64,000 bases of DNA, taken from IMG/VR virus record IMGVR_UViG_3300025626_000004. One strand, written 5' to 3'. A program made the translations under genes and the position numbers. Below, piece by piece: positions 1 through 64,000 of this stretch. Position 1 is the stretch's first letter. Every line of letters begins with the position of its first letter. Source of the DNA: a virus. The notes under the pieces were generated by a model. It saw nothing but the letters and a program-made list of their open reading frames with translations, had not been told where the DNA came from and did no database searches.

Positions 1-1938
1 GAAGGCGGAGTATTCACACGCGTGTCTGATACCAACATAGACTATGGTACAAGATACAATACAGCGGTTGCTCACCCAGATGGTGCATCGAGCCTATTCA
101 CTGATGGTGAAGGTAAAATGACTGGCACATTCTTTATTCCTAACACAGATGCTATTAAGTTCAGGGCTGGTTCAAGAGAGCTTAAACTTCTTGATATTAC
201 AGCGCCTAACGAAGAAGATGCGTCTTCTGTAGGTATTGCATTATTTGTTGCTCAAGGTGTTATCGAAACGTTCCAAAGAGATGTTCTTTCAACTCGAATT
301 CTTGGTGTATCTTCTGAAAGATCAACTGTAACATCTAATAGAGTTGTTACAAGTAGTTGGTCAGCCCCACCTGTGCGAGTTCGCTGGTCAGATCCAGTAG
401 CCGAATCATTCTTAGTAACAGAAACAGATGGTGTATTTGTAACAAAGATTGATGCATACTTTAAAACAAAAGATACTAGCATTCCAGTTCAAATGCAATT
501 GCGTCCAATGGTTAACGGTAGCCCATCATCTGATACAGTTATACCTGGATCGGTTGTGTTTGTGTCACCGTCTAATGTTAATATTTCTGACGATGCTACT
601 TCTGCAACAACCTTTACATTTGAAGAACCAATATTCTTAAATCCTTATACTGAATATGCTGTAGTGTTCCTTGCAGAATCTATTAACTACAATATGTACA
701 TCGCAAAAACAGGTGAGTTTATACTTAACTCTACTGAGAAGCGTATTACATCTCAACCATATCTTGGTTCGTTCTTTAAATCTCAGAATGCATCAACATG
801 GGAACCAGATCAAACTATGGATCTTATGTTTAAAATTCATAAGGCAACATTTAGTACTGCAGGTGGTTATGCTGTACTTGAAAATACTGGTACTGTAAGA
901 AATGCATTACCGGAATTTCCTGTACAAGTTAACTCAACTAATAATAAAGCAACTATTACACACCCAGGACATGGTTTCCAGGTAGGTGATGTTGCAGAGC
1001 TGTTTGGATTTGATTCCGCTCTTAAGTATGGTGGTATTCTTGGTACTGGTATCATGGGTCCAAGAACTATTACTGCATACGACGAAAACACTTATACGTT
1101 TGCTATGGACTCGAATGGTAATAACGATGCAGCAGTTGGCGGTACAGCTATTACTGCTAAATCTCAAATACCGTTTGAAACTCTTATCCCACAAATTGAA
1201 AATATTATTCCAGCCTCTACAAGTATAAATGTGACCGGTAAATTCATGACAGGCAAATCTACTGCCGGTGAAGAAACTCCGTACTCGAAGGATCTAAATT
1301 ACTCGGCACTTGCACTAAGACAAAATAACTTCTTTAACTCTCCTAGGCTTGTTGCTACTGAAACAAATGAGATATCAAATCTTGCGACTGGTACTAAGTC
1401 TGTTGAAGTTAAAATTGATATGAATACAGCAACAACTTTTGTTTCTCCGGTTATTGATATGCAAAGAACATCGCTTTGGGCTATTCATAACATTATTGAT
1501 AACCAGGTTGACTCTGCCGGTGCTGATACAACATTAACAAACGTGCCTAATGTGTTCACTCCAGAAACTACTGCGACAGGTGGTAGTTCGGTTGCTAAGC
1601 ATATTACTCGACCTATCACTTTGGCCGAAGATGCTGTTGGACTTAAAATCTTGTTAGCAGCTAACAGACCTTCTGTTTCAGATTTTCGAGTCTATTACAA
1701 AGCAATTTCAGATGATGCATTGTTTACTGAGACGCCGTGGACAGAAACAACTAAGATCAATAATCTACCTACAGATGAAAATCCTTTGATCTACCGTGAC
1801 TATGAATATTTGGTTGGTGGTAATGCCGGACTATCAGCACCATTCACTAAGTTCCAAGTAAAAATTGTTATGACTTCTTCTAATAATGCTAAGGTTCCGA
1901 CATTCAAAGATCTACGAATTATCGCCTTGGCAGTGTGA
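1..1938 (+). CDS. Large virion structural protein, C-terminal part (VrlC/DUF4815-like; 5' end outside window)
   Basis: Frame is open from the window edge; DPVAESFLV..GVFVTKIDAYFKTKD..PVQMQLRPMVNG.P and terminal F.KFQVKIVM.S.N.AKVP.FKDLRIIALA resemble the large tail-region protein of marine T4-like phages. Confidence 0.7.
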   Translation, partial: EGGVFTRVSDTNIDYGTRYNTAVAHPDGASSLFTDGEGKMTGTFFIPNTDAIKFRAGSRELKLLDITAPNEEDASSVGIALFVAQGVIETFQRDVLSTRILGVSSERSTVTSNRVVTSSWSAPPVRVRWSDPVAESFLVTETDGVFVTKIDAYFKTKDTSIPVQMQLRPMVNGSPSSDTVIPGSVVFVSPSNVNISDDATSATTFTFEEPIFLNPYTEYAVVFLAESINYNMYIAKTGEFILNSTEKRITSQPYLGSFFKSQNASTWEPDQTMDLMFKIHKATFSTAGGYAVLENTGTVRNALPEFPVQVNSTNNKATITHPGHGFQVGDVAELFGFDSALKYGGILGTGIMGPRTITAYDENTYTFAMDSNGNNDAAVGGTAITAKSQIPFETLIPQIENIIPASTSINVTGKFMTGKSTAGEETPYSKDLNYSALALRQNNFFNSPRLVATETNEISNLATGTKSVEVKIDMNTATTFVSPVIDMQRTSLWAIHNIIDNQVDSAGADTTLTNVPNVFTPETTATGGSSVAKHITRPITLAEDAVGLKILLAANRPSVSDFRVYYKAISDDALFTETPWTETTKINNLPTDENPLIYRDYEYLVGGNAGLSAPFTKFQVKIVMTSSNNAKVPTFKDLRIIALAV

Positions 1939-2165
1939 TGAATAATAGATATATAAAAATAGAAGGCTCCGCTAATATGGTCAAGGACCGAAATACTGGT
2001 GCTGTCATAAATACAAGTAGAGCTGATATAGAAAGAGCACGTGCGGCAAAGCGCAAAAGGCTTGAAGAAGAACAAGAGATTAATAATCTTAAAGATGACG
2101 TAAGTCACATGAAAAAAGACATGGCAGATATCAAGACTTTGCTAAAACAACTGGTGGACAAGTAA
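1935..2165 (+). CDS. Small conserved T4-like phage protein with coiled-coil C-terminus
   Basis: YIKIEG..NMVKD.NTGAVINT motif; overlaps upstream stop. Confidence 0.65.
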   Translation: MMNNRYIKIEGSANMVKDRNTGAVINTSRADIERARAAKRKRLEEEQEINNLKDDVSHMKKDMADIKTLLKQLVDK

Positions 2166-2528
2166 ATGGCAGTAACTACAATTGACCTAAACGACTTAGT
2201 TAGTATTTGGCGGACCAAGACTAATACAATTAGTACACATCTAGGTGACATCGCAACTCTTACTACTACAGCAAACGGAAATGTTGTTGTCGCCATTAAT
2301 GAATTAGAAGCTAACCACAATACTTTACAAACTGCATTTGATAATCGACAAGACGGTACAGATTCTGCGGCTGTTCAACAAATGATTGATACAAGCATTG
2401 CTACCATTAATGGTAATACACTTATTAATGGTACTGTGGGTGGAGCCAAGTTAACATCAGCCACAACTTTAAATATAATTGACTCAAACGGAACGACAGT
2501 TAAAACGATTATTGGCGCAGGTGCTTAA
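2166..2528 (+). CDS. Putative tail/fibre-associated structural protein
   Basis: N-terminal W+.KTN and LTTTA..NVVVAINEL motifs typical of phage fibre N-termini; abuts previous gene. Confidence 0.55.
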   Translation: MAVTTIDLNDLVSIWRTKTNTISTHLGDIATLTTTANGNVVVAINELEANHNTLQTAFDNRQDGTDSAAVQQMIDTSIATINGNTLINGTVGGAKLTSATTLNIIDSNGTTVKTIIGAGA

Positions 2529-2530
2529 TA

Positions 2531-3517
2531 ATGGCCTTGCGCAAACCGCTCAAAAGGTTACCTAACGGTGACCTGAAGTCTATGAATGCTGCTGAAATTG
2601 CTTTAATAGTTGATGAAACTATTAGGCAGTATGGTAATAGTCCGTCCGTCGTATTAAATATAGATCAGGGTAATGGCACTTTAACTACTTTAGTTGATTA
2701 TTATATGATAGCGGGTCCATTAGCGACGTCGTCTGGCCCAGAACCAACCGCTGATGCCGCAACTTACCAATCTGTTAACTACGATAATGTTAGAGATCAA
2801 AGCGCCGGTGATTATACTGATTATCTAAATAATAATTTTGGTGGTACTAATCCTAAACGTGCTCCTACAATATACGCAAATTATTCATTTCCAGTTTATA
2901 TGACTGCATCTGGAAATATTCAGGCTATGAACGCTACTGACTTTTTAGATACATTTATTGAACCAGCTATAACAAAACTTATTGAATCAGGAACAACTGA
3001 AAGGCAGGCTGGCACGTATTTTATATCAACCTCAACATCTGAAGCCGGAGCGACACTTGTAAATGCTGCTCCAGTATTTCAAGACAGTGTAGCTGATGTA
3101 AATGCGTTTAATCTTGGATCTTTACCCGAGGTACAGGATCAGTCATTTATTGCCACTAGTTTCTATTTACATAGAGTTGATCCCGCGCCTTCTGTGGATT
3201 ATGTTACGCCAGCATGTCTTAAGATTAATACCAATGACGTGCAAGATACGCCGGCTACAGCGCTTGGTGAAATGTTACAGGATTGGGTACAATGGGCCGC
3301 GATTAATCATACCGGTTCACGCATTCGATATCAGATATACCCATCGACATATACAACTTATGGCGTAGCCCGTGGATCAGGTATAACTAACTCATATGTT
3401 GCACTTTATGTGACAAAGTTTGAACAACCAGATGCTACAACTTACTATGCACAAAACGTGCCAACGGGTTCTCCGACTGTGCAAAGTACGCACTTTCTGC
3501 GTATTGGAGCCAGCTAA
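2531..3517 (+). CDS. Hypothetical virion structural protein
   Basis: 328 aa, T/S/A-rich, tightly packed in tail operon. Confidence 0.5.
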   Translation: MALRKPLKRLPNGDLKSMNAAEIALIVDETIRQYGNSPSVVLNIDQGNGTLTTLVDYYMIAGPLATSSGPEPTADAATYQSVNYDNVRDQSAGDYTDYLNNNFGGTNPKRAPTIYANYSFPVYMTASGNIQAMNATDFLDTFIEPAITKLIESGTTERQAGTYFISTSTSEAGATLVNAAPVFQDSVADVNAFNLGSLPEVQDQSFIATSFYLHRVDPAPSVDYVTPACLKINTNDVQDTPATALGEMLQDWVQWAAINHTGSRIRYQIYPSTYTTYGVARGSGITNSYVALYVTKFEQPDATTYYAQNVPTGSPTVQSTHFLRIGAS

Positions 3518-3535
3518 TATAATGAGAGGTTTATT

Positions 3536-4699
3536 ATGGCAAAGTTTTCAGGTAAAATCAAATCTACTAAATTTGTAGATACATCTGAGAAAACTATTGA
3601 AGTTCTTTATGAAGAGGGAACCGATAATCTTATGGTATTTTTTGTACCTATAGATTATACTAATCAAGACTTCTTAGATCTTATGGATGAGATCACTCTT
3701 GAAGATGTTCAAGACTACACAAGATTATATTTTGAATCTCAATCCCAAGCTAAACATAAAGCCATCGAACAAGCTGCAAAAGATATGCTTGCTGTGTGGC
3801 TCGTTGATATTCAGAAAGAAATTGACGAACAAGTAACTCGTCGGTTTGAAGAAGCTGATGAATATAAATCACAGCAAATGGCTTTACTTCAGAGCGAAAT
3901 GTCTGATGAGATAGAAAAACGGTTTGCCGAAGTTGATGAGTACAAAATAAAACAGACTAGAATTCTCCAAACTGAAGTCGATGCACAGGTTGAATCTCGT
4001 TTTGCTGAAGTCGATGAGTACAAACTAGAGCAGACTAAAAATCTTCAAACTGAACTTGATGAACAAGTAGAACGCCGTGTAGCTGAAGGATATATTAAAG
4101 TCGATGAGTACAAGGCAGAGCAGACTAGGATTCTTCAGGCTGAAGTTGATGCACAGATAGAATCTCGCTACGATGAAGTTGCTTTGTATAAAGAGCAACA
4201 GCTTAAAATACTTGAAGATGAAATCTCGTTACAAGTAGAATCTCGTTTTGGTGAAGTCGATGAATATAAGGAAGAGCAAATAAAGATTCTTCAGGCTGAG
4301 ATAGATGAACAGGTTAAAGTTAGATATGAAGAAGCAGATCAGTATAAAATAGAACAATTAAAAGTTCTTCAAAGTGAAATTGATCAGCAGGTTGTTGCTA
4401 GATATGATGAGGCAGATCAATATCGCGATAGCCAGATTACTCAAGTAAAAGCTGAAATGTATAAGAAATTTAATATGTCAGTACCTACAGTCAATCCGGT
4501 TACACCAAAAAACGTTGCAGATTTTATTATAAATAATTTCGAAGATGAAGATACTGTTTTTAAAACTAAGCTAGCTATTTTCGATTTGCCCGAAGTAAAA
4601 AATAGTCCGAGCCGTGAAATGAAAATGAAGGTACGAAAGGCAAAATCGATACCACAATTATTTGCAGCGTATAATGAAATACAACATAGTAACAGTTAA
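3536..4699 (+). CDS. Hypothetical protein with eight ~26-aa amphipathic helical repeats
   Basis: GAGG RBS; repeat consensus D.QVE.RF.EVDEYK.EQ.KILQ.EI. Confidence 0.7.
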   Translation: MAKFSGKIKSTKFVDTSEKTIEVLYEEGTDNLMVFFVPIDYTNQDFLDLMDEITLEDVQDYTRLYFESQSQAKHKAIEQAAKDMLAVWLVDIQKEIDEQVTRRFEEADEYKSQQMALLQSEMSDEIEKRFAEVDEYKIKQTRILQTEVDAQVESRFAEVDEYKLEQTKNLQTELDEQVERRVAEGYIKVDEYKAEQTRILQAEVDAQIESRYDEVALYKEQQLKILEDEISLQVESRFGEVDEYKEEQIKILQAEIDEQVKVRYEEADQYKIEQLKVLQSEIDQQVVARYDEADQYRDSQITQVKAEMYKKFNMSVPTVNPVTPKNVADFIINNFEDEDTVFKTKLAIFDLPEVKNSPSREMKMKVRKAKSIPQLFAAYNEIQHSNS

Positions 4700-5345
4700 A
4701 TTTGGCACAAAGTATTCTTCTAATTTTGTGAACAAATTATATAATGATATAAAGCTTAAATGCACAGATGCCTTTGAGTTCTATTGCTATACTGACGATC
4801 CTACAGATATAGATCCTAATATTACAATCATTAATAATTTTAGTTCCCCTACACTTAAAGGTGTATGGAATAAGCTTAGGCTATTTGATGAAGCTATGCC
4901 TATGCAAGGAAAAACGATATTCCTAGATCTCGATACATTAATTAATGATGATATTATAAATCGTTTGAATGGTGGGCATGATTGGTCAAAGTTGACTGTT
5001 ATCAATGAATTACATAAAGTTAAGAAGCTGTATGGCCGATTATCTAACTATGATGTTCATATCAACAGTTCTGTTATGACATGGGATGCCAGTAACCCTG
5101 ATATACATAATGTATGGAAACATTTTAACACTGGCTTACGTGATTATTATATGCGGAAGTATCCGGGTATGGATAGGTTTTTAGCACACGAAGATTTTGA
5201 GTTGGCTTATATAATACCCGGATATTCGGCGTCACGCTCACGGTTTGCTAAAAACGAAATTAGGCCAAGTTCTGCAGCTATTATAACATATGAAGGATTA
5301 GACATTGAATTCGAAGATCTTATATCGGACGCTCAAGCTTTGTGA
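4674..5345 (+). CDS. Putative glycosyltransferase (GT-A fold)
   Basis: VKFGTKYS..FVNKLY, FYCYTDDP, WNKL.LF, FLDLD (DxD) and NSSVMTW motifs of a common phage GT family. Confidence 0.7.
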   Translation: MKYNIVTVKFGTKYSSNFVNKLYNDIKLKCTDAFEFYCYTDDPTDIDPNITIINNFSSPTLKGVWNKLRLFDEAMPMQGKTIFLDLDTLINDDIINRLNGGHDWSKLTVINELHKVKKLYGRLSNYDVHINSSVMTWDASNPDIHNVWKHFNTGLRDYYMRKYPGMDRFLAHEDFELAYIIPGYSASRSRFAKNEIRPSSAAIITYEGLDIEFEDLISDAQAL

Positions 5346-5925
5346 AGAGATATATGATGAATCAATGTATGGCGTTGAAGATCTATATCGAATTAAAGAC
5401 TTATCACATGCGATAGATGAAAATCATTGGAATGGTAAAAAGTGGTTAGCAGAAAAACTCTATGAATTATATGACCATGATGCCGGTAAAATTTTGGTTG
5501 TCGGAGGTTGGTATGGTATGATGGCTTATCAGCTAAGGCAGATGTGGCCTCAATCACAGATGAACATTGAATCTACAGACATGGATCCAATGTGTGAGGC
5601 GTATGGACATAAACTATTTCATGATTATGACATAGCATTCTCTACCCTCAACATAACTGACTCTTTAATTATACCACAGTTTACTGCACTTGTAAACACC
5701 TCTTGTGAGCATATGGAGCAAAAAGATTTAATTAATTTAATTGAAGCTAAAGATCCTGATTGCTGGGTTGCATTTCAATCTAACAATTATACTGAATTAG
5801 ACTCGCATATTAACTGTCACCCTACTGCCGAGATGTTTGCTGATAGCTTAGATCTTGAATGGGTTGCACATGTTGAAACTTTAAACTTAGGGGACTTTGA
5901 TCGGTTCATGGTTATTGGAAAATGA
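5305..5925 (+). CDS. Class I SAM-dependent methyltransferase-like protein
   Basis: ILVVGGWYG motif I, S.DMDP, NTSCEHM, QSNNY, RFMVIG; TTG start uncertain. Confidence 0.65.
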   Translation: MNSKILYRTLKLCEEIYDESMYGVEDLYRIKDLSHAIDENHWNGKKWLAEKLYELYDHDAGKILVVGGWYGMMAYQLRQMWPQSQMNIESTDMDPMCEAYGHKLFHDYDIAFSTLNITDSLIIPQFTALVNTSCEHMEQKDLINLIEAKDPDCWVAFQSNNYTELDSHINCHPTAEMFADSLDLEWVAHVETLNLGDFDRFMVIGK

Positions 5926-6338
5926 ATATTAAAAAAACTGCATGGCTGGTGTTAGGATTTCTTAGTTTAGGAATGGCATATATTGGCGTCATTCTGCCTG
6001 GAATTCCATTTAGTATATTTCTAGTGTTAGCAGCATATTGTTTTAGTAAGTCTAGTAAACGTATGCATGATTGGATTTATAACCATAAATATTTTGGACC
6101 ATTCCTTACAAACTGGATACAATATAAAGTGTTTCCGACCAAAGGTAAATATGCAATGGTAGTTGTAATGACATCAAGCGTATTGTTTCTTTGGTTTACG
6201 ACCGAGAACATTAAAGCTGTTATGTGGTCTGGCGGATTCATGGCGCTCGTTGCAATATGGGCATGGCGTTATCCTGGTACGATAAATGAATATGACAGCC
6301 GAATTGAACAAGGTAAAAAGATTGCATGGCTAAAGTAG
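5922..6338 (+). CDS. ybaN: YbaN/DUF454 family inner-membrane protein
   Basis: LG...LG...IGVILPGIP...F.VLAAYCFSKSS.RMHDWI..HK.FGP.L.NW signature. Confidence 0.8.
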   Translation: MNIKKTAWLVLGFLSLGMAYIGVILPGIPFSIFLVLAAYCFSKSSKRMHDWIYNHKYFGPFLTNWIQYKVFPTKGKYAMVVVMTSSVLFLWFTTENIKAVMWSGGFMALVAIWAWRYPGTINEYDSRIEQGKKIAWLK

Positions 6339-7216
6339 TATTTAGTATTTTCATTGACATACCAGAAGAAAGATTAGATAATCCTGGATGGTATGAAGAT
6401 GGAAAACTAGTAACAACTGATAAAAGTCACCAGACTAAAATGTCTTTGCTGTCTAATGCTGATCTAGTTACAGAACGTCAGCGCCAGTACGCCAATGATA
6501 TTGGTGCTGACTATATACTATATCAATATGATAGTACATACAAAGAATTTTTTGATGACATAAAAAATAGGTTTACAGAGATCAGTGAGTATGATATAGT
6601 AAACTTCTATAAACACAGTCGTATGAGGGCTTTGGCCGATGAATATGATTACGTTGCATATATGGATTTTGACGTTGTACCTAATACAACGGAATCTATA
6701 TTTGATGCTCATGATGTAGATAATAGATTTGCTGTAGCAAATTCTAATAGATTAGCTGCAAGAGGTAAATCTATGAAATCTGCTAACTATAATCTGTGTA
6801 TTAGAAATCCGGCTTCAAAGTATTGGAACACACATGCTATGCTTTTTGAAGTGGGTTTAGAATGCGAAAATGATGTGTTTAATACTGGAATTATGGCCGG
6901 GTCAAGCGAAGTAATTAAGAGACTAGATTACTTCAGGGATTTTGATAATACCATTAATCTCATGACAAATATTAAACATGATGAGTTTTCAATATATCCA
7001 AAAAACATTCAGCGTATATTTAATTATGATAATGAAACGGTTTTTAGTTATTATATTAAGTCGCGTGATGTTAAGGTACAGTACATGGATAATCTTTGGC
7101 ACTACCTAGTTGATGAGTTGATAAGTCAACCAAATCAAATGAATCCTAAGGCTAAACTTTATCACTTCATCAATAAAAAAATGCAGTGGATAAAAGGTAT
7201 AAATAAGGGTAAGTAG
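6326..7216 (+). CDS. Putative glycosyltransferase (GT-A fold, DxD)
   Basis: YA..IGADY, YDYVAYMDFDVV, FNTGIM, DNETVFSY, HFINK motifs. Confidence 0.6.
   Translation: MAKVVFSIFIDIPEERLDNPGWYEDGKLVTTDKSHQTKMSLLSNADLVTERQRQYANDIGADYILYQYDSTYKEFFDDIKNRFTEISEYDIVNFYKHSRMRALADEYDYVAYMDFDVVPNTTESIFDAHDVDNRFAVANSNRLAARGKSMKSANYNLCIRNPASKYWNTHAMLFEVGLECENDVFNTGIMAGSSEVIKRLDYFRDFDNTINLMTNIKHDEFSIYPKNIQRIFNYDNETVFSYYIKSRDVKVQYMDNLWHYLVDELISQPNQMNPKAKLYHFINKKMQWIKGINKGK
7198..7205 (+). promoter_or_regulatory. T4-type late promoter
   Basis: TATAAATA about 35 nt upstream of a structural gene; gp55 is encoded in the window. Confidence 0.75.
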
Positions 7217-7238
7217 TTTAGCAAAGAGCATTTATCCA

Positions 7239-7583
7239 ATGGCACAATATGAAGAACTTCAAATCGATAAAGGCACTGATGTAACAGTTCAATTGGAATT
7301 GGAAGACACTAGTGGTAACCCGAAGAATCTTACGAACTACACTGTTGCGGGTAAAATTAAAAAAACCTACAGTTCAACAGATTCGACAGCATTTACGACT
7401 GAGATCCAAGCACCTTCAACAGCTGGTGTTGTAAATCTAAGCCTAACGAATGTGCAAACAAATGCTCTAAAAGCCAGTAGATACGTATACGATGTTGAGA
7501 TTTCTTTTGTAGACAGTGATTCAAACACTGTTGTAGAAAGAGTCCTTGAAGGCACAATTGAAGTTACGCCGTCCGTAACATAA
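7239..7583 (+). CDS. Small virion structural protein (baseplate/fibre adaptor-like)
   Basis: L.IDKGTD, NLTNYT, LSLT..QT.AL...RYVYDVEI, RVLEG.IEVTPSVT, as in marine T4-like phages. Confidence 0.7.
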   Translation: MAQYEELQIDKGTDVTVQLELEDTSGNPKNLTNYTVAGKIKKTYSSTDSTAFTTEIQAPSTAGVVNLSLTNVQTNALKASRYVYDVEISFVDSDSNTVVERVLEGTIEVTPSVT

Positions 7584-7598
7584 CTTTAAGGAATTCTC

Positions 7599-10500
7599 AT
7601 GAAGGTCGTTATCGGAACGAATACCATCGTAAAAAAAGTTACTGTCGGAACACCACTTAGAATTGGTTCTGCAGCAAACGGTAGTCTTACCGGATTAGAT
7701 GATGTTAATGGCTCAATAAATCTAGCTGACGGTACAATTCTTCAGTATGATTCGGCTTCTGCCAAATTTAATCACATATCATTATCTGCGGTTGTAGGTG
7801 GTGGACTTACTGTTTCTTCATCAGGCATGGGTTCAGTATCGGAGACTGGCGGAACACTAACATATGTTGGACCTAGCGTTGATAGCGTTCGATCACTATT
7901 TAATGTTACCTATGACAGTAGTGCTATTGGCACACTAATTACGACAGGTGGAACCACTAGACTAACAGGTCCTACACCTAATCAAATTCGTAGTCAATTT
8001 AGTGCCGGAAATGATTTACAATATAACGCTGCTACAGGTGAATTCTCTGTTACGGTCCCAAGCGGATCAGCTGGGTTTGACAGTAACTTCAACACGAAGT
8101 CTACAACAAATCTACCAGAAGGTTCTAACCTATATTATACTGACTCTCGTGGGCGAGCATCTATTTCTGTTAATGATGCAGGCGGATATGGCTCACTTGC
8201 GTATAATGCTCCGACAGGTATATTAACCTATACTGGCCCAAGTCTTGCTGATATAAGATCTGGAATTAATGTTGGTGCGAACTTAGCATACGATTCTGCT
8301 ACAGGTAAAATTACATTTACTGGTTCGTTAGGCGGAACATTCGATTCTGACAATGCGCGTAAGTCAATTAGTGTTGTTGATGCCGGTGGACAAGGTTCGC
8401 TTTCATACAACAATAACACAGGTCAAATATCATACCAAGGAGCGAGCGACTCTGATACGCGCGGGTTGATTAGTGCAACTGGTGATATTGCTTATAATCA
8501 AAACACAGGCATCATTAGTTTTACTGAAAAAACTGATGCACAAATACGAGGGTTGTTTAATGTCAGTGGGGACCTTGGTTACGATACTGGTACTGGTGTA
8601 TTTTCTGTTGATCTCGGATCGGTGGATGTAACTGATTCTGCAGTTACTCGAGCACTATTTTCTGTTACAAACGATGCCGGTGATTACGGGTCACTTGCTT
8701 ATAACGCCGCGTCTGGACAATTTGTATTTACAAAGGTTACTGACTCTGATATAAGAGGATCTTTATCTGCAGCCGGCGATTTGGCATACAATCAGACAAC
8801 AGGCCAATTCAGTTATTCTAAACGAACCGATGCCGACATTCGCAGTTTGTTATCTGCATCAGGCGACCTATCATATAATTCTGGTACTGGTCAATTCAGT
8901 ATTACAACAGGTGCACATTATCAAGACTCAGATGCACGGCATGCCATTAGCTTTAGACACACTGCAGACTCAATTGCTAATGTCAATGAATATGGAACAG
9001 TAACGTACAACCAAACAACCGGTGACGTCGTAATATACGGTACGCGTGATTCTGATATTCGTGGATCGATGAGTTTTGTTGATGCTGGTGGATTAGGTTC
9101 ACTTGCATACAATGAAAATGAAGGTCGAGTTACATATACAGGACCAAGCAATACTGATATCGCCGGAACATTATCGGCTACGACAGATCCTCTCTCAATG
9201 GGTAAACTTACTCTTGATTCTAGCAAAGGCCAGTTTACACTTAAGCTAGAAGATGATAGTGTTAGAGCTTTATTCAGCGTTGTTTCTGATCAACAAGGTG
9301 GAGCGGATCTAACATATGATTCTGCGACAGGTCAATTTGTATTCAGTGGTCCAAGCGATCTCGATCTTAGAAGCAAAATAAGCGTTATCGATGCTGGCGG
9401 TGACGGTTCCCTTACATACTTTGAATCGGGTGGTGTGTTTACATACACCGGTCCAAGTCCTGCCGAAGCACGTGCGCACTTTAGCGGCGGCCTTGGAGTA
9501 AATTATAACGAAGCAACCGGCACATTTAGACTTGACAGCTCTGCAAATATTGTAACTGGTAGCATTGTTACAGGTCAATTAACTTCGGGTATAGTTAATG
9601 CTAACGCCGAATTAAATGCCAATACAATAAACGCGCTGACGGACTCAAGTAATATTACTATTACTGGTAATGCTATTACTCTTAAAGGTACATCAGATCG
9701 CATCTTGCTCGACACTCAGTTTCTTCATACAACAGACAATAGAATTATTTTCGCGGTTGATGATAGTAATACTGCTAACTACCAAGGTGGTGGTTTTCAG
9801 ATTGGTGGCGGGTCAAATTCAAAATATTTTGCCTATAGCGTAGCTAATGATTTCTTTGCTACAAATACTGGTTTGTATATTCCGGGTGATATGTCTGGTA
9901 AGACAATTGACTCGTTAAACAAACGTATAGATGAGCTTCCTGACTCTGCGCAAATGAAAGGTATCCTTTCTGCTGGTCCTGGATTATCCTACGATAATAC
10001 TAACGGCATATATCGGATTATCTCCTCAGGCGTCACAGCAGCCACGTATGGCAACGCCACAAACGTATCTCAGCTTACTGTTGACTCTCTAGGCATTATA
10101 ACTGGTGCAGTTAATACTCCTATATCAGTTGTAACCGGAAATACTTTTGATTCTGTAACCGGTCAGTTAACTATTACGACTGCAACAGACAGTTTTAATT
10201 CTACCATAACGCTAGATCCATTTAGTACAACAAACTTGGCCGAAGGCAATAAACTATATTACACAAGAGCTAGGTTTGACTCGGCACTTGGAGATGCGGC
10301 TTCTACTGCTACTGTTAGATCATATATCAGTGCTGGACAAAGTTTAAACTACAATCCTACAACAGGCGTAGTTTCAACTAATCAGGCACTTGATTCAACC
10401 AGTAATGTTACTTTTAATAATATAGTACAGACCGGCACATTACAAGGACCTGCAGATTTTATTATTGATCCGGCTGCGCACGGCGATGCAACTGGTACGG

Positions 10501-11426
10501 TAAGAATTCTTGGTAATCTTCAGGTTGAAGGTGTACAAACAACTATTAATTCTACTGCAATAAGTCTTAATGATAAGAATATTGTATTAGCTGATAGTGC
10601 AGCAGATTCATCTGCTCTTAACGGTGCTGGTTTAACTATCGGCGGAACAAACATTGTAGACAAGCCTACGTTTACATATGCTCATGCTACTCAAAGATTT
10701 GTATTCAACCGTAATATCCAAGCAGATAGTTTTTATGGTGATGTAACAGGTAACGTGACTGGCAACGTGACTGGTCAAGTATCTGATATATCAAATCATA
10801 GTACAACTGATTTATCTGAAGGTAATAATAAATATTATACTGTTGCCAGAGCTAGAAATGCAATACAGGCCGTAGATGCTGGTGGTGACGGATCATTCGT
10901 ATATGATTCTGCTATAGGCACGATGACATACACAGGCCCTAGTCCTACCGAAGTTCGGGCACATATCTCTGTTACTGATAATGGTGGTGACGGTTCCATG
11001 TCATATAATGCCGCAACAGGCGTTATATCATATACAGGACCTTCTGCATTAGAAACTCGAACTCACCTATCATTGACTGATGCTGGCGGTGACGGATCGA
11101 TGACCTACGATTCTTCGACTGGCGTGTTTGTATACACGGGGCCGTCAGAAACTGAATGGTATCAGCACTTCAAAGACAATGCCGATAGCCTTGGTGATAT
11201 GATATGGGATTCTGCTTATGGAACAAAGGGCGGACTTAGATTACACCCAAGGCATATTACTGGATTAGACGAAGTAGGTGTTGACTCATTCGTTGCTGCA
11301 CAAGAACACTTGATGATATACAGTGGAACTACCGGAAGACTGAGAAAAATTGGTCTTAACACATTAGGATCTGTTGTCGGTGGTGGCGGCGGATCAGGCA
11401 CATTACTTGGTTATATTAATCTGTAG
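7599..11426 (+). CDS. Long tail fibre protein with tandem beta-repeats
   Basis: 1275 aa G/S/T-rich; repeats such as DAGGDGSL.Y...TG.FTYTGPS...R and STTNL.EG.NLYYT. Confidence 0.8.
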   Translation: MKVVIGTNTIVKKVTVGTPLRIGSAANGSLTGLDDVNGSINLADGTILQYDSASAKFNHISLSAVVGGGLTVSSSGMGSVSETGGTLTYVGPSVDSVRSLFNVTYDSSAIGTLITTGGTTRLTGPTPNQIRSQFSAGNDLQYNAATGEFSVTVPSGSAGFDSNFNTKSTTNLPEGSNLYYTDSRGRASISVNDAGGYGSLAYNAPTGILTYTGPSLADIRSGINVGANLAYDSATGKITFTGSLGGTFDSDNARKSISVVDAGGQGSLSYNNNTGQISYQGASDSDTRGLISATGDIAYNQNTGIISFTEKTDAQIRGLFNVSGDLGYDTGTGVFSVDLGSVDVTDSAVTRALFSVTNDAGDYGSLAYNAASGQFVFTKVTDSDIRGSLSAAGDLAYNQTTGQFSYSKRTDADIRSLLSASGDLSYNSGTGQFSITTGAHYQDSDARHAISFRHTADSIANVNEYGTVTYNQTTGDVVIYGTRDSDIRGSMSFVDAGGLGSLAYNENEGRVTYTGPSNTDIAGTLSATTDPLSMGKLTLDSSKGQFTLKLEDDSVRALFSVVSDQQGGADLTYDSATGQFVFSGPSDLDLRSKISVIDAGGDGSLTYFESGGVFTYTGPSPAEARAHFSGGLGVNYNEATGTFRLDSSANIVTGSIVTGQLTSGIVNANAELNANTINALTDSSNITITGNAITLKGTSDRILLDTQFLHTTDNRIIFAVDDSNTANYQGGGFQIGGGSNSKYFAYSVANDFFATNTGLYIPGDMSGKTIDSLNKRIDELPDSAQMKGILSAGPGLSYDNTNGIYRIISSGVTAATYGNATNVSQLTVDSLGIITGAVNTPISVVTGNTFDSVTGQLTITTATDSFNSTITLDPFSTTNLAEGNKLYYTRARFDSALGDAASTATVRSYISAGQSLNYNPTTGVVSTNQALDSTSNVTFNNIVQTGTLQGPADFIIDPAAHGDATGTVRILGNLQVEGVQTTINSTAISLNDKNIVLADSAADSSALNGAGLTIGGTNIVDKPTFTYAHATQRFVFNRNIQADSFYGDVTGNVTGNVTGQVSDISNHSTTDLSEGNNKYYTVARARNAIQAVDAGGDGSFVYDSAIGTMTYTGPSPTEVRAHISVTDNGGDGSMSYNAATGVISYTGPSALETRTHLSLTDAGGDGSMTYDSSTGVFVYTGPSETEWYQHFKDNADSLGDMIWDSAYGTKGGLRLHPRHITGLDEVGVDSFVAAQEHLMIYSGTTGRLRKIGLNTLGSVVGGGGGSGTLLGYINL

Positions 11427-11439
11427 TGCGTTTTAAAGA

Positions 11440-11447
11440 TATAAATA
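11440..11447 (+). promoter_or_regulatory. T4-type late promoter
   Basis: Intergenic TATAAATA upstream of 11484. Confidence 0.75.
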
Positions 11448-11483
11448 AACATAAATAAGAACAAGAAGTAGATCAGGTAGAAC

Positions 11484-11816
11484 ATGGCAGCAACATTCGA
11501 AAATGGTTTTGCGACAGTTGGAAGCACAGAGGCAACTTTGTACACTGCGCCATCTGGTTTATCTGGAATACATTTAGTTGTAGGCTTCATTGCAACTAAT
11601 ATATTTGGCTCAGCCTTGCCAATTACTGTGAAATTGGTTAGGGGTGGTAACACATACTACCTCGCTTATAACAGACGAGTACTACCAAATGATACTATAG
11701 ACCTTTTGATGGATACTAAAATTTCACTTAAGGTTGGAGACCTTATTAAAGTCTCTGCTCCGTTGGATAATGCATTCAGCGCGATGATTACCGTAACCGA
11801 GGAAATATTAACATGA
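11484..11816 (+). CDS. Small virion structural protein
   Basis: TLYTAP...KISL..GD.IKVSA pattern of small fibre-associated proteins; late promoter. Confidence 0.6.
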   Translation: MAATFENGFATVGSTEATLYTAPSGLSGIHLVVGFIATNIFGSALPITVKLVRGGNTYYLAYNRRVLPNDTIDLLMDTKISLKVGDLIKVSAPLDNAFSAMITVTEEILT

Positions 11817-12121
11817 GCGGTGAATATAGCAGAGATAATAGTGGTGGTATATACAATGGTACACAGTTCCACGACAAGACATTTTATGGATTTAAATTAG
11901 ATAGCGTTGGTCATTTAAATGTTGAGATTATTCGATCAGATGACAGCGATACTATTAAACTACCATACACAACACAGGCCGCATATGTTGATTCAGCGGC
12001 TGATTCACTTAACGTAACTTTTGCCCATCCAGATGACTACAGATCATACTTTTGGTCCATGGACGCAATTACATTTAGATTTAATAACACGACAGGCCAT
12101 TTAGAAATGGTTGCGTATTAA
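11813..12121 (+). CDS. Hypothetical virion protein
   Basis: 102 aa, ATGA overlap with upstream gene. Confidence 0.5.
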   Translation: MSGEYSRDNSGGIYNGTQFHDKTFYGFKLDSVGHLNVEIIRSDDSDTIKLPYTTQAAYVDSAADSLNVTFAHPDDYRSYFWSMDAITFRFNNTTGHLEMVAY

Positions 12122-12142
12122 TGAACCGGAGATACTAGTCCT

Positions 12143-15100
12143 ATGGCAACAATTATCGACTTAGGTAAAATTAGATTTGAATACAAAGGTGTTTACTCTG
12201 GTGCGACAACGTACGAAGTAAACGATGTAATCAAATATGGTGGCAACGTATATGTATATACATACGGATTAGCCACAGCAGGAAACGTTCCTACCAATAC
12301 AACCTATTGGGATCTGATGATGGAGGGCTTCAACTTTGAAGGCGTCTTCAACACAGGAACAACATATAACATTGGTGATGCATTCTCACATGGTGGTATT
12401 GTTTATATCGTTACAGCAAATACTGTTGTAGGCGAAACACCACCAAATGCTTCTTACTATTCAACATTCGTTGATGGTCTTCAATTTGAAGGCGTATGGG
12501 CAGTCGGTACGGCTTATCAAAAAGCGGACATTGTAACTTACGGTGGCAAATCTTATGTCGCCCTTCAAGATACAACGGGCAATATACCTTCTTCTTCTGG
12601 TGCACAATGGTCAGTATTTGCTGATGGTTTATCGGTCCTCGGAACTTATAGCGATGCAACTGCCTATAAGAAAGGTGATATCGTCACTTATGGCGGAACA
12701 ACATACAATGCGTTACAAGACACTTCTGCCGGAACTAAGCCTTCTGCCGGTGCTCCTAATTGGAACACATTCCTTGCAGGTCTAAATCTAAGAGATTCAT
12801 TTGATTCTGCTAATGCTTATGTTAAAGATGACGTTGTACTTTTTGGTGCAAACCTATTTAAAGCTAAAGGCGATGTTACTGGAACGCACCCACTTAATAC
12901 AATTTCTTGGGATCCATTCCTAAGTGGTTTCTCTTATGTTGGTACATGGAATACAACTCGTAAGTATTTTCCTGGTGAGCTAGTAACAAACGGTGGTAAT
13001 CTTTACCAAGCTATTATTTCAAGCACAAACATTTCACCTTCATCTAACGCGGCCACATGGTCACACGTATCTTCTGGTATTACCAATCAAGGAACTTGGA
13101 CAACAGCGACTGCTTATTATCCGGGTGATCTCGTTCAGCACGGTGGTTCAACTTATACAGTAGAACTTACTCATACTTCCGGAACATTTTCGGCCGATCT
13201 TGCTGCTAATAGATTGGCAGAGTTTGCTCAAGGTGTTCGTAATAGAGGTACTTGGACCAACTCGACATTATATCTTAAAGATGACCTTATTCAATCTGGC
13301 ACATCAACATACATTGCAACACAAGATTATACATCAACTAGTAACTTTGCAAATGATGAATCAGACGGTAAATGGTCAATATTCGCTTCGGGCGCGGCAG
13401 GCGTACTACCAACAATTAGTGGTGTTGATGTTGGTAAATCATTGGTTGTTAAAACTGATGCATCTGGCTTCGAATTAGGTTATACAGATAACTCTCCAAA
13501 TACATACTACGTTGGTATTGATGGCGCAGTTGATGACTCCTATGCAGGTAGATCACTTCAACGCCCATTCGCTTCAGTTGCATATTGTATGCAACGTATT
13601 GCTATAGAAAAAACTGCTGACTCTTCGGCTCAAGTCTTTATTAAAGATGGTGAGTATAGAGAAGCATTGCCAATGACAATCCCGGCAGATACAACAGTAT
13701 TTGGTGATGGCCAGCGTAATACTACAATCTCACCAATTGCGGGTGATTCAAATAAAACCATGTTCTTTGTGAATAGTGGCGTTCTTATTAAAGAGATTAA
13801 ATTTACTGGTCTTACTGGTTTTGCTCTTGATAGCAATACCCCAGAAGACATTGAACAAGCAACAATTGGCGGTGTATTCTTTAGACTAGACCCAACAGCA
13901 GTTATTACTAAATCTCCGTACATTAAAGAATGTTCAGCATTCTCTGTTGGTGGTATTGGCTGTCTTATTGATGGTGGTTTGAATAATGATGTAAACAATG
14001 CTGGTTCGATGGTATTCCACACGTTTACTCAGATTCACTCTGGTGGTGTTGGTTTTTGGGTAAGACGTAACGGTAAAGCTGAGATTGTATCTTGCTTTAC
14101 TTATTACTGTGATATCGGTTATGCGTCTTCTGGCGGCGGTCAAATTAGATCACTTAATGGTAATAACTCTTACGGCGAATATGGTACAATTTCGACAGGT
14201 AATGATTCAAGCGAAGTTACGCTTAACGGATCTGTTCGTGGTTACAATCTTGATTATGTTGAAACAAGTATTAAAAACGGTGAGTTTACAAAAGGTGGAA
14301 TCGTTAGAGCCCAGGATAGAGCCAAAGCCCTAAATACAATCTCTAAGACCGATCCGGCTAGAGTTACAACAACCTTACCACACGGTGTTACAGACGGACA
14401 TAGAGTTAACTTCTCGAACTTGCTGCCTATTACTTGGAATTCTGGCTCACAGCCAAATGCTAGTGAATATTATGCAGACGTACAAGACTCATATTCCTTC
14501 AACCTTTATTCTAATGCAGGACTCAGTTCATCGGTATCAGGTGAAGCATGGGGTGGACGAGTAGTAACTAACACATCTATCTCAGACATTACACGTTCAA
14601 ACCCAATGGCAGTTACGGTTGCTTCACACTCTTTGGATTCATACGACTTGATTCGTATCCAAGGTGTTGGCGGTATGACACAAGCTAATGATCGTTACTT
14701 CCTTGTAATGGACAATACTTCTTCTATTATTAAACTTAAAGAAGCTGAGAATAACTATATTGGTGTTTCAACATCGGCCACTAACTATGTAATTACTGGT
14801 ACAGCCGGTGGAGTTGCACACTCTGCGGCAGTAGAACCTGGACTGACACTTTATAAAGGATCACGTTATTACTTTGATGTAGACTCAACAAACACTCCTG
14901 GCTTCTATCTAACAACTGCTGATCCAGCCTCTAGTTGGGGAGCTCTTCAATACACCGGTGAATATACAACAGGTGTTACAGGATCAAGAGCCATTGGCGG
15001 TGGCAGACTAGCTATTACAATCGATAGTTCTGCTCCAAGCACATTGTACTATGCAAATGGTAATACTGCTTCAACATATGGTACAATTACAGTTGCCGAT

Positions 15101-16114
15101 CCTAGTGATGTAGACGCTACTTCATACTCAGTATATAGTTCTGGCGGACAGCTTAGAAAGACAGACTCTGGTGATGAATTAATCTCTGGAACAGGTACAT
15201 TTCTAGGCACTAAAGCTACTATTATTGACCATCAGCCTGGTGCAAATAAGCTAACTATTACAGGTATTATTGGAACAGGCTTTGACGACGGAGATTCAAT
15301 CATCGACTCTGGTAATGTTGCTGGTGTATATGCTATCTTGACTAATGATAATGCTGCGCACAATCAGTATGGTGCTACAATGTCATTCACCGGTCTTACA
15401 GGATCAAAACCAAAAACTGGTGGTTCGGTTGAATTTATTGGTAACCTTGGCGATTCTGGTTATGACTCTATTGGTTCATATGTTATTCAATCAGTTGGTG
15501 ATTATGATTCGGCTACTGGTAATGCGGTTTTAGTCTTTGCTCAGCAGAAAACAAGTCAACGTCCAGCACCTAACGGACAGCAAGTAAAAATTCGTTATAA
15601 ATACTCACAAGCAAGACTAACAGGTCATGACTTCTTGAATATTGGTTTTGGTAATAAGACTGAAACTAACTATCCAGGAGATCCGTCACTTCCTGTTAAA
15701 CAGGGCAATGAGGTTATTGAAAGAGAAACTGGCCGAGTATTCTATGTGTCAACCGACCAATCTGGTAACTTTAGAGTAGGTAACTACTTCAGGATCGATC
15801 AGGCGACAGGTCGAGCGACATTGGACGCTTCAGCGTTTGACCTTTCTGGTCTGACATCTCTGAGACTTGGTTCGATTGGTGCTCAACTTGGTGAGGCAAT
15901 TAATGAATTCTCGGCAGATGGTACTTTGTCAGGTAATTCAAACTTGGCTGTTCCAACCGAACAGGCCGTAAAAACATATGTCGATTTAGCAATTGAAGGA
16001 GCATCTTCACAGTCGCTACCTAAAAACGCTAAAGCCGGGGGATTAGCAACTGAGTTATTCCTAGGATTTGACATTAAAGACTTAACGAAAAATGATGGTA
16101 TAAATCTTAAATAA
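12143..16114 (+). CDS. Tail fibre/adhesin with N-terminal CBM5/12 (ChtBD3)-like repeats and a beta-helix region
   Basis: About 9 repeats G.(W/Y/F)...T.Y..GD.V..GG..Y; TYYVG.DG.....GRS..RPFAS beta-helix start; C-terminal GHDFLNIG...GRVFYVSTDQ.GNFRVG. Confidence 0.75.
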   Translation: MATIIDLGKIRFEYKGVYSGATTYEVNDVIKYGGNVYVYTYGLATAGNVPTNTTYWDLMMEGFNFEGVFNTGTTYNIGDAFSHGGIVYIVTANTVVGETPPNASYYSTFVDGLQFEGVWAVGTAYQKADIVTYGGKSYVALQDTTGNIPSSSGAQWSVFADGLSVLGTYSDATAYKKGDIVTYGGTTYNALQDTSAGTKPSAGAPNWNTFLAGLNLRDSFDSANAYVKDDVVLFGANLFKAKGDVTGTHPLNTISWDPFLSGFSYVGTWNTTRKYFPGELVTNGGNLYQAIISSTNISPSSNAATWSHVSSGITNQGTWTTATAYYPGDLVQHGGSTYTVELTHTSGTFSADLAANRLAEFAQGVRNRGTWTNSTLYLKDDLIQSGTSTYIATQDYTSTSNFANDESDGKWSIFASGAAGVLPTISGVDVGKSLVVKTDASGFELGYTDNSPNTYYVGIDGAVDDSYAGRSLQRPFASVAYCMQRIAIEKTADSSAQVFIKDGEYREALPMTIPADTTVFGDGQRNTTISPIAGDSNKTMFFVNSGVLIKEIKFTGLTGFALDSNTPEDIEQATIGGVFFRLDPTAVITKSPYIKECSAFSVGGIGCLIDGGLNNDVNNAGSMVFHTFTQIHSGGVGFWVRRNGKAEIVSCFTYYCDIGYASSGGGQIRSLNGNNSYGEYGTISTGNDSSEVTLNGSVRGYNLDYVETSIKNGEFTKGGIVRAQDRAKALNTISKTDPARVTTTLPHGVTDGHRVNFSNLLPITWNSGSQPNASEYYADVQDSYSFNLYSNAGLSSSVSGEAWGGRVVTNTSISDITRSNPMAVTVASHSLDSYDLIRIQGVGGMTQANDRYFLVMDNTSSIIKLKEAENNYIGVSTSATNYVITGTAGGVAHSAAVEPGLTLYKGSRYYFDVDSTNTPGFYLTTADPASSWGALQYTGEYTTGVTGSRAIGGGRLAITIDSSAPSTLYYANGNTASTYGTITVADPSDVDATSYSVYSSGGQLRKTDSGDELISGTGTFLGTKATIIDHQPGANKLTITGIIGTGFDDGDSIIDSGNVAGVYAILTNDNAAHNQYGATMSFTGLTGSKPKTGGSVEFIGNLGDSGYDSIGSYVIQSVGDYDSATGNAVLVFAQQKTSQRPAPNGQQVKIRYKYSQARLTGHDFLNIGFGNKTETNYPGDPSLPVKQGNEVIERETGRVFYVSTDQSGNFRVGNYFRIDQATGRATLDASAFDLSGLTSLRLGSIGAQLGEAINEFSADGTLSGNSNLAVPTEQAVKTYVDLAIEGASSQSLPKNAKAGGLATELFLGFDIKDLTKNDGINLK

Positions 16115-16142
16115 AGATAACCACGGAAAAGGATATTAAAAA

Positions 16143-16568
16143 ATGGCAAGCATTGATACTGTACGTAATGCACTCCTGGACAAAATCAATACTTCGATTG
16201 CGTCCGCAACACCAGAGCAACTAGCATACCTCACGAAGGCAGCAAATGGCATTGAACAGTCAACCGTATGGTCGACTGATGCTGTTGATTTTACTGCTGA
16301 TAGTTATGGTGGTCACTTTGTAAATACAACTGCAGCAGCAGTAACCGCAACGCTCCCTCCAATGGGTGGTAATGTTGCGGGTGATGGCAGAATCTCTTTT
16401 GTAGATCTTGCACAACAATTTCACACTAATAACTTTACTATTTCGCCTGCTACTGGAAATAAAATTCTTGGACAAGATAGTGATATTCTTGTTAATACGC
16501 AAGGTATTGCTGTATCAATTGTTTGGTCTGGCGACACTTATGGTTGGCAGTTCCTGGTTCAAGGTTAA
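16143..16568 (+). CDS. Small fibre-associated protein
   Basis: VNTTAAAVTATLP...GD..I.FVDL...F.TNN.TI and GDTYGW motifs found in phage fibre domains. Confidence 0.6.
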   Translation: MASIDTVRNALLDKINTSIASATPEQLAYLTKAANGIEQSTVWSTDAVDFTADSYGGHFVNTTAAAVTATLPPMGGNVAGDGRISFVDLAQQFHTNNFTISPATGNKILGQDSDILVNTQGIAVSIVWSGDTYGWQFLVQG

Positions 16569-16592
16569 TTTGGTAATAATAGGAACATCAGC

Positions 16593-17507
16593 ATGGCTAA
16601 AAAGTTAACAAACTATGTAAAATCATTAGGTGGTGGCAGTGGCTTAAAATACGACGATCACATCTTTGATATTGTAGGAGGTGGTGTCTGCGCAACCGCA
16701 TGTGAAAATTTTGCACATATTACTATGTGGTGTGTTCCTGTAGGTATTAGTACCGCAAAATTTCAAATTTGGGGTGCTGGTGGATTTAGTGAAGGCGGAA
16801 CATCTTGTGGATTTACCCCAGCCGGTGGATCTGGTGCATATGCCGAAAAAACAGTAAGCGTTACTCCTGGTACATGTTATAGAATACAAACTGGACATAG
16901 ATTCTGTCGGGTCCCACACACATCCGCAGGCAATCCTTCTACTTGGGGAATCACTAATCAGAGTACTACAACAGGTACAACATCGGTTCAAGGTGCTGGG
17001 CTAACAAACTTTTGTGCAGAACCTGGCTACAATTCTCCTTGGATATGTTGCTCCACAACTAACTATGCCACAAATCTCCTTGATAGTGAAACACCATATT
17101 ATGCGCAAGGTGATTCTGAACTTGGTCCAAATCGTGCTTGTTATTATGGTGCTGATATGGGACTACGAGGCAGAAAATCTTATATGACTGCAAATAGTCT
17201 TGGTATTGGCACTTCCCAATGTAATATGAGGTTTCATGTAGCTCTTCCCAACTGTAGTAGCTGGGGAAGATGTGGAGGACACGTCCTAGTTCCAGCTTGT
17301 AGCAATAACTTTAGCTGTGACACTTCAGAGCGAGGGCTGGGAACTAATCTAGATTTGGGATATTGTTATGCATCGCATCTGAATCAGAACAGTTGGCAAC
17401 ACTGGGATGCTGCTGGTATGGGTGCGATGGGATTATCTATATGTGGTAACGAATGCCGATGTGGTAACAACGCTAACGGCGGTAAAGTAAGAATACTATT
17501 CAGTTGA
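16593..17507 (+). CDS. Cys/Gly-rich protein, paralogue A1
   Basis: MAKKLTNYVKS; WCVP.G, WGAGG, GGSGAY, GLTNFCAE; about 19 Cys. Confidence 0.75.
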   Translation: MAKKLTNYVKSLGGGSGLKYDDHIFDIVGGGVCATACENFAHITMWCVPVGISTAKFQIWGAGGFSEGGTSCGFTPAGGSGAYAEKTVSVTPGTCYRIQTGHRFCRVPHTSAGNPSTWGITNQSTTTGTTSVQGAGLTNFCAEPGYNSPWICCSTTNYATNLLDSETPYYAQGDSELGPNRACYYGADMGLRGRKSYMTANSLGIGTSQCNMRFHVALPNCSSWGRCGGHVLVPACSNNFSCDTSERGLGTNLDLGYCYASHLNQNSWQHWDAAGMGAMGLSICGNECRCGNNANGGKVRILFS

Positions 17508-17519
17508 GGAAAATCTAGA

Positions 17520-18506
17520 ATGGCTAAAAATTTAAGTACATTTCAGCCCGGATCAGGTAGACCTTCACCTGAAGGTGTAAATGCTTGGTGTCAAATAACA
17601 TTTGTAACCGGAAACGGGTGTCACCAATACGGCCCTGGTCCCAGGATACCAAATTATGGTGGGACACAGTCCCAATGGTGTGTGCCAGAAGGTGTGACTA
17701 AAGCAGTATTTTATATAAGAGGTGTCGGTGGTAATACAGGTGGCACATGTTGCTGCATGAGTGGTTCACCAGGAAATAGTGGTGCGTCAGCAATCTTAGA
17801 ACCGACTATGACACCCGGAGATGTTTGGCAATTCTGTATGCCGGCCGGTACTTGTTGTACAGCGGTAGGTGGTGGATCGCTAGAGTGTGGTTTATGTATC
17901 TTCAACAAAACTGTGAATGGTGATACCGGATGTAATTATCTTTATCTGGCCGGTCCATCTTGTGCCTGCGCAACCTGTAATTGGAGTACATGTTGTACCG
18001 CAAATGGCGAAACGCGATTTGACGATGCATCACCTAATACTACAGCAAAAGAGTGGACTAGTAAAACGAACATTGATAATACTAGTAGATACACATGTTA
18101 TAACTGTATGAAGTTTGCTGGTACTTCTCATACTGCACTAACCGATGGCGGTCTTGATTCTGACATAAACCATTTCCATTCACGCCCTGGATTTTCAATT
18201 ACTCCATGTACCAACGCGGGCGCAATTGCTTCGGCATGTGCTATTACTAAGGCAATGCCTATTCAACAATTTGCGACTAAACAAAGCCATTATATAGCAG
18301 CTGCAGACAATTTTACTGATAACCTTACGGGCGCTGGCGCAAGTTGCGCCATGCTGACTCTCTTTAATAGAAGCAGCAATGGCTATGGTAGGTCTGGTGG
18401 AATATGCGCTGGTGGTCATGCAGGTATTCAAGGTCGGGCTTCTGGTGGTAACTGCTATTGCGGTTCACAGGGCGGGCCAGCTATTGTTACGATTAGGTAT
18501 AAATAA
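17520..18506 (+). CDS. Cys/Gly-rich protein, paralogue B1
   Basis: MAKNLSTFQPG.GR; WCVPEG, CCCM.G, terminal GGNCYCGS.GG. Confidence 0.75.
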   Translation: MAKNLSTFQPGSGRPSPEGVNAWCQITFVTGNGCHQYGPGPRIPNYGGTQSQWCVPEGVTKAVFYIRGVGGNTGGTCCCMSGSPGNSGASAILEPTMTPGDVWQFCMPAGTCCTAVGGGSLECGLCIFNKTVNGDTGCNYLYLAGPSCACATCNWSTCCTANGETRFDDASPNTTAKEWTSKTNIDNTSRYTCYNCMKFAGTSHTALTDGGLDSDINHFHSRPGFSITPCTNAGAIASACAITKAMPIQQFATKQSHYIAAADNFTDNLTGAGASCAMLTLFNRSSNGYGRSGGICAGGHAGIQGRASGGNCYCGSQGGPAIVTIRYK

Positions 18507-18530
18507 GGTAAAGAGATATGGAAAAATATA

Positions 18531-19670
18531 ATGGCTAAAAATTTACAAGACCTTATACCTATTGCCCCTGGTAATTATTCCGAAGACGGTAGATCAGATA
18601 ACGTTTGGTGGTTTTCAAATAATGTGCACGTTCCAAATACTACACACGCATCAATGCACGGTAGTACCGCAGATGGCGGTGGTCAAAAAGCTATATGGAA
18701 AGTTCCGGCAGGTACAACTGAAATTAATTTCCATGCATGGGGTGGTGGTGGATCTGGTGCTCCAGGTTATTGCTGTACACAAGGCCTTGACGGTGGATCT
18801 GGTGCGTGGGTAACCAAAACATTAAAAAGTGGATTTACTGCGGGCTCAAGTAGATATGTCATTTGTTTAACTGCTAATGGCACTGCCGGTTCAAGAAACT
18901 GCACAAGCGCTGCGGCTTCAAAACAATCTCCACAATATGCTGCGGACGGCGGTGGCACAGGTCTTGGTACTGCACCAGGAACTACCGGAACTTGGGATCC
19001 AACCAGCGCTGAATTCTTTGATAGCCTTTGTGGTTGTCGAGGTCCTGATGTTTCTATTGTTGGTCCTGGTCTTACAAATTTCTGTGCAGAAGGCGGTAAT
19101 GGTGGATTAAGCATTTATAAAATGTTGTATAATGTTAATACACGATGCATTGCAAGAACCGGTGGATTTAACTCTGGCTTTGGTGTACCAAATTGTTGTA
19201 ATCAAACATTTCGTATGTGTGATCTTAGAGGTCAAGAAACTGATAGTGATGCTGGTTTCTTTAGAAGAGCTAGATATTATGGCGGCGATGACGGAGCTAA
19301 GGGCATATATGCATGTTATCAATCGGGTTGCTGTGGCTGTTGGGAAGCATCGGCCTGTAACCAAGCCGGTGATAGAAAATGGCTAGCAATTAGTGGTGCC
19401 AAATGGTGGGAAGGTGATGCCTCTGTTAAGTATGGCCAAACCTTCAGCAGCCATTATCAAAACTGCGTCGATAACGACTGGAATACATTTGGGCCACATG
19501 GCACAGCCAATCGTCAAATGGCTCTTGGACCAATAGGCGGTGGTAAATATAATTATGACAACGGTGGTGGTCCAATTGGTTGGGGTGGATTGACGGCATT
19601 TACTTGTGGTGGCACTTGTTGCTGCGGCGGTTATGGCGGATCTGGCTTAACAGTAATTACTTATAAATAG
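18531..19670 (+). CDS. Cys/Gly-rich protein, paralogue C1
   Basis: MAKNLQ; WKVPAG, WGGGG, CC.QGL.GGSGA, GLTNFCAEGG, TCGGTCCC. Confidence 0.75.
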   Translation: MAKNLQDLIPIAPGNYSEDGRSDNVWWFSNNVHVPNTTHASMHGSTADGGGQKAIWKVPAGTTEINFHAWGGGGSGAPGYCCTQGLDGGSGAWVTKTLKSGFTAGSSRYVICLTANGTAGSRNCTSAAASKQSPQYAADGGGTGLGTAPGTTGTWDPTSAEFFDSLCGCRGPDVSIVGPGLTNFCAEGGNGGLSIYKMLYNVNTRCIARTGGFNSGFGVPNCCNQTFRMCDLRGQETDSDAGFFRRARYYGGDDGAKGIYACYQSGCCGCWEASACNQAGDRKWLAISGAKWWEGDASVKYGQTFSSHYQNCVDNDWNTFGPHGTANRQMALGPIGGGKYNYDNGGGPIGWGGLTAFTCGGTCCCGGYGGSGLTVITYK

Positions 19671-19678
19671 GATTTGAC

Positions 19679-20605
19679 ATGGCAAAGAACTTAACAAATT
19701 TTGTGAAATCCATCGGTGCAAATGGACCTCAAGTCACTGGGTTAAATCCTATGTGTGTTTGGGATTTTATGCCAAACATTACGCCGCCCGGTGACAACGC
19801 TTGTTGTAATTTTGTACATGAACCCTTTTGGTGTGTTCCAGAAGGTATTACCTGTGCAAGGATTGAACTTTGGGGTGCAGGCGGAAATGGCGCTGGAGCA
19901 TGTAATTGCTCAATGCCCGGACCTTCTGGTTCAGGTGCATATGTTTCAAAGATGGTAACGACTGTTCCTGGTGAGTGCTACCGAGTCCATTTGGGATGGC
20001 ATTATTGCAGAAGACCACCATCCGGCGGAAGCGATACTGTTAAACATACTGTATGCACGGTTGCAGATTTTAATTCTTGGGTTACTGGTACTGGTCTTAC
20101 GAATTTCTGTGCCGAACAAGGATGTATGGCAGTCGCTATGTGTTGTGATACAGCAACAGGATCAGCTTTGAAATATGTATTTCAAGATTCTGCTGGCGAA
20201 GGCGCAAGATATTTTGGAGGAGATTGTGGTGCACGAGGACGTGCAGGATGGATACAGCTGATGGATTCAGCTCTAGAACCAAATGAATGGGCTAACTACA
20301 GACAAGGTGTTCCATATCCAGGTGGAGTGATTAATAAATGTGGTGGACATCATGTCCTTCACGGTATAGCAAACTCCTGGTGTTCTTGTAAAGCTATTCC
20401 AGTTGAGTGGGTAGTGAAACATTTGAGGTCTGCGACCGAAGGTAGCGGAACTGCTGCTGGTAACTCAAACGGATATGGTAAAATGGCTGGTTGGGGAGTT
20501 CCAAGTCCTACTGATTGTGCCATTACAACGGCATGTTGTTCTGCAGCAAATACCCAAGGCCGAGCTAGAATATCTTTTTCTTGCTGCAACACATTCGAGG
20601 AATAA
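19679..20605 (+). CDS. Cys/Gly-rich protein, paralogue A2
   Basis: MAKNLTNFVKS; WCVPEG, WGAGG, SGSGAY, GLTNFCAE, CGGH. Confidence 0.75.
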   Translation: MAKNLTNFVKSIGANGPQVTGLNPMCVWDFMPNITPPGDNACCNFVHEPFWCVPEGITCARIELWGAGGNGAGACNCSMPGPSGSGAYVSKMVTTVPGECYRVHLGWHYCRRPPSGGSDTVKHTVCTVADFNSWVTGTGLTNFCAEQGCMAVAMCCDTATGSALKYVFQDSAGEGARYFGGDCGARGRAGWIQLMDSALEPNEWANYRQGVPYPGGVINKCGGHHVLHGIANSWCSCKAIPVEWVVKHLRSATEGSGTAAGNSNGYGKMAGWGVPSPTDCAITTACCSAANTQGRARISFSCCNTFEE

Positions 20606-20610
20606 GATAA

Positions 20611-21618
20611 ATGGCTAAAAATTTAAGTACATTTCAACCTGGTGCAGGACGCGCAAACCCCGAATTAGTATATTATACAGATATATATTCATCAGCGTGG
20701 GGGAATGAGGAAACCGCAAATAACGAATCAGCGTATGGGAACCAGTTTACGTTCATCGACAAGTGTGCTACTCATTCAGGTAAAAAGTATATAAAAGATA
20801 AGACTCACCTTTGGACAATTTCTAATGGTGGACAAGGCGGTGGTTCTTGTTGCTGTATGCAAGGTATGATGGGTTATAATGGTGCTAGTTTTAAATATAC
20901 TCCACAATGGTCTGATGGTGATAGTGATTATATTCAATTATGTCAAAGGCCAGCAAATACATGTTGCATCCCGCAAAGCGCTCAGACGGCCGGAGTGGCA
21001 GGGTGGAGAATATGCCATCTAATAGGTACTAAAGCTAGTCCTGTTATTAAACAAAATTTATGTGCGGTTGGTGCATGTGGTGGTACAACAGTATGTAATG
21101 GTGACTACAACAACGCCTGTTGTAATTATGGTGCATTGAATATCCAAACCAATAACTTTAAATGGTGTTGCTGCCAAGGCACAACCATCGGTGTAACTGC
21201 TCTTTGCTTTACGACTGATGCTGAAACACCTCCAGCCGCTTGCAAAGAAGCCGGATATGACGCTACCTTATGTAGATACCAAGGACCGGCAGGTTATGAA
21301 GTTGGATCGTGTGTTAATAGAACCACCGGCAACAACACGTATAAACAGCGTATGCATTATACTCCAATCTGGAAAGGTTCTGCATTTAGACAAGGTTTGA
21401 TCGCAAGATCTGGTATTTATAAATGCGCTCCAGGGCAGGGTGGATGGATGCATCGTTGTTCATTAGGTTGTACGTATGGTACTATGAATGCGTTCGGAGA
21501 TTACTGGTGGGCAGGATCATCAATGATGGGCGCAAACGTCACAGGCGGTAACTGTTGTTGCGGGTCACCCGGACAGTCCGGTATTACTGTAATTAGATAT
21601 GAAGCAGAGGCAGAATAA
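20611..21618 (+). CDS. Cys/Gly-rich protein, paralogue B2
   Basis: MAKNLSTFQPG.GR; CCCMQG; terminal GGNCCCGSPG. Confidence 0.75.
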   Translation: MAKNLSTFQPGAGRANPELVYYTDIYSSAWGNEETANNESAYGNQFTFIDKCATHSGKKYIKDKTHLWTISNGGQGGGSCCCMQGMMGYNGASFKYTPQWSDGDSDYIQLCQRPANTCCIPQSAQTAGVAGWRICHLIGTKASPVIKQNLCAVGACGGTTVCNGDYNNACCNYGALNIQTNNFKWCCCQGTTIGVTALCFTTDAETPPAACKEAGYDATLCRYQGPAGYEVGSCVNRTTGNNTYKQRMHYTPIWKGSAFRQGLIARSGIYKCAPGQGGWMHRCSLGCTYGTMNAFGDYWWAGSSMMGANVTGGNCCCGSPGQSGITVIRYEAEAE

Positions 21619-22676
21619 TGGCTAAAAAATTACAGGTTTTCTTAGGGCAATACTTAGGCGAACCATCGCCACTTGAATCACATGAGGCCCCAGAAAGCGA
21701 AATCACTTGGCCATTGAATTATAGCTGTGGTGGAAGATACGCTGGATATGAAACAGTAAATAGTGCGGGTAGTAATGTTACAGGCGGGGCGGTTACTAAT
21801 GTTGCGGCTTATACAGCATGGAAATGGGTAGTTCCGGCAGGTGTAACTAGAGCTACATTTAAACTTTGGGGCGGTGGCGGTGGCGGTGCCGCCAGTCATT
21901 GCTGTATGCAAGGTCTGCATGGCGGATCTGGTGCCCATGCTATTAAAACGGTTTCTGTCACTGCTGGAGATGTATATTGTGCATGTTATACTGACTTAGA
22001 TAAAGTTTGCTGTTCACAGTACGACAATATTGCTGGACAGACGCTTGACCAGGCTGCTGGCACACTTGATACTGCACCTTTGCATAGAGGTGAGCGCGGT
22101 CCTAAAGCTTTTATTATTGGTACTGGTCTTACAAATTTCTGTGCAGAAGGCGGTGCTCCTGGAATTGTGCGATGTAATTGGTATTCCCGATGGTTCGCCC
22201 TTGTTACAGCTGCTGTAGCATGCTGTAAAACAATTTGTATGAAAGATGTAGTACAAAGAACCATGGAAGACAGTGCTAATGATGTGTACAGAAGAGCTAA
22301 TTACTATGGAGCCGATTTCGGATCTAAGGGTATGTGGTCGTGTATGCAACTTAGTTGCTGTGGAACTAATGATATAGCTGCAGGTCGGTGTGGAGATAAA
22401 CACTTTATTCCATATCCTGGTGGATTAAACCATTGGAATTCTGGATTTCAAGAAAAACCATCGATTAACGGTGGCCACACTATGTACAAACAATGCAATA
22501 TAATGCCGGAAATCCATGGAATATTTACAAAACATATTGCGCAAAGTATGGGTAGACAGTGTCAAAATATGCAAACAATACCTGGGGTGCCCGGTCTTTC
22601 AACTTGGACATGTGGCGGTACTTGTTGTTGTGCTACTACTGGTGGTCCACCTCTTATAAAAATAAGCTATTCATAA
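21618..22676 (+). CDS. Cys/Gly-rich protein, paralogue C2
   Basis: MAKKLQ; WVVPAG, WGGGGGG, CCMQGLHGGSGA, GLTNFCAEGG, TCGGTCCC. Confidence 0.75.
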   Translation: MAKKLQVFLGQYLGEPSPLESHEAPESEITWPLNYSCGGRYAGYETVNSAGSNVTGGAVTNVAAYTAWKWVVPAGVTRATFKLWGGGGGGAASHCCMQGLHGGSGAHAIKTVSVTAGDVYCACYTDLDKVCCSQYDNIAGQTLDQAAGTLDTAPLHRGERGPKAFIIGTGLTNFCAEGGAPGIVRCNWYSRWFALVTAAVACCKTICMKDVVQRTMEDSANDVYRRANYYGADFGSKGMWSCMQLSCCGTNDIAAGRCGDKHFIPYPGGLNHWNSGFQEKPSINGGHTMYKQCNIMPEIHGIFTKHIAQSMGRQCQNMQTIPGVPGLSTWTCGGTCCCATTGGPPLIKISYS

Positions 22677-22685
22677 GGAACTAAA

Positions 22686-23375
22686 ATGGCAAACATAACA
22701 AAAACGTTTAGCTTTAAAGTGCCAGACGACTATACATTACAAGAAGCTTCAAATGATTCCTCGGTTAGCTTTACGTATCATGGTCCGGCATATCTTAGGG
22801 TGCAAATTAATCCTGCAGGCATTATGGAGGGTGTAGAAAGTATTACTCTTGATGAGTGGGTTGCGGAAGGCGATGAAGATGGAGCTGTTTTAGTTAACGC
22901 TGAGGCACAACCTTTAGAAGCTTCTATTTTTTGGGAAATGAGAGATTCTGATATAATGGATCTATCATTGAGAACAAAAACTGGCCCAGATGGATTGGAG
23001 TACAAATATCCGTGGCCGCTGCCACCTCACAAGGCATATGAAGCAACTGCTATGACTTATTCACCAGCATTGCGGTTATGGCAGAAACCTTATCCATTCC
23101 ATCAGCCATGGACTGATTGGAATCTACTTAGTAGGCAAGCGAACAATGTTGCTGCAAATGCAACAGAATGGTTAGCAAAAGATGCGGTTGTTGCGGATTC
23201 TGATCTTACAGTAGCATGGACACGCATTCAAACAGAAGCAATTAATAAAGTTTCAGCGTATTCTGTGGGTGGCTTTCTTCCGCATGAAGTAACATTTAGA
23301 TTTACACCCGAAGATTCTGATCAGGGTGTTATTAATGATGCAATTGCCGCAGCATTAGATTCTGACGAAGGATAA
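22686..23375 (+). CDS. Hypothetical protein ending the Cys-rich operon (possible fibre assembly factor)
   Basis: AAGGA RBS; 229 aa; followed by a hairpin. Confidence 0.6.
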   Translation: MANITKTFSFKVPDDYTLQEASNDSSVSFTYHGPAYLRVQINPAGIMEGVESITLDEWVAEGDEDGAVLVNAEAQPLEASIFWEMRDSDIMDLSLRTKTGPDGLEYKYPWPLPPHKAYEATAMTYSPALRLWQKPYPFHQPWTDWNLLSRQANNVAANATEWLAKDAVVADSDLTVAWTRIQTEAINKVSAYSVGGFLPHEVTFRFTPEDSDQGVINDAIAAALDSDEG

Positions 23376-23380
23376 CTACC

Positions 23381-23402
23381 GGAGAGCCCTACGGGGCTCT
23401 CT
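23381..23402 (+). terminator. Stem-loop with cUACGg tetraloop
   Basis: GGAGAGCCC-TACG-GGGCTCTCT just after stop; no strong U tract. Confidence 0.55.
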
Positions 23403-23472
23403 GAAAACGTTTATATATAAACGTATAATGATGATGACTATTCATTTATAATTAATTCTTGTGAGGTGCAAA

Positions 23473-24435
23473 ATGACAAGATCGACAGCGTTCTTTGTAA
23501 ACGGTGGAGCAGGCCGACATATCTGTTCAATCCCAGCATTCGAAAAATATGAAGCCGAAAATCCTGATGATGATTTTATCATTGTCTGTGAGGGCGGTAT
23601 GGACATGTATAAAGGTCACCCGACTTTGCATGCCCGTTCATATGATAACTGGCACAAAAATCTATTCCAAGATAAAATCAAAGATAGGAATTGTGTTACT
23701 ACTGAACCATATCGTGTTTGGGAATACTATAATCAAAAGGCAAATCTAGTTTCAGCCTTTGATATCCAGGTTAATGATAAAGGTTTGCGTGATCTACCAG
23801 ATCCTACTCTATACTTAACTGCTGCAGAACTGATTCAAGGTCAAGATATAATCGATGAAGTTCGTGAAAAAACTAAAAAAGAAAAAGTAATTGTATTCCA
23901 ACCATATGGGCGTAGTACGCAGCCTATGGGTAGTAAAGGTCAACACCTAGTTGATAGTGGTGGTAGGTCATTTGGATTAAACGATACGATTAAATTAATA
24001 AAAAAATTACAGAAAAAATATGCAGTCGTATTATTTTCTGAATTTCAAGGTGATTGGTCTCAGCACGGTATTACTGAACCCGTTGCTCAACCAGAAGGTG
24101 CTCCATTACGTATTTGGGCATCAGCAATTAAAGCTGCAAATGGTTTCTTGGGCTGTGACAGTGTAGGACAACACTTTGCATATTCAACCAAAACTCCGGC
24201 AGTAACTGTATTAGGATCAACATATCAAGAAAATGTAAGTTACCCAGACAATGATATTTTTCAGGTGTTGGATCTTGGCCATGATCGCCGTAAATATGAT
24301 CCTATCCGTATTTCTTTTGAAGAAGAAATTTCTATGGCACATGAAGGTATTATGATGCTATCTGAAGGCGCAATCAATGAGATTGCTAAAGAACTTGATA
24401 TGGTTATTTCAAAGGGTGCTAAAAATGAAAAATGA
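23473..24435 (+). CDS. GT9-like glycosyltransferase (putative ADP-heptose-dependent heptosyltransferase)
   Basis: N-terminal GG.G..IC.IPA; VFQPYG; AIKAANGFLGCDSVGQHFA....PAVTVLGST matches the GT9 DSG..HLA region. Confidence 0.7.
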   Translation: MTRSTAFFVNGGAGRHICSIPAFEKYEAENPDDDFIIVCEGGMDMYKGHPTLHARSYDNWHKNLFQDKIKDRNCVTTEPYRVWEYYNQKANLVSAFDIQVNDKGLRDLPDPTLYLTAAELIQGQDIIDEVREKTKKEKVIVFQPYGRSTQPMGSKGQHLVDSGGRSFGLNDTIKLIKKLQKKYAVVLFSEFQGDWSQHGITEPVAQPEGAPLRIWASAIKAANGFLGCDSVGQHFAYSTKTPAVTVLGSTYQENVSYPDNDIFQVLDLGHDRRKYDPIRISFEEEISMAHEGIMMLSEGAINEIAKELDMVISKGAKNEK

Positions 24436-26236
24436 TATTTGGATTGCAGGTATTGCTAGAGGGCATAATGCTGGTGTATGTCTACTAAAAAACGGTGAAA
24501 TTGTATTTTCTATTGAGGAAGAACGGCTTTCTCGCAGAAAATATGACGGTGGTCCATATGCAGGAATGGTAAAAATTCTTGATTATACCGATAAGCTTGA
24601 TTATTTGGTAGTAGCACACACTCAATCACTTCAGGAAACTGCTGGTAAAGTAGATTTTTCTGGCGAAGATGTGTACACCGGGCTTGCTAGAAAGCTTGGA
24701 TTGATAGATCAAAACATTCAGACGCAGGCGCATCCACAAGTTATCGATATGTCTCAGCAGCACCATAAATTACATGCTGCTGTAGCATTCTATAGGTCTC
24801 CATTTGAGGAAGCAGTAGCACTTATTGCTGATGGTGCCGGTTCAATGATCCCGGTTTCAAACCCAAATACAGGGGAAGGTCTTGCGCTATGGGAATATGA
24901 ATCTATCATTACGGCGTCCTACCCCGCAAACTTTAAGACCATGTACAAACACCTGGGTTGCAGAGATCCATTAGTTGGTGCTGACGCATCATTTAGTGGT
25001 GAGCAATTTGGTGAAGAAGGCGAGTTTGAAGTTATGATTTCAGACCGTGGTGGTATCACTAAAACATATGAGGCTGTTACGCAATACTGTGGTTGGCAAC
25101 CAATAGAAGCCGGCAAAACTATGGGATTATTTCCATATGGTAATGAGAACTCTGACCTAGATAATTTGTTTGATCCTCGTTCACCACATCCTGGCGTATT
25201 TGATAGAAATCTTTTTATTCCAAATGTTCCTAACGGTGCATTTGTGAATGACGGATTCTATAAATTCTTGCAAGCAAATGCAGAACAATATGAAGCCGTA
25301 GATGGAGATGTTACTAAGCTTGATTCTCGAAGAGATATGGCATATGCTATTCAAACTCAGTCTCAAGCTCAAATGGTTAAACTGATCCGAAAAGCCGTAG
25401 AGATGGGCGACACAAAGAATGTAGTGATCTCTGGTGGCTATGGTCTTAATTGTGTGGCAAACTATGCATATCTTGATGCGCTTAAAGATGAAGGGATTAA
25501 CATTTATGTAGAACCGATTTCTAATGATGCCGGTACCGCGATGGGTGCAGCCCTAATGTATTGGCATGCTCGCACTGACGACGAAACTAATAGAGATCTT
25601 AATACTTTGTATTTGGGTCCAGATCACAATTATACTATTGATGATATTGCATTGGCCGTAACAAAGAGTGATACGGCTGTAATGAAAGATGCTAACGATA
25701 AAGACATAGTTGATCTTATTACAAGTAAGAACATCGTAACTGTCTTCCAAGGTCGTTCTGAGAATGGACCACGGGCGCTTGGAAACAGATCTATTCTATT
25801 CGATCCTACACTTGAAGATGGTAAAGATTATGTCAACCTAGTAAAGAACCGTGAGTACTTTAGACCATTTGCTGGATCTATTCTAGCCGAAGACGTACAC
25901 GAATGGTTTGATTTACGCGGAATGGATGAGACACCGCACATGATGTACGCGGTTAATTGTCAACCAGGAATAGAAGAAAAGATTCCGGCTATCATCCACA
26001 TTGACGGGACATGTCGTATTCAGACTGTTACTAAGGAACAAAATCCTTTGTACCATCGTTTGATTACTGCATTCAAAGATAAGACTGGTGTACCTATCGT
26101 GTTTAATACCAGTTTTAACTTGGGGGGAGACCCTCTCGTAGAAACTATTGATCATGCTATCGATACTTTGGAAAAATCAGATATCGAATATCTTTATTTA
26201 CCGGAGCATGGAAAGCTTATCACAGTTTCAAATTAA
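24425..26236 (+). CDS. O-carbamoyltransferase (NodU/CmcH/TobZ family)
   Basis: EEERLSRRK, HH.LHA, DGAG, GKTMGL..YG, SGGYGLNCVAN, DAGTA.GAA, GPRALGNRS, RE.FRPFA, NTSFN. Confidence 0.92.
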   Translation: MKNDIWIAGIARGHNAGVCLLKNGEIVFSIEEERLSRRKYDGGPYAGMVKILDYTDKLDYLVVAHTQSLQETAGKVDFSGEDVYTGLARKLGLIDQNIQTQAHPQVIDMSQQHHKLHAAVAFYRSPFEEAVALIADGAGSMIPVSNPNTGEGLALWEYESIITASYPANFKTMYKHLGCRDPLVGADASFSGEQFGEEGEFEVMISDRGGITKTYEAVTQYCGWQPIEAGKTMGLFPYGNENSDLDNLFDPRSPHPGVFDRNLFIPNVPNGAFVNDGFYKFLQANAEQYEAVDGDVTKLDSRRDMAYAIQTQSQAQMVKLIRKAVEMGDTKNVVISGGYGLNCVANYAYLDALKDEGINIYVEPISNDAGTAMGAALMYWHARTDDETNRDLNTLYLGPDHNYTIDDIALAVTKSDTAVMKDANDKDIVDLITSKNIVTVFQGRSENGPRALGNRSILFDPTLEDGKDYVNLVKNREYFRPFAGSILAEDVHEWFDLRGMDETPHMMYAVNCQPGIEEKIPAIIHIDGTCRIQTVTKEQNPLYHRLITAFKDKTGVPIVFNTSFNLGGDPLVETIDHAIDTLEKSDIEYLYLPEHGKLITVSN

Positions 26237-26256
26237 GAGATGCACCTCTTAGAATT

Positions 26257-26288
26257 AAAGCCGGACATTAGTTTGTCCGGCTTTTTTT
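26257..26288. terminator. Rho-independent terminator between convergent genes
   Basis: AAAGCCGGACA-ttagtt-TGTCCGGCTTT followed by a T run. Confidence 0.75.
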
Positions 26289-26556
26289 AAGAACCCAACC
26301 AAACATCAAAAGAACCGTCTTTGTTAAGTTCTAAGTCTTCAATAAAGACATGATGCTCATCGCCTGACTGAGCGATAAGAGAGTCAACCGCAGTTTGAAC
26401 ACCAATTTGATCAGCTGTAGTAAGGAATGTAGAAACTTCGGCAAATGTATATCCATTTGCATCTTCACCATTGATGAATGTATACGCTATACGAGAGTTA
26501 GCTTTAAGAGTTGCTGGAAGTTCAATGTCACACCATACTGATTTAAAGTTGTTCAT
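26287..26556 (-). CDS. Small hypothetical early protein
   Basis: 89 aa, AG-rich RBS, own early-type promoter. Confidence 0.6.
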   Translation of the reverse strand: MNNFKSVWCDIELPATLKANSRIAYTFINGEDANGYTFAEVSTFLTTADQIGVQTAVDSLIAQSGDEHHVFIEDLELNKDGSFDVWLGS

Positions 26557-26577
26557 TTTGATCTCTCTCTTGTTATC

Positions 26578-26622
26578 TTGTTTCTATAATTAGAATAATA
26601 CATTTGAGAAGTCTTGTACACA
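26578..26622 (-). promoter_or_regulatory. Early-type promoter GTGTAC-N18-TATTCT (45-bp exact repeat, copy 1)
   Basis: Identical to 58078-58122 and similar to 45849-45880; upstream A tract. Confidence 0.75.
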
Positions 26623-26657
26623 GTTAATTTGCAATTAAATGCGTTTTTTTACTTTTT

Positions 26658-27302
26658 TTATAATAAAGATTCTGCAAAGTCTAATAGGTTATTATAAACT
26701 TTAGTCTTCTTCTTAAGAGGTCTATTAGCAAAGCTATTAAACTTTTTCTCATCTTCGCTGTATTTGCCGGTTTTAACTAATATTGGTTTAAGATTAGCTT
26801 TGTCTGCCATCTTAGCATCAACCAACCTATCGCCAACATAATATCCGCCTTTGATAGGAACACGAAACTCATCGCGCAATCGTTTTAACATTGCTGTTTT
26901 TGGCTTAGCATACATATCATCTTTAGAATCAGACATGTTATAGAGCACGCCATCTATACTAGGACACCCAACATCACCGAACAACTCAATCATATAGTTG
27001 TTCATATCTTCTACTTCATCAATAGTTAGTTCACCTCTAGAGATGCCTGGTTGGTCAAAGATGACAGCTAGCTTATATCCTTTAGCCCTAATCATAGAGA
27101 CAGCCGCAAGTGAACCTTCGATAGGGATAAACCTATCTCTAGTTTTAATTCCATCCTTACATTCAATCAAAACACCATCACGGTCGATAGCAATAAGTGG
27201 CTTAGTATATTTCTTATTCAATTGAGATCTATCTAATAGCTGATCAGGAGAACCTTGCTGAATATCAGCCGAAGATTCTTCGCCCCACATGTTAAATGCC
27301 AT
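26658..27302 (-). CDS. gmhB: D-glycero-D-manno-heptose 1,7-bisphosphate phosphatase (HAD IIIA)
   Basis: IDRDGVL, QPGISRG, KPKTAM, YVGDRLVD, ILVKTG. Confidence 0.82.
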   Translation of the reverse strand: MAFNMWGEESSADIQQGSPDQLLDRSQLNKKYTKPLIAIDRDGVLIECKDGIKTRDRFIPIEGSLAAVSMIRAKGYKLAVIFDQPGISRGELTIDEVEDMNNYMIELFGDVGCPSIDGVLYNMSDSKDDMYAKPKTAMLKRLRDEFRVPIKGGYYVGDRLVDAKMADKANLKPILVKTGKYSEDEKKFNSFANRPLKKKTKVYNNLLDFAESLL

Positions 27303-28119
27303 TAATATAATCCAATACGTTAGTCCATTTCATATCAATGTGTTTTGACAGCTGATCAATGTTTGCTTCAGTGAATGTTTGGTAACTGCCTCTAAGTTGA
27401 TCTGGCATAGCAATATGATTAATAGTTACACCATATTTGGTAGCAATAGCTTCTCCAACCGCAGCAAAACTAACCGCATTACCAGTACCGACATTAAATA
27501 TTCCTGATACATCTACGTCGATCATTTTTTCGTGCACTTCGCATATATCGTCAACACATACAAAATCTCTCTTATACTCAGTAGAATTTTCAAATAACAT
27601 TATAGATTCATCAGTAACAGCTTGAAGCTTAAACTTTGTAACAGGAGACGCTTGATTTCCTTTATTACCTTCGAACTTACCATAGGCATTAAAATATCTA
27701 AAACCTTGAATGTTAATTGGCAATGAACCCATCGCTAAGGTTTCTGCGACAAACCTATCGACAAGATATTTGCTCCATGCATAACCATTCATTGGATGAC
27801 AATCATCACCCTCTTTAAACGTTTTACTATTGCCATATACAGATGCTGATGATGCGTATTGAATGTCAATATTCATCTCAAGACATTTAACAATTAGATC
27901 AGTAGTAAATTCATAATTCATTTCCATAAGCTTTTCAGCATTGGTTTCTGTAGTGCTACTAATAGCACCGCAGTGAATTACTAAATCTATACCTTTATGC
28001 AATAGAAGTTCAGGCGTATCTCCATACTCCCAACCTTCTACATTATGACCCTTACTTTTAAAGTAAAGCCAAAGATTCTTCCCGATAAAGCCCTTGTGGC
28101 CTGTTATTAATATATTCAT
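27292..28119 (-). CDS. gmhD: ADP-L-glycero-D-manno-heptose 6-epimerase
   Basis: ITGHKGFIG, GAISSTTE, YASSASVYG, YAWSK, RYFNAYG, RDFVCVDD, GIFNVGTG, YQTFTEA. Confidence 0.9.
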   Translation of the reverse strand: MNILITGHKGFIGKNLWLYFKSKGHNVEGWEYGDTPELLLHKGIDLVIHCGAISSTTETNAEKLMEMNYEFTTDLIVKCLEMNIDIQYASSASVYGNSKTFKEGDDCHPMNGYAWSKYLVDRFVAETLAMGSLPINIQGFRYFNAYGKFEGNKGNQASPVTKFKLQAVTDESIMLFENSTEYKRDFVCVDDICEVHEKMIDVDVSGIFNVGTGNAVSFAAVGEAIATKYGVTINHIAMPDQLRGSYQTFTEANIDQLSKHIDMKWTNVLDYINGI

Positions 28120-28978
28120 TGATTTCATCCATCGCTTCATTAAAATGATTTTGTTGTATAGCATATGTTCCTGAAGTGGCTACTGCTAACCCCGACATTT
28201 TATTTGCTATAATCACGGCATCTTGAACTGGCAGATTATTATATATACCGAAAGCTAACGCAGCGGTAAAAGTATCTCCAGCACCTGTAACATCAAACAC
28301 CTCTTGTGCGGTAGCCGCATAGTGTTCAATGGTATCTCCAACATATAGTACACCATCTGCACCAAGAGTGACAATGAAATGATGAATATCAAGTTCATTT
28401 CTTACTCGCTGTGCTTCTGACATTAACTGCTTAGGAGTTAATGTTTTACCTACATAGTCTTCGAATTCTTTAAGATTTGGCTTTAATATAAAAGCGCCTC
28501 TATATCTGTTTAATGAAACCTTTGGATCGACTATAGTTCTTTTCGATTTTTTAATAATTTTCTGAGGATCTTTTACAGTTCCCTTATTATAATCGGATAG
28601 TACAACTACGTCATATTGATTTGGTACAAAGAATTTATCTTGTACATCGTTATTTTCTATTCTTTTTTCTGCGTCAATTCTCGATACATAATGTGAACCA
28701 GAGAAGATGCGGAGCTTATGTGGCATGCTTTCTATTGATAATAGATTACCAGTCACAGCAATATCATCGAATATGTACTGAAAATCTTTGCTATAATAAG
28801 CATCTAGTGTAACTTGATTGGTCATGCCACGTATATTCATATATACATTACCAGCACCACCCAATGAAATCTTTTTACTATTTAATTCTACTATTGGTAC
28901 AGGGGCTTCTGGTGAGATACGTGATGTATCTCCATACCAGTACTCATCGATGATGAGATCGCCTATCACATGAATCAT
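28058..28978 (-). CDS. hldA: Heptose-7-phosphate kinase (HldE/RfaE domain I, PfkB family)
   Basis: VIGDLIIDEY.YG...RISPEAPVP, LGGAGNV, SDYNKG, VDPK, PNLKE, DVTGAGDT. Confidence 0.92.
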   Translation of the reverse strand: MIHVIGDLIIDEYWYGDTSRISPEAPVPIVELNSKKISLGGAGNVYMNIRGMTNQVTLDAYYSKDFQYIFDDIAVTGNLLSIESMPHKLRIFSGSHYVSRIDAEKRIENNDVQDKFFVPNQYDVVVLSDYNKGTVKDPQKIIKKSKRTIVDPKVSLNRYRGAFILKPNLKEFEDYVGKTLTPKQLMSEAQRVRNELDIHHFIVTLGADGVLYVGDTIEHYAATAQEVFDVTGAGDTFTAALAFGIYNNLPVQDAVIIANKMSGLAVATSGTYAIQQNHFNEAMDEINEYINNRPQGLYREESLALL

Positions 28979-28980
28979 AG

Positions 28981-28988
28981 TATAAATA
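28981..28988 (+). promoter_or_regulatory. T4-type late promoter driving hemO-pcyX
   Basis: TATAAATA about 33 nt before the hemO ATG, with GGAG RBS between. Confidence 0.7.
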
Positions 28989-29020
28989 CCAATCTATTAT
29001 ATAACATTATGGAGTTATTT

Positions 29021-29620
29021 ATGTCTTTAAAACTGTTGACTGCTTCAATACATAAAGAAGCAGAAGAAATGAAGTGGTCTAAATTATTAGTTTCTGGTAA
29101 TATGACAAGAAACCAATATGGTCAATATCTTTATAATCAATTGCAAATTTATTCTGCATTAGAAAATAGAGCTTTCGAATTAGGTTTTTTCAAAAAGTAT
29201 CCTATTTTTTATGGTATAAGACGCACACTTGCGATGAGCGGAGATTTAGCTTATTATGAACATGATATTGGTTTAGAACCTGCTACACTAGATTATATAG
29301 ACTATATATCATATGCATCAGAAGCTGAAGTCATTGCACATATGTACGTTAGGCACTTTGGCGATATGTATGGTGGTCAGATTATTAGAAAGAATCTACC
29401 AGAACCATATTGTGAAGCCGCAGTTAATTCCGAAACTGACGTAAAGCTATGGGAAGAATGTCCTGAAGTATATCAAAGCACATATATATTTGAAAATCGT
29501 CCGGAGCTTATAAAAGAATTTAGAACTCTATTAGATAAGTCTATGGGCGATGATGCTATTTCATGCTTCGAATACGCTATGAGATTATTCTCAGATTTGG
29601 AAAAACGTTTTGGTCTTTGA
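29021..29620 (+). CDS. hemO: Heme oxygenase (biliverdin-producing)
   Basis: LK..T...HKEAE proximal His, Y..YL.N...IYSALE, AHMYVRHFGDMYGGQII, F.YA..LF. Confidence 0.9.
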   Translation: MSLKLLTASIHKEAEEMKWSKLLVSGNMTRNQYGQYLYNQLQIYSALENRAFELGFFKKYPIFYGIRRTLAMSGDLAYYEHDIGLEPATLDYIDYISYASEAEVIAHMYVRHFGDMYGGQIIRKNLPEPYCEAAVNSETDVKLWEECPEVYQSTYIFENRPELIKEFRTLLDKSMGDDAISCFEYAMRLFSDLEKRFGL

Positions 29621-30263
29621 TAAGTTAATTGCCGCCAGCAAAAGGATGCAGAGAATATTAGAAGATAACTCTGTTAGCAACTCTCAACATCCTTTTGACT
29701 GGCCAGCAATTACTTATAAGAATCCAGGGGTATATCGTAGAGCCGACCTAGACATCATTGATGCAAGGCTCGATCGTAAGCTATGGATGATGCATCTATG
29801 CATATATCCGAAAGTTAGCGATCCGTCACCTATTTACGGCTTCGATATAATTGCTGGTCCTAACAAAGTTACTGGTGCCTTCCATGATTTCAGTCCAGTA
29901 GCATTTGATAACCCTATATTAACACAGTTCAAAGAGAATGTAAAACCTTTTATTCCATCAAAACGCAGAGAATTACCTGAGTGGGCAAGAAATATATTTA
30001 GCGATTCTATGGTATCAGCCGGTAATGTTAGAGACGGACAAGAATTAGACGACATTCTAGAATTAGCCATAACTAATCTAGAATATTATCTGACTGCTAT
30101 TGGTGAAGAAAGCGATAAAGATTATACAACTCAACACAATTGGTACTGTAAAAACCAAAAGAAAAATCCCCATACACCAAGGGTGATGGAGACTTTAGGC
30201 GTAGATCCTAAACGTGTTCGGGAATATATTGACGAATGTTTATTTCCTGAAATAGTTAATTGA
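29610..30263 (+). CDS. pcyX: Ferredoxin-dependent bilin reductase, PcyX type
   Basis: [49 protein letters not shown]; adjacent to heme oxygenase. Confidence 0.85.
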
Positions 30264-31445
30264 TTCTTCTAATGCATCAACACATTCTTCTATCATAGCA
30301 TTTGTATGAAGTGGTGTTGGTGCAAATCTCAATCGCTCTTCTCCGACAGCAACCGTTGGATAGTTAATAGCCTGAACGTAAATGCCATGCTCATTTAGTA
30401 ATCTATCTGATATAGCCTTTGCTAGTTCAGCATCACGTATCATAACAGGTACAATATGGGTGCAAGACTTTTCTAATACCTCTATTCCTCTTGCTATAAA
30501 TTCTTGCTTCAATGATTGTGCATTGGCTTGATGTTGGGCTCTGAGGTCAGGATGATCTTTAAGATATTTAATACTAGCCAATGCACCAGCACATATAACT
30601 GGTGAAATACTTGTAGTAAAAATAAAACCACTTGCTTCTAACCTTATAGCATCGATAACAGTTCTATTACCAGCAATATAACCACCGGTTACACCATAAG
30701 CTTTACCTAAAGTGCCATTTACAATATCAACTCGGTCTTCTAAACCAAGCTCATCAAGCTTGCCTGCTGCACTATCACCGTATAAACCAACACCGTGTAC
30801 TTCATCGATATATGTTATGGCTTCATACTTTTCAGCTAAATCACATATAGCATCAATATCTGAAATATCTCCGTCCATACTATAAATTGATTCAAAGACA
30901 ATACATGGAGTAAAGCCGGCTAGTGTAGCTTGTTCTAATTTAATATCAAGATCCATTAAATTATTATGCTCAAACTTAAAGATCTCACATCTACTATGTC
31001 TCATACCTTGAATGAGACTTGCATGGTTTTTGCTATCACTTACCCAACATATATTCTTATTGATGCGAGACAACGCTATAAGTGACCATTCATTTGCAAC
31101 AAACGCACTTGAGAACAGTAATGCAGATTCTTTTTTATGTAGTTTAGCTATTTCATGTTCTAAGGCTACATGATAGTGCGAAGTACCAGATATATTTCTA
31201 GTGCCTCCTGAGCCCGCGCCTGTTTGATCTAGGGCTGTATGCATAGCATCAATTACAACTTTGTGTTGACCCATACCTAAATAGTCATTGCTACACCAAT
31301 TAACTATCTCTTTAATAGCGTATTTACCATACCAAATTGCTTTAGGAAACTTACCTCGTTCACGAATAATATCGTTGAACACTCGGTATTTTCCTTCTTC
31401 TTTAGCTTTGCTTATCGTGGTAGAGAATGGAGTAATATCAATCAT
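30240..31445 (-). CDS. hemA: 5-aminolevulinate synthase (C4/Shemin pathway)
   Basis: [56 protein letters not shown] (PLP Lys), INYPTV..G.ERLRF.PTP.H. Confidence 0.95.
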
Positions 31446-32320
31446 CTATTTAAATACGCTAATACCGCAGTTTCTGCAGATCCGGCGTCTCCTGGATTTT
31501 CTGGAATATATGCATTATATTCTTCGTGTAATATTTTTTGTAAACCCTTATTAAATGCACATCCACCTGTAACAATTAATCGTGGTCTGTCGTATTTGCT
31601 TATTGCGTATTCTATTAAATTACGACACAAATTTTCAAATACAACTTGGGTTGAACCGGCAATTTCTTTTTTGTCATAAGATGGTTTCCAATTACCTATG
31701 CCTCTATGCATATTAATTTTAAATAATGGCTCTGAGCATTCTTTGAACACTAAATCCTTATATATGCTATCTATCACTAAATCGGTGGCATATCCCTTGC
31801 CGAACTTTTCTAATTTACTTTCATCGACTGACGGTTTAAATCCACATCTTTGAGTCATAGAAGAATAAAATAGACCTAGGCTATTAGGATATTTAACTGA
31901 TTTTCTTTGTGTAAGCTTACCATTCTCAGTTGTCCATATAGACGTACAACTAAATTCACCGACTGCATCTATGACAACTATTACGCTAGGAGTTTTATCA
32001 GTCTTATAGTAATGAGCTGCGTGAGATTCGTGATGCCATACAGTTCTATATTTACAGGTTATTCCTAGCCCCCGCAAATACTTGCGGATATTATTACGCT
32101 TAAATGGTTTAGGCTGACCAACTAACCATTGGCGTATTGCCTTAGCCCAAGGTTTTTCGTACCATACAACTAAGTCTGGTTTGCCATACTTAAAAGCTTT
32201 ATCTATTAAACTTTGGCTATGTATGTTTTCAGTTGAATAGTATGTCTTAACACATGTGCTATCTTTAAAAATTGAAATTGTGGCATCATGGCAACCTCCT
32301 ACCATACCCCATATTATCAT
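31442..32320 (-). CDS. Carbamoyltransferase, N-terminal (Kae1-like) domain only
   Basis: [52 protein letters not shown]; lacks the C-terminal YrdC-like domain. Confidence 0.8.
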
Positions 32321-32676
32321 TTTTGGCTGTCGCCTTTAGCAACTCTATAGTTATCTTCAACTGAGTCTGGCGAGGACACTTCAATTATAGTACCTTCTTC
32401 GATACAAAATAACTGATGCGGAACAAGTGGCTCAATTCTAAGTGAATCTCCGGCTTTTAATCTTTGTTTTTTAACAGATGCATCAATAGTGTTTATAGTT
32501 AAAACGTCAAATATGCCTTCAAACACTAACCAAGTCTCATCCTTTATTGCATGAAAATGCATAGAGAATTTAGCACCCTTATTAAAATTTAAAAGCTTAC
32601 CACAATACTTATCGTTAGTAGCAAAAATAAGTTCGTGGCCCCATCCTTTTTCTACCATTCCTTCAAGCCGTGCCAT
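32317..32676 (-). CDS. Cupin protein (mannose-6-phosphate isomerase-like)
   Basis: VEKGWGHE, YCGKLL, FSMHFH..KDETW, PHQL, IEVS.PDSVEDNYRV.KGDSQ. Confidence 0.8.
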   Translation of the reverse strand: MARLEGMVEKGWGHELIFATNDKYCGKLLNFNKGAKFSMHFHAIKDETWLVFEGIFDVLTINTIDASVKKQRLKAGDSLRIEPLVPHQLFCIEEGTIIEVSSPDSVEDNYRVAKGDSQK

Positions 32677-33064
32677 CACAAATCCTTTTAATAATATTAG
32701 TAGTAGAATAACCATCACGTAATTTCAGTGAGACAGTTAGTTTTGCTATGTCTCTTCCTACAATTTGGTCAATTTGGTAATCACCACCCTTAGTAAGTAC
32801 GTCTGGTTTTAATTGTTTAATTAGTTCATACGGCGTGTCTTCGTAGAATATGTATACATGATCTACAAACCGCAATGATTGTAACATATATCTTCTATCT
32901 TCTTCATTATTAATTGGCCTTGAATTACCTTTAAGTCTTCGCACAGATTCATCGGAATTTATGCCAACTATTAGTCTATCACCTAGATTTCTTGATCTTT
33001 CTAGATAATCTAGGTGGCCTCGATGCAAAATATCAAAGCATCCGTTTGTAAATACTGTTTTCAT
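32663..33064 (-). CDS. hldC: Heptose-1-phosphate adenylyltransferase (HldE/RfaE domain II)
   Basis: FTNGCFDILHRGH, VGINSDESVRRLKG..RPIN, EDTPYELI, KGGDY, GYSTT. Confidence 0.9.
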   Translation of the reverse strand: MKTVFTNGCFDILHRGHLDYLERSRNLGDRLIVGINSDESVRRLKGNSRPINNEEDRRYMLQSLRFVDHVYIFYEDTPYELIKQLKPDVLTKGGDYQIDQIVGRDIAKLTVSLKLRDGYSTTNIIKRICDGTA

Positions 33065-33069
33065 AGTTG

Positions 33070-33099
33070 ATTATACCACATTTTAGCATTGTTGTAAAC
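33070..33099 (-). promoter_or_regulatory. Early-type promoter GTTTAC-N18-TATAAT for the hldC-cupin-carbamoyltransferase-hemA operon
   Basis: Reverse complement reads GTTTACaacaatgctaaaatgtggTATAATcaactATG. Confidence 0.7.
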
Positions 33100-33100
33100 G

Positions 33101-33108
33101 TATAAATA
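33101..33108 (+). promoter_or_regulatory. T4-type late promoter upstream of g13
   Basis: TATAAATA. Confidence 0.8.
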
Positions 33109-33140
33109 GATGTAACACTGAAGAATTGAGGATATAAAAC

Positions 33141-33893
33141 ATGGCTTCTCCTAATAGTAGAGACACATTGATCGAATACTGTAAGCGAAAGCTAGGTGAT
33201 CCGGTTATAGAAATTAACGTAGACGAAGATCAACTGGAAGACAGAGTTGATGAGGCTATCCAGCTTTATCAAGAATATCATTCAGATGCTACAGTTAAAA
33301 CATATTTTAAACACTTAGTTACTGCTGACGATGTGACTAATGAATATATTCCCATTAGTTCTAATATTATATATATCGCTAGACTTTTTCCTATTCACAC
33401 GTCATCAGCATCAAGAAACTTCTTTGACGTCAAATATCAATTAATGCTTAATGACATGTGGGATCTTAATTCGGTTGTTGGTGGAATTGCATATTACGAG
33501 CAAACTCAACAATATCTATCAATGCTCGATATGAAGCTTAACGGAACGCCTCAAGTCACGTTTGCTCGGAGACAAAACAGGTTGTATGTTCACGGTGATT
33601 TCCAAGATAAAGATATTAAAGCCGGAGATTATATCGTAGCTGAGGTTTATCAGACCATAGATCCTCAAACACATACTTCAATATACAATGATATGTTTAT
33701 TAAAGATTATACGACTGCGCTAATTAAACAACAATGGGGAGCAAACCTTATTAAGTTTGAAGGTATGCAACTCCCAGGCGGAGTATCACTTAACGGCCGT
33801 CAAATATACGAAGATGCTACAGGTGATATTGAACAGCTTAAAGAGCGTTTAAGATTAGAGCAAGAACTTCCACCATCATTTTATGTAGGTTAA
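33141..33893 (+). CDS. g13: Neck protein gp13
   Basis: YC.RKLG.PVIEINVD.DQ, KQQWGANLIKFEGMQLPGGV.LNG; synteny. Confidence 0.92.
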   Translation: MASPNSRDTLIEYCKRKLGDPVIEINVDEDQLEDRVDEAIQLYQEYHSDATVKTYFKHLVTADDVTNEYIPISSNIIYIARLFPIHTSSASRNFFDVKYQLMLNDMWDLNSVVGGIAYYEQTQQYLSMLDMKLNGTPQVTFARRQNRLYVHGDFQDKDIKAGDYIVAEVYQTIDPQTHTSIYNDMFIKDYTTALIKQQWGANLIKFEGMQLPGGVSLNGRQIYEDATGDIEQLKERLRLEQELPPSFYVG

Positions 33894-33896
33894 ACC

Positions 33897-34775
33897 ATGG
33901 CCAGAAATTTATATTTCTCTGACGCGGTTAAATCCGAGCAGAGACTATACGAAGATATTATTATTGAATCTCTGAAAATGTATGGGCAAGACCTATACTA
34001 TTTGCCTCGGACTATTGTTAACGAGAATAAAATTTTTGGTGAAGATGTTCCTTCAAAATTCAATAATAGTTATAAAATAGAAATGTACATCGACAACAGC
34101 GATGGGTTCGAAGGAGAAGGCGATCTATTCAGTAAGTTTGGTGTCGAGATTAGAGACGAAGCTACATTTACTGTTGCAAAGAAACGATGGAACCACACTG
34201 TCGGACGCAATAATAATGAGATAACAGGTGAGCGTCCACGTGAGGGTGATTTGATTTATCTCCCTATGACCAATTCAATGTTTGAAATCACACATGTTGA
34301 ACATGAATCACCATTTTATCAATTAGCAAATTTACCTACTTTTAAAATGAGATGTTCACTGTTTGAATATAGTGATGAAGATCTTGATACTGGTTTGAAT
34401 ACAATAGATGGTATTGAGCAAAATCACGCATATGAATTTGATCTTACTCTATCAGGAGTCACCGGTGATTTTGAGGTTGGTGAGAGAGTACGACAGACGA
34501 CTGCTAGCGGAGTTATATTATCAGGTGAAGTATCAAGTTGGGTATCAAGCACCAATGCTCTATCAATTATTCACTTTGGTGGAAACGATGGTAAGTTCCA
34601 TTTGCCGGTTACAACTCTTACGGTCACCGGAGATGACACTAATGCAGTTGGAACCCTTACATCCTTTGTTGAAGACAATAAGCTATCTGAAAATGAACAA
34701 AATACGACGTTTGATACTGTCGGAGCTGGATTCTTAGACTTCAGTGAAAGCAATCCGTTTGGAGATCCTAGCTAA
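33897..34775 (+). CDS. g14: Neck protein gp14
   Basis: ESLKMYGQD.YYLPR, FSKFG.EIRDE, RPREGDLIYLP, DFSESNPFG. Confidence 0.92.
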   Translation: MARNLYFSDAVKSEQRLYEDIIIESLKMYGQDLYYLPRTIVNENKIFGEDVPSKFNNSYKIEMYIDNSDGFEGEGDLFSKFGVEIRDEATFTVAKKRWNHTVGRNNNEITGERPREGDLIYLPMTNSMFEITHVEHESPFYQLANLPTFKMRCSLFEYSDEDLDTGLNTIDGIEQNHAYEFDLTLSGVTGDFEVGERVRQTTASGVILSGEVSSWVSSTNALSIIHFGGNDGKFHLPVTTLTVTGDDTNAVGTLTSFVEDNKLSENEQNTTFDTVGAGFLDFSESNPFGDPS

Positions 34776-35560
34776 TGTTTGGTACATATTTTTATCATCA
34801 GCGTACGCGCAAAGCAGTTGCAACATTTGGAGCAATGTTTAACAATCTATACGTTCTAAGAAAAGATGCTGGTGGTGGAGTAATTAGTACTCAAAAGGTT
34901 CCATTATCATATGGACCTAGAGCAAAATTTCTTGAGCGTATTAGGGAAAATGCTGATCTTGAAACCGATACTAAGGTTGCTATTAAGTTACCAAGAATGT
35001 CTTTCGAAATTACTAACGTATCTTATGACCCTTCAAGGCAATTGCCTAAAGTAAATAACTATGCAAAAGCTGTAGCAGGCGGGTCAGTTCTTTCTAGACA
35101 AAAAATTTATGCTGGCAGTCCATATATTATGAGCTTCCAACTTAGCATATATGCAAAAAATCAGGATGACGCACTACAACTAGTTGAGCAAATTATTCCG
35201 TATTTTAACCCACAATATACATTATCAGTTAAACCGTTTGACGATTTTTCTGATGTTAAAGAAGACGTACCAGTCGTTTTAACTGGCGTAGTCCTAAATG
35301 ACGACTATGAAGGACCCATGGAAGGTCGAAGATCAATTATCTACACTTTAGATTTTGATATGCATATAACATTCCATGGACCGACATCAACAAGTGGAAT
35401 TATTACTAAGTCTATTACTAATATTTTCAACCAAACCGCAGGCTTACTTGATAGCGATTTACCACTTGAATCAATTACTGTAACCCCAACTCCTACTGGC
35501 GTCGGGCCAGATAGCGACTTTGGATTCCTTGAAGTGATAGCAGAGATAGATAGTGCATAA
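34775..35560 (+). CDS. g15: Tail sheath stabiliser/completion protein gp15
   Basis: MFGTYFYH, KVPLSYGP..KFL, LPRMSFEI, QIIPYFNP. Confidence 0.92.
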   Translation: MFGTYFYHQRTRKAVATFGAMFNNLYVLRKDAGGGVISTQKVPLSYGPRAKFLERIRENADLETDTKVAIKLPRMSFEITNVSYDPSRQLPKVNNYAKAVAGGSVLSRQKIYAGSPYIMSFQLSIYAKNQDDALQLVEQIIPYFNPQYTLSVKPFDDFSDVKEDVPVVLTGVVLNDDYEGPMEGRRSIIYTLDFDMHITFHGPTSTSGIITKSITNIFNQTAGLLDSDLPLESITVTPTPTGVGPDSDFGFLEVIAEIDSA

Positions 35561-35913
35561 TGGATAAAAATCAAGCCGATGACGATTTCGAAATGGTTCG
35601 TCAAACATATCATGATCTATTGTCAAAAGGTGGATCTTCATTAGAAGATATGATGGAGGTTGCGAGAGCGACAGAACATCCTAGAGCCTTTGAAGTATTA
35701 TCTGGTATGATGAAAAATATGGCAGACATTAGTGGTAATCTTATGGATATGCATAAGAAGAAAAAAGAATTTCATACTAATGATAAAGCACCTGTAGCAA
35801 TTGAGGGTGGAACTACTAACAACGTGTTTGTCGGATCAACGACTGAACTGCAACGTATGTTACAAGATGTAAATGATGAGAAAATTATAGATGTATCTCC
35901 AACCAAAGAATGA
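35560..35913 (+). CDS. g16: Terminase small subunit gp16
   Basis: EHPRAFEVL, TTNNVFVGSTTELQ.ML. Confidence 0.9.
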   Translation: MDKNQADDDFEMVRQTYHDLLSKGGSSLEDMMEVARATEHPRAFEVLSGMMKNMADISGNLMDMHKKKKEFHTNDKAPVAIEGGTTNNVFVGSTTELQRMLQDVNDEKIIDVSPTKE

Positions 35914-37501
35914 AACATATCTTGGCAATGTAAATGTTAAACGAGACGGAGTCGTTCAACAATGGACTAACGAGCAAGTAGCAGAATATGCTAAATGCAT
36001 GAAGAATCCAGCTTATTTTACAACCACATATTGTAAGGTTATATCACTAGACGATGGCTTAGTGCCTTTTAACTTGTATCCTTATCAAGAAAAAATGTTT
36101 AAGCACTTTAACGAGAATAGATTTAATATCGTTCTTGCATGCAGACAATCTGGAAAGTCAATCAGTTCGGTTGCGTATTTACTTTGGTATGCATTATTCC
36201 ATTCTGAAAAGGTTATTGCTGTTATGGCAAATAAGGGTGCGACCGCACGTGAGATGTTAGGTCGTATTACTCTTATGCTAGAAAATCTACCTTTCTTCTT
36301 ACAACCGGGTTGTAAGGCTTTGAATAAAGGTTCAATCGAATTTTCAAATAATTCTCGGATAATTGCTGCAGCGACATCCGGTTCGTCAATTCGTGGTATG
36401 TCAGTCTCACTGCTATATCTTGACGAGTTTGCATTTGTGGAAAATGATGCTCAGTTTTATACATCAACCTATCCTGTTGTGTCTGCTGGTAAAAATACTA
36501 AAGTTATTATTACATCAACCGCTAATGGTATTGGTAATGTGTTTCATAAGATATGGGAATCAGCACTACAAGGCGTAAGCGAATTTAAACCTATGAGGGT
36601 TGATTGGTGGGACGTTCCTGGTCGAGATAAGGCTTGGCAAGAACAAACGATTAGTAATACATCCCAACTTCAATTTGATCAAGAGTTTGGTAATACATTT
36701 TTTGGCACCGGTGATACACTTATTAACGGCGAAACATTACTTAAGCTTAGAGCCGAAAACTATAAGCTGCACCGTGAAGGTGGAGATCTTTTAATATACG
36801 AAGAGCCTATTAAAGGTAACGAATATATTATGTTATGTGACGTCAGTAAAGGAAGAGGACAGGACTATTCTACGTTCAATGTGATCGACATTAGCTTACG
36901 CCCATTTAAACAGGTGGCTGTATATCGCAACAATACTATCTCTCCATTACTCTTCCCCGATATTATTTATAAATGGGCAGTTTCCTACAATCAGGCATAT
37001 GTAGTTATTGAATCAAATGATCAAGGTACCGTTGTATGTAATGGATTGTACCAAGATCTAGAATATGAAAATATGCATGTAGAATCAGCGGTCAGGTCTG
37101 ATGGGCTAGGTGTTGAAATGAATCGTAAAACTAAAAGGCTTGGTTGTTCGGCGTTCAAAGATATACTTGAGAGCAATAAATTACATATTGTAGACCAGAA
37201 TACTATTATGGAAATATCTACATTCACTGCTAAGGGGCAATCCTACGAGGCTTCTTCGGGTAACCATGATGACTTGGTTATGAATCTTGTTATGTTTGGT
37301 TACTTTATTTCTACTCAGTATTTTCAAGATATGACTGATATTAATATCAAAGAAATGATGTTTAAAAGAAAAATGCAAGAAATTGAAAACGATTTACCGG
37401 GGTTTGGTTATATCGATGATGGATTAGATAATAATATATTAAGGGCCGAGGATGAAGATTCCCCTTGGGCAATCGAATACGAAGCAACTACACACTTCTA
37501 A
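35891..37501 (+). CDS. g17: Terminase large subunit gp17
   Basis: CRQSGKS Walker A, LDEFAF Walker B, DVSKGRGQDYS, HDDLVM. Confidence 0.96.
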   Translation: MYLQPKNETYLGNVNVKRDGVVQQWTNEQVAEYAKCMKNPAYFTTTYCKVISLDDGLVPFNLYPYQEKMFKHFNENRFNIVLACRQSGKSISSVAYLLWYALFHSEKVIAVMANKGATAREMLGRITLMLENLPFFLQPGCKALNKGSIEFSNNSRIIAAATSGSSIRGMSVSLLYLDEFAFVENDAQFYTSTYPVVSAGKNTKVIITSTANGIGNVFHKIWESALQGVSEFKPMRVDWWDVPGRDKAWQEQTISNTSQLQFDQEFGNTFFGTGDTLINGETLLKLRAENYKLHREGGDLLIYEEPIKGNEYIMLCDVSKGRGQDYSTFNVIDISLRPFKQVAVYRNNTISPLLFPDIIYKWAVSYNQAYVVIESNDQGTVVCNGLYQDLEYENMHVESAVRSDGLGVEMNRKTKRLGCSAFKDILESNKLHIVDQNTIMEISTFTAKGQSYEASSGNHDDLVMNLVMFGYFISTQYFQDMTDINIKEMMFKRKMQEIENDLPGFGYIDDGLDNNILRAEDEDSPWAIEYEATTHF

Positions 37502-37506
37502 TTTAT

Positions 37507-37514
37507 TATAAATA
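37507..37514 (+). promoter_or_regulatory. T4-type late promoter upstream of g18
   Basis: TATAAATA. Confidence 0.8.
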
Positions 37515-37578
37515 GTTGTAAGTGAAAAATCTTCTTATTATGGATCGCATATAATTAAATTTTCGAGAGGAACGAAAA

Positions 37579-39318
37579 ATGGCATTTTCAGAATCTCCGG
37601 CAATTACCGTTAGAGAAGTCGACGCGTCTGGCACAGTGCCTGCAGTATCTTCTTCCACTGGTGGATTTGTTGGTAATTTTAGATGGGGCCCAGTAAACAC
37701 TCCAACACTCATTTCAAATGAGTCTGGTCTGGTTACTACCTTTGGTGCACCATCACAGATAAACTCGGTTGATTTCCATTCAGCCGCATACTTTTTAAAG
37801 TATACAAACGCATTACAAGTTGTACGGGTCCTAGGTGACTCTGACGGATTTAATGCATATAGCGTAGAAGCTGGTGAAGCAGTAACTGGTAAAAATGTTC
37901 GTATCACGAACCCAGATCAGTTCGACACTGCAAAAACTGGCCTCGACAGCGACAAGCATACATTTATTGCACGTTGGCCTGGATCTTTGGGCAATAGCCT
38001 TCAAGTATCCGTGTGTCCAAATGCTACAGCACCTACAGTATTTACTGGTTGGACACATCAAGCAAGCTTTGACGCTGCTCCTGGTACATCTAACTTTGCT
38101 GAAGGCTTGAATGCAACTAACGATGAGATGCACGTAGCAGTTATTGACCAAGATGGTCTATTTACTGGCACTCGTGGAACTGTTCTTGAAACATTTCCAT
38201 TCTTATCAGTTGCTAAGAACGCAAAAACATCTGACGGTTCAACGAACTTCGTTAAAGACGTAATCAACAGAAGTTCTAGATATATCTGGTGTGCTGGTTT
38301 TGATTCCGACTATACTGTTGCTTTGGCTGGCCAAGATGCTGTTGATTCTCGTGATTTCCAAAAATCTTCTGCTGCACAGATTATCAAAGATTATTCTTTG
38401 ACCCAAGGTGACGAATCAGAGAACATGGACGTCGGTGATTATATCACTGGTTACGACAATTTTGAAGACAAAGACAATATCCAAGTTGATATGTTGATTG
38501 CTCCTCAAATGGCTTCGCGTACAGACACCACAACAATAGTTAACGACCTAGTAAGTATTGCACAAGGCACTCGTAAAGACTGTGTTGTTGTTACATCACC
38601 TGCTCGTTCAGACATTATTGGTTCTGCTACTCCGGTTACTAATACGACTGCAACTGCCGCAACATTCACATCATCTTCATATCTTATAGTTGATAACAAC
38701 TATCTTAAAGTGTATGACAAATACAATGATGAGTTCATCCATATTCCGGCTGCGTCTTCGACTGCTGGTATTATGGCAGCGACTGATGTAAGCGCAGCTG
38801 CATGGTATTCACCAGCTGGTCCACGTCGTGGTCAGTATCTTGGTGTAACAGGTATTGCATACTCTCCTAATAAAGCAGAGCGTGACGTACTATACAGAAA
38901 CAGTGTTAATCCAATTGCTAATATTCCTGGTCAAGGTCTATTACTCTTTGGTGACAAAACTAAATTGGCCCGTCCATCAGCATTTGATCGTATTAACGTA
39001 CGTCGTTTGTTCCTGGTTATTGAGCGAGCGATTGCTTTGGCTGCGCGTAACGTTATGTTCGAATTCAATGATGAATTTACAAGAGCAGAATTTACAGGTA
39101 CAGTCGAACCATTCCTACGCGACATTAAAGGCCGTCGTGGTATTACTGACTTCCGTGTTATTTGTGACGAAACAAACAATACTGGTGCAGTTATAGATAG
39201 AAATGAATTCGTCGCTACTGTCTTAGTCAAACCTGCTCGTTCCATCAACTTTGTTACACTTAACTTTGTTGCTGTACGTACTGGCGTAGACTTCTCAGAA
39301 GTCGCTGGCGCGGTATAA
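37579..39318 (+). CDS. g18: Tail sheath protein gp18
   Basis: SP...VREVD, F.WGP, WYSPAG..RG, FDRINVRRLF, KPARSINFVTLNFVA. Confidence 0.96.
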   Translation: MAFSESPAITVREVDASGTVPAVSSSTGGFVGNFRWGPVNTPTLISNESGLVTTFGAPSQINSVDFHSAAYFLKYTNALQVVRVLGDSDGFNAYSVEAGEAVTGKNVRITNPDQFDTAKTGLDSDKHTFIARWPGSLGNSLQVSVCPNATAPTVFTGWTHQASFDAAPGTSNFAEGLNATNDEMHVAVIDQDGLFTGTRGTVLETFPFLSVAKNAKTSDGSTNFVKDVINRSSRYIWCAGFDSDYTVALAGQDAVDSRDFQKSSAAQIIKDYSLTQGDESENMDVGDYITGYDNFEDKDNIQVDMLIAPQMASRTDTTTIVNDLVSIAQGTRKDCVVVTSPARSDIIGSATPVTNTTATAATFTSSSYLIVDNNYLKVYDKYNDEFIHIPAASSTAGIMAATDVSAAAWYSPAGPRRGQYLGVTGIAYSPNKAERDVLYRNSVNPIANIPGQGLLLFGDKTKLARPSAFDRINVRRLFLVIERAIALAARNVMFEFNDEFTRAEFTGTVEPFLRDIKGRRGITDFRVICDETNNTGAVIDRNEFVATVLVKPARSINFVTLNFVAVRTGVDFSEVAGAV

Positions 39319-39331
39319 GGGGAGATAGAAA

Positions 39332-39859
39332 ATGGCTATTTTAGGCGTAGACGATTTTAAAGCAAAACTAGCAGGTGGTGGCGCTCGCCCCAATCTGTTT
39401 AAAGTTACACTTGGTTTTCCAGGTTATGCTGGCGGTGATGTTGAATTAACATCATTCATGTGTAGAACAGGACAGCTTCCGGGTTCAACGGTTCCGGCCG
39501 TACCGGTGGCTTTTAGAGGACGTCAATTGCAAATTGCAGGCGATCGTACCTTTGAACCATGGTCAGTAACAATTATCAATGACACGAACTTCACGGTTCG
39601 TGACTCAATGGAACGTTGGATGAACGGTATTAACGCACACGGCGCTAATACTGGTCTAGTTAACCCAACTGATTATCAAGCAGATCTTAAAGTTGATCAA
39701 CTTGATAAAGACGAAAGTATATTGAAAACATACAACTTCGTTGCTGCTTTCCCAACATTGATCTCACCGATTGAATTGGCATATGATGCCAATGATGCGA
39801 TCGAAGAGTTTAGTGTAGAGTTTGCATATCAGTACTGGACATCTAACACCACTTCTTAA
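39332..39859 (+). CDS. g19: Tail tube protein gp19
   Basis: GGGARPNLF, FRGR...AGDRTFEPW, IEEF.VEF.YQYW. Confidence 0.95.
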   Translation: MAILGVDDFKAKLAGGGARPNLFKVTLGFPGYAGGDVELTSFMCRTGQLPGSTVPAVPVAFRGRQLQIAGDRTFEPWSVTIINDTNFTVRDSMERWMNGINAHGANTGLVNPTDYQADLKVDQLDKDESILKTYNFVAAFPTLISPIELAYDANDAIEEFSVEFAYQYWTSNTTS

Positions 39860-39865
39860 TGGTGA

Positions 39866-39873
39866 TATAAATA
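39866..39873 (+). promoter_or_regulatory. T4-type late promoter upstream of g20
   Basis: TATAAATA, followed by a hairpin at about 39876-39907. Confidence 0.7.
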
Positions 39874-39923
39874 TTAGGTTGGCAGTCTTTAAGGTTGCCA
39901 ACCTTTTAAAATAGGATGGAATT

Positions 39924-41450
39924 ATGGCTGAAGAACAAGGCTTAAATATATTTGGATTTGAAATCCGTAGGAAGAGACAAAAAGAAGAAGATAAAAAACT
40001 TCCTTCTATTGTTCCTGCTACTGATGACGATGGCGCTGGTTATGTTACCGCGTCTGGTATGCACTATGGCCAATTCATTAATTTAGATGGTGATGAATCT
40101 AAAGATAATGCTCAGCTAATAATGAAATATCGTGGAGTATCAGCACACCCTGAGGTTGATGCTGCAATTGAAGATATTACTAATGAATCTATTTCAGCGT
40201 CAGAAGGTGAATCGGCACTTGAAATTAGACTAGACAAGGTTGAAGTATCTGATCAAATAAAAAAGGGTATTACCGAAGAATTCGAAAACATCGTGTCGAT
40301 GCTAAATTTCAATGAAATTGGTCACGATATGTTTAAACGTTGGTATGTAGATGGACGTCTATATCACCACCTTGTTGTTAACGAAGCGAACCTTAAAGCT
40401 GGCATCCAGGAAATTCGTCCTATTGATGCCTCTAAAGTTCGTAAAATTAAACAAGTTAAAAAGAAAAAAGATCCAAAGACTGGTGCATTGATCGTCGAAA
40501 AGACTGATGAGTATTACTTGTATCAAGAAAAACCAGGAAGTACCTCGTCTGGTATTAAACTATCTAACGATTCCGTTAGCTATGTTACATCTGGTCTATT
40601 AGATGCTAGCCGTAAGAAAATTGTGTCACATCTGCATAAAGCTTTGAAGCCAATCAATCAACTTCGTATGATGGAAGACTCACTCGTCATCTATCGGCTT
40701 GCACGAGCGCCTGAGCGTAGAATATTCTATATTGATGTGGGTAACTTGCCTCGTGGTAAGTCCGAACAATATATGAAAGACATCATGGCCCGGTATCGTA
40801 ACAAGTTGGTCTATGACGCTGATACAGGAGCAGTTAAAGATGATCGCAAACATATGTCGATGCTTGAAGATTTTTGGCTGCCACGTCGCGAAGGTGGTCG
40901 TGGTACAGAGATCTCAACTTTACCAGGTGGCGAAAACCTCGGACAAATAGATGACATCGTATATTTTCAAAAGAAATTATATAAGTCTCTTAATGTTCCT
41001 ATTGGTAGGCTTGAATCAGAAGGTCAATTTTCTTTAGGTAGAGCAACCGAGATCTCACGAGATGAGTTGAAATTTCAGAAATTCATTGATAGACTACGTA
41101 AAAGGTTTGCACATCTATTCACTGGTATTCTAAAAACTCAGTTAATTATGAAAGGTCTTATTACTGAAGAAGACTGGGATTCATGGAAAAACGATATCTT
41201 TATCGATTATTCGCGTGATAACCATTTCACAGAACTTAAAGATGCTGAGCTATTAAGAGATCGTTTAACAACCCTAGATCAGGCTTCTCAATATGTTGGT
41301 GAATACTTCTCAAAAGAATATATTATGAAAAAGATTCTTATGCTAAGTGATGAGGATATTAAAGATATGGCAAAACAATCAGCCGAAGAACCTGATCCAG
41401 AGCCAGCAGACAATAAAGAAGAGACTCCAGAAGTTAAGCCTGGAACGTAG
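39924..41450 (+). CDS. g20: Portal protein gp20
   Basis: WYVDGR, LRMMEDSLVIYRLARAPERRIFYIDVGNLP, EDFWLPRREGGRGTEI. Confidence 0.97.
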   Translation: MAEEQGLNIFGFEIRRKRQKEEDKKLPSIVPATDDDGAGYVTASGMHYGQFINLDGDESKDNAQLIMKYRGVSAHPEVDAAIEDITNESISASEGESALEIRLDKVEVSDQIKKGITEEFENIVSMLNFNEIGHDMFKRWYVDGRLYHHLVVNEANLKAGIQEIRPIDASKVRKIKQVKKKKDPKTGALIVEKTDEYYLYQEKPGSTSSGIKLSNDSVSYVTSGLLDASRKKIVSHLHKALKPINQLRMMEDSLVIYRLARAPERRIFYIDVGNLPRGKSEQYMKDIMARYRNKLVYDADTGAVKDDRKHMSMLEDFWLPRREGGRGTEISTLPGGENLGQIDDIVYFQKKLYKSLNVPIGRLESEGQFSLGRATEISRDELKFQKFIDRLRKRFAHLFTGILKTQLIMKGLITEEDWDSWKNDIFIDYSRDNHFTELKDAELLRDRLTTLDQASQYVGEYFSKEYIMKKILMLSDEDIKDMAKQSAEEPDPEPADNKEETPEVKPGT

Positions 41451-41456
41451 AAAACG

Positions 41457-41464
41457 TATAAATA
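41457..41464 (+). promoter_or_regulatory. T4-type late promoter
   Basis: TATAAATA upstream of prohead core genes. Confidence 0.75.
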
Positions 41465-41486
41465 ATACCAAATATGAGGAAATATT

Positions 41487-41732
41487 ATGAACCCTATTGA
41501 AACATTAGTTCAACAATCATTTGATAAAGATTTTAATTCTGCGAATAAAACTTTTACACAGATCATGAATGACCGGATGGACAATGCGCTAGAACAAGAA
41601 CGAATTAAAGTATCTGCTAGTATATACAATGGTGTCGATGCTGAACAGCTTGAGTTAGATCTAGAAGATGATAACACTGAAGAAGTAGTATCTGTCGAAA
41701 ATGAAGAACAAGCAGATGAAGACGAAGTATAA
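41487..41732 (+). CDS. Prohead core protein (gp67-like)
   Basis: Small acidic protein between g20 and g21. Confidence 0.6.
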   Translation: MNPIETLVQQSFDKDFNSANKTFTQIMNDRMDNALEQERIKVSASIYNGVDAEQLELDLEDDNTEEVVSVENEEQADEDEV

Positions 41733-41931
41733 AGAGTTAAAGTATGATTTAAGCGAAGCAGTTAAAAAGCGACGCACAGTTTATAACCGTAGATTAAATG
41801 GTTATAAAGTTGAAATTGTACAAAATTATGATAAGTTTACTGCTTATATTGATGGTGATAAATTAGACGTATATGATACTAAACAGCATGCGCAAAAAAT
41901 GCTTATGCAGATGGTAAGAGAATTGGACTAA
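41716..41931 (+). CDS. Small head-region protein (gp68 position)
   Basis: Synteny; LSEA resembles a gp21 cleavage site. Confidence 0.45.
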   Translation: MKTKYKELKYDLSEAVKKRRTVYNRRLNGYKVEIVQNYDKFTAYIDGDKLDVYDTKQHAQKMLMQMVRELD

Positions 41932-41937
41932 ATCACT

Positions 41938-42597
41938 ATGAAGTTAATTACAGAATACGTAGAACACGATATCGAAATGATTGTTGAAGCCAAAGAAGGC
42001 GGAGGCAAGAATTACGCTATCGAAGGCGTATTTGCACAAGCAGAATCAAAGAACCGTAATGGACGCATTTATCCAAGAGCAATTATGGAAAATGCTGTAA
42101 ACAAATACGTTACGGATCAAGTAAAAACTAAGCGAGCAGTTGGCGAGTTAAACCATCCTGATGGTCCCACTGTAAACTTAGATAAAGTATCCCACCTAAT
42201 TACAGATCTCAGATTTGAGAAAAATAATGTGGTAGGTAAGGCACAAATACTAGATACTCCGATGGGTAAGATTGTTAAAGGTCTACTTGACGGTGGTGTT
42301 CAGCTAGGAGTGTCGACTCGTGGTATGGGTAGCATTGAGCAACGTGGCAACGCCATGTATGTGAAGGAAGACTTTCTTCTTAATACGATTGACATCGTAC
42401 AAGATCCATCAGCACCAAACGCCTTTGTTAATGGGATTATGGAAGGTGTAGACTGGATCTGGAATAACGGTATTCTGGAAGCTCAAGACATTGAAAGAAT
42501 GGAGACTGAAATTAAAAAAGCTCCACGCGCTGATCTCTATGAGACTCAGACTCGTGAGTTTAAGAATTTCCTCTCGTTAATGAAAAGTAAAATATAA
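41938..42597 (+). CDS. g21: Prohead protease gp21
   Basis: MKLITE, NRNGRIYP, GELNHP, GVSTRGMGS, DIVQDPSAPNAFV. Confidence 0.95.
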   Translation: MKLITEYVEHDIEMIVEAKEGGGKNYAIEGVFAQAESKNRNGRIYPRAIMENAVNKYVTDQVKTKRAVGELNHPDGPTVNLDKVSHLITDLRFEKNNVVGKAQILDTPMGKIVKGLLDGGVQLGVSTRGMGSIEQRGNAMYVKEDFLLNTIDIVQDPSAPNAFVNGIMEGVDWIWNNGILEAQDIERMETEIKKAPRADLYETQTREFKNFLSLMKSKI

Positions 42598-42612
42598 TAT
42601 AGGAGTCAAGAC

Positions 42613-43653
42613 ATGACTGACCAAATCCAAGATCAGGATGTTGAGCTCGACGAGAATGAAATCGAAGAAGCTCACGATCCAAAAAATGCAGAGGCACAAT
42701 CTATTGCATCTGTACAATCTGCAGAAGACAAGGGACCTAAAGCGAAAGCTCGTAAGGGTGACAAGTCTAATTCAGAAAAAATGCCAAAAACAAAAGCTGG
42801 TATGATTAATGCGGCGTACAACAAAATGGCTGGTATGAAAAAAGAAGACCTTGCCGGTGCGCTAACACAACTTATGGGTGAAGATGTTGACCTAGATGAC
42901 GAAGCACTTGTTGCCGAAGCATCAAACGTTGATTTTTCAGAAGATTTAAATGCATTAGTCGAGTCTGAAGCTACTCTTTCCGAAGAGTTTAAAGCCAAAA
43001 CAGCTGTTATTTTCGAAGCCGCAATTAAATCTAAATTGGCCGAAGAAGTAACTCGTTTAGAGGCTAGCTACGAAGAAGAGCTAACGGAAGCAGTATCTTC
43101 CACTAAAGCCGAACTCGTAGAAAAAGTTGACAGCTATCTTAACTATGTTGTTGAAAACTGGATGAAAGAAAATCAGTTAGCAGTACAAAATGGCCTGCGC
43201 ACTGAAATCGCTGAAAAATTCATGAACAGCTTGAAAGATCTGTTTACTGAGTCTTACATCGAAGTTCCAGAATCAAAAGTCGACCTGGTTGACGAACTTG
43301 CTCAAGAAGTAGAAGAGCTTGAAGAAGCCCTTAATAAATCTACTCAAAAAGCAATAGAAGTTTCTGAGGAATTGGAAGTAATGAAGCGCGCCACTGTAAT
43401 TAGTGAAGCGTCTGCTGATCTTGCAACTACTCAAGCTGAGAAACTTGCATCGCTTGTAGAAGATATTGATTTTGTAGATGTGGCTACTTTCACTGCGAAA
43501 GTCCAGACTATTAAAGAATCATACTTCACAAAAACAATTGTTGAGTCTTCAATTGATGAAGAAATTGACGACGCAGATGGAGACTTCGTTGAAGCACCAT
43601 CAGACGTAATGTCTCAATATATTTCCGCTATTAGACAATCGTCTAAAACATAA
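42613..43653 (+). CDS. g22: Prohead scaffold protein gp22
   Basis: LSEEFKAK..VIFEAA, VDSYLNYVVENW, GLRTEIAE.F; acidic coiled coil. Confidence 0.92.
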   Translation: MTDQIQDQDVELDENEIEEAHDPKNAEAQSIASVQSAEDKGPKAKARKGDKSNSEKMPKTKAGMINAAYNKMAGMKKEDLAGALTQLMGEDVDLDDEALVAEASNVDFSEDLNALVESEATLSEEFKAKTAVIFEAAIKSKLAEEVTRLEASYEEELTEAVSSTKAELVEKVDSYLNYVVENWMKENQLAVQNGLRTEIAEKFMNSLKDLFTESYIEVPESKVDLVDELAQEVEELEEALNKSTQKAIEVSEELEVMKRATVISEASADLATTQAEKLASLVEDIDFVDVATFTAKVQTIKESYFTKTIVESSIDEEIDDADGDFVEAPSDVMSQYISAIRQSSKT

Positions 43654-43673
43654 ATACCTAGGAGTTCCTAAAA

Positions 43674-45002
43674 ATGCAATCTTATGATAAACTAGTCGAA
43701 AAATGGGCACCAGTTCTGAATGAAAATTCAGCCGGTTCCATCGACAATCACCACAAACGTTCTGTAACCGCAGCCGTTCTCGAAAACCAAGAAATTGCTA
43801 TGCGTGAAGATCGCGCTGCGCAAAACGGTTTCCTAACAGAAGCTGCACCTGGTAACGCAACTAGCTCAATTGGTACATGGGATCCAGTACTGATTAGCTT
43901 GGTACGTCGTTCCATGCCAAACCTGATGGCCTATGATGTTGCTGGCGTTCAGCCAATGTCCGGTCCAACTGGCCTCATCTTTGCGATGAAAGCCCGTTAC
44001 GGTGCTGGTGCAACTGGTTCAACCGAAGCTCTCTTCAACGAAGCTAACACAGAATTCTCTGGTTCACAAGCCGCTAACGGTTTCACACAACCTGCTGATG
44101 GTTCTGGCCTTAACGATTCTGCTGGTGCCGCAAACGGTATTGACGATGAGCGTACAACTGCTCTTTCTGGCAATCCAATGGGTACTGACTCTGCTGAAGC
44201 TCTTGGTTCTGCAAACAATGCTGCGTTTGCTGAAATGGGTTTCACCATTGAAAAAGCAACTGTGACCGCCAAGTCACGTGCACTGAAAGCTGAATACAGC
44301 TTAGAGCTTGCACAAGACTTGAAAGCGATTCATGGTCTTGACGCAGAAACTGAATTGGCAAATATCTTGTCAACTGAGATTCTTGCTGAAATCAACCGCG
44401 AAGTAATTCGTACAATCAACTCACAAGCCAAAACTGGTGCACTGCAAGCTAACACAGCTGTAAACGGTATCTTTAACTTGTCTTCTGATGCTGATGGTCG
44501 TTGGTCTGCTGAGAAGTTCAAAGGTCTGGTTGTACAAATCGAACGTGAAGCAAACGTAATTGCAAAAGAAACTCGTAGAGGAAAAGGTAACTTTATTATC
44601 TGTTCTTCAGACGTAGCTTCTGCTTTGACTGCTTCCGGCATGCTCGATTATACTCCTGCTTTGTCAACTAACTTGAATGTTGATGACACAGGTTCAACCT
44701 TTGCTGGTGTTCTTAATGGTCGTACAAAAGTATACATCGATCCGTATGCAACTGTTGACTATATCACTGTTGGTTATAAGGGTACAAACCCATATGATGC
44801 AGGTCTCTTCTATTGTCCATACGTACCACTCACAATGGTTCGTGCGGTTGGTGAAGATACGTTCCAGCCTAAAATTGGTTTCAAGACACGCTACGGCATG
44901 GCTTCTAACCCATTCGTTGGTGCGACTCCTGCTGACGGTCTTGCAACTGCAAAAACCAACCAGTACTACCGTATCTTCCGTGTAGACAACATCCTCACAT
45001 AA
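43674..45002 (+). CDS. g23: Major capsid protein gp23
   Basis: LVRRSMPNL.AYDV.GVQPM.GPTGLIFAM, KSRALKAEYS.ELAQDLKAIHGLDAE, QPKIGFKTRYG. Confidence 0.98.
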   Translation: MQSYDKLVEKWAPVLNENSAGSIDNHHKRSVTAAVLENQEIAMREDRAAQNGFLTEAAPGNATSSIGTWDPVLISLVRRSMPNLMAYDVAGVQPMSGPTGLIFAMKARYGAGATGSTEALFNEANTEFSGSQAANGFTQPADGSGLNDSAGAANGIDDERTTALSGNPMGTDSAEALGSANNAAFAEMGFTIEKATVTAKSRALKAEYSLELAQDLKAIHGLDAETELANILSTEILAEINREVIRTINSQAKTGALQANTAVNGIFNLSSDADGRWSAEKFKGLVVQIEREANVIAKETRRGKGNFIICSSDVASALTASGMLDYTPALSTNLNVDDTGSTFAGVLNGRTKVYIDPYATVDYITVGYKGTNPYDAGLFYCPYVPLTMVRAVGEDTFQPKIGFKTRYGMASNPFVGATPADGLATAKTNQYYRIFRVDNILT

Positions 45003-45011
45003 GTTACTCAT

Positions 45012-45071
45012 AAAAAAAGGGAGGGGATTTAACCCCTCCCAACTAAGCTCCACTTCGGTGGGGCTTTTTTT
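45012..45071. terminator. Two tandem hairpins terminating g23 (+) and the convergent early genes (-)
   Basis: A7-GGGAGGGG..CCCCTCCC and AAGCTCCAC-TTCG-GTGGGGCTT-T run. Confidence 0.8.
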
Positions 45072-45312
45072 ATGCTCCAACACCTGTCCATACAAATTCG
45101 TCGAATCTTTGTTTAAGAACTTTGACAATGTCCCAGAAGTTTTCATCGTCAAATGGTTCAAGAACTATAATTGTTCCATCCCCATCATAAAACCAACCAT
45201 CCTTTATCACAATGTCAAAGACACCACAAGAGTAATCATAGTCAAGTATCATAGCAACTCGCTTTTTACCGAGTGCTTTATAAATACGAGCTTGAGTAAT
45301 TGGTAAAGTCAT
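45070..45312 (-). CDS. Small hypothetical early protein
   Basis: AGGAGG RBS; 80 aa. Confidence 0.6.
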   Translation of the reverse strand: MTLPITQARIYKALGKKRVAMILDYDYSCGVFDIVIKDGWFYDGDGTIIVLEPFDDENFWDIVKVLKQRFDEFVWTGVGA

Positions 45313-45320
45313 AAGACCTC

Positions 45321-45434
45321 CTACTGATTAGATTTACGCAAAGCAATATACAGACTTTCAGGAATTACTTGCAACCCCTTCACTCGGCGAGCTTCACAAT
45401 ATTCCTTGTAAGTTTTATATGAACACGCAGTCAT
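45321..45434 (-). CDS. 37-aa peptide (not in the ORF track)
   Basis: MTACSYKTYKEYCEARRVKGLQVIPESLYIALRKSNQ; TAATG overlap with the upstream stop, GGGAGG RBS; fills the gap. Confidence 0.55.
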   Translation of the reverse strand: MTACSYKTYKEYCEARRVKGLQVIPESLYIALRKSNQ

Positions 45435-45817
45435 TACGCTGCCTCCCTATCATAGTCGTATGCACAGTGGTAGCCACTCTTACGAGCCTGCTTCTCTTTA
45501 AAATCAAACATTACTTTGTAATACCAATCTTCATTATTGTTCTTAAGAATTTGTAGTGGTGAGCTGTCAAGACCATCTTTTGCTCTCTCTGCTACATACT
45601 CTTCAACTGTGAAGTTATTGATAAGCTGTGTAAGGAATTTTGCCTTTGTGAAAGGACCACTATATTTAAAGCGAGCAATAAAAAGATCTTTACCTTTGCC
45701 GACGTTTGTTGGATGTACGTTTTTGCCAGCTTCGTACACAGGACGACCTTCGTAATCGGCTGTATACATTAGGTATCCGCCGTGGTAGTTAAAGTCTTTT
45801 CTGTTGAACTTTGTCAT
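45434..45817 (-). CDS. Hypothetical early protein
   Basis: GGAGA RBS; start MTKFNRKD; downstream of an early promoter. Confidence 0.65.
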   Translation of the reverse strand: MTKFNRKDFNYHGGYLMYTADYEGRPVYEAGKNVHPTNVGKGKDLFIARFKYSGPFTKAKFLTQLINNFTVEEYVAERAKDGLDSSPLQILKNNNEDWYYKVMFDFKEKQARKSGYHCAYDYDREAA

Positions 45818-45848
45818 AGTGTATCTCCATGTTAGTGTTTCTGTAACC

Positions 45849-45880
45849 AGAATAATACATCTCATAAGTCTTGTACACAC
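45849..45880 (-). promoter_or_regulatory. Early-type promoter GTGTAC-N18-TATTCT (diverged copy)
   Basis: Reverse complement GTGTACaagacttatgagatgtatTATTCT with upstream A tract. Confidence 0.7.
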
Positions 45881-45899
45881 TTATTTGCGCTTTTTTTAA

Positions 45900-45907
45900 T
45901 ATAAATA
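45900..45907 (+). promoter_or_regulatory. T4-type late promoter upstream of g3
   Basis: TATAAATA. Confidence 0.75.
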
Positions 45908-45930
45908 GACATATATTAGAGGACACAACT

Positions 45931-46470
45931 ATGGCTAACGAATCTGCTACTATCTCTACCGGATTACTTGAATCCACACTTTCAACTAATACAAATTTCT
46001 TGCAGCCGACAGGTTTTAAGTTATCAATTAATCGTAAATATATGCCAAACCTAGAGTACTTTGCACAGTCAGTTCAACATCCTGGTGCTTCTATAAATAC
46101 TGTTGAGGTTCCATACAGACGTATTGGTTCTGTTCCATTTACAGGTGGAACAATGGTATTTGGTGAAGCCTCTGCTATGATCGTGCTTGACGAAAACTTA
46201 AGTGCATACACAGAAATGTACAACTGGATTAATAGCTTTGTTGATAGACCAGATGTAAAAGCTTCTGATGGCAATAGTAACTTAGGCCCATCTGTAGCAG
46301 ACATTACGGTGTCTATATTAACAAGCGCAAATAACGTTGCGAAGAAGCTAATATATAGAGATGCAATACCTACTCTACTAGGTGATATCAACTTTGAAGC
46401 TGGAACAGGTGATGTTCAATACATTACATTCCCAATTTCGTTTAGGTTCACTTACTTTGACTTACTTTAA
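45931..46470 (+). CDS. g3: Tail tube terminator/completion protein gp3
   Basis: NFLQPTGFK, YFAQSV..PG, DENL..Y.EMYNWI; synteny before uvsY. Confidence 0.8.
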   Translation: MANESATISTGLLESTLSTNTNFLQPTGFKLSINRKYMPNLEYFAQSVQHPGASINTVEVPYRRIGSVPFTGGTMVFGEASAMIVLDENLSAYTEMYNWINSFVDRPDVKASDGNSNLGPSVADITVSILTSANNVAKKLIYRDAIPTLLGDINFEAGTGDVQYITFPISFRFTYFDLL

Positions 46471-46487
46471 ACTTTTAAGGTTATATT

Positions 46488-46931
46488 ATGGATTTAAAAA
46501 CTATACTCGAAATGTGGTCTGTCGACTCTATAATTGAAGAGACCAGCTTAGATGAAGCATCTAGGCAATCCCCCATTTTACATGCAAAATACCTTGAGCT
46601 GCATTCGCTGACTAGACTTCGCCTAAAAAAAGCTGAGCAAAAGCAAAAGATCTTATTAAAAGAGAAGTGGCTATATTACAACGGGAAAATGGATCACTCC
46701 GAAATTATTGAAAAAGGTTGGGAACCTGATCCATTTAATGGGCTTAAAATTCTTAAAGGTGAAATGGACTATTATTATGATGCTGATCCTGAGATACAAC
46801 AAACGGTTGAGGCTATAGAATATCTGAAGACCATAATGGATACTCTGAAGGAGGTTATAGATAATGTCAAATGGAGACATCAGACTATAGGTAATATGAT
46901 TAAGTGGAGAGTATTTCAAAGTGGCGATTAA
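46488..46931 (+). CDS. uvsY: Recombination mediator UvsY
   Basis: W..DS.I, P.LHAKYL, KWLYYNGK, YYDADPEI, I.NMIKWR.F.SG. Confidence 0.88.
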   Translation: MDLKTILEMWSVDSIIEETSLDEASRQSPILHAKYLELHSLTRLRLKKAEQKQKILLKEKWLYYNGKMDHSEIIEKGWEPDPFNGLKILKGEMDYYYDADPEIQQTVEAIEYLKTIMDTLKEVIDNVKWRHQTIGNMIKWRVFQSGD

Positions 46932-47142
46932 ACCTAATTTACTATTCGAGTTGGATGTGAGAGACATCGAAATCATTGAAAGTGCACTGAGATCAAAGGC
47001 CGGACGTAGAGGCTTAGCAATTGCTCAAGGTGAAACTAGTGACAAACTTAAGTCTGAGATGATTGAAATAAATGATCTAATGGGAAGAATACACAATCAG
47101 AAAAATTGGTACAGGCCAAAAGGGAAATTTGTGAGTGGCTAA
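46921..47142 (+). CDS. Hypothetical protein
   Basis: 73 aa, overlaps both neighbours; LMGRIHNQKNWYRPK. Confidence 0.55.
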   Translation: MAIKPNLLFELDVRDIEIIESALRSKAGRRGLAIAQGETSDKLKSEMIEINDLMGRIHNQKNWYRPKGKFVSG

Positions 47143-48670
47143 TATTACATTATGGAAGAAGAACGAAAGTATAGCTCTTGTTAAATGTGATGATGGAATT
47201 GCCCACGAACTAAGTGAATACTTTTCATTTTTTGTTCCTGGTTACAAATATATGAAGATGTATAAAATTAAAGTGTGGGATGGTAAAATCCGCCTCTTTA
47301 ATCTACAGACACGTGAGTTACCGGCTGGCCTATATCCGTTTGTTGTTGAATTTTGCAAGCGTAATAACTACACCATAGAAACCGAATCAAATGAATTTGG
47401 ATCTTTACTAGATACTGATAAAATTAAACCAAAAGATCTTAACGAATTTATAAAGTCTCTTAACCTGCAAAATAACGGACAGTCTATTGAAGTTCGTGAC
47501 TATCAATTTGATGCTATAGCAAAGGCTTTAGATATTAATCGCTGTGTGTTGTTAAGCCCTACTGGTTCTGGTAAGTCTCTTATCATTTATGTATTGACAC
47601 AGTATTATCATGCTATGCTTAATGACGATAGATATCCAATGAAGGCATTGATTATTGTTCCTACAACATCTCTTGTAGAACAAATGTATGATGACTTTAA
47701 GAACTACGGGTTAGATGTAGAAAAAGAATGTCATAGAATTTATAGTGGAAGAGATAAAGATAATATACAAGCCTCTATCGTTATTTCAACATGGCAGTCT
47801 ATTTACAAACTAGATGTAGAATGGTATGAACAGTTTGGTATAGTTATTGGAGATGAATGCCACGGATTTAAATCTAAATCTCTTACTGAGATTATGACTA
47901 AGTGCGTGAACGCAAAGTATAGATATGGTACAACTGGCACCCTGGACAATGCCCAGGTCCACCACCTTGTCCTACAGGGACTGTTTGGTAAAATACATAG
48001 GGTTACAACAACCAGGAAGCTACAAGATAATAATACATTAGCAGATCTTGATATAAATATATTAGTATTGAAGTATGATGAAAGCATTAGAAAGGCATTC
48101 GGAAAACAAAGTTATCAGGATGAGATTGCTTGGATAGTGGATAATAAGGCTAGAAACAACTTTATCCGTAACTTAGCAGTTGATCAAAAAGGTAACACTC
48201 TGGTGTTATTTAATTTCGTTGAAAAGCATGGTAAACCATTATATGAATTGATTAAAGATAAAGCTGGTGATAATAGGCAAGTATTTTACGTATCAGGTGA
48301 AGTTGAAACGTCAGATCGTGAATCGATTAGAAAAATTACGGAGGGTGAAAAAGATGCTATTATCGTTGCTTCTCTTGGGACTTTTAGCACTGGAATTAAT
48401 ATTCGCAACTTGCATAATATTATTTTTGCATCACCTTCTAAGTCCCAAATCAAAGTTCTTCAGTCTATCGGCAGAGGACTCAGAAAATCTGATAATGGAC
48501 AAGTTACTACCTTGTATGATATATCGGACGACCTCCACTACAAAGGCCACCAAAACTATGCGATGCTCCACTCGATAGAAAGAGTGAAGATATATAAAAA
48601 AGAGAAGTTTAAATTTAAATTAATTGAGGTACCAATTCATGGACATCAGACACTTCAAGTTGACGACTAA
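47135..48670 (+). CDS. uvsW: DNA helicase UvsW
   Basis: WDGKIRLF, RDYQ, SPTGSGKS, GDECH, QSIGRGLR. Confidence 0.95.
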   Translation: MANITLWKKNESIALVKCDDGIAHELSEYFSFFVPGYKYMKMYKIKVWDGKIRLFNLQTRELPAGLYPFVVEFCKRNNYTIETESNEFGSLLDTDKIKPKDLNEFIKSLNLQNNGQSIEVRDYQFDAIAKALDINRCVLLSPTGSGKSLIIYVLTQYYHAMLNDDRYPMKALIIVPTTSLVEQMYDDFKNYGLDVEKECHRIYSGRDKDNIQASIVISTWQSIYKLDVEWYEQFGIVIGDECHGFKSKSLTEIMTKCVNAKYRYGTTGTLDNAQVHHLVLQGLFGKIHRVTTTRKLQDNNTLADLDINILVLKYDESIRKAFGKQSYQDEIAWIVDNKARNNFIRNLAVDQKGNTLVLFNFVEKHGKPLYELIKDKAGDNRQVFYVSGEVETSDRESIRKITEGEKDAIIVASLGTFSTGINIRNLHNIIFASPSKSQIKVLQSIGRGLRKSDNGQVTTLYDISDDLHYKGHQNYAMLHSIERVKIYKKEKFKFKLIEVPIHGHQTLQVDD

Positions 48671-49082
48671 CGAAGAGCTTTTATGCGAAGTTGTAGAATA
48701 TCATGATGAAGATGACGCTTTGGTAATTAGAAAGTCTTTAAAATTAGTATGCATGGATAATATGGAAACTGGAAACAGATATTATTCTTTTAGACCTTTT
48801 ATGATGTATCAACTAGAATCAGATTCATTTCAAATTTTAAGCGCGCAACACATTTTAGGAGAAACCCATCCACACGATGACATGTTATCAGAATACTTTA
48901 AAGCACTATCTACTTTTATGGAAGATGCCGAAGATGGTAATATATCTGTAGACAAAATGCGGAGAGAAATGAAAGAGCATATGGATTCTATGGAAAAGAA
49001 AGTAGACAATATTTTAGAGGGAGACGAGAGTGGTGAGCTTGGTAAGATTTTGAAATTTAGAACAAAACCAATATTACACTAG
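48639..49082 (+). CDS. Hypothetical protein (Sm-like N-terminus)
   Basis: FKLTTNEELLCEV motif; usual position between uvsW and g55. Confidence 0.6.
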   Translation: MDIRHFKLTTNEELLCEVVEYHDEDDALVIRKSLKLVCMDNMETGNRYYSFRPFMMYQLESDSFQILSAQHILGETHPHDDMLSEYFKALSTFMEDAEDGNISVDKMRREMKEHMDSMEKKVDNILEGDESGELGKILKFRTKPILH

Positions 49083-49113
49083 GGTATCCATCCACCCTCA
49101 AGCTAACTCTTTA

Positions 49114-49143
49114 ATTATACCACTGTATTGCGATATTGTAAAC
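49114..49143 (-). promoter_or_regulatory. Early-type promoter GTTTAC-N18-TATAAT divergent from g55, with no ORF downstream
   Basis: Reverse complement GTTTACaatatcgcaatacagtggTATAAT. Confidence 0.6.
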
Positions 49144-49174
49144 CCCTAATGTAAGAATACCGAAAAAAAATTAT

Positions 49175-49204
49175 GTGTACTTCTATTCACATACACGGTA
49201 TAAT
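49175..49204 (+). promoter_or_regulatory. Early-type promoter GTGTAC-N18-TATAAT for g55
   Basis: A tract plus GTGTACttctattcacatacacggTATAAT. Confidence 0.75.
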
Positions 49205-49228
49205 ATAGACAATGTTAAGGAATGTATT

Positions 49229-49816
49229 ATGAAACCACAGGACAAGCCCCATTACGTCAACAATAGAGATTTCTCTAATGCTGTTGTTGAATACGTAAAA
49301 ACACTAAACGAAGCTAGAGAAAATAATACTAAACTACCTGTTGTCACAAACTACGTAGCAACTTGTTTTCTTAAAATAGCCGAAGGCCTTTCACACAAGT
49401 CAAACTTTATTCGTTACACATACCGTGAAGAAATGGTAATGGATGCTGTTGAGAATTGCCTTAAAGCTATTGAGAATTATAATATCGATGCTGCTACACG
49501 TACAGGTAAACCTAATGCGTTCTCATATTTCACTCAAATATCATGGTATGCATTTCTCCGCCGTATTGCTAAAGAGAAAAAACAACAAGACGTGAAGATG
49601 AAATATATCTCCCAATCGGGCATAGATATGTTTGTCGTGGTCGAAGCTGGTAGCGCTGCTGCTGGAGTAGCCGGACATTTTGTTGATACTCTTAGAGACC
49701 GTATTGATAAAGTAAAAGAATACGACTCTGAGCTTAAGGTGTTTGCTAAGAAAGAAAAGAAACGTAAGAAGCCAATCCAAAAGGTCGACTCAGACTTAAC
49801 TGGATTCTTGGAATGA
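49229..49816 (+). CDS. g55: Late sigma factor gp55
   Basis: HYVNNRDF, KIAEGLSHKSNF..YTYREEMVMDAVENC, NAFSYFTQI.WYAFLRRI.KEKKQ. Confidence 0.95.
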   Translation: MKPQDKPHYVNNRDFSNAVVEYVKTLNEARENNTKLPVVTNYVATCFLKIAEGLSHKSNFIRYTYREEMVMDAVENCLKAIENYNIDAATRTGKPNAFSYFTQISWYAFLRRIAKEKKQQDVKMKYISQSGIDMFVVVEAGSAAAGVAGHFVDTLRDRIDKVKEYDSELKVFAKKEKKRKKPIQKVDSDLTGFLE

Positions 49817-50874
49817 AGATTGCGATAATCAATGACACTCATGCAGGCGTTCGTAACAGCTCTGATATTTTTCTTGATAATGCCGAGGATTTTTATGGGA
49901 ACTGTTTTTTTCCTTACCTCTTGCGCTCTGGCATTAGCCATATCGTACATCTTGGTGACTTCTATGATGTAAGGAAATTCATTAACTTTAAAGTGCTTAA
50001 TCGTACACGATCTATGTTTTTAGATAAACTTAGAGAGAACAAGATTACTATGGATATTATTCCAGGTAATCACGACACATACTTTAAAAATACTAATGAT
50101 TTGAATTCACTAAAAGAATTACTAGGCCACTATATGAATGAAGTACATATAGTGATGGAACCAACAGTCATGGAGTACGGATCTCTTAAAATGGCACTGG
50201 TACCATGGATTAATAAAGAAAACTACGAAAGCAGTGTAAACTTTATTAAGAACTGTAAAGCTGATATTCTTGGTGGTCATTTAGAACTACAAGGCTTTGA
50301 TGTGCTTAAAGGTGTACCATCACATAGTGGTATGGATCATAGAATATTTGAAAGGTTTGAACAAGTATATTCAGGCCATTTTCATACCAAGTCTAAGAAA
50401 GACAATATAACATATCTTGGATCTCAGATGGAATTTACTTGGTCAGATGCACATGATCAAAAGTATTTCCATGTACTAGATACAGAATCCCGTGAGCTAA
50501 CGGCTATTCCAAACGACAAGACTATATTTCACCGAATCAAATATGATGATACTACTGAAGATTATTCAAACTTTGATTTTAGTATAGTAGATAATAAGTT
50601 TGTCAAAATAGTTGTGCTTAATAAATCTAACTTGTTTACATTTGACGAATTTGTTGATAAAATCCAATCAAGGCCAATCCATGAACTAAAAATTGCCGAA
50701 GACTTTAAAGAGTTTTCTGGCGAAAATGTTGAGGATGGTGAAATAGATGTTGAAGAAACTTCTACTTTGCTTGACTCTTATGTGGAAAGTGTCGAAACAG
50801 ATTTGGATAAAGACAGGCTAAAGATTAGCATGAGGAATTTGCTGACTGAAGCTCAAGCTATGGAAATTGCATGA
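49813..50874 (+). CDS. g47: Recombination endonuclease subunit gp47 (Mre11-like)
   Basis: DTH.G, HLGD.YD, GNHD, GHLEL.GF, SGHFH. Confidence 0.95.
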   Translation: MKIAIINDTHAGVRNSSDIFLDNAEDFYGNCFFPYLLRSGISHIVHLGDFYDVRKFINFKVLNRTRSMFLDKLRENKITMDIIPGNHDTYFKNTNDLNSLKELLGHYMNEVHIVMEPTVMEYGSLKMALVPWINKENYESSVNFIKNCKADILGGHLELQGFDVLKGVPSHSGMDHRIFERFEQVYSGHFHTKSKKDNITYLGSQMEFTWSDAHDQKYFHVLDTESRELTAIPNDKTIFHRIKYDDTTEDYSNFDFSIVDNKFVKIVVLNKSNLFTFDEFVDKIQSRPIHELKIAEDFKEFSGENVEDGEIDVEETSTLLDSYVESVETDLDKDRLKISMRNLLTEAQAMEIA

Positions 50875-52613
50875 TTGTATTTGAACAAGTTAAGTATAAG
50901 AATTTCTTATCTACAGGTAATGAATTCACTACAATTGATTTGAATAAAACTAAATCTACGCTTATCGTGGGATCTAACGGAGCTGGCAAGTCTACATTGC
51001 TAGATGCTTTATCATTTGCTTTGTTCGGAAAGCCACATCGTAATATAAATAAGCCACAATTAGTTAATACTATTAATAATAAAGATTGCATTGTTGAATT
51101 GTTGTTCCGTAGTGGTTCAGCACATTACAGGATCGTTAGAGGCATAAAGCCGGCGATCTTTGAAATCTGGAAGAACGGAGTCATATTAAATGAAAACGCT
51201 CATGCCAGTGAATATCAGAAGGTCCTTGAGCAGAACATCATTAAGTTAAATCATAAATCGTTCCACCAAATCGTCGTATTGGGTAGCAGTTCCTTTATTC
51301 CCTTTATGCAGCTCGCTTCAGGCAACCGGCGTGAGGTTATCGAGGACCTTCTAGATATTAATGTCTTCTCTAAAATGGGTAAGCTTGTTAAGCAAAAGAC
51401 TGCCGATATCAAAGACAAACTAAAAGACAATTCATATGAGTTGGATTTAGTCAAGAATAAGATTGAGACTCAAACTAAGTATATTCGTGATATTGCTCAA
51501 ATCAATGAAACGGAAATCAATGAGAAAAAAAATAGTATTATCTCCATCAATAAAGAGATCGAGGGATTACACGATAGCAATAAAGACTTGGAGAGCTTTG
51601 TTGAAGCAAATGCCGAAGAGGTCAGATCTCAGCTCAAAAAAGGCAACGATGGTAAGCAAGTCATATTACACGATAAAGCTGCTACCGCACACGCCATTAC
51701 AGATATTGTTAAACACTCAAAATTCTATGCGGAAAATGACGAGTGCCCAACATGCACGCAGAAAATTGAAGCTACCTTTAAAGAAAATAAGATCTCGTCA
51801 CTTAAAGAACAGGCGCGTGCCTTATCGAAACAAAGTCTAGCTCTTGAAGAAAGATCAAGAGAGATTAGTGATTTACTCGAAGCTGCTGGTAAAATTGCAG
51901 AAGAGATTCGTAAGAACCAGTCTGACATTAGCGGTAACAATAGAGAAATTGTAACGTTACAAACTCAAATTAATCAGCTTGGTGCTGATATTAATAGGTT
52001 ACAGTCTAGTGGTGGTGATTTAGGTCAAGCGAATATTGATCTAACATCCATGCAGGATCAACGTAATGTTCTGGTTGATATGAAGTCTGTGCTAAACGAA
52101 GATTATACATATCATGCAGCCATGGCAGAAATGCTAAAGGACACAGGTATTAAAACTAAAATCATCAAACAATACATACCAGTTATTAATAATCTAGTTA
52201 ATAAGTATTTACAAATTCTAGATTTCTATGTGCATTTTGATTTAGACGAAGGCTTTAAAGAAACTATAAGATCTAGACATAGAGATTCGTTCTCATACGA
52301 TTCCTTTTCAGAAGGAGAAAAACAACGAATAGATTTAGCATTACTATTCACTTGGCGGATGATTGCTAAGATGAAAAACTCTGTTGCTACAAACTTATTG
52401 GTTTTAGATGAAACATTTGATTCCAGCCTTGACCACGACGGAGTAGATAACTTAACTAAAATCTTACATACACTAGATGAGTCTACTAATACTTTTATTA
52501 TCTCACACAAAGGAGAAATCCTCGATGGTAAATTTAAGTCAAAGCTTGAGTTTGTAAAAGAGAAAAACTTTTCTAAAATCAAGAGTGTACAAATAGAAAC
52601 AAATATGGTATAA
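50871..52613 (+). CDS. g46: Recombination ATPase subunit gp46 (Rad50-like)
   Basis: GSNGAGKST, CPTC hook, FSEGEKQRIDLA, LDETFDSSLD. Confidence 0.96.
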   Translation: MIVFEQVKYKNFLSTGNEFTTIDLNKTKSTLIVGSNGAGKSTLLDALSFALFGKPHRNINKPQLVNTINNKDCIVELLFRSGSAHYRIVRGIKPAIFEIWKNGVILNENAHASEYQKVLEQNIIKLNHKSFHQIVVLGSSSFIPFMQLASGNRREVIEDLLDINVFSKMGKLVKQKTADIKDKLKDNSYELDLVKNKIETQTKYIRDIAQINETEINEKKNSIISINKEIEGLHDSNKDLESFVEANAEEVRSQLKKGNDGKQVILHDKAATAHAITDIVKHSKFYAENDECPTCTQKIEATFKENKISSLKEQARALSKQSLALEERSREISDLLEAAGKIAEEIRKNQSDISGNNREIVTLQTQINQLGADINRLQSSGGDLGQANIDLTSMQDQRNVLVDMKSVLNEDYTYHAAMAEMLKDTGIKTKIIKQYIPVINNLVNKYLQILDFYVHFDLDEGFKETIRSRHRDSFSYDSFSEGEKQRIDLALLFTWRMIAKMKNSVATNLLVLDETFDSSLDHDGVDNLTKILHTLDESTNTFIISHKGEILDGKFKSKLEFVKEKNFSKIKSVQIETNMV

Positions 52614-52614
52614 T
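52585..52614 (+). promoter_or_regulatory. Early-type promoter GTGTAC-N18-TATAAT for g45
   Basis: GTGTACaaatagaaacaaatatggTATAAT. Confidence 0.7.
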
Positions 52615-52640
52615 TGTACTATTCACAAACGGAGTATATT

Positions 52641-53318
52641 ATGGAACTGAATGAGTCAACAATTTCTGTCCTTAAGAATTACGCTAGTATTAATCCTAAT
52701 ATCGTAATCGAACAAGGCAATAAACTCAAGACTATGACTGAGGCACGTAACGTTATGTCTTCAGCAACTCTTGATAATGAATTCCCACAAGGATTTGGTA
52801 TTTACGATCTTAACGAGTTTCTTGGTGTGATATCATTGGTCGATGAACCTACATTATCTTTTGAACAAGATTATGTGGTAGTAAGTGACTCAACATGTAG
52901 TTCACGAATCAAATACTTCTTCTCTGATCCTGAAATGCTTACAACTCCTAAGAAAGATGTTGTAATGCCTTCTTCTGAGGTTACCTTCACGTTAGATAAT
53001 GATACGCTAAACCGTATTAAGCGTGCAGCGTCAACTCTTGGCCACACCGAACTCTCTATTACTGGCAAATCAAATAAGCTTTCAATGTCCGTTGTTGATA
53101 GCCAAAACGCCACATCTAATAACTTTTCTGTTGATCTCGACGGAGAATTTTCTGCAGAAGAGTTTAATTTCATTATAAATATCAGCAATCTAAAGATGGT
53201 TCCTGGTGATTATGATGTTAGTATATCGTCGAAACTTATTTCGCACTTTGTTAACAAAGAATCAGGTATCCAGTACTGGATTGCACTTGAAAAAACATCA
53301 ACTTATATCGGAGCCTAA
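52641..53318 (+). CDS. g45: Sliding clamp gp45
   Basis: LKNYASIN, FGIYDLNEFL, NLKMVPGDY.V, YWIALE. Confidence 0.93.
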   Translation: MELNESTISVLKNYASINPNIVIEQGNKLKTMTEARNVMSSATLDNEFPQGFGIYDLNEFLGVISLVDEPTLSFEQDYVVVSDSTCSSRIKYFFSDPEMLTTPKKDVVMPSSEVTFTLDNDTLNRIKRAASTLGHTELSITGKSNKLSMSVVDSQNATSNNFSVDLDGEFSAEEFNFIINISNLKMVPGDYDVSISSKLISHFVNKESGIQYWIALEKTSTYIGA

Positions 53319-53321
53319 ATT

Positions 53322-53561
53322 ATGGTAGATAAAAAAGAAACTAAAACTGAAGCTGAAGATGCAACAGATCCAAATGCACAAATTTATGAAACGTCAAATC
53401 GCGCAGCACGTAGTATGATTGCTGTTATTGATACTATGACTCAGCGCGGTGCATTTAAAGGTGAAGAGCTTTCTACCATCGGACAACTTCGTGATCAATG
53501 TGTAAGTCTTATCCAAATGGCTGAAAATTATCAGCAGGAGCAGGCACAAAACCAAGACTAA
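53322..53561 (+). CDS. Hypothetical protein
   Basis: IDTMTQRGAFKGEELSTIGQLRD motif; GGAG RBS. Confidence 0.65.
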   Translation: MVDKKETKTEAEDATDPNAQIYETSNRAARSMIAVIDTMTQRGAFKGEELSTIGQLRDQCVSLIQMAENYQQEQAQNQD

Positions 53562-53563
53562 TA

Positions 53564-53593
53564 GTTTACTATCCTGCCCATACGTGATACTAT
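53564..53593 (+). promoter_or_regulatory. Early-type promoter GTTTAC-N18-TACTAT for g44
   Basis: Same spacing as the other copies. Confidence 0.55.
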
Positions 53594-53620
53594 CTACTTT
53601 ATATAATGAGGGTTTAAGCT

Positions 53621-54550
53621 ATGTCTAATGAATATCTTTGGGTCGAGAAATATCGTCCCACTACAATATCTGAAGTGATTTTACCTAAATCTCTTAAGGA
53701 TACTTTCAATGCCATGGTTACTACCGGTGAATTGCCCAATATGCTTTTCACCGGTACTGCCGGTACTGGAAAAACAACGGTAGCTAAAGCTTTATGCAAA
53801 GAGCTTAGTCTAGATTATATTATGATCAACGGTTCTGAAGAAGGTAATATCGATACTCTTCGTACTAAGATCAAGCAGTTTGCATCAACAGTTTCTCTGC
53901 AAGGTGGCTATAAAGTTGTCATACTCGATGAAGCTGATTATCTTAACCCACAATCAACACAACCAGCATTACGTGGGTTTATTGAAGAGTTTAGTAATAA
54001 TTGTCGGTTCATTCTTACATGTAACTTTAAGAATCGTATTATTGAACCGTTACATTCTCGGTGTGGTGTATATGAATTTAATACTACTAAGAAAGATATG
54101 CCGCGCTTAGCTGCATTCTTTCACGAGCATTTGTTATATGTCCTTAAGGCTGAAGGCATTGAAGCTAACGAGAAAGCCGCAGCGGATCTTGTAATGAAGC
54201 ATGCTCCAGATTGGCGAAGAGTTTTAAATGAAGCCCAACGTCGCAGTATTAATGGAATGACCATTGATGACGTGAGTGCTTCTGTTAGTATTACTGATTT
54301 AGTAACGCATCTAAAGACCAAAGACTTTAAAAAGATGCGTGCATGGGTTGCAAACCATATGGATGTTGATGCTACTTCTATATTCCGTAATGTGTATGAC
54401 TCTATGAATGAGTTGGTTGCACCACATTCTATTCCTCAAGTTGTATTGATACTTGCTGACTATCAGTATAAGAACGCCTTTGTGGCAGACCATGAATTAA
54501 ACGTCGTAGCTTGTATGACAGAAATTATGGCCAACGTAGAATTTAACTAA
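53621..54550 (+). CDS. g44: Clamp loader large subunit gp44
   Basis: LWVEKYRP, GTAGTGKTT, ILDEADYL, LHSRC. Confidence 0.96.
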   Translation: MSNEYLWVEKYRPTTISEVILPKSLKDTFNAMVTTGELPNMLFTGTAGTGKTTVAKALCKELSLDYIMINGSEEGNIDTLRTKIKQFASTVSLQGGYKVVILDEADYLNPQSTQPALRGFIEEFSNNCRFILTCNFKNRIIEPLHSRCGVYEFNTTKKDMPRLAAFFHEHLLYVLKAEGIEANEKAAADLVMKHAPDWRRVLNEAQRRSINGMTIDDVSASVSITDLVTHLKTKDFKKMRAWVANHMDVDATSIFRNVYDSMNELVAPHSIPQVVLILADYQYKNAFVADHELNVVACMTEIMANVEFN

Positions 54551-54798
54551 TGCTAACATTATTTACAAAAGATAATTGTGTCTATTGTCATTTTCTTGAA
54601 GAGAAGCTTGATGATTGGGGCATAAAATACACTAAGATAAACAATCAACCTTTGCCCGATGGGCACAAAACTTATCCACAATTATATTATAAGCATCACG
54701 ATATTCAACTTGGTGCTAGTACGGACCTCACGCTTGAGCAGATTACAAGTAGAGTTAAAGAAATAGATTGGTTGGGTTCAGATGGCGGAGTCGAGTAA
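54550..54798 (+). CDS. Glutaredoxin-like protein
   Basis: FTKDNCVYC (CxxC), KTYPQLY. Confidence 0.75.
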   Translation: MLTLFTKDNCVYCHFLEEKLDDWGIKYTKINNQPLPDGHKTYPQLYYKHHDIQLGASTDLTLEQITSRVKEIDWLGSDGGVE

Positions 54799-55531
54799 AA
54801 GAAAAGTAGCATATGTTTTTGACGTAGATGGTACACTTATGCCAGCTAGACAAAAACTTGATGAAGATCGTGCTAACATACTATATCAGTTTATGATGGG
54901 CCATGATGTTTATATTGTGACTGGTTCTGACTATGAAAAAACTGATGAACAACTACACGGTTTACAGAATGATTGCCACGGGAGCTACCAGTGTAGTGGT
55001 AACGAGCTCTGGGTCAAAGGAGAACGTGTCTACTCTAATAATATACTAATATCTGAAGAGATGTTAGACTGGTTTAATTATGTGGTGCATCGTAGTGATT
55101 TTGCTATTAAAACTGGAAACCATGTGGAAATTAGATCAGGCCTAATAAACTTCTCTGTATTAGGTCGCAATGCTAATAACGATCAACGTGCTGAGTATAT
55201 CAAGTTTGATAATATGAATTCTGAACGCGAACACATATCTAGATTGTTCAATGATAGGTTTAGTGTGTTTGATTATAAGTCTGCAGTAGCAGGTTCAACA
55301 GGCCTAGATATTACTATGCTAGATAAAGATAAATCCCAGGTGTACAGAAAGCTATCAACAGAGTATAATGAAATTATATTCTTTGGTGATCATTGTCTCG
55401 AAGGCGAAAACGATTATCCATTTGTATGTGCTATGACAGATGCTAGTAGACCTTTGGATAAAGCATGGCACGTTTCTAGCCCTGATCATACATTTGAACT
55501 TATAGAAAGGATTAGTAATGTCACCATTTGA
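54782..55531 (+). CDS. HAD-IIB hydrolase, phosphomannomutase (PMM)-like
   Basis: FDVDGTL..AR, VTGSDY.K..EQL, E.R.G.INFS.LGR, DKSQ, FFGD....GENDY. Confidence 0.8.
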   Translation: MAESSKRKVAYVFDVDGTLMPARQKLDEDRANILYQFMMGHDVYIVTGSDYEKTDEQLHGLQNDCHGSYQCSGNELWVKGERVYSNNILISEEMLDWFNYVVHRSDFAIKTGNHVEIRSGLINFSVLGRNANNDQRAEYIKFDNMNSEREHISRLFNDRFSVFDYKSAVAGSTGLDITMLDKDKSQVYRKLSTEYNEIIFFGDHCLEGENDYPFVCAMTDASRPLDKAWHVSSPDHTFELIERISNVTI

Positions 55532-55895
55532 TTATTTAAATGCTATTAATGACACTAAGAAAAATATTATAGTCGACGACATTACTGAAAAGAAATATAA
55601 TTCTTTTATGGTAAATCGTGGCTTATCGTATTTTCAAGATACTGTTATTGTTGCTAATGAAATGAATCGTTATCATAACACTGATAATAAACTCCAATTT
55701 GACTTTCTTATAAATATGATTAGGAAACGTAAACGTTTCTCTAAATGGTTAAAACCTCAAATTGAGAGTGATATTGAAGTGATTAAATTATACTATGGCT
55801 ACAGTAATGAAAAAGCCCGCCAAGTATTATCTCTTCTGTCACCGCATCAAATCGATGGGTTAAAGAAGAAGGTTAATACAGGTGGAAGAAAATAA
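55518..55895 (+). CDS. g62: Clamp loader small subunit gp62
   Basis: PFDYLNAIN, FMVNRGLSYF.DT...ANEMN, RKRKRFSKW, YYGYSNEKA. Confidence 0.93.
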   Translation: MSPFDYLNAINDTKKNIIVDDITEKKYNSFMVNRGLSYFQDTVIVANEMNRYHNTDNKLQFDFLINMIRKRKRFSKWLKPQIESDIEVIKLYYGYSNEKARQVLSLLSPHQIDGLKKKVNTGGRK

Positions 55896-56292
55896 AATTA
55901 TAGAGTGGGTTCCAGATCTTATGCTGGAAGTAACACTAAGAGAGCCAGACGATTTTCTAAAGGTTAGAGAGACTCTCACACGTATTGGTGTGGCATCTCG
56001 TAAAGAAAAAAAGCTATTCCAGTCTTGCCACATATTGCATAAACAAGGTAGGTATTTCATTGTCCATTTTAAGGAGTTATTTCTGTTAGATGGTAAGAAA
56101 GCAAACCTTGAGGAAAATGATATTGGAAGGCGTAACACGATCTCGGTATTAATGTCTGATTGGGGATTAATAGAAATTGTGAATAAAGAGTCGGCAAAAC
56201 CTTTAGCTCCTTTACGACAAATTAAAATTATCCCATTCAAAGAAAAAAACCAATGGGAACTATGTCCGAAATATAATATCGGAAATAAATAA
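55882..56292 (+). CDS. regA: Translational repressor RegA
   Basis: PDDFLKVRETLTRIGVAS, QSCHILHKQGRY.IVHFKELF. Confidence 0.96.
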   Translation: MEENKIIEWVPDLMLEVTLREPDDFLKVRETLTRIGVASRKEKKLFQSCHILHKQGRYFIVHFKELFLLDGKKANLEENDIGRRNTISVLMSDWGLIEIVNKESAKPLAPLRQIKIIPFKEKNQWELCPKYNIGNK

Positions 56293-56354
56293 AAAAATAG
56301 GAGCTATGCATAAAAAGTATAGCTCCTATTTAGCTAAGTCGTATATATATTATC

Positions 56355-56410
56355 GTAGTGCGGAATATTCCGACTACATTAAATCTTGCTTGCTTAAGGA
56401 GATAAACATG
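56355..56410 (+). promoter_or_regulatory. Putative ROSE-like RNA thermometer in the hsp20 5' UTR
   Basis: Hairpin GTAGT(G)CGGAAT/ATTCCGACTAC, then ATCTTGCTT pairing with SD AAGGAGAT around a bulged G (UUGCU motif). Confidence 0.6.
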
Positions 56411-56893
56411 ACAGGCATTAACGTAAACTCACTATTCCCACGCGCATCCTTTGTTGGATTCGACCATTTGTTTCAAGAGCTAGAATATACGGCTAAACAT
56501 TCAAATGACCATTACCCTCCACATAATATTATTAAAACCAGCGATGATGATTATCTCATTGAGTTGGCTATTGCTGGGTTTTCTCAGGATGAAATTAATG
56601 TGGAAGTTAAGGATCGTACCTTAACTGTGATTGGTGAGCATATATCGAAAGGGAGAGATTTTATCCATCGTGGCATTTCTACAAAGAAATTTAAGCGAAC
56701 CTTTCGGCTGTCCGAGCACGTTATCGTGCATGGAGCAGACATTCAGGATGGCATACTTGCGATTGAATTGAAGTATGAACTCCCAGAAGATCAGCGTCCT
56801 CGTAAAATCAATATTGGTCAAACGAGGAATACAAATGACACAAATACTAACGATGCCCAGAACGGGAATCATACAGCTCGCACAACTCTTTAA
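56408..56893 (+). CDS. hsp20: Small heat-shock protein (IbpA/Hsp20)
   Basis: FVGFD.LF, YPPHNI, IELAIAGF, HRGIS.KKF.RTF.L, DGILAI.L....PE..RPRKI.I. Confidence 0.95.
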   Translation: MTGINVNSLFPRASFVGFDHLFQELEYTAKHSNDHYPPHNIIKTSDDDYLIELAIAGFSQDEINVEVKDRTLTVIGEHISKGRDFIHRGISTKKFKRTFRLSEHVIVHGADIQDGILAIELKYELPEDQRPRKINIGQTRNTNDTNTNDAQNGNHTARTTL

Positions 56894-57119
56894 ATTCGTA
56901 ATAAATTTTTTGGGAAGTTTACGTAGTTCATATCTATATTCAATAAAAGTTACAGAAACTATTAAAGAATTGGATAGGCTAAGTAATGCTGAATTAAAAG
57001 ATATAGGTATTTGCCGTGGTGATATTTACACCATTGCAAACTCGAAATCTATGTCTGATTATTCAGATAAAATTTCAACGAAGGTAGAGCCAAACTCTAA
57101 CATTAAGGGGTGGGTTTAA
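56835..57119 (+). CDS. DUF1127 (YjiS-like) small protein
   Basis: TIKELDRLSNAELKDIGICRGDI signature; GAGGA RBS; overlaps the hsp20 3' end. Confidence 0.75.
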   Translation: MTQILTMPRTGIIQLAQLFKFVINFLGSLRSSYLYSIKVTETIKELDRLSNAELKDIGICRGDIYTIANSKSMSDYSDKISTKVEPNSNIKGWV

Positions 57120-57295
57120 TGACAAGTGCAATAATGTCTTATACCTTCTCGCCATTGTCGGGGTTGTGGTCTTCGCTAGATCGGCATTTCCAAGTGATTG
57201 GTTATACGAGAGCGGCAGCGGAACTCGGAAGATTGGGTTTCCACGAGGAAGCGAAATATTGCAAGACACAAGTCGAGCAATTACGTAGTAAATAA
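57119..57295 (+). CDS. Small protein, possibly DUF1127-related
   Basis: IGYTRAAAEL.RLG.HEEAK; TAATG overlap. Confidence 0.55.
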   Translation: MTSAIMSYTFSPLSGLWSSLDRHFQVIGYTRAAAELGRLGFHEEAKYCKTQVEQLRSK

Positions 57296-57304
57296 GTTAA
57301 TACT

Positions 57305-57327
57305 AGAGGGCTGTAATGGCCCTCTTT
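57305..57327 (+). terminator. Hairpin terminator after the hsp20 operon
   Basis: AGAGGGC-tgtaatg-GCCCTCT-TT. Confidence 0.55.
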
Positions 57328-57344
57328 AACTACTTGGAGATATT

Positions 57345-57545
57345 ATGAAAGAACAACTTGTAAAGGCTGCACGCATGCACGCCGAAGGCGAACTAGAACG
57401 TGCCAAAACTAACATTATGGTTTATATGAAAAACAGTGTTGGCATTGGTGAGCATAGCGATATTGTCGAAGCTATCCAAGAAGAACTTGACAAAATGGCA
57501 ATGGCTACCGATAGAATTGAAATGTTAGAAAGACATTTTAGTTAA
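57345..57545 (+). CDS. Conserved small phage protein
   Basis: HAEGE....K.NI.VY....VGIGEHSDIVEAI..ELDK motif seen in marine T4-like phages; GGAGA RBS. Confidence 0.7.
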   Translation: MKEQLVKAARMHAEGELERAKTNIMVYMKNSVGIGEHSDIVEAIQEELDKMAMATDRIEMLERHFS

Positions 57546-57547
57546 AT

Positions 57548-57576
57548 AAAAAAAGAGCGCTCAACGGCGCTCTTTT
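57548..57576. terminator. Bidirectional terminator
   Basis: AAAAGAGCGC-tcaacg-GCGCTCTTTT between convergent genes. Confidence 0.75.
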
Positions 57577-57601
57577 ACTTTATTATAGGTATTCAACTTC
57601 T

Positions 57602-57823
57602 CTATAAACCTCCTAACATTTTTACGAACTCTGTGCTTTTTTCGGCACTCATGCCGTGTATTGCACCAATATCAATCATATCAATTTTAGCGATATGCGG
57701 CAAATCTTGTATACCTAGGACAAACCTATTAGCCTCATCCTGATCCATACGAAATGTATTGGATACCATGACACCTCGTTTCATGCCACCCTTCATAGTG
57801 ACTCTTACATTAACATCATTCAT
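57602..57823 (-). CDS. Small hypothetical early protein
   Basis: 73 aa; ATGA overlap with upstream gene. Confidence 0.55.
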   Translation of the reverse strand: MNDVNVRVTMKGGMKRGVMVSNTFRMDQDEANRFVLGIQDLPHIAKIDMIDIGAIHGMSAEKSTEFVKMLGGL

Positions 57824-58059
57824 ATTGAAATATCCAAGCTTCTTGAAACGCCATAGCGCTTATATGTTTCTTTACCAAACTCATCACAAACTTCTTTGTG
57901 TATACGAGTTAACTTACGGGCTGCACTCCAAGCATTATATGCACCGTCATATTTGCATAATACTTTTGGCGCGGTAGGATCCATTCCATAAATACGCATC
58001 TCTGCGATAGCTTGAGCATCAAACTTTGTAACTTCATAAAGTGAGTAAGTAGTAGCCAT
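57820..58059 (-). CDS. Small hypothetical early protein
   Basis: GAGGA RBS; downstream of the repeated promoter. Confidence 0.6.
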   Translation of the reverse strand: MATTYSLYEVTKFDAQAIAEMRIYGMDPTAPKVLCKYDGAYNAWSAARKLTRIHKEVCDEFGKETYKRYGVSRSLDISI

Positions 58060-58077
58060 TTAAGTAATCCTCAGTGT

Positions 58078-58122
58078 TTGTTTCTATAATTAGAATAATA
58101 CATTTGAGAAGTCTTGTACACA
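58078..58122 (-). promoter_or_regulatory. Early-type promoter GTGTAC-N18-TATTCT (45-bp exact repeat, copy 2)
   Basis: Identical to 26578-26622. Confidence 0.75.
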
Positions 58123-58177
58123 CTTATTTTCACTTTTTTAATAATAATATATAATATTTTAATGATGATGGTAAAGC

Positions 58178-58771
58178 ATGCATATAACTGATACAGAAAT
58201 ACATCAAAAAGAATTTCAAAAAACTCAAATGATGATTACTAAATTGTCCAAATACGACCCTGAACTACATATGGAAGGCGGGGGTAGTTTATGTGACTTC
58301 CATTATAATGCGCTCACCCACTTGAAATCTGTATGTGAGGACAATAACTATTTTTTTGGAAGTACCCGTATTCCAAGGTTTGATTTTGAGAGGATTGATG
58401 ATAACACGATTTTAAATAAAATAGAATTTCTTTTCGGTAGACAACTTAATACTGTTGACATAGCAAACAACTCGCATATATCAGATCAAATTTGGAATGA
58501 TATAGTTATCAATAAAAAGGACAACAAAGTATTACTTACTCATTTAGATGGTCAAACAAAAAGAAGATTTGCGTTTGATGACTTTCAGCCAGACAATTTT
58601 GTTATCAATCAGGGTAAAAGATTGAGTGCTGATGCAATGCCTTGGACCCTTGCGTACGTAGACCTTGAAGCGTTTCTTCCATGTCCCATATCACGCAGTA
58701 AAAATAACTTTATCAAAATGGGCCTTGGTTTCGAGAACTATACACAACATCTTAAAAATAATAATTCGTAG
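58178..58771 (+). CDS. Hypothetical protein, possible kinase-like (APH/LPS kinase) fold
   Basis: FAFDDFQPDNFVI and AYVDLE resemble the catalytic loop and DFG-like motifs. Confidence 0.45.
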   Translation: MHITDTEIHQKEFQKTQMMITKLSKYDPELHMEGGGSLCDFHYNALTHLKSVCEDNNYFFGSTRIPRFDFERIDDNTILNKIEFLFGRQLNTVDIANNSHISDQIWNDIVINKKDNKVLLTHLDGQTKRRFAFDDFQPDNFVINQGKRLSADAMPWTLAYVDLEAFLPCPISRSKNNFIKMGLGFENYTQHLKNNNS

Positions 58772-58800
58772 TGTACTTATGACGCACCATATGGTATAAT
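58771..58800 (+). promoter_or_regulatory. Early-type promoter GTGTAC-N18-TATAAT for g43
   Basis: GTGTACttatgacgcaccatatggTATAAT followed by GGAGG RBS. Confidence 0.75.
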
Positions 58801-58824
58801 GTTTCTAATCATGGAGGAATACAC

Positions 58825-61362
58825 TTGGCGTTTTACACATCTGTCCAACGATATGGCAACCAACTTATGTACTGCGGTTATAATGACAGCGGTGTACGTA
58901 TTGAAAAGAAGATCAAATTTAAACCACAATTATTTTTAAAAAGCCAAAAACCTCAGACTGACTGGATTGCTATGGATGGCACGCGAGTCGAACCAATCAA
59001 CTTTGATGATATGCGCGAGGCTAAAGATTTCTTAGCTAAGTATAAAGATCTGAATGAGTTTAAAATATATGGCAATACCAATTATGCTGCACAATATATT
59101 GCTCAACAATTTCCAAATAAAATAGATTTTAAACCTAGTGATGTAAACGTAGTAAACTTTGATATAGAAGTTGCATCCGATCAAGGATTTCCAAAGCCGG
59201 ATGAAGCTTTTCATCCTATCATTTCTATAGCACTTAAATCTTCTAAGTCTTCTGTCTATGAAGTGTGGGGTTTAGGTGAATATGATTATAGCAAAACGCA
59301 ACTTGATATGGGAACTGATCTAATTCAGTATCGCAAGTTTGATAGCGAAGCCGCACTACTTGCATCCTTCCACAAATATTGGTGTGAAAACAGACCAGAT
59401 ATTTTAACTGGATGGAATATTCGTTACTTTGATATTCCGTATCTTATTAATCGTATTAAACGTGTTGGCACCGAAGCGGCCGCCAATAAGCTTTCTCCTT
59501 GGGGAATATTAAATGCATTTGATACTTCTCGCGGTATGAAAGGATCTCAGGTTCAACACGGCTATGAGATCCTTGGTATCCAACAAGCTGATTATCTCGA
59601 GTTGTTCAAAAAGTTTGGATATTCATATGGTCCACAAGAATCATATAAGCTAGACCAAATTGCTTATACTGTTCTTAATGAGAAAAAACTATCCTATGAA
59701 GAGCACGGCAGCTTATTTACTTTGTACGAGAAAGATCATCAGAAGTTTATTGATTATAATATTAAAGATGTTCAGCTTGTTCAGCGTATTGATGACAAGA
59801 TGGGTCTTATTGAATTATGCCAGACTATGGCATACAAAGCAGGTGTAAACATAAGCGATACATTTGGTACCACTGCCATATGGGATGCAATTATATATCG
59901 TGAGCTAAACAAGAAACGTATTGCTCTGCTTCCTAATGAGACTAAGACAAAGGATCCATATCCAGGTGGTTATGTAAAAGAGCCACATGTTGGCATGCAT
60001 GATTGGGTAGTATCTTTCGATCTTAATTCACTATATCCTAATCTAATTGTACAATATAACATGTCACCCGAGACACTACTAAACGGAGCTTACCGGCATG
60101 GTGTTGATCATTATATGGACAATGATGCCGATACTGCTGGTAAAGATATTGCTATTGCAGCTAACGGATCTTCTTACCGTAAAGATTTTCAAGGCATTAT
60201 TCCTAGTATCATTGAGAGTTATTATGCCGAACGAAAAGAAATCAAAGGAGAGATGCTTGACGTAGAGCGTGCATACCAACTCAATAAAACTGAAGACCTT
60301 GAGAAGCAAATTAACCAATTAAACAATCGCCAAATGGCAATTAAGATTTTGCTTAACTCTCTATATGGAGCCCTTGGTAACAGATGGTTCCGTTATTTTG
60401 ATATGCGCATGGCAGAAGGTATTACTTTGTCAGGACAGCTGGCAATCAAATGGTCTGAGCGTTGTGTTAATACTGAGATGAATAAGATTATGGGCACCGA
60501 AAAGGTTGACTATGTTATCGCTATGGATACAGATTCACTTTATGTTAACTTCGGCCCGCTTGTAAAAAAATTCGCACCTAAGGATCCAGTTAAGTTTCTT
60601 GATAAGATATGCGGTGAGCATTTTCAAGACAACCTTAATGTCGCGTACGATAAACTTTCCACACGTATGAATGCATATAAAAATCGTATGGTCATGGAAC
60701 GTGAAGGCATCTCTGACAAAGGCATATGGACAGCAAAGAAAAGATATATTCTTAACGTGCATAATAACGAAGGTGTACAATATGCTGAGCCTAAGTTAAA
60801 GATTATGGGAATTGAAGCAATTAAGTCTTCAACTCCTGAGGTCGTACGTGAAAAGTTTCGTGAGGTATTTAAGATTATTATTCGAGGTGATGAGAAACTT
60901 ACACAAGATTTTATTGCGGACTTCTATAACACATTTAGAACCTTATCACCAGAACAAATATCATTTCCTCGTGGAGTAGGGTTTGGTGATAGTACTATGG
61001 GTAAATGGACTAACAAAGATAAAGGTAGTAAAAAGTCATATAAAGGTGGAACGCCTATTCACATCCGTGGGGCTTTGTTGTATAATGGCCTTATAGATAA
61101 ATTAGGACTTGCACAAAAATATACTAAAATCAGTGATGGGGAGAAGGTTAAGTTTTGCTACTTACGAACTCCAAATACAATACATGAGAATGTTATTGCC
61201 TTTCCTGATTACCTACCAGATGAACTGAATTTACATAAGTATATAAACTATGATATTCAGTTTGAAAAAACCTTTATCGATCCACTAAAATCTGTGATCG
61301 ATGCTACAGGCTGGTTTATCAACTATGATAACAGCGGAACACTAGATGAATTTTTCGGATAA
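58825..61362 (+). CDS. g43: Family B DNA polymerase gp43
   Basis: DIEV exonuclease motif, FDLNSLYP, KILLNSLYGALG, MDTDS, KKRY; TTG start. Confidence 0.97.
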   Translation: MAFYTSVQRYGNQLMYCGYNDSGVRIEKKIKFKPQLFLKSQKPQTDWIAMDGTRVEPINFDDMREAKDFLAKYKDLNEFKIYGNTNYAAQYIAQQFPNKIDFKPSDVNVVNFDIEVASDQGFPKPDEAFHPIISIALKSSKSSVYEVWGLGEYDYSKTQLDMGTDLIQYRKFDSEAALLASFHKYWCENRPDILTGWNIRYFDIPYLINRIKRVGTEAAANKLSPWGILNAFDTSRGMKGSQVQHGYEILGIQQADYLELFKKFGYSYGPQESYKLDQIAYTVLNEKKLSYEEHGSLFTLYEKDHQKFIDYNIKDVQLVQRIDDKMGLIELCQTMAYKAGVNISDTFGTTAIWDAIIYRELNKKRIALLPNETKTKDPYPGGYVKEPHVGMHDWVVSFDLNSLYPNLIVQYNMSPETLLNGAYRHGVDHYMDNDADTAGKDIAIAANGSSYRKDFQGIIPSIIESYYAERKEIKGEMLDVERAYQLNKTEDLEKQINQLNNRQMAIKILLNSLYGALGNRWFRYFDMRMAEGITLSGQLAIKWSERCVNTEMNKIMGTEKVDYVIAMDTDSLYVNFGPLVKKFAPKDPVKFLDKICGEHFQDNLNVAYDKLSTRMNAYKNRMVMEREGISDKGIWTAKKRYILNVHNNEGVQYAEPKLKIMGIEAIKSSTPEVVREKFREVFKIIIRGDEKLTQDFIADFYNTFRTLSPEQISFPRGVGFGDSTMGKWTNKDKGSKKSYKGGTPIHIRGALLYNGLIDKLGLAQKYTKISDGEKVKFCYLRTPNTIHENVIAFPDYLPDELNLHKYINYDIQFEKTFIDPLKSVIDATGWFINYDNSGTLDEFFG

Positions 61363-61372
61363 GGAATATATT

Positions 61373-61783
61373 ATGAGCGACTGGGCTAATGACATCTACA
61401 TGATGCACAACAAATTTGGTGTGCACAAGTGGTTTGAAGAAAATAAGCACGATAAAGAGCTTATGAAAAAGTATCTTGATTTTCGCATTGCTATGTGTCA
61501 AGAAGAACTTGATGAAACATTTATTGCGGCCAAGGAAGAAGACCCTGAAGAGATCGTTGATGGTCTTATTGACCTATGTGTTTTTGCAATTGGTACATTA
61601 GATGTATTAGGTGTTGATGCCAATAAAGCATGGGATAAAGTCTACGAAGCTAATATGACTAAATCGCCAGGAATTAAAGAAGGCCGTCCAAACCCATTTG
61701 GCCTACCAGATCTATTAAAGCCTGAGGGTTGGAAAGCCCCAACACATGAGGGAAATCATGGCAATATCCCTAACATTATTTAA
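61373..61783 (+). CDS. All-alpha NTP pyrophosphatase (MazG/PRA-PH-like)
   Basis: QEELDE, EEIVDGLIDLCV, WDKV.EANM.K, DLLKPEGWKAP. Confidence 0.8.
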   Translation: MSDWANDIYMMHNKFGVHKWFEENKHDKELMKKYLDFRIAMCQEELDETFIAAKEEDPEEIVDGLIDLCVFAIGTLDVLGVDANKAWDKVYEANMTKSPGIKEGRPNPFGLPDLLKPEGWKAPTHEGNHGNIPNII

Positions 61784-62687
61784 AAGCCAATTTGATAACA
61801 AAACTCATCGCACAATGGATCTTGATAACTGGCAACAGTTTTCAGGGCTATTATGTGATTTGTCTAAACAACCAAAAGGTAGTAAACGAGATGCTGAACT
61901 TATTTCACCGGCTCATTATAAAGATGGAACTACACGAGCCAACAAGAATGTTTTATCTTGGTCAGGCTGGTGTGCTGTTGACGTTGATGATTGGAAATTT
62001 GAAGGAGAATTAAAAGATGCTTTGGCTCGCGCTATCCCTAACTGGGGTTATATCTGTTATTCAACTGCTAGTTCTACAAAAGATCAACCGAAGTTTAGAC
62101 TCGTCTTCAGACTTGATGAAGACATTGAATCTGAAAGAATCAGACAATTTTGGTATGCCCTTAACACCGAACTTGGGGAAATGGGAGATAAGCAAACTAA
62201 AGACCTTAGTCGAATGTACTACATTCCAGCATTATATGACGGTGCTAACAACTTTTATTTTGATGTGGGTGGTGATTCTATTGACGTGGCATCTCTTATC
62301 GCCAAGCATCCGTATAATGATAGACAGCATTCAAACAATTTCTTAGATAGATTGCCCGAAGAATTACAGAAGCAGGTAATTGAATATCGTAAAAGTAAGT
62401 TAGATAATACGTCTGTAAGTTGGAGTAGTTACCGAAATTGCCCGTTCTGGCCACGTAAGCTAGCTGCAGAATATGTAATCATATCTAATACTGGTTGGTA
62501 CTCAAAGATGTATCAGATGATGGTTGCAATATCATCGAGTGCTATTAGACGTCAATATCCAATAACATCAAATGAAATTGCACAGCTATGTCGTGAATTT
62601 GATGCCGAGCACGGCAATTGGTATGAGAATAGGCCTTTAACAGTTGAAGCAGATCGGGCTTTAGAATATGTGTATAGGAATTCATAA
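61758..62687 (+). CDS. Primase-polymerase (AEP)-like protein
   Basis: ISPA.Y....R...NV, AVDVDD, YSTASS....PKFRLVF.L, D.QTKDLSRMYYIP. Confidence 0.65.
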   Translation: MAISLTLFKSQFDNKTHRTMDLDNWQQFSGLLCDLSKQPKGSKRDAELISPAHYKDGTTRANKNVLSWSGWCAVDVDDWKFEGELKDALARAIPNWGYICYSTASSTKDQPKFRLVFRLDEDIESERIRQFWYALNTELGEMGDKQTKDLSRMYYIPALYDGANNFYFDVGGDSIDVASLIAKHPYNDRQHSNNFLDRLPEELQKQVIEYRKSKLDNTSVSWSSYRNCPFWPRKLAAEYVIISNTGWYSKMYQMMVAISSSAIRRQYPITSNEIAQLCREFDAEHGNWYENRPLTVEADRALEYVYRNS

Positions 62688-63167
62688 ATGATATATAATG
62701 GAAAAGTTTCGGCAGAATTTATTCGGCAACGCGATGTTAAAGTTGAAAAGGACAAACGAGATTTTCACTCAGCAACTAGACAATGGGATTTTGAATTCCC
62801 TGAATATCATCAAGCCTCTTTAAATAATGGCCATGTTCTATATGAAGGCTTTGAGTACGATACGACACATAACTTTTTTGGCAATTGCGATTTTAAGCAT
62901 GTGAATGCAAAACAACAAATACATATTTCAAAATACATCTATGACAAATTATGTAAAGGCATCATAGAGCATATAGTTACTTGGAAATTTGTAGACAGAA
63001 ATTGGAAACAGCATCTAGCAGAAAATGATATTATAAAATACGATGTTTTAGATTACATTTCTACCGATGATATTTTACGTGCTATAAGCGACAACACTAG
63101 TATTTGTGGGTGTACAATTAACTTGGGTAATGGTATAATTGTTAAAACTCAAGAGGACAGCTTATGA
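62688..63167 (+). CDS. Hypothetical protein
   Basis: 159 aa, abuts neighbours. Confidence 0.5.
   Translation: MIYNGKVSAEFIRQRDVKVEKDKRDFHSATRQWDFEFPEYHQASLNNGHVLYEGFEYDTTHNFFGNCDFKHVNAKQQIHISKYIYDKLCKGIIEHIVTWKFVDRNWKQHLAENDIIKYDVLDYISTDDILRAISDNTSICGCTINLGNGIIVKTQEDSL
63110..63139 (+). promoter_or_regulatory. Early-type promoter GTGTAC-N18-TATAAT
   Basis: GTGTACaattaacttgggtaatggTATAAT upstream of 63164. Confidence 0.7.
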
Positions 63168-63475
63168 AATATGATACTGGTAAACCACAATTAGATCTAA
63201 TCCCATCTGATCAACTCAATGCAATTGCAGAAGTACTTGGCTTTGGCGCTAATAAGTACGGTCGTAATAACTGGCGTGATGACGGTGCAACCACTAGCTG
63301 GTCTCGTACGTACTCATCTATACAACGCCACCTCACCTCTTGGAATAACAATGAAGATTTAGATCCTGAATCTGGAAATACTCATCTAGCACATGCATGT
63401 ACCCAACTTATCATATTGATGCAACACATTGCTGATGGTCATAATAACATGGATGATAGATATAAAAATGAATGA
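63164..63475 (+). CDS. dATP/dGTP diphosphohydrolase-domain protein (DUF5664)
   Basis: KYDTGKP.LDLIP, VL.FGANKYGRNNWR, RHL..W...EDLDPESG..HLAHA. Confidence 0.85.
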   Translation: MKYDTGKPQLDLIPSDQLNAIAEVLGFGANKYGRNNWRDDGATTSWSRTYSSIQRHLTSWNNNEDLDPESGNTHLAHACTQLIILMQHIADGHNNMDDRYKNE

Positions 63476-63659
63476 ACCTAATGTAAAAAATAAGATGATG
63501 GAATTAAATCGTCCTATTGATGAAGCAATTCTTATGTGTGACAACCGCGAAGAAATACTAATGTTGGCTTCAATGATGCTTATTAGTATCAAAGATATTT
63601 TTGATGCTCAACTTGGCATTGAAGGCCGAAAAGATATGTTTAAGGGTATGTTAAAATGA
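63468..63659 (+). CDS. Hypothetical protein
   Basis: 63 aa, overlaps both neighbours. Confidence 0.5.
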
Positions 63660-63913
63660 ATGATGGTAAAATGAGATTACACGATCTTGAGCCAATGATA
63701 ATGGATTGTTGGAGTGTTTGTAATGATTTGGAAACAGTATTTAAGCAAATAGGTGATGGTGAACGTGTACCGACAGAAGATGAGCTTATGAATGCTTTAA
63801 TTGGTATACAGCAAGTATATCAATGGAAGTTTGAACAGTTGTTTTATAACTATGAAATGTTATTGCAATCACAACGCAATCGCAATGAGGAGAACACAAA
63901 TGATAGCTGGTAA
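63656..63913 (+). CDS. Hypothetical protein
   Basis: DLE..IMDCWSV..DL, NALIG...VY..KFEQLF motif common in phages. Confidence 0.55.
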
Positions 63914-64000
63914 AGTATGGGGACAAACAGAACTCTTAGAAGCAAACGGAGCTTTAGAGTTTCATCGTATTGAGATGAACGAAGGCGGCACATGCTCTAA
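63900..64000 (+). CDS. Cupin-like protein, N-terminus (runs off window)
   Basis: [33 protein letters not shown]; GAGGAG RBS. Confidence 0.55.

Follow-up and report, generated by a model that had tools for sequence, protein, structure and literature searches.

The dipeptide Asp-Ser (DS) really does occur at about three times the expected frequency in the fibre module of the phage analysed here, and the excess lies at the level of the protein, is directional and is robust to correction for composition and repeats. It is confined to positions 7239-23375 of the window, that is, of the whole 64,000-nucleotide stretch of viral DNA that was analysed. The nearest relatives of the phage belong to the Kyanoviridae and the marine T4-like phages, and hemO and pcyX-type genes are present in the window. 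The best explanation, advanced tentatively, is that within one group of marine T4-like phages DS marks the helix starts and tight turns at which small building blocks of the fibres begin. Whichever explanation is adopted, the DS signature can be separated from the cassette of heptose, GT9-like and carbamoyltransferase genes that lies beside it.

Asp-Ser in the fibre module

The two giant proteins of the module together contain 51 DS against 19.2 expected. The first is a tail fibre of 1275 aa (7599-11426, + strand), in which a 34-aa unit is repeated about 20 times alongside non-repeat parts; it corresponds to PHROG 697 ("structural protein") and has no Pfam match. The second is a tail-fibre/adhesin of 1323 aa (12143-16114, +) with N-terminal CBM5/12 repeats, matching Pfam CBM_5_12 and PHROG 9851 ("tail fiber protein", E 8e-209). 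Ser and Thr make up 11.5% and 11.8% of the fibre and composition shuffles predict 11.0 DS and 11.2 DT, but 34 and 3 respectively are found (p<0.001 in both cases); SD occurs 10 times, and DS shows the highest enrichment among all 400 dipeptides. The adhesin has 17 DS against 8.1 expected (p=0.001) and 3 DT against 8.8 (p=0.013). Correction for composition and repeats leaves the excess in the fibre standing, both within the 20 HMM-defined 34-aa units (16 vs 7.0) and outside them (18 vs 4.2). DS is not a DNA motif, because its Ser is encoded by TCN and AGY codons in the gene-wide ratio.

Elsewhere in the window DS is enriched only in five small proteins around the two giants (14 vs 4.2 expected, p=1e-4). 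They include a 114-aa protein resembling the L-shaped tail fibre assembly protein (7239-7583, +; 3 vs 0.7), a 102-aa protein between fibre and adhesin (11813-12121, +; 4 vs 1.1) and a 229-aa protein of unassigned function (PHROG 9740; 22686-23375, +; 5 vs 1.3, four of the five as DSD). Six Cys-rich paralogues (16593-22676, +) show a weak tendency in the same direction (9 vs 4.8, p=0.06), and four of the six keep an aligned DS, which lies 8-11 residues upstream of Y[YF]G.D, as the first-pass annotation had noted for four paralogues. The core virion genes gp13-gp23 (33141-45002, +), identified by Pfam and used as an internal control, are without enrichment: gp13-15 and gp18-23 pooled have 14 DS against 16.8 expected, and gp15 (3 vs 1.4), gp18 (4 vs 3.5), gp20 (3 vs 2.9) and gp23 (2 vs 1.7) are individually at chance level. 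The baseplate region (15 vs 11.7) does not differ significantly from expectation, the non-structural genes show no excess (36 vs 42.5), and the median ratio of observed to expected DS among 395 large ORFs of related loci is 0.86. The annotation's counts were thus accurate for the fibre, adhesin and 229-aa protein and equally for gp43 (four DS) and gp17 (one), and its claim that exterior virion proteins are enriched holds for those of the fibre module but not for gp15, gp18 and gp23. It had further supposed that a modification at DS coats the virion; since the excess is confined to the fibre module and DS is only as frequent as expected in head, neck, sheath, tube and portal proteins, the whole virion is not covered.

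Among relatives the signature is well conserved. All 11 full-length homologues of the fibre (50-85% identity) have observed/expected ratios of 2.9-3.7 for DS and 0.3-0.55 for DT, and about 24 of the 34 sites retain DS in 10 or more of 12 homologues. The Asp of DS is 92% identical as against 75% for other Asp, and the Ser 86% as against 65% for other Ser; DS residues are conserved to the same degree as Gly and Tyr. The 114-aa protein carries FVDSDS in all members of the clade, including L017, which lacks the cassette. DS-rich adhesins form a single clade (support 100) and the sister clade is DS-poor, with or without the cassette; within the DS-rich clade the sites change between subclades at a steady density of 2-3.5 times expectation, a turnover suggestive of selection acting on the dipeptide itself. 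Amplification and shuffling of DS-bearing repeat units among fibre genes, with DS itself unselected, could also generate an excess, and internal repeats do add DS to the fibres of the window and of G022 and to a collagen-like protein of L059. The fibre genes are moreover mosaic, as in the cassette-less lineage L016/L017, where a fibre that keeps 33-34 DS is paired with an adhesin of the DS-poor clade. Such a neutral by-product is nevertheless improbable, since DS residues outdo other Asp and Ser in conservation, the excess is still there outside repeats, DS sites at new positions have been gained in different subclades, the codons for Ser in DS are diverse, and the conservation figures point toward purifying selection on DS codons.

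Distribution of the heptose cassette

The first-pass annotation took DS to be the sequon of a GT9-like heptosyltransferase that would use phage-made ADP-heptose as donor, with or without carbamoylation, and the genes invoked are real and do lie beside the fibre genes. The candidate transferase is a GT9-fold glycosyltransferase-like protein of 324 aa (23461-24435, +), and next to it is a NodU/Nol-type carbamoyltransferase (24377-26236, +; Pfam Carbam_trans_N and Carbam_trans_C, NCBIfam NodU). On the opposite strand are a GmhB-like phosphatase (26658-27302), an HldD-like epimerase (27292-28164) and an HldE kinase-domain protein (28058-28978), whose best NCBIfam matches are PRK08942, TIGR02197 and TIGR02198 respectively, followed by a WbuC-like cupin (32317-32718) and a heptose-1-phosphate adenylyltransferase-like protein (32663-33064). 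When the five steps of the ADP-L-glycero-D-manno-heptose pathway were scored (GmhA isomerase, HldE kinase, GmhB phosphatase, HldE adenylyltransferase and HldD epimerase), four had the corresponding families as their NCBIfam best matches (E 3e-30 to 5e-69), all below the equivalog cut-offs; there is no GmhA (SIS) gene within the 64-kb window, and the WbuC-like cupin is found in its stead. The 324-aa protein falls below the gathering score of Pfam PF01075 (11.1 bits, cut-off 22, E=0.25; 15.5 bits for its G005 orthologue), but its AF2 model (pLDDT 83, pTM 0.86) finds 3tov (GT9), TibC, WaaC and WaaF as its best Foldseek matches (E 1e-9 to 1e-7), and comparison with 3tov, WaaC and WaaF (E 1e-9 to 6e-7, TM 0.5-0.65) places its GT-B fold nearest to the solved GT9 enzymes.

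In favour of a heptose sequon, TibC is itself a protein heptosyltransferase, the cassette genes are always wedged among fibre genes, and the cassette is present in every scorable contig of the window's adhesin clade (L009 and L011, which are fragments, were left out). The distribution of the genes nevertheless already contradicts the proposal. The tie between DS enrichment and the GT9 and heptose genes, which the first-pass annotation had put forward as a test, failed in both directions: the large contigs G010, G021 and G022 and the genomes G031 and G025, both complete, encode giant proteins rich in DS and poor in DT without GT9-like or heptose kinase genes, and phage C48C1 likewise has DS-rich fibres without them, whereas the cassette accompanies DS-poor fibres in the cultured cyanophages S-CAM1, S-SSM7 and P-SSM2, in G019 and in about ten IMG/VR lineages (including L044, L047, L050, L070, L072, L103 and L108), which makes more than ten lineages besides the cultured phages. 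Nor does similarity of the GT9-like protein track DS status, that of the window being 44-48% identical to those of DS-poor lineages as against 37-40% to those of the DS-rich subclade B. With the hallmarks of bacterial autotransporter heptosyltransferases (BAHT) not found in the 324-aa protein and the core virion proteins not enriched, a heptose sequon is scarcely credible. Separation of DS from the cassette means that the acceptor of the cassette is to be sought elsewhere, and the Cys-rich proteins, which always precede it, are an obvious candidate.

Structural marker or modification tag

According to the structural explanation, DS would be found at the passage from a beta-strand into a tight turn, as in Y-D-S-x-T-G hairpins and the [WFY]-D-S-x-x-x-Y openings of CBM5/12-like repeats, and also in the first turn of short helices of the type T-D-S-D-I-R-x-x-[IL]-S, so marking the starts of the small blocks that compose mosaic fibres. 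The Asp is inferred to provide an Asx-type cap for the turn or helix, and the small Ser would fit where the beta-branched Thr does not; the signature would be inherited with the proteins, independently of the cassette nearby. The 34-aa fibre unit has two fixed slots for DS, and in a low-confidence monomer model (pLDDT 39) 5 of 12 DS sites lie at predicted helix N-termini and 3 of 12 take up the end of the strand or the first position of the turn in 4-residue hairpins. The DS-rich fibre of G022, consisting of 18 copies of A-I-N-E-L-DS-D-I-G-x-R-S-S-L-T, is not homologous to that of the window but has the same DS-D-I..R..S-L core at the start of its module, and many of the DS in the L010 and L018 adhesins stand at the opening of CBM5/12-like repeats.

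A number of observations do not fit easily with a purely structural role. Outside the group the 34-aa unit does without DS, reading PS[SNA][SA]EVR and YDNTTG in L072 and PSASETR and YNSGTG in CRP-207, and in the window itself DS is present in no more than about half of the units, so Ser is not structurally obligatory. Furthermore, the enrichment is stronger outside recognisable units than within them, D-S-[A/D/S] is common to non-homologous proteins in different structural contexts, and no DS excess is seen in the remaining proteome, where helices and turns abound too. A different structural function, in which DS pairs would be Ca2+ or Mg2+ ligands stabilising the trimeric fibres in sea water, is very improbable: the unit loop D-A-G-G-D-G-S-L-x-Y-D-S is weakly like EF-hand loops (calmodulin E about 0.1), but this match is not significant, the majority of DS sites lie outside the loop and the DAGGxGS insertion is missing from half of the units.

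The main rival to a structural marker is that D-S-(A/D/S) is an acceptor tag on Ser of the fibre module for a phage glycan-tailoring operon other than the heptose cassette, which is possible though rather unlikely. The operon comprises a GT8-like gene, a sulfotransferase, a methyltransferase, two GT25 genes, a second GT8-like gene and a terminal Maf/GT29-like gene of 199 aa. The 199-aa gene is present in all tested genomes with DS-rich proteins (G005, G010, G031, G021, G022, G025 and C48C1), two of which, G022 and G025, have DS-rich proteins that are not homologous to those of the window, and it is absent from all DS-poor genomes tested (G029, G030, G019, S-CAM1, S-SSM7, P-SSM2, Syn33 and S-TIM4). 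Among 50,697 GenBank phage records only C48C1 has it, and C48C1 is also the sole phage of the cultured collection with a DS excess. In G005 the gene ends an operon whose two GT25 genes, sulfotransferase and methyltransferase all score above the Pfam cut-offs, and similar-sized ORF arrays precede it in G031 and G025. The 199-aa family has an N-terminal G-N-G-x-S motif and weak matches to PF01973 in 16 of 17 members and to GT29 in 4 of 17. An unlikely elaboration would have the DS-rich fibres of this widespread phage group carry a sulfated, methylated glycan, begun at D-S-(A/D/S) of tail-fibre and outer tail proteins by a mini Maf/GT29-like initiator and completed by GT25/GT8 extenders, the sulfotransferase and the methyltransferase.

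Against an operon-directed tag, the portals of the carriers are 63-80% identical to that of the window and those of non-carriers 48-54% or less; as all carriers fall in one portal group, the correlation may reflect the shared ancestry of one clade, without an independent contrast. The Maf-like identity of the gene is below every threshold (15 bits against the PF01973 cut-off of 34.6, with a best E of 0.002 for the family, again under the gathering score), and when PDB sequences were searched with the profile, no match was significant. The gene lies outside the 64-kb window, and its presence in the genome concerned is deduced by bracketing alone, from the relatives G005, G010 and C48C1. It is also present in G028, an incomplete contig with no DS-rich ORF, and is split by a frameshift in G010, where the DS of the fibre is retained; finally, the operon could act instead on host LPS or DNA. 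What stands of the original proposal of a phage-encoded O-glycosylation sequon is the directional, conserved excess in the outer, fibre-module proteins, and what falls is the link to the enzymes named. DS may yet tag some modification that the phage encodes, and a different set of enzymes co-occurs with the signature.

If DS is only structural, it is a handy signature with which to recognise and delimit the building blocks of the otherwise unannotatable giant fibres of marine T4-like phages. If DS instead tags a modification, these phages, which abound in the ocean, coat their organs of host recognition with sugar, with effects on host range, decay, grazing and particle stickiness, and the enigmatic "LPS-like" gene clusters of cyanophages gain a function; should the operon be responsible, it would represent the first case, among phages of Gram-negative marine hosts, of virion glycosylation directed by a sequon.

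Comparison with known systems

The general protein O-glycosylation sequon of the Bacteroidota is (D)(S/T)(A/I/L/V/M/T) (PMC8550257). DS in the window resembles it in having Asp directly before the hydroxyl residue and many sites per protein, but the window's proteins avoid Thr after Asp and the third position is at background: A/I/L/V/M/T follows DS at 17 of 34 sites in the fibre (background 0.40, p=0.17) and 5 of 17 in the adhesin (background 0.38, p=0.84), the favoured residues being A, S and D. Bacteroidota O-glycosylation acts on exported proteins, and virion proteins fold in the cytoplasm. The phage, moreover, is a T4-like phage of Kyanoviridae type by the taxonomy of its relatives, and probably not a Bacteroidota phage.

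The BAHT enzymes (TibC and AAH, acting on TibA and AIDA-I) offer a parallel to the cassette, in that an ADP-heptose pathway adjoins a GT-B/GT9-like enzyme, the putative targets are repetitive, beta-rich adhesins modified on Ser, and TibC ranks among the structures that best match the 324-aa protein. They form dodecameric rings that heptosylate a beta-helical adhesin. They have, however, an N-terminal beta-barrel before the catalytic core (PMC4358343). In the AF2 model of the 324-aa protein there is no such barrel, the first Rossmann strand starting at residue 9 of 324, and its family lacks the four-Cys cluster of the iron finger, Cys22 and Cys232 alone being common (12 of 14 sequences); the distribution of the enzyme, as set out above, does not follow DS-richness. 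The same cassette occurs in the same place among the fibre genes of P-SSM2, S-SSM7 and S-CAM1, and belongs with the cyanomyovirus "LPS gene clusters" T4-GC 302-308, whose function was left open as "functional or stuffer DNA" (Sullivan et al. 2010, PMC3037559); unlike the window, the carriers in culture have fibres poor in DS.

Virion glycosylation in mycobacteriophages (mentioned in PMC11256854) is a precedent for the general idea that the glycosyltransferases of a phage may act on its own structural proteins. The proteins decorated in those phages are those of the capsid and tail-tube, and no DS motif is known to take part. Maf flagellin O-glycosyltransferases (PF01973) put sugars onto Ser/Thr of a surface filament, and the 199-aa family matches them weakly; it is, however, not half as long as known Maf proteins and scores far under the cut-off, and no DS sequon is known for Maf enzymes, which accept Thr too. 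Lastly, ordinary helix capping gives no threefold, direction-specific and lineage-specific excess limited to one gene module. Asp and Ser are nevertheless favoured at helix N-termini and tight turns, and the DS sites of the window, falling in predicted helix N-termini and turns, resemble helix N-capping boxes and Asx-turns.

Extent of the Asp-Ser excess

The 64-kb window is a partial genome of a T4-like marine myovirus in which the T4 order of gp14, gp15, gp17, gp18, gp19, gp20, gp21 and gp23, together with a family-B polymerase, is kept (Pfam), and its closest GenBank record is phage C48C1 (OQ984149; Kyanoviridae), to which it is about 75% identical in the nucleotide sequence of gp23. The fibre module, located upstream of gp13, begins with baseplate genes and a 114-aa assembly-like protein, continues with the 1275-aa fibre (7599-11426, plus strand), two small proteins and a 1323-aa CBM5/12-bearing fibre or 'adhesin' (12143-16114, plus strand), and ends with a gp9/10-like protein, six Cys-rich paralogues and a 229-aa protein. 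It is followed by a 324-aa protein (23461-24435), a carbamoyltransferase (24377-26236) and heptose-nucleotide genes with hemO, pcyX and hemA lying between them.

The counts of Asp-Ser (DS) dipeptides in the first-pass annotation proved exact on recount. Composition-preserving shuffles gave expectations of 11.0 DS and 11.2 Asp-Thr (DT) for the fibre, against 34 and 3 observed, and of 8.1 and 8.8 for the adhesin, against 17 and 3. None of the other 400 possible dipeptides is as enriched in the fibre as DS, and the signal is directional, since SD shows no enrichment there. A DNA-level cause (GAY followed by TCN, giving GANTC) is ruled out because the Ser codons within DS are divided between TCN and AGY at the gene-wide ratio, AGY being as frequent as elsewhere in the gene. 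Pooled over the window, DS was observed 51 times against 19.2 expected in the two giant proteins, 14 against 4.2 in the five small proteins around them, 9 against 4.8 in the Cys-rich paralogues and 15 against 11.7 in the baseplate region, but 14 against 16.8 in gp13-15 and gp18-23 and 36 against 42.5 in the non-structural genes. The excess is thus a property of the fibre module and not of exterior virion proteins in general, as had been suggested, and the DS dipeptides that had been cited in gp15, gp18 and gp23 are chance occurrences. The observation is real, yet narrower than first stated.

Repeat units and conservation of the fibre

Within the fibre a 34-aa unit is repeated about 20 times; it starts with [YF]-T-G-P-S-x-x-[DE]-x-R-x-x-[IF]-S and proceeds through an optional DAGGxGS loop to L-x-Y-[ND]-x-x-T-G-x-[FI]-x-[YF]. 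DS occupies two slots in the unit, one following an S/T cap (T-DS-D-I-R, alternating with T-DA-D-I-R and S-PT-E-V-R) and the other in the Y-[ND]-x turn. With the 20 units masked there remained 18 DS against 4.2 expected, compared with 16 against 7.0 inside them, so that the excess persists after correction for composition and internal repeats and a pure repeat artefact is rejected as its sole cause. An AF2 monomer of residues 170-640 was poor (pLDDT 39) and was used for local secondary structure alone, which places DS at helix N-termini and at strand ends or the first residue of four-residue hairpins. No domain was found in the fibre by Pfam search, and a search against PDB sequences returned only non-significant, calmodulin-like matches. 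The optional loop at 8100-9520 and 10830-11135, which follows a short helix and reads D-A-G-G-D-G-S-L-x-Y, has a weak EF-hand likeness (E about 0.1 to calmodulin); a Ca2+ site there is conceivable, if unsupported. A Roseobacter podophage, CRP-207, has the 34-aa unit in its tail fibre too (MZ892987: 28013-29863), so that the unit is shared across phage families and host phyla.

Full-length homologues of the fibre were found in 11 IMG/VR contigs at 50-85% identity, and in all 11 the ratio of observed to expected was 2.9-3.7 for DS and 0.3-0.55 for DT. At about 24 of the 34 sites DS is kept in 10 or more of the 12 sequences, and in the alignment the Asp and Ser of DS match Gly and Tyr in conservation. 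The adhesin sites turn over between subclades with density still high, and many DS of its divergent members stand at the start of CBM5/12-like repeats. The most economical reading of DS is a structural one, in which it would mark the start of a module; this is put forward tentatively, as a reading that may well be correct. A collagen-like phage protein of 1488 aa at another locus (L059:3484-7950; 22% Gly) has 12 DS against 2.4 expected, its G-x-y runs being broken by repeated GA-DS-TV-GPTG, and was rejected as an instance of the same signature, as it is an unrelated protein that reached a high DS count by a separate route.

Distribution of the heptose cassette and of the Maf-like operon

The first-pass annotation had taken DS to be an O-glycosylation sequon bearing heptose transferred by the phage GT9 cassette and coating the virion, an explanation under which DS excess should occur only with the GT9 and heptose genes. 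In the related contig G010 (135 kb) the GT9-like gene, the kinase, the large carbamoyltransferase and HldD are all missing, yet its fibre keeps 33 DS; the reverse is seen in the cultured cassette carriers S-CAM1, S-SSM7 and P-SSM2, in which observed/expected DS is 0.24-1.32 and no DS-rich structural protein was found. A profile search yielded 80 further adhesin-family loci, of which just one, L037, is DS-rich, and it belongs to the window's own clade; in 10 other lineages GT9-like and carbamoyltransferase genes lie no more than 10 kb away and the adhesin is not DS-rich. The DS-rich adhesins form one clade (support 100), and its sister clade, all DS-poor, unites the cassette-less lineage L016/L017 with the cassette-positive loci L044, L050, L103 and L047. 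The window's GT9-like protein resembles its counterparts in DS-poor lineages more closely than those in DS-rich subclade B, and no difference in gene content near the fibres was found between DS-rich and DS-poor cassette-positive contigs, which share an adhesin, Cys-rich protein, ~230-aa protein, GT9-like protein and carbamoyltransferase. The heptose/GT9 explanation of DS is contradicted by this distribution, in which phages without the transferases show the enrichment, an outcome that the first-pass annotation had itself named as a refutation.

The lineage L016/L017 is a mosaic, with a fibre of the window's DS-rich family and an adhesin from the DS-poor sister clade, which indicates that modules are exchanged between phages of different DS habit. 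Its DS-poor adhesins were rejected as an effect of cassette absence, the cassette-positive members of the sister clade being equally DS-poor, and the apparent loss of DS from its 102-aa protein is a 15-residue deletion also found in the cassette-positive locus L018.

A serious and testable rival, though a rather unlikely one, is that DS is a putative tag for a different glycan-tailoring operon. In the related contig G005 an operon outside the window (G005:23036-29224; L270:3036-9224), beside phoH, comprises a weak GT8-like ORF, a sulfotransferase, a methyltransferase, two GT25, a second weak GT8-like ORF and a closing 199-aa Maf/GT29-like gene with a weak PF01973 match. The Maf-like ORF is present in G005, G010 (in split form) and C48C1, which is the one cultured member of this phage group in GenBank and the sole carrier among 50,697 GenBank phage records, and absent from five complete DS-poor cyanophages; its family comprises 876 relatives and at least 561 viral contigs. 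When ten long contigs including G005 and G010 were examined whole, DS-rich ORFs (observed/expected) accompanied the Maf-like gene, with no GT9-like gene, in the complete G031 (34/13.1) and G025 (12/4.3) and in G021 (24/10.0) and G022 (33/9.9, 25/7.4 and 9/1.7). The incomplete G028, a contig without a large fibre, has the Maf-like gene and neither a GT9-like gene nor a DS-rich ORF. There was no DS-rich ORF among 309 of at least 100 aa in the three contigs without the Maf-like gene, G029 and G030, which also lack a GT9-like gene, and G019, which has one. The DS-rich proteins of G022 and G025 are unrelated to those of the window, with the same preference for A, D or S at +1, and arrays of similar-sized ORFs precede the Maf-like gene at G031:~148100-156412 and G025:~13750-20374. 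In G010 the gene lies in two overlapping frames (100464-101058; L121 and L122) split near residue 106-110, either by a frameshift or by an assembly error.

Against this rival, the portal of every Maf-like carrier is 63-80% identical to that of the window and those of non-carriers 48-54% or less, so a coincidence in one common ancestor may account for the association. The match behind the Maf-like label, a candidate identity, falls below threshold; the profile of the family had no significant match among PDB sequences, and its protein-atlas matches were viral hypothetical clusters only. The gene is absent from the window's 64 kb, and the target of the operon could be LPS or DNA. The DS-rich fibre of G022 is again repeat-built, with a module start of DS-D-I..R..S-L. 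For these reasons the operon is not placed ahead of the structural, module-start reading. The literature searches turned up no description of glycosylated cyanophage virions and none of a DS signature.

Nature of the heptose cassette

The cassette is an old, mobile cyanomyovirus module, always placed among fibre genes, and is the one that Sullivan et al. (2010) described as an 'LPS cluster'. The gene string at 12143-26236 recurs at seven related loci (L044, L047, L050, L070, L103, L010 and L018), in both DS-rich and DS-poor lineages, in the order fibre/adhesin, one to six Cys-rich proteins (8-12% Cys), ~230-aa protein, GT9-like protein and carbamoyltransferase; the Cys-rich proteins are natural candidates for the acceptor or partner of the orphaned GT9/heptose cassette. 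At 26658-33064 hemO and pcyX-like genes on the plus strand and a 5-aminolevulinate synthase gene on the minus strand split the heptose genes, and a truncated second Carbam_trans_N protein (31442-32320) is retained even in cassette-less L016/L017. A GT9-like homologue in G007, the contig of L014, has two in-frame stops (14967-15932; TGA and TAA), and the carbamoyltransferase match at G005:92539-94377 contains TGA and TAG; the stops may reflect decay of the cassette genes or errors in sequencing.

The best NCBIfam matches of the heptose genes are GmhB, HldD and the kinase and adenylyltransferase halves of HldE, all below equivalog cut-offs. There is no GmhA (SIS) gene within the window, and a WbuC-like cupin occupies the place of the 'phosphoheptose isomerase' of cultured cyanophages. 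The 324-aa protein was missed by Pfam GT9 (E=0.25) and its profile had no match among PDB sequences, so that a fold search was needed; its confident model (pLDDT 83) matched the GT9 enzyme 3tov, the protein heptosyltransferase TibC, WaaC and WaaF. The beta-barrel and iron finger that define TibC-type enzymes are both absent from it. With the heptose-gene matches and this GT9-type fold, the enzymatic premise of the first-pass annotation appears sound.

Follow-up and report, generated by a model that had tools for sequence, protein, structure and literature searches.

Protein O-heptosylation by GT9-like enzymes is established for TibC and AAH, which transfer heptose from ADP-heptose to serines of beta-helical surface proteins (PMC4358343). 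O-carbamoyl-heptose is likewise established chemistry, known from the Pseudomonas lipopolysaccharide (LPS) core, where it is formed by WapO (PMC8005017). Among phages, a cyanomyovirus "LPS gene" cluster, T4-GC 302–308, has been described in P-SSM2 (PSSM2_307–313), S-CAM1, S-CAM3, S-SSM7, and P-SSM5 (PMC3037559). Cyanobacterial LPS is reported to be free of heptose and Kdo (PMC4390846, PMC4515613), which makes classic inner-core heptosylation unlikely for cyanophage members of the group.

Gene content of the cassette

The window analyzed here is a 64,000-nucleotide stretch of DNA from an uncultured marine T4-like phage, the TerL of which is only 47% identical to those of cyanophages. Positions 23473–33064 encode HldA, a GmhB-like phosphatase, HldC, HldD, a GT9-fold transferase (GT), a NodU/CmcH carbamoyltransferase, a cupin, and a Kae1-like half carbamoyltransferase. 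A preliminary description of the sequence had placed a block of such genes between the fibre genes and g13; every gene it named was found at its coordinates, and the placement, between the fibre genes and g13/g14/g15/terminase, was confirmed. Missing from it were the 292-aa half carbamoyltransferase (31442–32320) and an alaS-hemO-pcyX insert (heme oxygenase, bilin reductase, and ALA synthase) that splits the block at 28970–31445. The cassette is not a one-off. P-SSM2, S-CAM1, and S-SSM7 carry a related one under the published labels "LPS genes" or "hypothetical"; cassettes of this kind are already present, with wrong annotations, in published cyanophage genomes. The features of the locus are:

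22686..23375, + strand: 229-aa protein directly 5′ of the transferase; PHROG 9740, function unknown; a conserved neighbour, given as context and not as an enzyme
23413..23429, + strand: promoter-like stretch before the GT; TATATATA box, then TATAAT
23473..24435, + strand: divergent GT9-fold (GT-B) heptosyltransferase-like protein, 320 aa, PHROG 8954
24425..26236, + strand: full-length NodU/CmcH-type O-carbamoyltransferase (Carbam_trans_N 1.1e-27, Carbam_trans_C 7.3e-58)
26658..27302, − strand: GmhB-like HAD-IIIA phosphatase (PRK08942 2.7e-30, 105 bits; HAD-IIIA 8.5e-19)
27292..28164, − strand: HldD/GmhD-like ADP-heptose 6-epimerase, SDR (TIGR02197 5.3e-69, 233 bits)
28058..28978, − strand: HldA-like PfkB kinase, heptose-7-phosphate 1-kinase (TIGR02198 1.7e-68, 231 bits)
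31442..32320, − strand: stand-alone Kae1-like (N-terminal) half carbamoyltransferase, 292 aa (Carbam_trans_N 6.7e-17 only)
32317..32676, − strand: metal cupin, 119 aa (start corrected to 32676)
32663..33064, − strand: HldC-like heptose-1-phosphate adenylyltransferase (TIGR02199 1.5e-52, 177.3 bits, cut-off 181.5)
33070..33098, − strand: strong sigma70-type promoter-like site in front of the hldC-cupin-Kae1-like-alaS operon

The transferase and its partner carbamoyltransferases

Taken alone, the GT matches no Pfam or NCBIfam family (PF01075, E = 0.25); PF01075 is matched at E ≤ 1 by 35 of 46 members of its own family, with a best value of 1.2e-8. The top Foldseek matches of its AF2 model (pLDDT 86.5) are all GT9 enzymes, namely 3tov, TibC (4rap), WaaF (1psw), and WaaC (2h1h), at E ~1e-9. 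By hhalign, D229-S-x-G-x-H234 falls on D261-T-G-x-x-H266 of WaaC and R165 on K192, an alignment by which the protein retains the ADP-heptose-binding motif. A near-invariant Arg (R15, aligned with WaaC D13) stands at the position of the WaaC/TibC catalytic Asp, and this may mean that the chemistry or acceptor differs from that of known GT9 enzymes, or that another base (E78 or D161) is used.

This Arg would also fit an enzyme system that produces a carbamoylated heptoside, either soluble or linked to lipid, or a GT-like protein that is dead in catalysis and acts as a sugar-nucleotide-binding or fibre-assembly factor. The tailoring genes inserted in the S-SSM7 cassette and other loci (2OG oxygenases, a halogenase, and methyltransferase-like genes) recall natural-product clusters and point the same way, as do 16 loci without nearby heptose genes. 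These outcomes are nonetheless quite improbable. The donor-binding residues D229, S230, H234, and R165, together with D161 and E78, vary little or not at all in a family diverged to 25% identity, and such conservation argues for a working active site. The strict pairing of the GT with an O-carbamoyltransferase for sugars also implies a sugar product.

The two genes lie side by side in 78 of the 80 related viral contigs. As described previously, the carbamoyltransferase is full-length and its gene overlaps that of the GT; it has both the Carbam_trans_N and the Carbam_trans_C domain. The overlap, however, is probably 11 nt instead of 59 nt, since alignments of homologues suggest that the real start is the ATG at 24425; the genes are translationally coupled through an ATG...TGA overlap. 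The Kae1-like half enzyme belongs to PHROG 1601 ("Nol-like carbamoyltransferase"), has the HHxxH motif, carries no YrdC-like domain, and is also found in the four closest relatives.

A further possibility is transfer of heptose by a GT-B enzyme onto 5-hydroxymethylcytosine of phage DNA, with the carbamoyltransferase as the tailoring enzyme. There is precedent in reconstituted phage GT-B enzymes that heptosylate 5hmC (bioRxiv 10.1101/2023.12.21.572611), but such a role is highly improbable here. The complete genomes of P-SSM2, S-CAM1, and S-SSM7 lack both ThyA/gp42-family and Tet/JBP genes (three matches in T4, the positive control), which excludes hmC glycosylation as the conserved function. 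Structurally, the GT matches GT9 enzymes best, with no T4 beta-glucosyltransferase among the matches listed. Moreover, the GT N-domain is not basic, with a net charge of −5 (family median 0 to −2), compared with +8 for WaaC and +6 for WaaF.

Supply genes and the candidate acceptors

HldA, the GmhB-like protein, HldC, and HldD each match their family best by a wide margin, yet score under the NCBIfam equivalog cut-offs. For HldD, the runner-up family is GalE (9e-17), GxxGxxG and YxxxK motifs occur in the translation, and the true start is likely the ATG at 28119. The GmhB-like protein has the DRDG motif I, its sequence is devoid of the Zn-loop cysteines, and it is a candidate heptose 1,7-bisphosphate 7-phosphatase. 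HldA has a homologue in PSSM2_310, the cyanophage protein labelled "putative carbohydrate kinase". Across 44 fully flanked loci, where absence was scored as none within 9–10 kb of the GT pair, the genes of the four-gene heptose set occur together or not at all: 27 loci have all four genes, 16 have none, and one lies at a locus edge. A HAD phosphatase accompanies the full set in 23 of the 27, and loci with heptose genes show four different gene orders. Since 16 of the 44 loci have the GT pair and no heptose genes within that distance, ADP-heptose is a presumed donor.

The absence of gmhA from the window, remarked on earlier, was borne out by tblastn with E. coli GmhA, and no SIS-type GmhA was found in the window, the 80 related contigs, or complete P-SSM2, S-CAM1, and S-SSM7. 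The cyanophage annotation "phosphoheptose isomerase" was rejected, as the protein is a small (~110-aa) HAD phosphatase. The cupin is a real gene with invariant metal-site residues (HxH...E...H), and its presence is all-or-none with hldA, hldC, and hldD. Its PDB sequence matches include D-lyxose/D-mannose, L-ribose, and mannose-6-P isomerases; Foldseek does not discriminate among cupins, with quercetinase, KdgF, oxalate decarboxylase, and CapF scoring equal to isomerases. It is the only unassigned gene strictly co-inherited with the heptose genes, and the best candidate for a sedoheptulose-7-phosphate isomerase replacing GmhA.

The proposed mechanism has two modules, in agreement with the donor-synthesis, transfer, and tailoring set suggested initially. 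The supply module would convert sedoheptulose-7-phosphate to ADP-L-glycero-beta-D-manno-heptose, with the cupin as presumed aldose-ketose isomerase, followed by the HldA kinase, GmhB-like phosphatase, HldC adenylyltransferase, and HldD 6-epimerase. The use module, comprising the divergent phage-specific heptosyltransferase and the coupled O-carbamoyltransferase, helped by the Kae1-like half enzyme, would attach heptose to an acceptor and carbamoylate one of the hydroxyls of the sugar.

Evidence on the acceptor comes from linkage and promoters. Fibre-tip paralogues, which are Cys/Gly-rich, and the 229-aa gene lie upstream of the GT pair in most of the 80 loci, with a homologue of the latter 700–1400 nt upstream of the GT in ~45. 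The 229-aa protein, for which the Atlas gave a weak lead to DUF4376 (score 0.84–0.85), is possibly a fibre-assembly or chaperone protein. A distant GT homologue in Aeromonas phage HJ05, of an unrelated lineage, is flanked by a tail-fibre-like gene on one side and the tail sheath on the other, and heptose genes are lacking. The TATATATA box before the GT differs at one position from the T4 late box, TATAAATA, and the nearby TATAAT is a sigma70-like match. Among 66 unique regions upstream of the GT, [CA]TAAATA occurs in 51 (77%; background 4%) and TATAAT in 31 (background 6%); the late-type motif precedes the structural 229-aa gene at a similar frequency (64%). With a sigma70-type −10 box in about half of these regions, GT expression may not be solely late. 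The promoter-like site at 33070..33098 (TTTACA-17-TATAAT with a TG extension, 11/12) matches better than any other in the region.

Under the classical "LPS gene" reading, the cassette remodels the host envelope: a glycan containing carbamoyl-heptose, placed on LPS or an O-antigen-like glycan, on capsule, or on a protein of the outer membrane or S-layer, would stop superinfection or re-adsorption of progeny to lysed cells. This is the published interpretation of LPS-type genes in cyanophages and pelagiphages (PMC3037559, PMC7029224), and carbamoyl-heptose is known from LPS cores only (PMC8005017). The strong early-type sigma70 promoter of the hldC operon and the TATAAT in half of the GT upstream regions also favor it, as does the location of the supply module in S-SM2 and P-TIM68, away from fibres and beside GT2-type transferases and a capsular-polysaccharide protein. 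Envelope remodelling is still judged rather unlikely. In the cyanobacterial hosts of cultured members the canonical GT9 acceptor is reportedly missing, the non-basic N-domain differs from those of WaaC/WaaF, and linkage to fibre-tip genes and late-type promoters is a property of the GT pair, not of the supply module. Furthermore, the GT family is phage-restricted, with at least 585 viral contigs, just 12 MAG matches of incoherent taxonomy, and no members in isolate bacterial genomes. The host of the window phage may itself have heptose in its LPS.

Inheritance of the use module with fibre-tip genes, and its usual late-type promoter, point to a virion protein made by the phage, in the fibre or its tip, as the most likely acceptor, in preference to Kdo-lipid A. 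The cassette probably decorates a phage-made target such as fibres; a virion protein as acceptor is a serious possibility short of an even chance, and the two-module explanation with that acceptor is held tentatively. The initial proposal of carbamoyl-heptosylated virion proteins gains from the linkage and promoters, but S-SM2 and P-TIM68 speak against its exclusivity. The excess of DS dipeptides, offered as a pointer to such proteins, is real but gives this proposal no support. The window fibres have 34 against 11.1 expected, an excess traced to two repeated motifs (YDS[AS]TG and DSDxRxx[hydrophobic]S), and cassette-flanking fibres of GT-bearing S-CAM1, P-SSM2, and S-SSM7 show none (observed/expected 0–1.2); the signal thus does not track the enzyme.

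Comparison with known systems

The T4-GC 302–308 cluster is a related cassette with most genes in common. Both loci lie between tail-fibre genes and share a Nol-like carbamoyltransferase, HldC, HldA-like kinase, cupin, and epimerase, and the cluster's "hypothetical protein" is GT-like and 41–53% identical. The window differs in having a GmhB-type phosphatase in place of the ~110-aa HAD protein, supply genes in opposite orientation, behind an early-type promoter, the alaS-hemO-pcyX interruption, and the added half carbamoyltransferase.

In comparison with E. coli GmhA-HldE-GmhB-HldD, homologues of HldA, HldC, GmhB, and HldD are present as separate genes; the kinase and adenylyltransferase are split, scores fall under equivalog cut-offs, SIS-type GmhA is absent, and the one strictly co-inherited gene left without an assignment encodes a small metal cupin. 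With WaaC/WaaF, the GT shares the GT-B fold and the D(T/S)GxxH plus basic-residue motif for ADP-heptose, and heptose transfer goes together with a NodU-family carbamoyltransferase as in Pseudomonas, where WaaC/WaaF are joined by WapO, the Hep-II 7-O-carbamoyltransferase (PMC8005017). Unlike WaaC/WaaF, it has Arg for the catalytic Asp and a non-basic acceptor domain, falls under the Pfam threshold, and belongs to a phage-only family, the cultured members of which have hosts whose LPS is reported to be without Kdo and heptose. With TibC/AAH it shares the GT9-like fold, and Foldseek matches are equally good. The phage GT has no sequence-level match to these enzymes, is shorter (320 aa versus TibC chains of 371–390 residues), and carries Arg at the equivalent of TibC Asp-110.

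Gene content and genomic setting of the block

The source of the window is a T4-like marine myovirus. Family scans identified g13, g14, gp15, the small and large terminase subunits, sheath, tube and portal downstream of the block. In its large terminase subunit (TerL) the phage shares 72% identity with C48C1, an unclassified member of the Kyanoviridae, and 47% with cultured cyanophages. Cyano- and pelagimyophages carry a hypervariable "host recognition" island (PMC7029224), and the block is placed in such an island since no cassette was found in C48C1 at the equivalent site, between the fibre genes and g13. C48C1 is also missing among the phages listed with a homologue of the transferase. A megablast search of the phage collection with the entire block as query gave zero matches, and relatives were found at the protein level only.

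Two groups of genes are distinguished here. A 320-aa transferase (GT) and the NodU/CmcH-type carbamoyltransferase directly after it are referred to as the use module, and the heptose genes (hldC, hldA, hldD, a cupin and a phosphatase) as the supply module; together they form the cassette.

Genes of the block (coordinates, strand, product, basis)
23473-24435, +, 320-aa protein (GT); no Pfam or NCBIfam match
24377/24425-26236, +, full NodU/CmcH carbamoyltransferase; both domains
26287-26556, -, 89-aa ORF in the convergent gap between carbamoyltransferase and gmhB
26658-27302, -, GmhB-like HAD-IIIA phosphatase; PRK08942, 2.7e-30
27292-28164, -, HldD-like epimerase, start probably 28119; TIGR02197, 5.3e-69
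28058-28978, -, HldA-like PfkB kinase; TIGR02198, 1.7e-68
28970-29620, +, heme oxygenase; family scan
29610-30263, +, bilin reductase, PcyX/PebS-like; family scan
30240-31445, -, 5-aminolevulinate synthase; TIGR01821, 538 bits, above cut-off
31442-32320, -, carbamoyltransferase half of 292 aa, Kae1-like N-domain only; family scan
32317-32676, -, metal cupin; start corrected from homologues
32663-33064, -, HldC-like adenylyltransferase; TIGR02199, 1.5e-52

The preliminary description had named HldA, GmhB, HldC and HldD genes, a cupin and a full carbamoyltransferase in this block, and all of these are borne out. The four heptose enzymes are the best NCBIfam matches of their genes, with the next families far behind, and each lies under its equivalog cut-off. 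The described overlap of GT and carbamoyltransferase genes also exists, most likely as an ATG...TGA coupling of 11 nt and not 59 nt. Family scans of the 89-aa ORF were empty and no homologue occurs in the 80 viral loci compared below; it may not be a gene and is left out of the system.

The full carbamoyltransferase combines a Kae1-like N-domain (PF02543, 1.1e-27) with a YrdC-like C-domain (PF16861, 7.3e-58). The 22 homologues compared all keep H113, H114, H117 and D136, which are taken here, by analogy with TobZ, to be the metal ligands. The Kae1-like half enzyme at 31442-32320 has the HHxxH motif and no YrdC-like domain, and extra short "Nol-like carbamoyltransferase" genes occur in cyanophage S-SSM7. 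The half enzyme suggests a second carbamoylation, or another acyl-adenylate transfer, that would use the C-domain of the full enzyme. A NodU-type carbamoyltransferase of a cyanophage genome has been read as an enzyme of pyrimidine biosynthesis (PMC9146016), a reading that the Carbam_trans_N/C content does not support.

The heptose genes are interrupted by heme oxygenase, bilin reductase and 5-aminolevulinate synthase genes (28970-31445). Adjoining gp13, this triad corresponds to published viral contigs of the Shemin pathway, and the alaS-hemO-pcyX genes fall in a described group of uncultured marine phages with an AlaS nearest to that of Pelagibacteraceae (PMC11480375). The four closest relatives (L006-L009) have the heme oxygenase and bilin reductase genes and lack an alaS match.

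Conservation of the cassette was analyzed in 80 viral loci. GT is followed by the carbamoyltransferase in 78 of these, and the remaining two end too early. Shortly upstream of GT, most loci have fibre-tip paralogues rich in Cys and Gly, together with a homologue of the gene for a 229-aa protein that immediately precedes GT in the window (22686-23375, +); this homologue is kept right before GT in ~45 of the 80. The 229-aa protein itself has an acidic, DS-rich C-terminus and a weak Atlas lead to DUF4376 (0.84-0.85). Among 44 loci extending at least 9 kb to both sides, 27 have hldC, hldA, the cupin gene and hldD together, 16 have none of the four, and the last has only a cupin gene, at the locus edge. 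A HAD phosphatase accompanies the full heptose set in 23 of the 27, and the set occurs in four different gene orders. Many metagenomic loci have 1.5-3 kb of additional genes between carbamoyltransferase and hldC. In S-SSM7 (L004, 13052-16660), this interval holds genes for a 2OG-Fe(II) oxygenase and a tryptophan halogenase, along with denV and a second carbamoyltransferase-like gene.

A related cassette lies among the fibre genes of the cultured phages P-SSM2, S-CAM1 and S-SSM7. The cyanophage cassette has been published within "LPS gene clusters", with its significance given as unknown (PMC3037559). Labels on related cassettes in reference cyanophages include "LPS genes", "hypothetical protein", "phosphoheptose isomerase", "cysteine dioxygenase" and a pyrimidine-synthesis gene (PMC9146016). 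The related cassette is thus already in published genomes, under annotations that are largely wrong.

The two modules are separable, since S-SM2 and P-TIM68 have the supply module alone, away from the fibres, in islands with GT2-type transferases and a capsular-polysaccharide protein. In P-TIM68 (L104, 3911-9195), the supply module lies near hli genes and adjoins a glucosyltransferase, two dehydrogenases and a transketolase-like gene, the last of which could act as a feeder of sedoheptulose-7-P. Aeromonas phage HJ05, a 79-kb non-T4-like myovirus, has a GT homologue flanked by a tail-fibre-like gene on one side and the tail sheath on the other, with no heptose or carbamoyltransferase genes nearby. 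Distant GT homologues were also found in 31 Vibrio phage records.

Fold and family of the transferase

An AF2 model of GT was built from a 28-sequence alignment (pLDDT 86.5, pTM 0.88). The predicted structure is a two-Rossmann GT-B fold that is nearest to solved GT9 enzymes: ranks 1-29 of a Foldseek search against the PDB are all GT9 (E 1e-9 to 1e-7), including the Veillonella GT9 3tov, TibC, WaaF and WaaC. Only this fold comparison gave matches, as a GT-family profile search of PDB sequences found nothing. The window GT scores under the cut-off of 22 against PF01075 (E=0.25, 11.1 bits), and 35 of 46 relatives match that family at E<=1, the best at 1.2e-8. By these profile scores, GT is a distant branch and not a curated member of PF01075.

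Alignment with E. coli WaaC and WaaF (hhalign) sets R165 opposite K192, and D229-S230-x-G232-x-H234 opposite D261-T262-G263-x-x-H266. Of these GT residues, R165, D229, S230 and H234 are invariant or at least 98% conserved in the 46 relatives; E78, P79, Y80 and D161 likewise vary little or not at all, even among sequences with as little as 25% identity. The loop after the first strand reads G-G-A-G-R in GT versus S-M-G-D in WaaC. In this low-probability alignment, R15 falls opposite the catalytic D13 of WaaC, inside the G-x motif that precedes a conserved P-A; the placement agrees with the beta1-loop-alpha1 position in the AF2 model, and 43 of the 46 relatives have Arg there. The catalytic Asp of TibC, D110, is the equivalent of WaaC D13 (PMC4358343). 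Net charge of the N (acceptor) domain is -5 in GT (family median 0 to -2) versus +8 in WaaC and +6 in WaaF, a crude comparison that counts as weak evidence only. A complex prediction of GT with the carbamoyltransferase scored 0.00 and was counted neither way.

The GT family corresponds to PHROG 8954, with 2821 matching proteins in a large protein collection and relatives on at least 585 viral contigs. A GT with 99% identity to that of the window is carried by a contig of 156,820 nt. A scan of cellular genomes gave only 12 matches, in MAGs of incoherent taxonomy (Chitinophagales, Methanobacteriota and Neomarinimicrobiota among them). These are read as mis-binned phage contigs, so that no bacterial context is usable for inferring the acceptor.

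Proposed supply of ADP-heptose and a candidate role of the cupin

The absence of gmhA from the window, as first described, is confirmed: tblastn searches with E. coli GmhA were empty there and in the 80 loci. TIGR00441 (GmhA) likewise matched none of five records (complete P-SSM2, S-CAM1 and S-SSM7 plus two viral contigs) and did match the E. coli control genome. Proteins of ~110 aa are labeled "phosphoheptose isomerase" in cyanophages. They start with D-x-D-G-T, followed by the HAD motifs GKP and DD, and on these motifs are almost certainly small phosphatases replacing GmhB, not isomerases.

Genes labeled "phosphoheptose isomerase" in RefSeq, with HAD motifs
L003 14021-14365, P-SSM2 (PSSM2_311)
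L001 12922-13245, S-CAM1

The cupin gene is the sole strictly co-inherited gene without an assigned pathway step. Conversion of sedoheptulose-7-P to D-glycero-D-manno-heptose-7-P parallels, among the heptoses, that of fructose-6-P to mannose-6-P. The metal site of the cupin (HxH...E...H) is invariant and its model is of high confidence (pLDDT 92.7). HMM matches include D-lyxose/D-mannose isomerases (2y0o, 7nzo), an L-ribose isomerase and a mannose-6-P isomerase (7zvm), with weak Pfam matches to PF01050 (PMI C-terminal) and PF07385 (lyxose isomerase). These matches make it a real possibility, a little short of an even chance, that the cupin would be a sedoheptulose-7-P isomerase in place of GmhA; a new enzyme family would then close the pathway gap. 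Foldseek ranked non-isomerase cupins equal to isomerases for the cupin model, and a CapF- or WbuC-like epimerase role is one alternative. Another is an isomerase provided by the host.

Timing signals and possible acceptors of the sugar

The window has more T4 late boxes (TATAAATA) than expected, 20 versus 9.2. The + strand carries 18 of the 20, and many lie just 5' of + strand genes of the virion block, g13 included. Upstream of GT are a hairpin, a TATATATA box and TATAAT. Across relatives, [CA]TAAATA occurs within 120 nt before GT in 51 of 66 unique sequences versus a 4% background, and TATAAT in 47% of unique upstream sequences; the same [CA]TAAATA motif precedes the 229-aa structural gene in 64%. 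The entire cassette is co-directional after a late-type site in P-SSM2-type loci. In the window, the supply genes lie on the opposite strand, and the hldC operon has the region's best sigma70-type site. Late-type control of GT, as these motifs suggest it, fits a virion role and would not be exclusive to one.

Carbamoyl-heptosylation of virion proteins had been proposed at the outset, with the position among virion genes and a DS (Asp-Ser) signal as its grounds. An excess of this dipeptide in the fibres is real: the 1275-aa fibre (7599-11426) has 34 DS versus 11.1 expected (3.1-fold), the 1323-aa fibre is 2.1-fold over expectation, and the SD dipeptide is not enriched in either. The DS sites sit in repeats of the forms Y-D-S-[AS]-T-G-x-hydrophobic and D-S-D-x-R-x-x-hydrophobic-S; the 1275-aa protein is built of these two recurring motifs, which account for its threefold excess. 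Cassette-flanking fibres of the GT-bearing S-CAM1, P-SSM2 and S-SSM7 have no DS excess (observed/expected 0 to 1.2), and the GT-free C48C1 and S-RIM8 give 0.5 to 1.75. DS is therefore rejected as a sequon at the family level. It does not track the enzyme and reflects the fibre repeats of this lineage. The sequon part of the proposal lacks support, and virion decoration itself stays, tentatively and at less than even odds, the single most likely reading of the cassette.

Modification of the host surface is a serious rival. Reports describe cyanobacterial LPS as free of Kdo and heptose (PMC4390846, PMC4515613), which weakens this rival for cyanobacterial hosts; the argument may not apply to the host of the window's phage. 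Were the sugar placed on the host surface, this would be an unusual case of viruses giving heptose chemistry to hosts with heptose-free LPS. DNA glycosylation, in which GT would put heptose on 5hmC, draws on phage GT-B enzymes able to do so (bioRxiv 10.1101/2023.12.21.572611). As a conserved function it is ruled out by the absence of any ThyA/gp42-family or Tet/JBP gene from the complete genomes of the cassette-bearing P-SSM2, S-CAM1 and S-SSM7, with T4 as positive control.

The fuller form of virion decoration is that these phages carbamoyl-heptosylate their own fibre tips by a full ADP-heptose pathway of their own, with a cupin for GmhA and a GT9 branch without the catalytic Asp. This combination is rather unlikely as a whole. 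If true, phages of Gram-negative hosts would gain their first case of a virion glycosylation system, and a new sedoheptulose-7-phosphate isomerase family would come with it. Sugar on fibre tips would give a new view of host recognition, of shielding from antibodies and lectins, and of host-range evolution in abundant ocean phages.

Relative to the E. coli ADP-heptose pathway, counterparts of HldA, GmhB, HldC and HldD were found in the window, whereas a SIS-type GmhA was not. GT shares with GT9 the fold and the ADP-heptose-binding residues but departs from it in two features of membership: its score is under the Pfam threshold, and Arg is aligned with the catalytic Asp. It is therefore best classed as a GT9-like branch specific to phages. 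Similarity to the protein heptosyltransferases TibC and AAH (BAHT) was seen at the level of the fold, and the TibC chains are longer than GT by 50-70 residues. By analogy, the system may act like a GT9 heptosyltransferase combined with a heptose carbamoyltransferase of the WapO kind (PMC8005017), or like TibC/AAH protein heptosylation.
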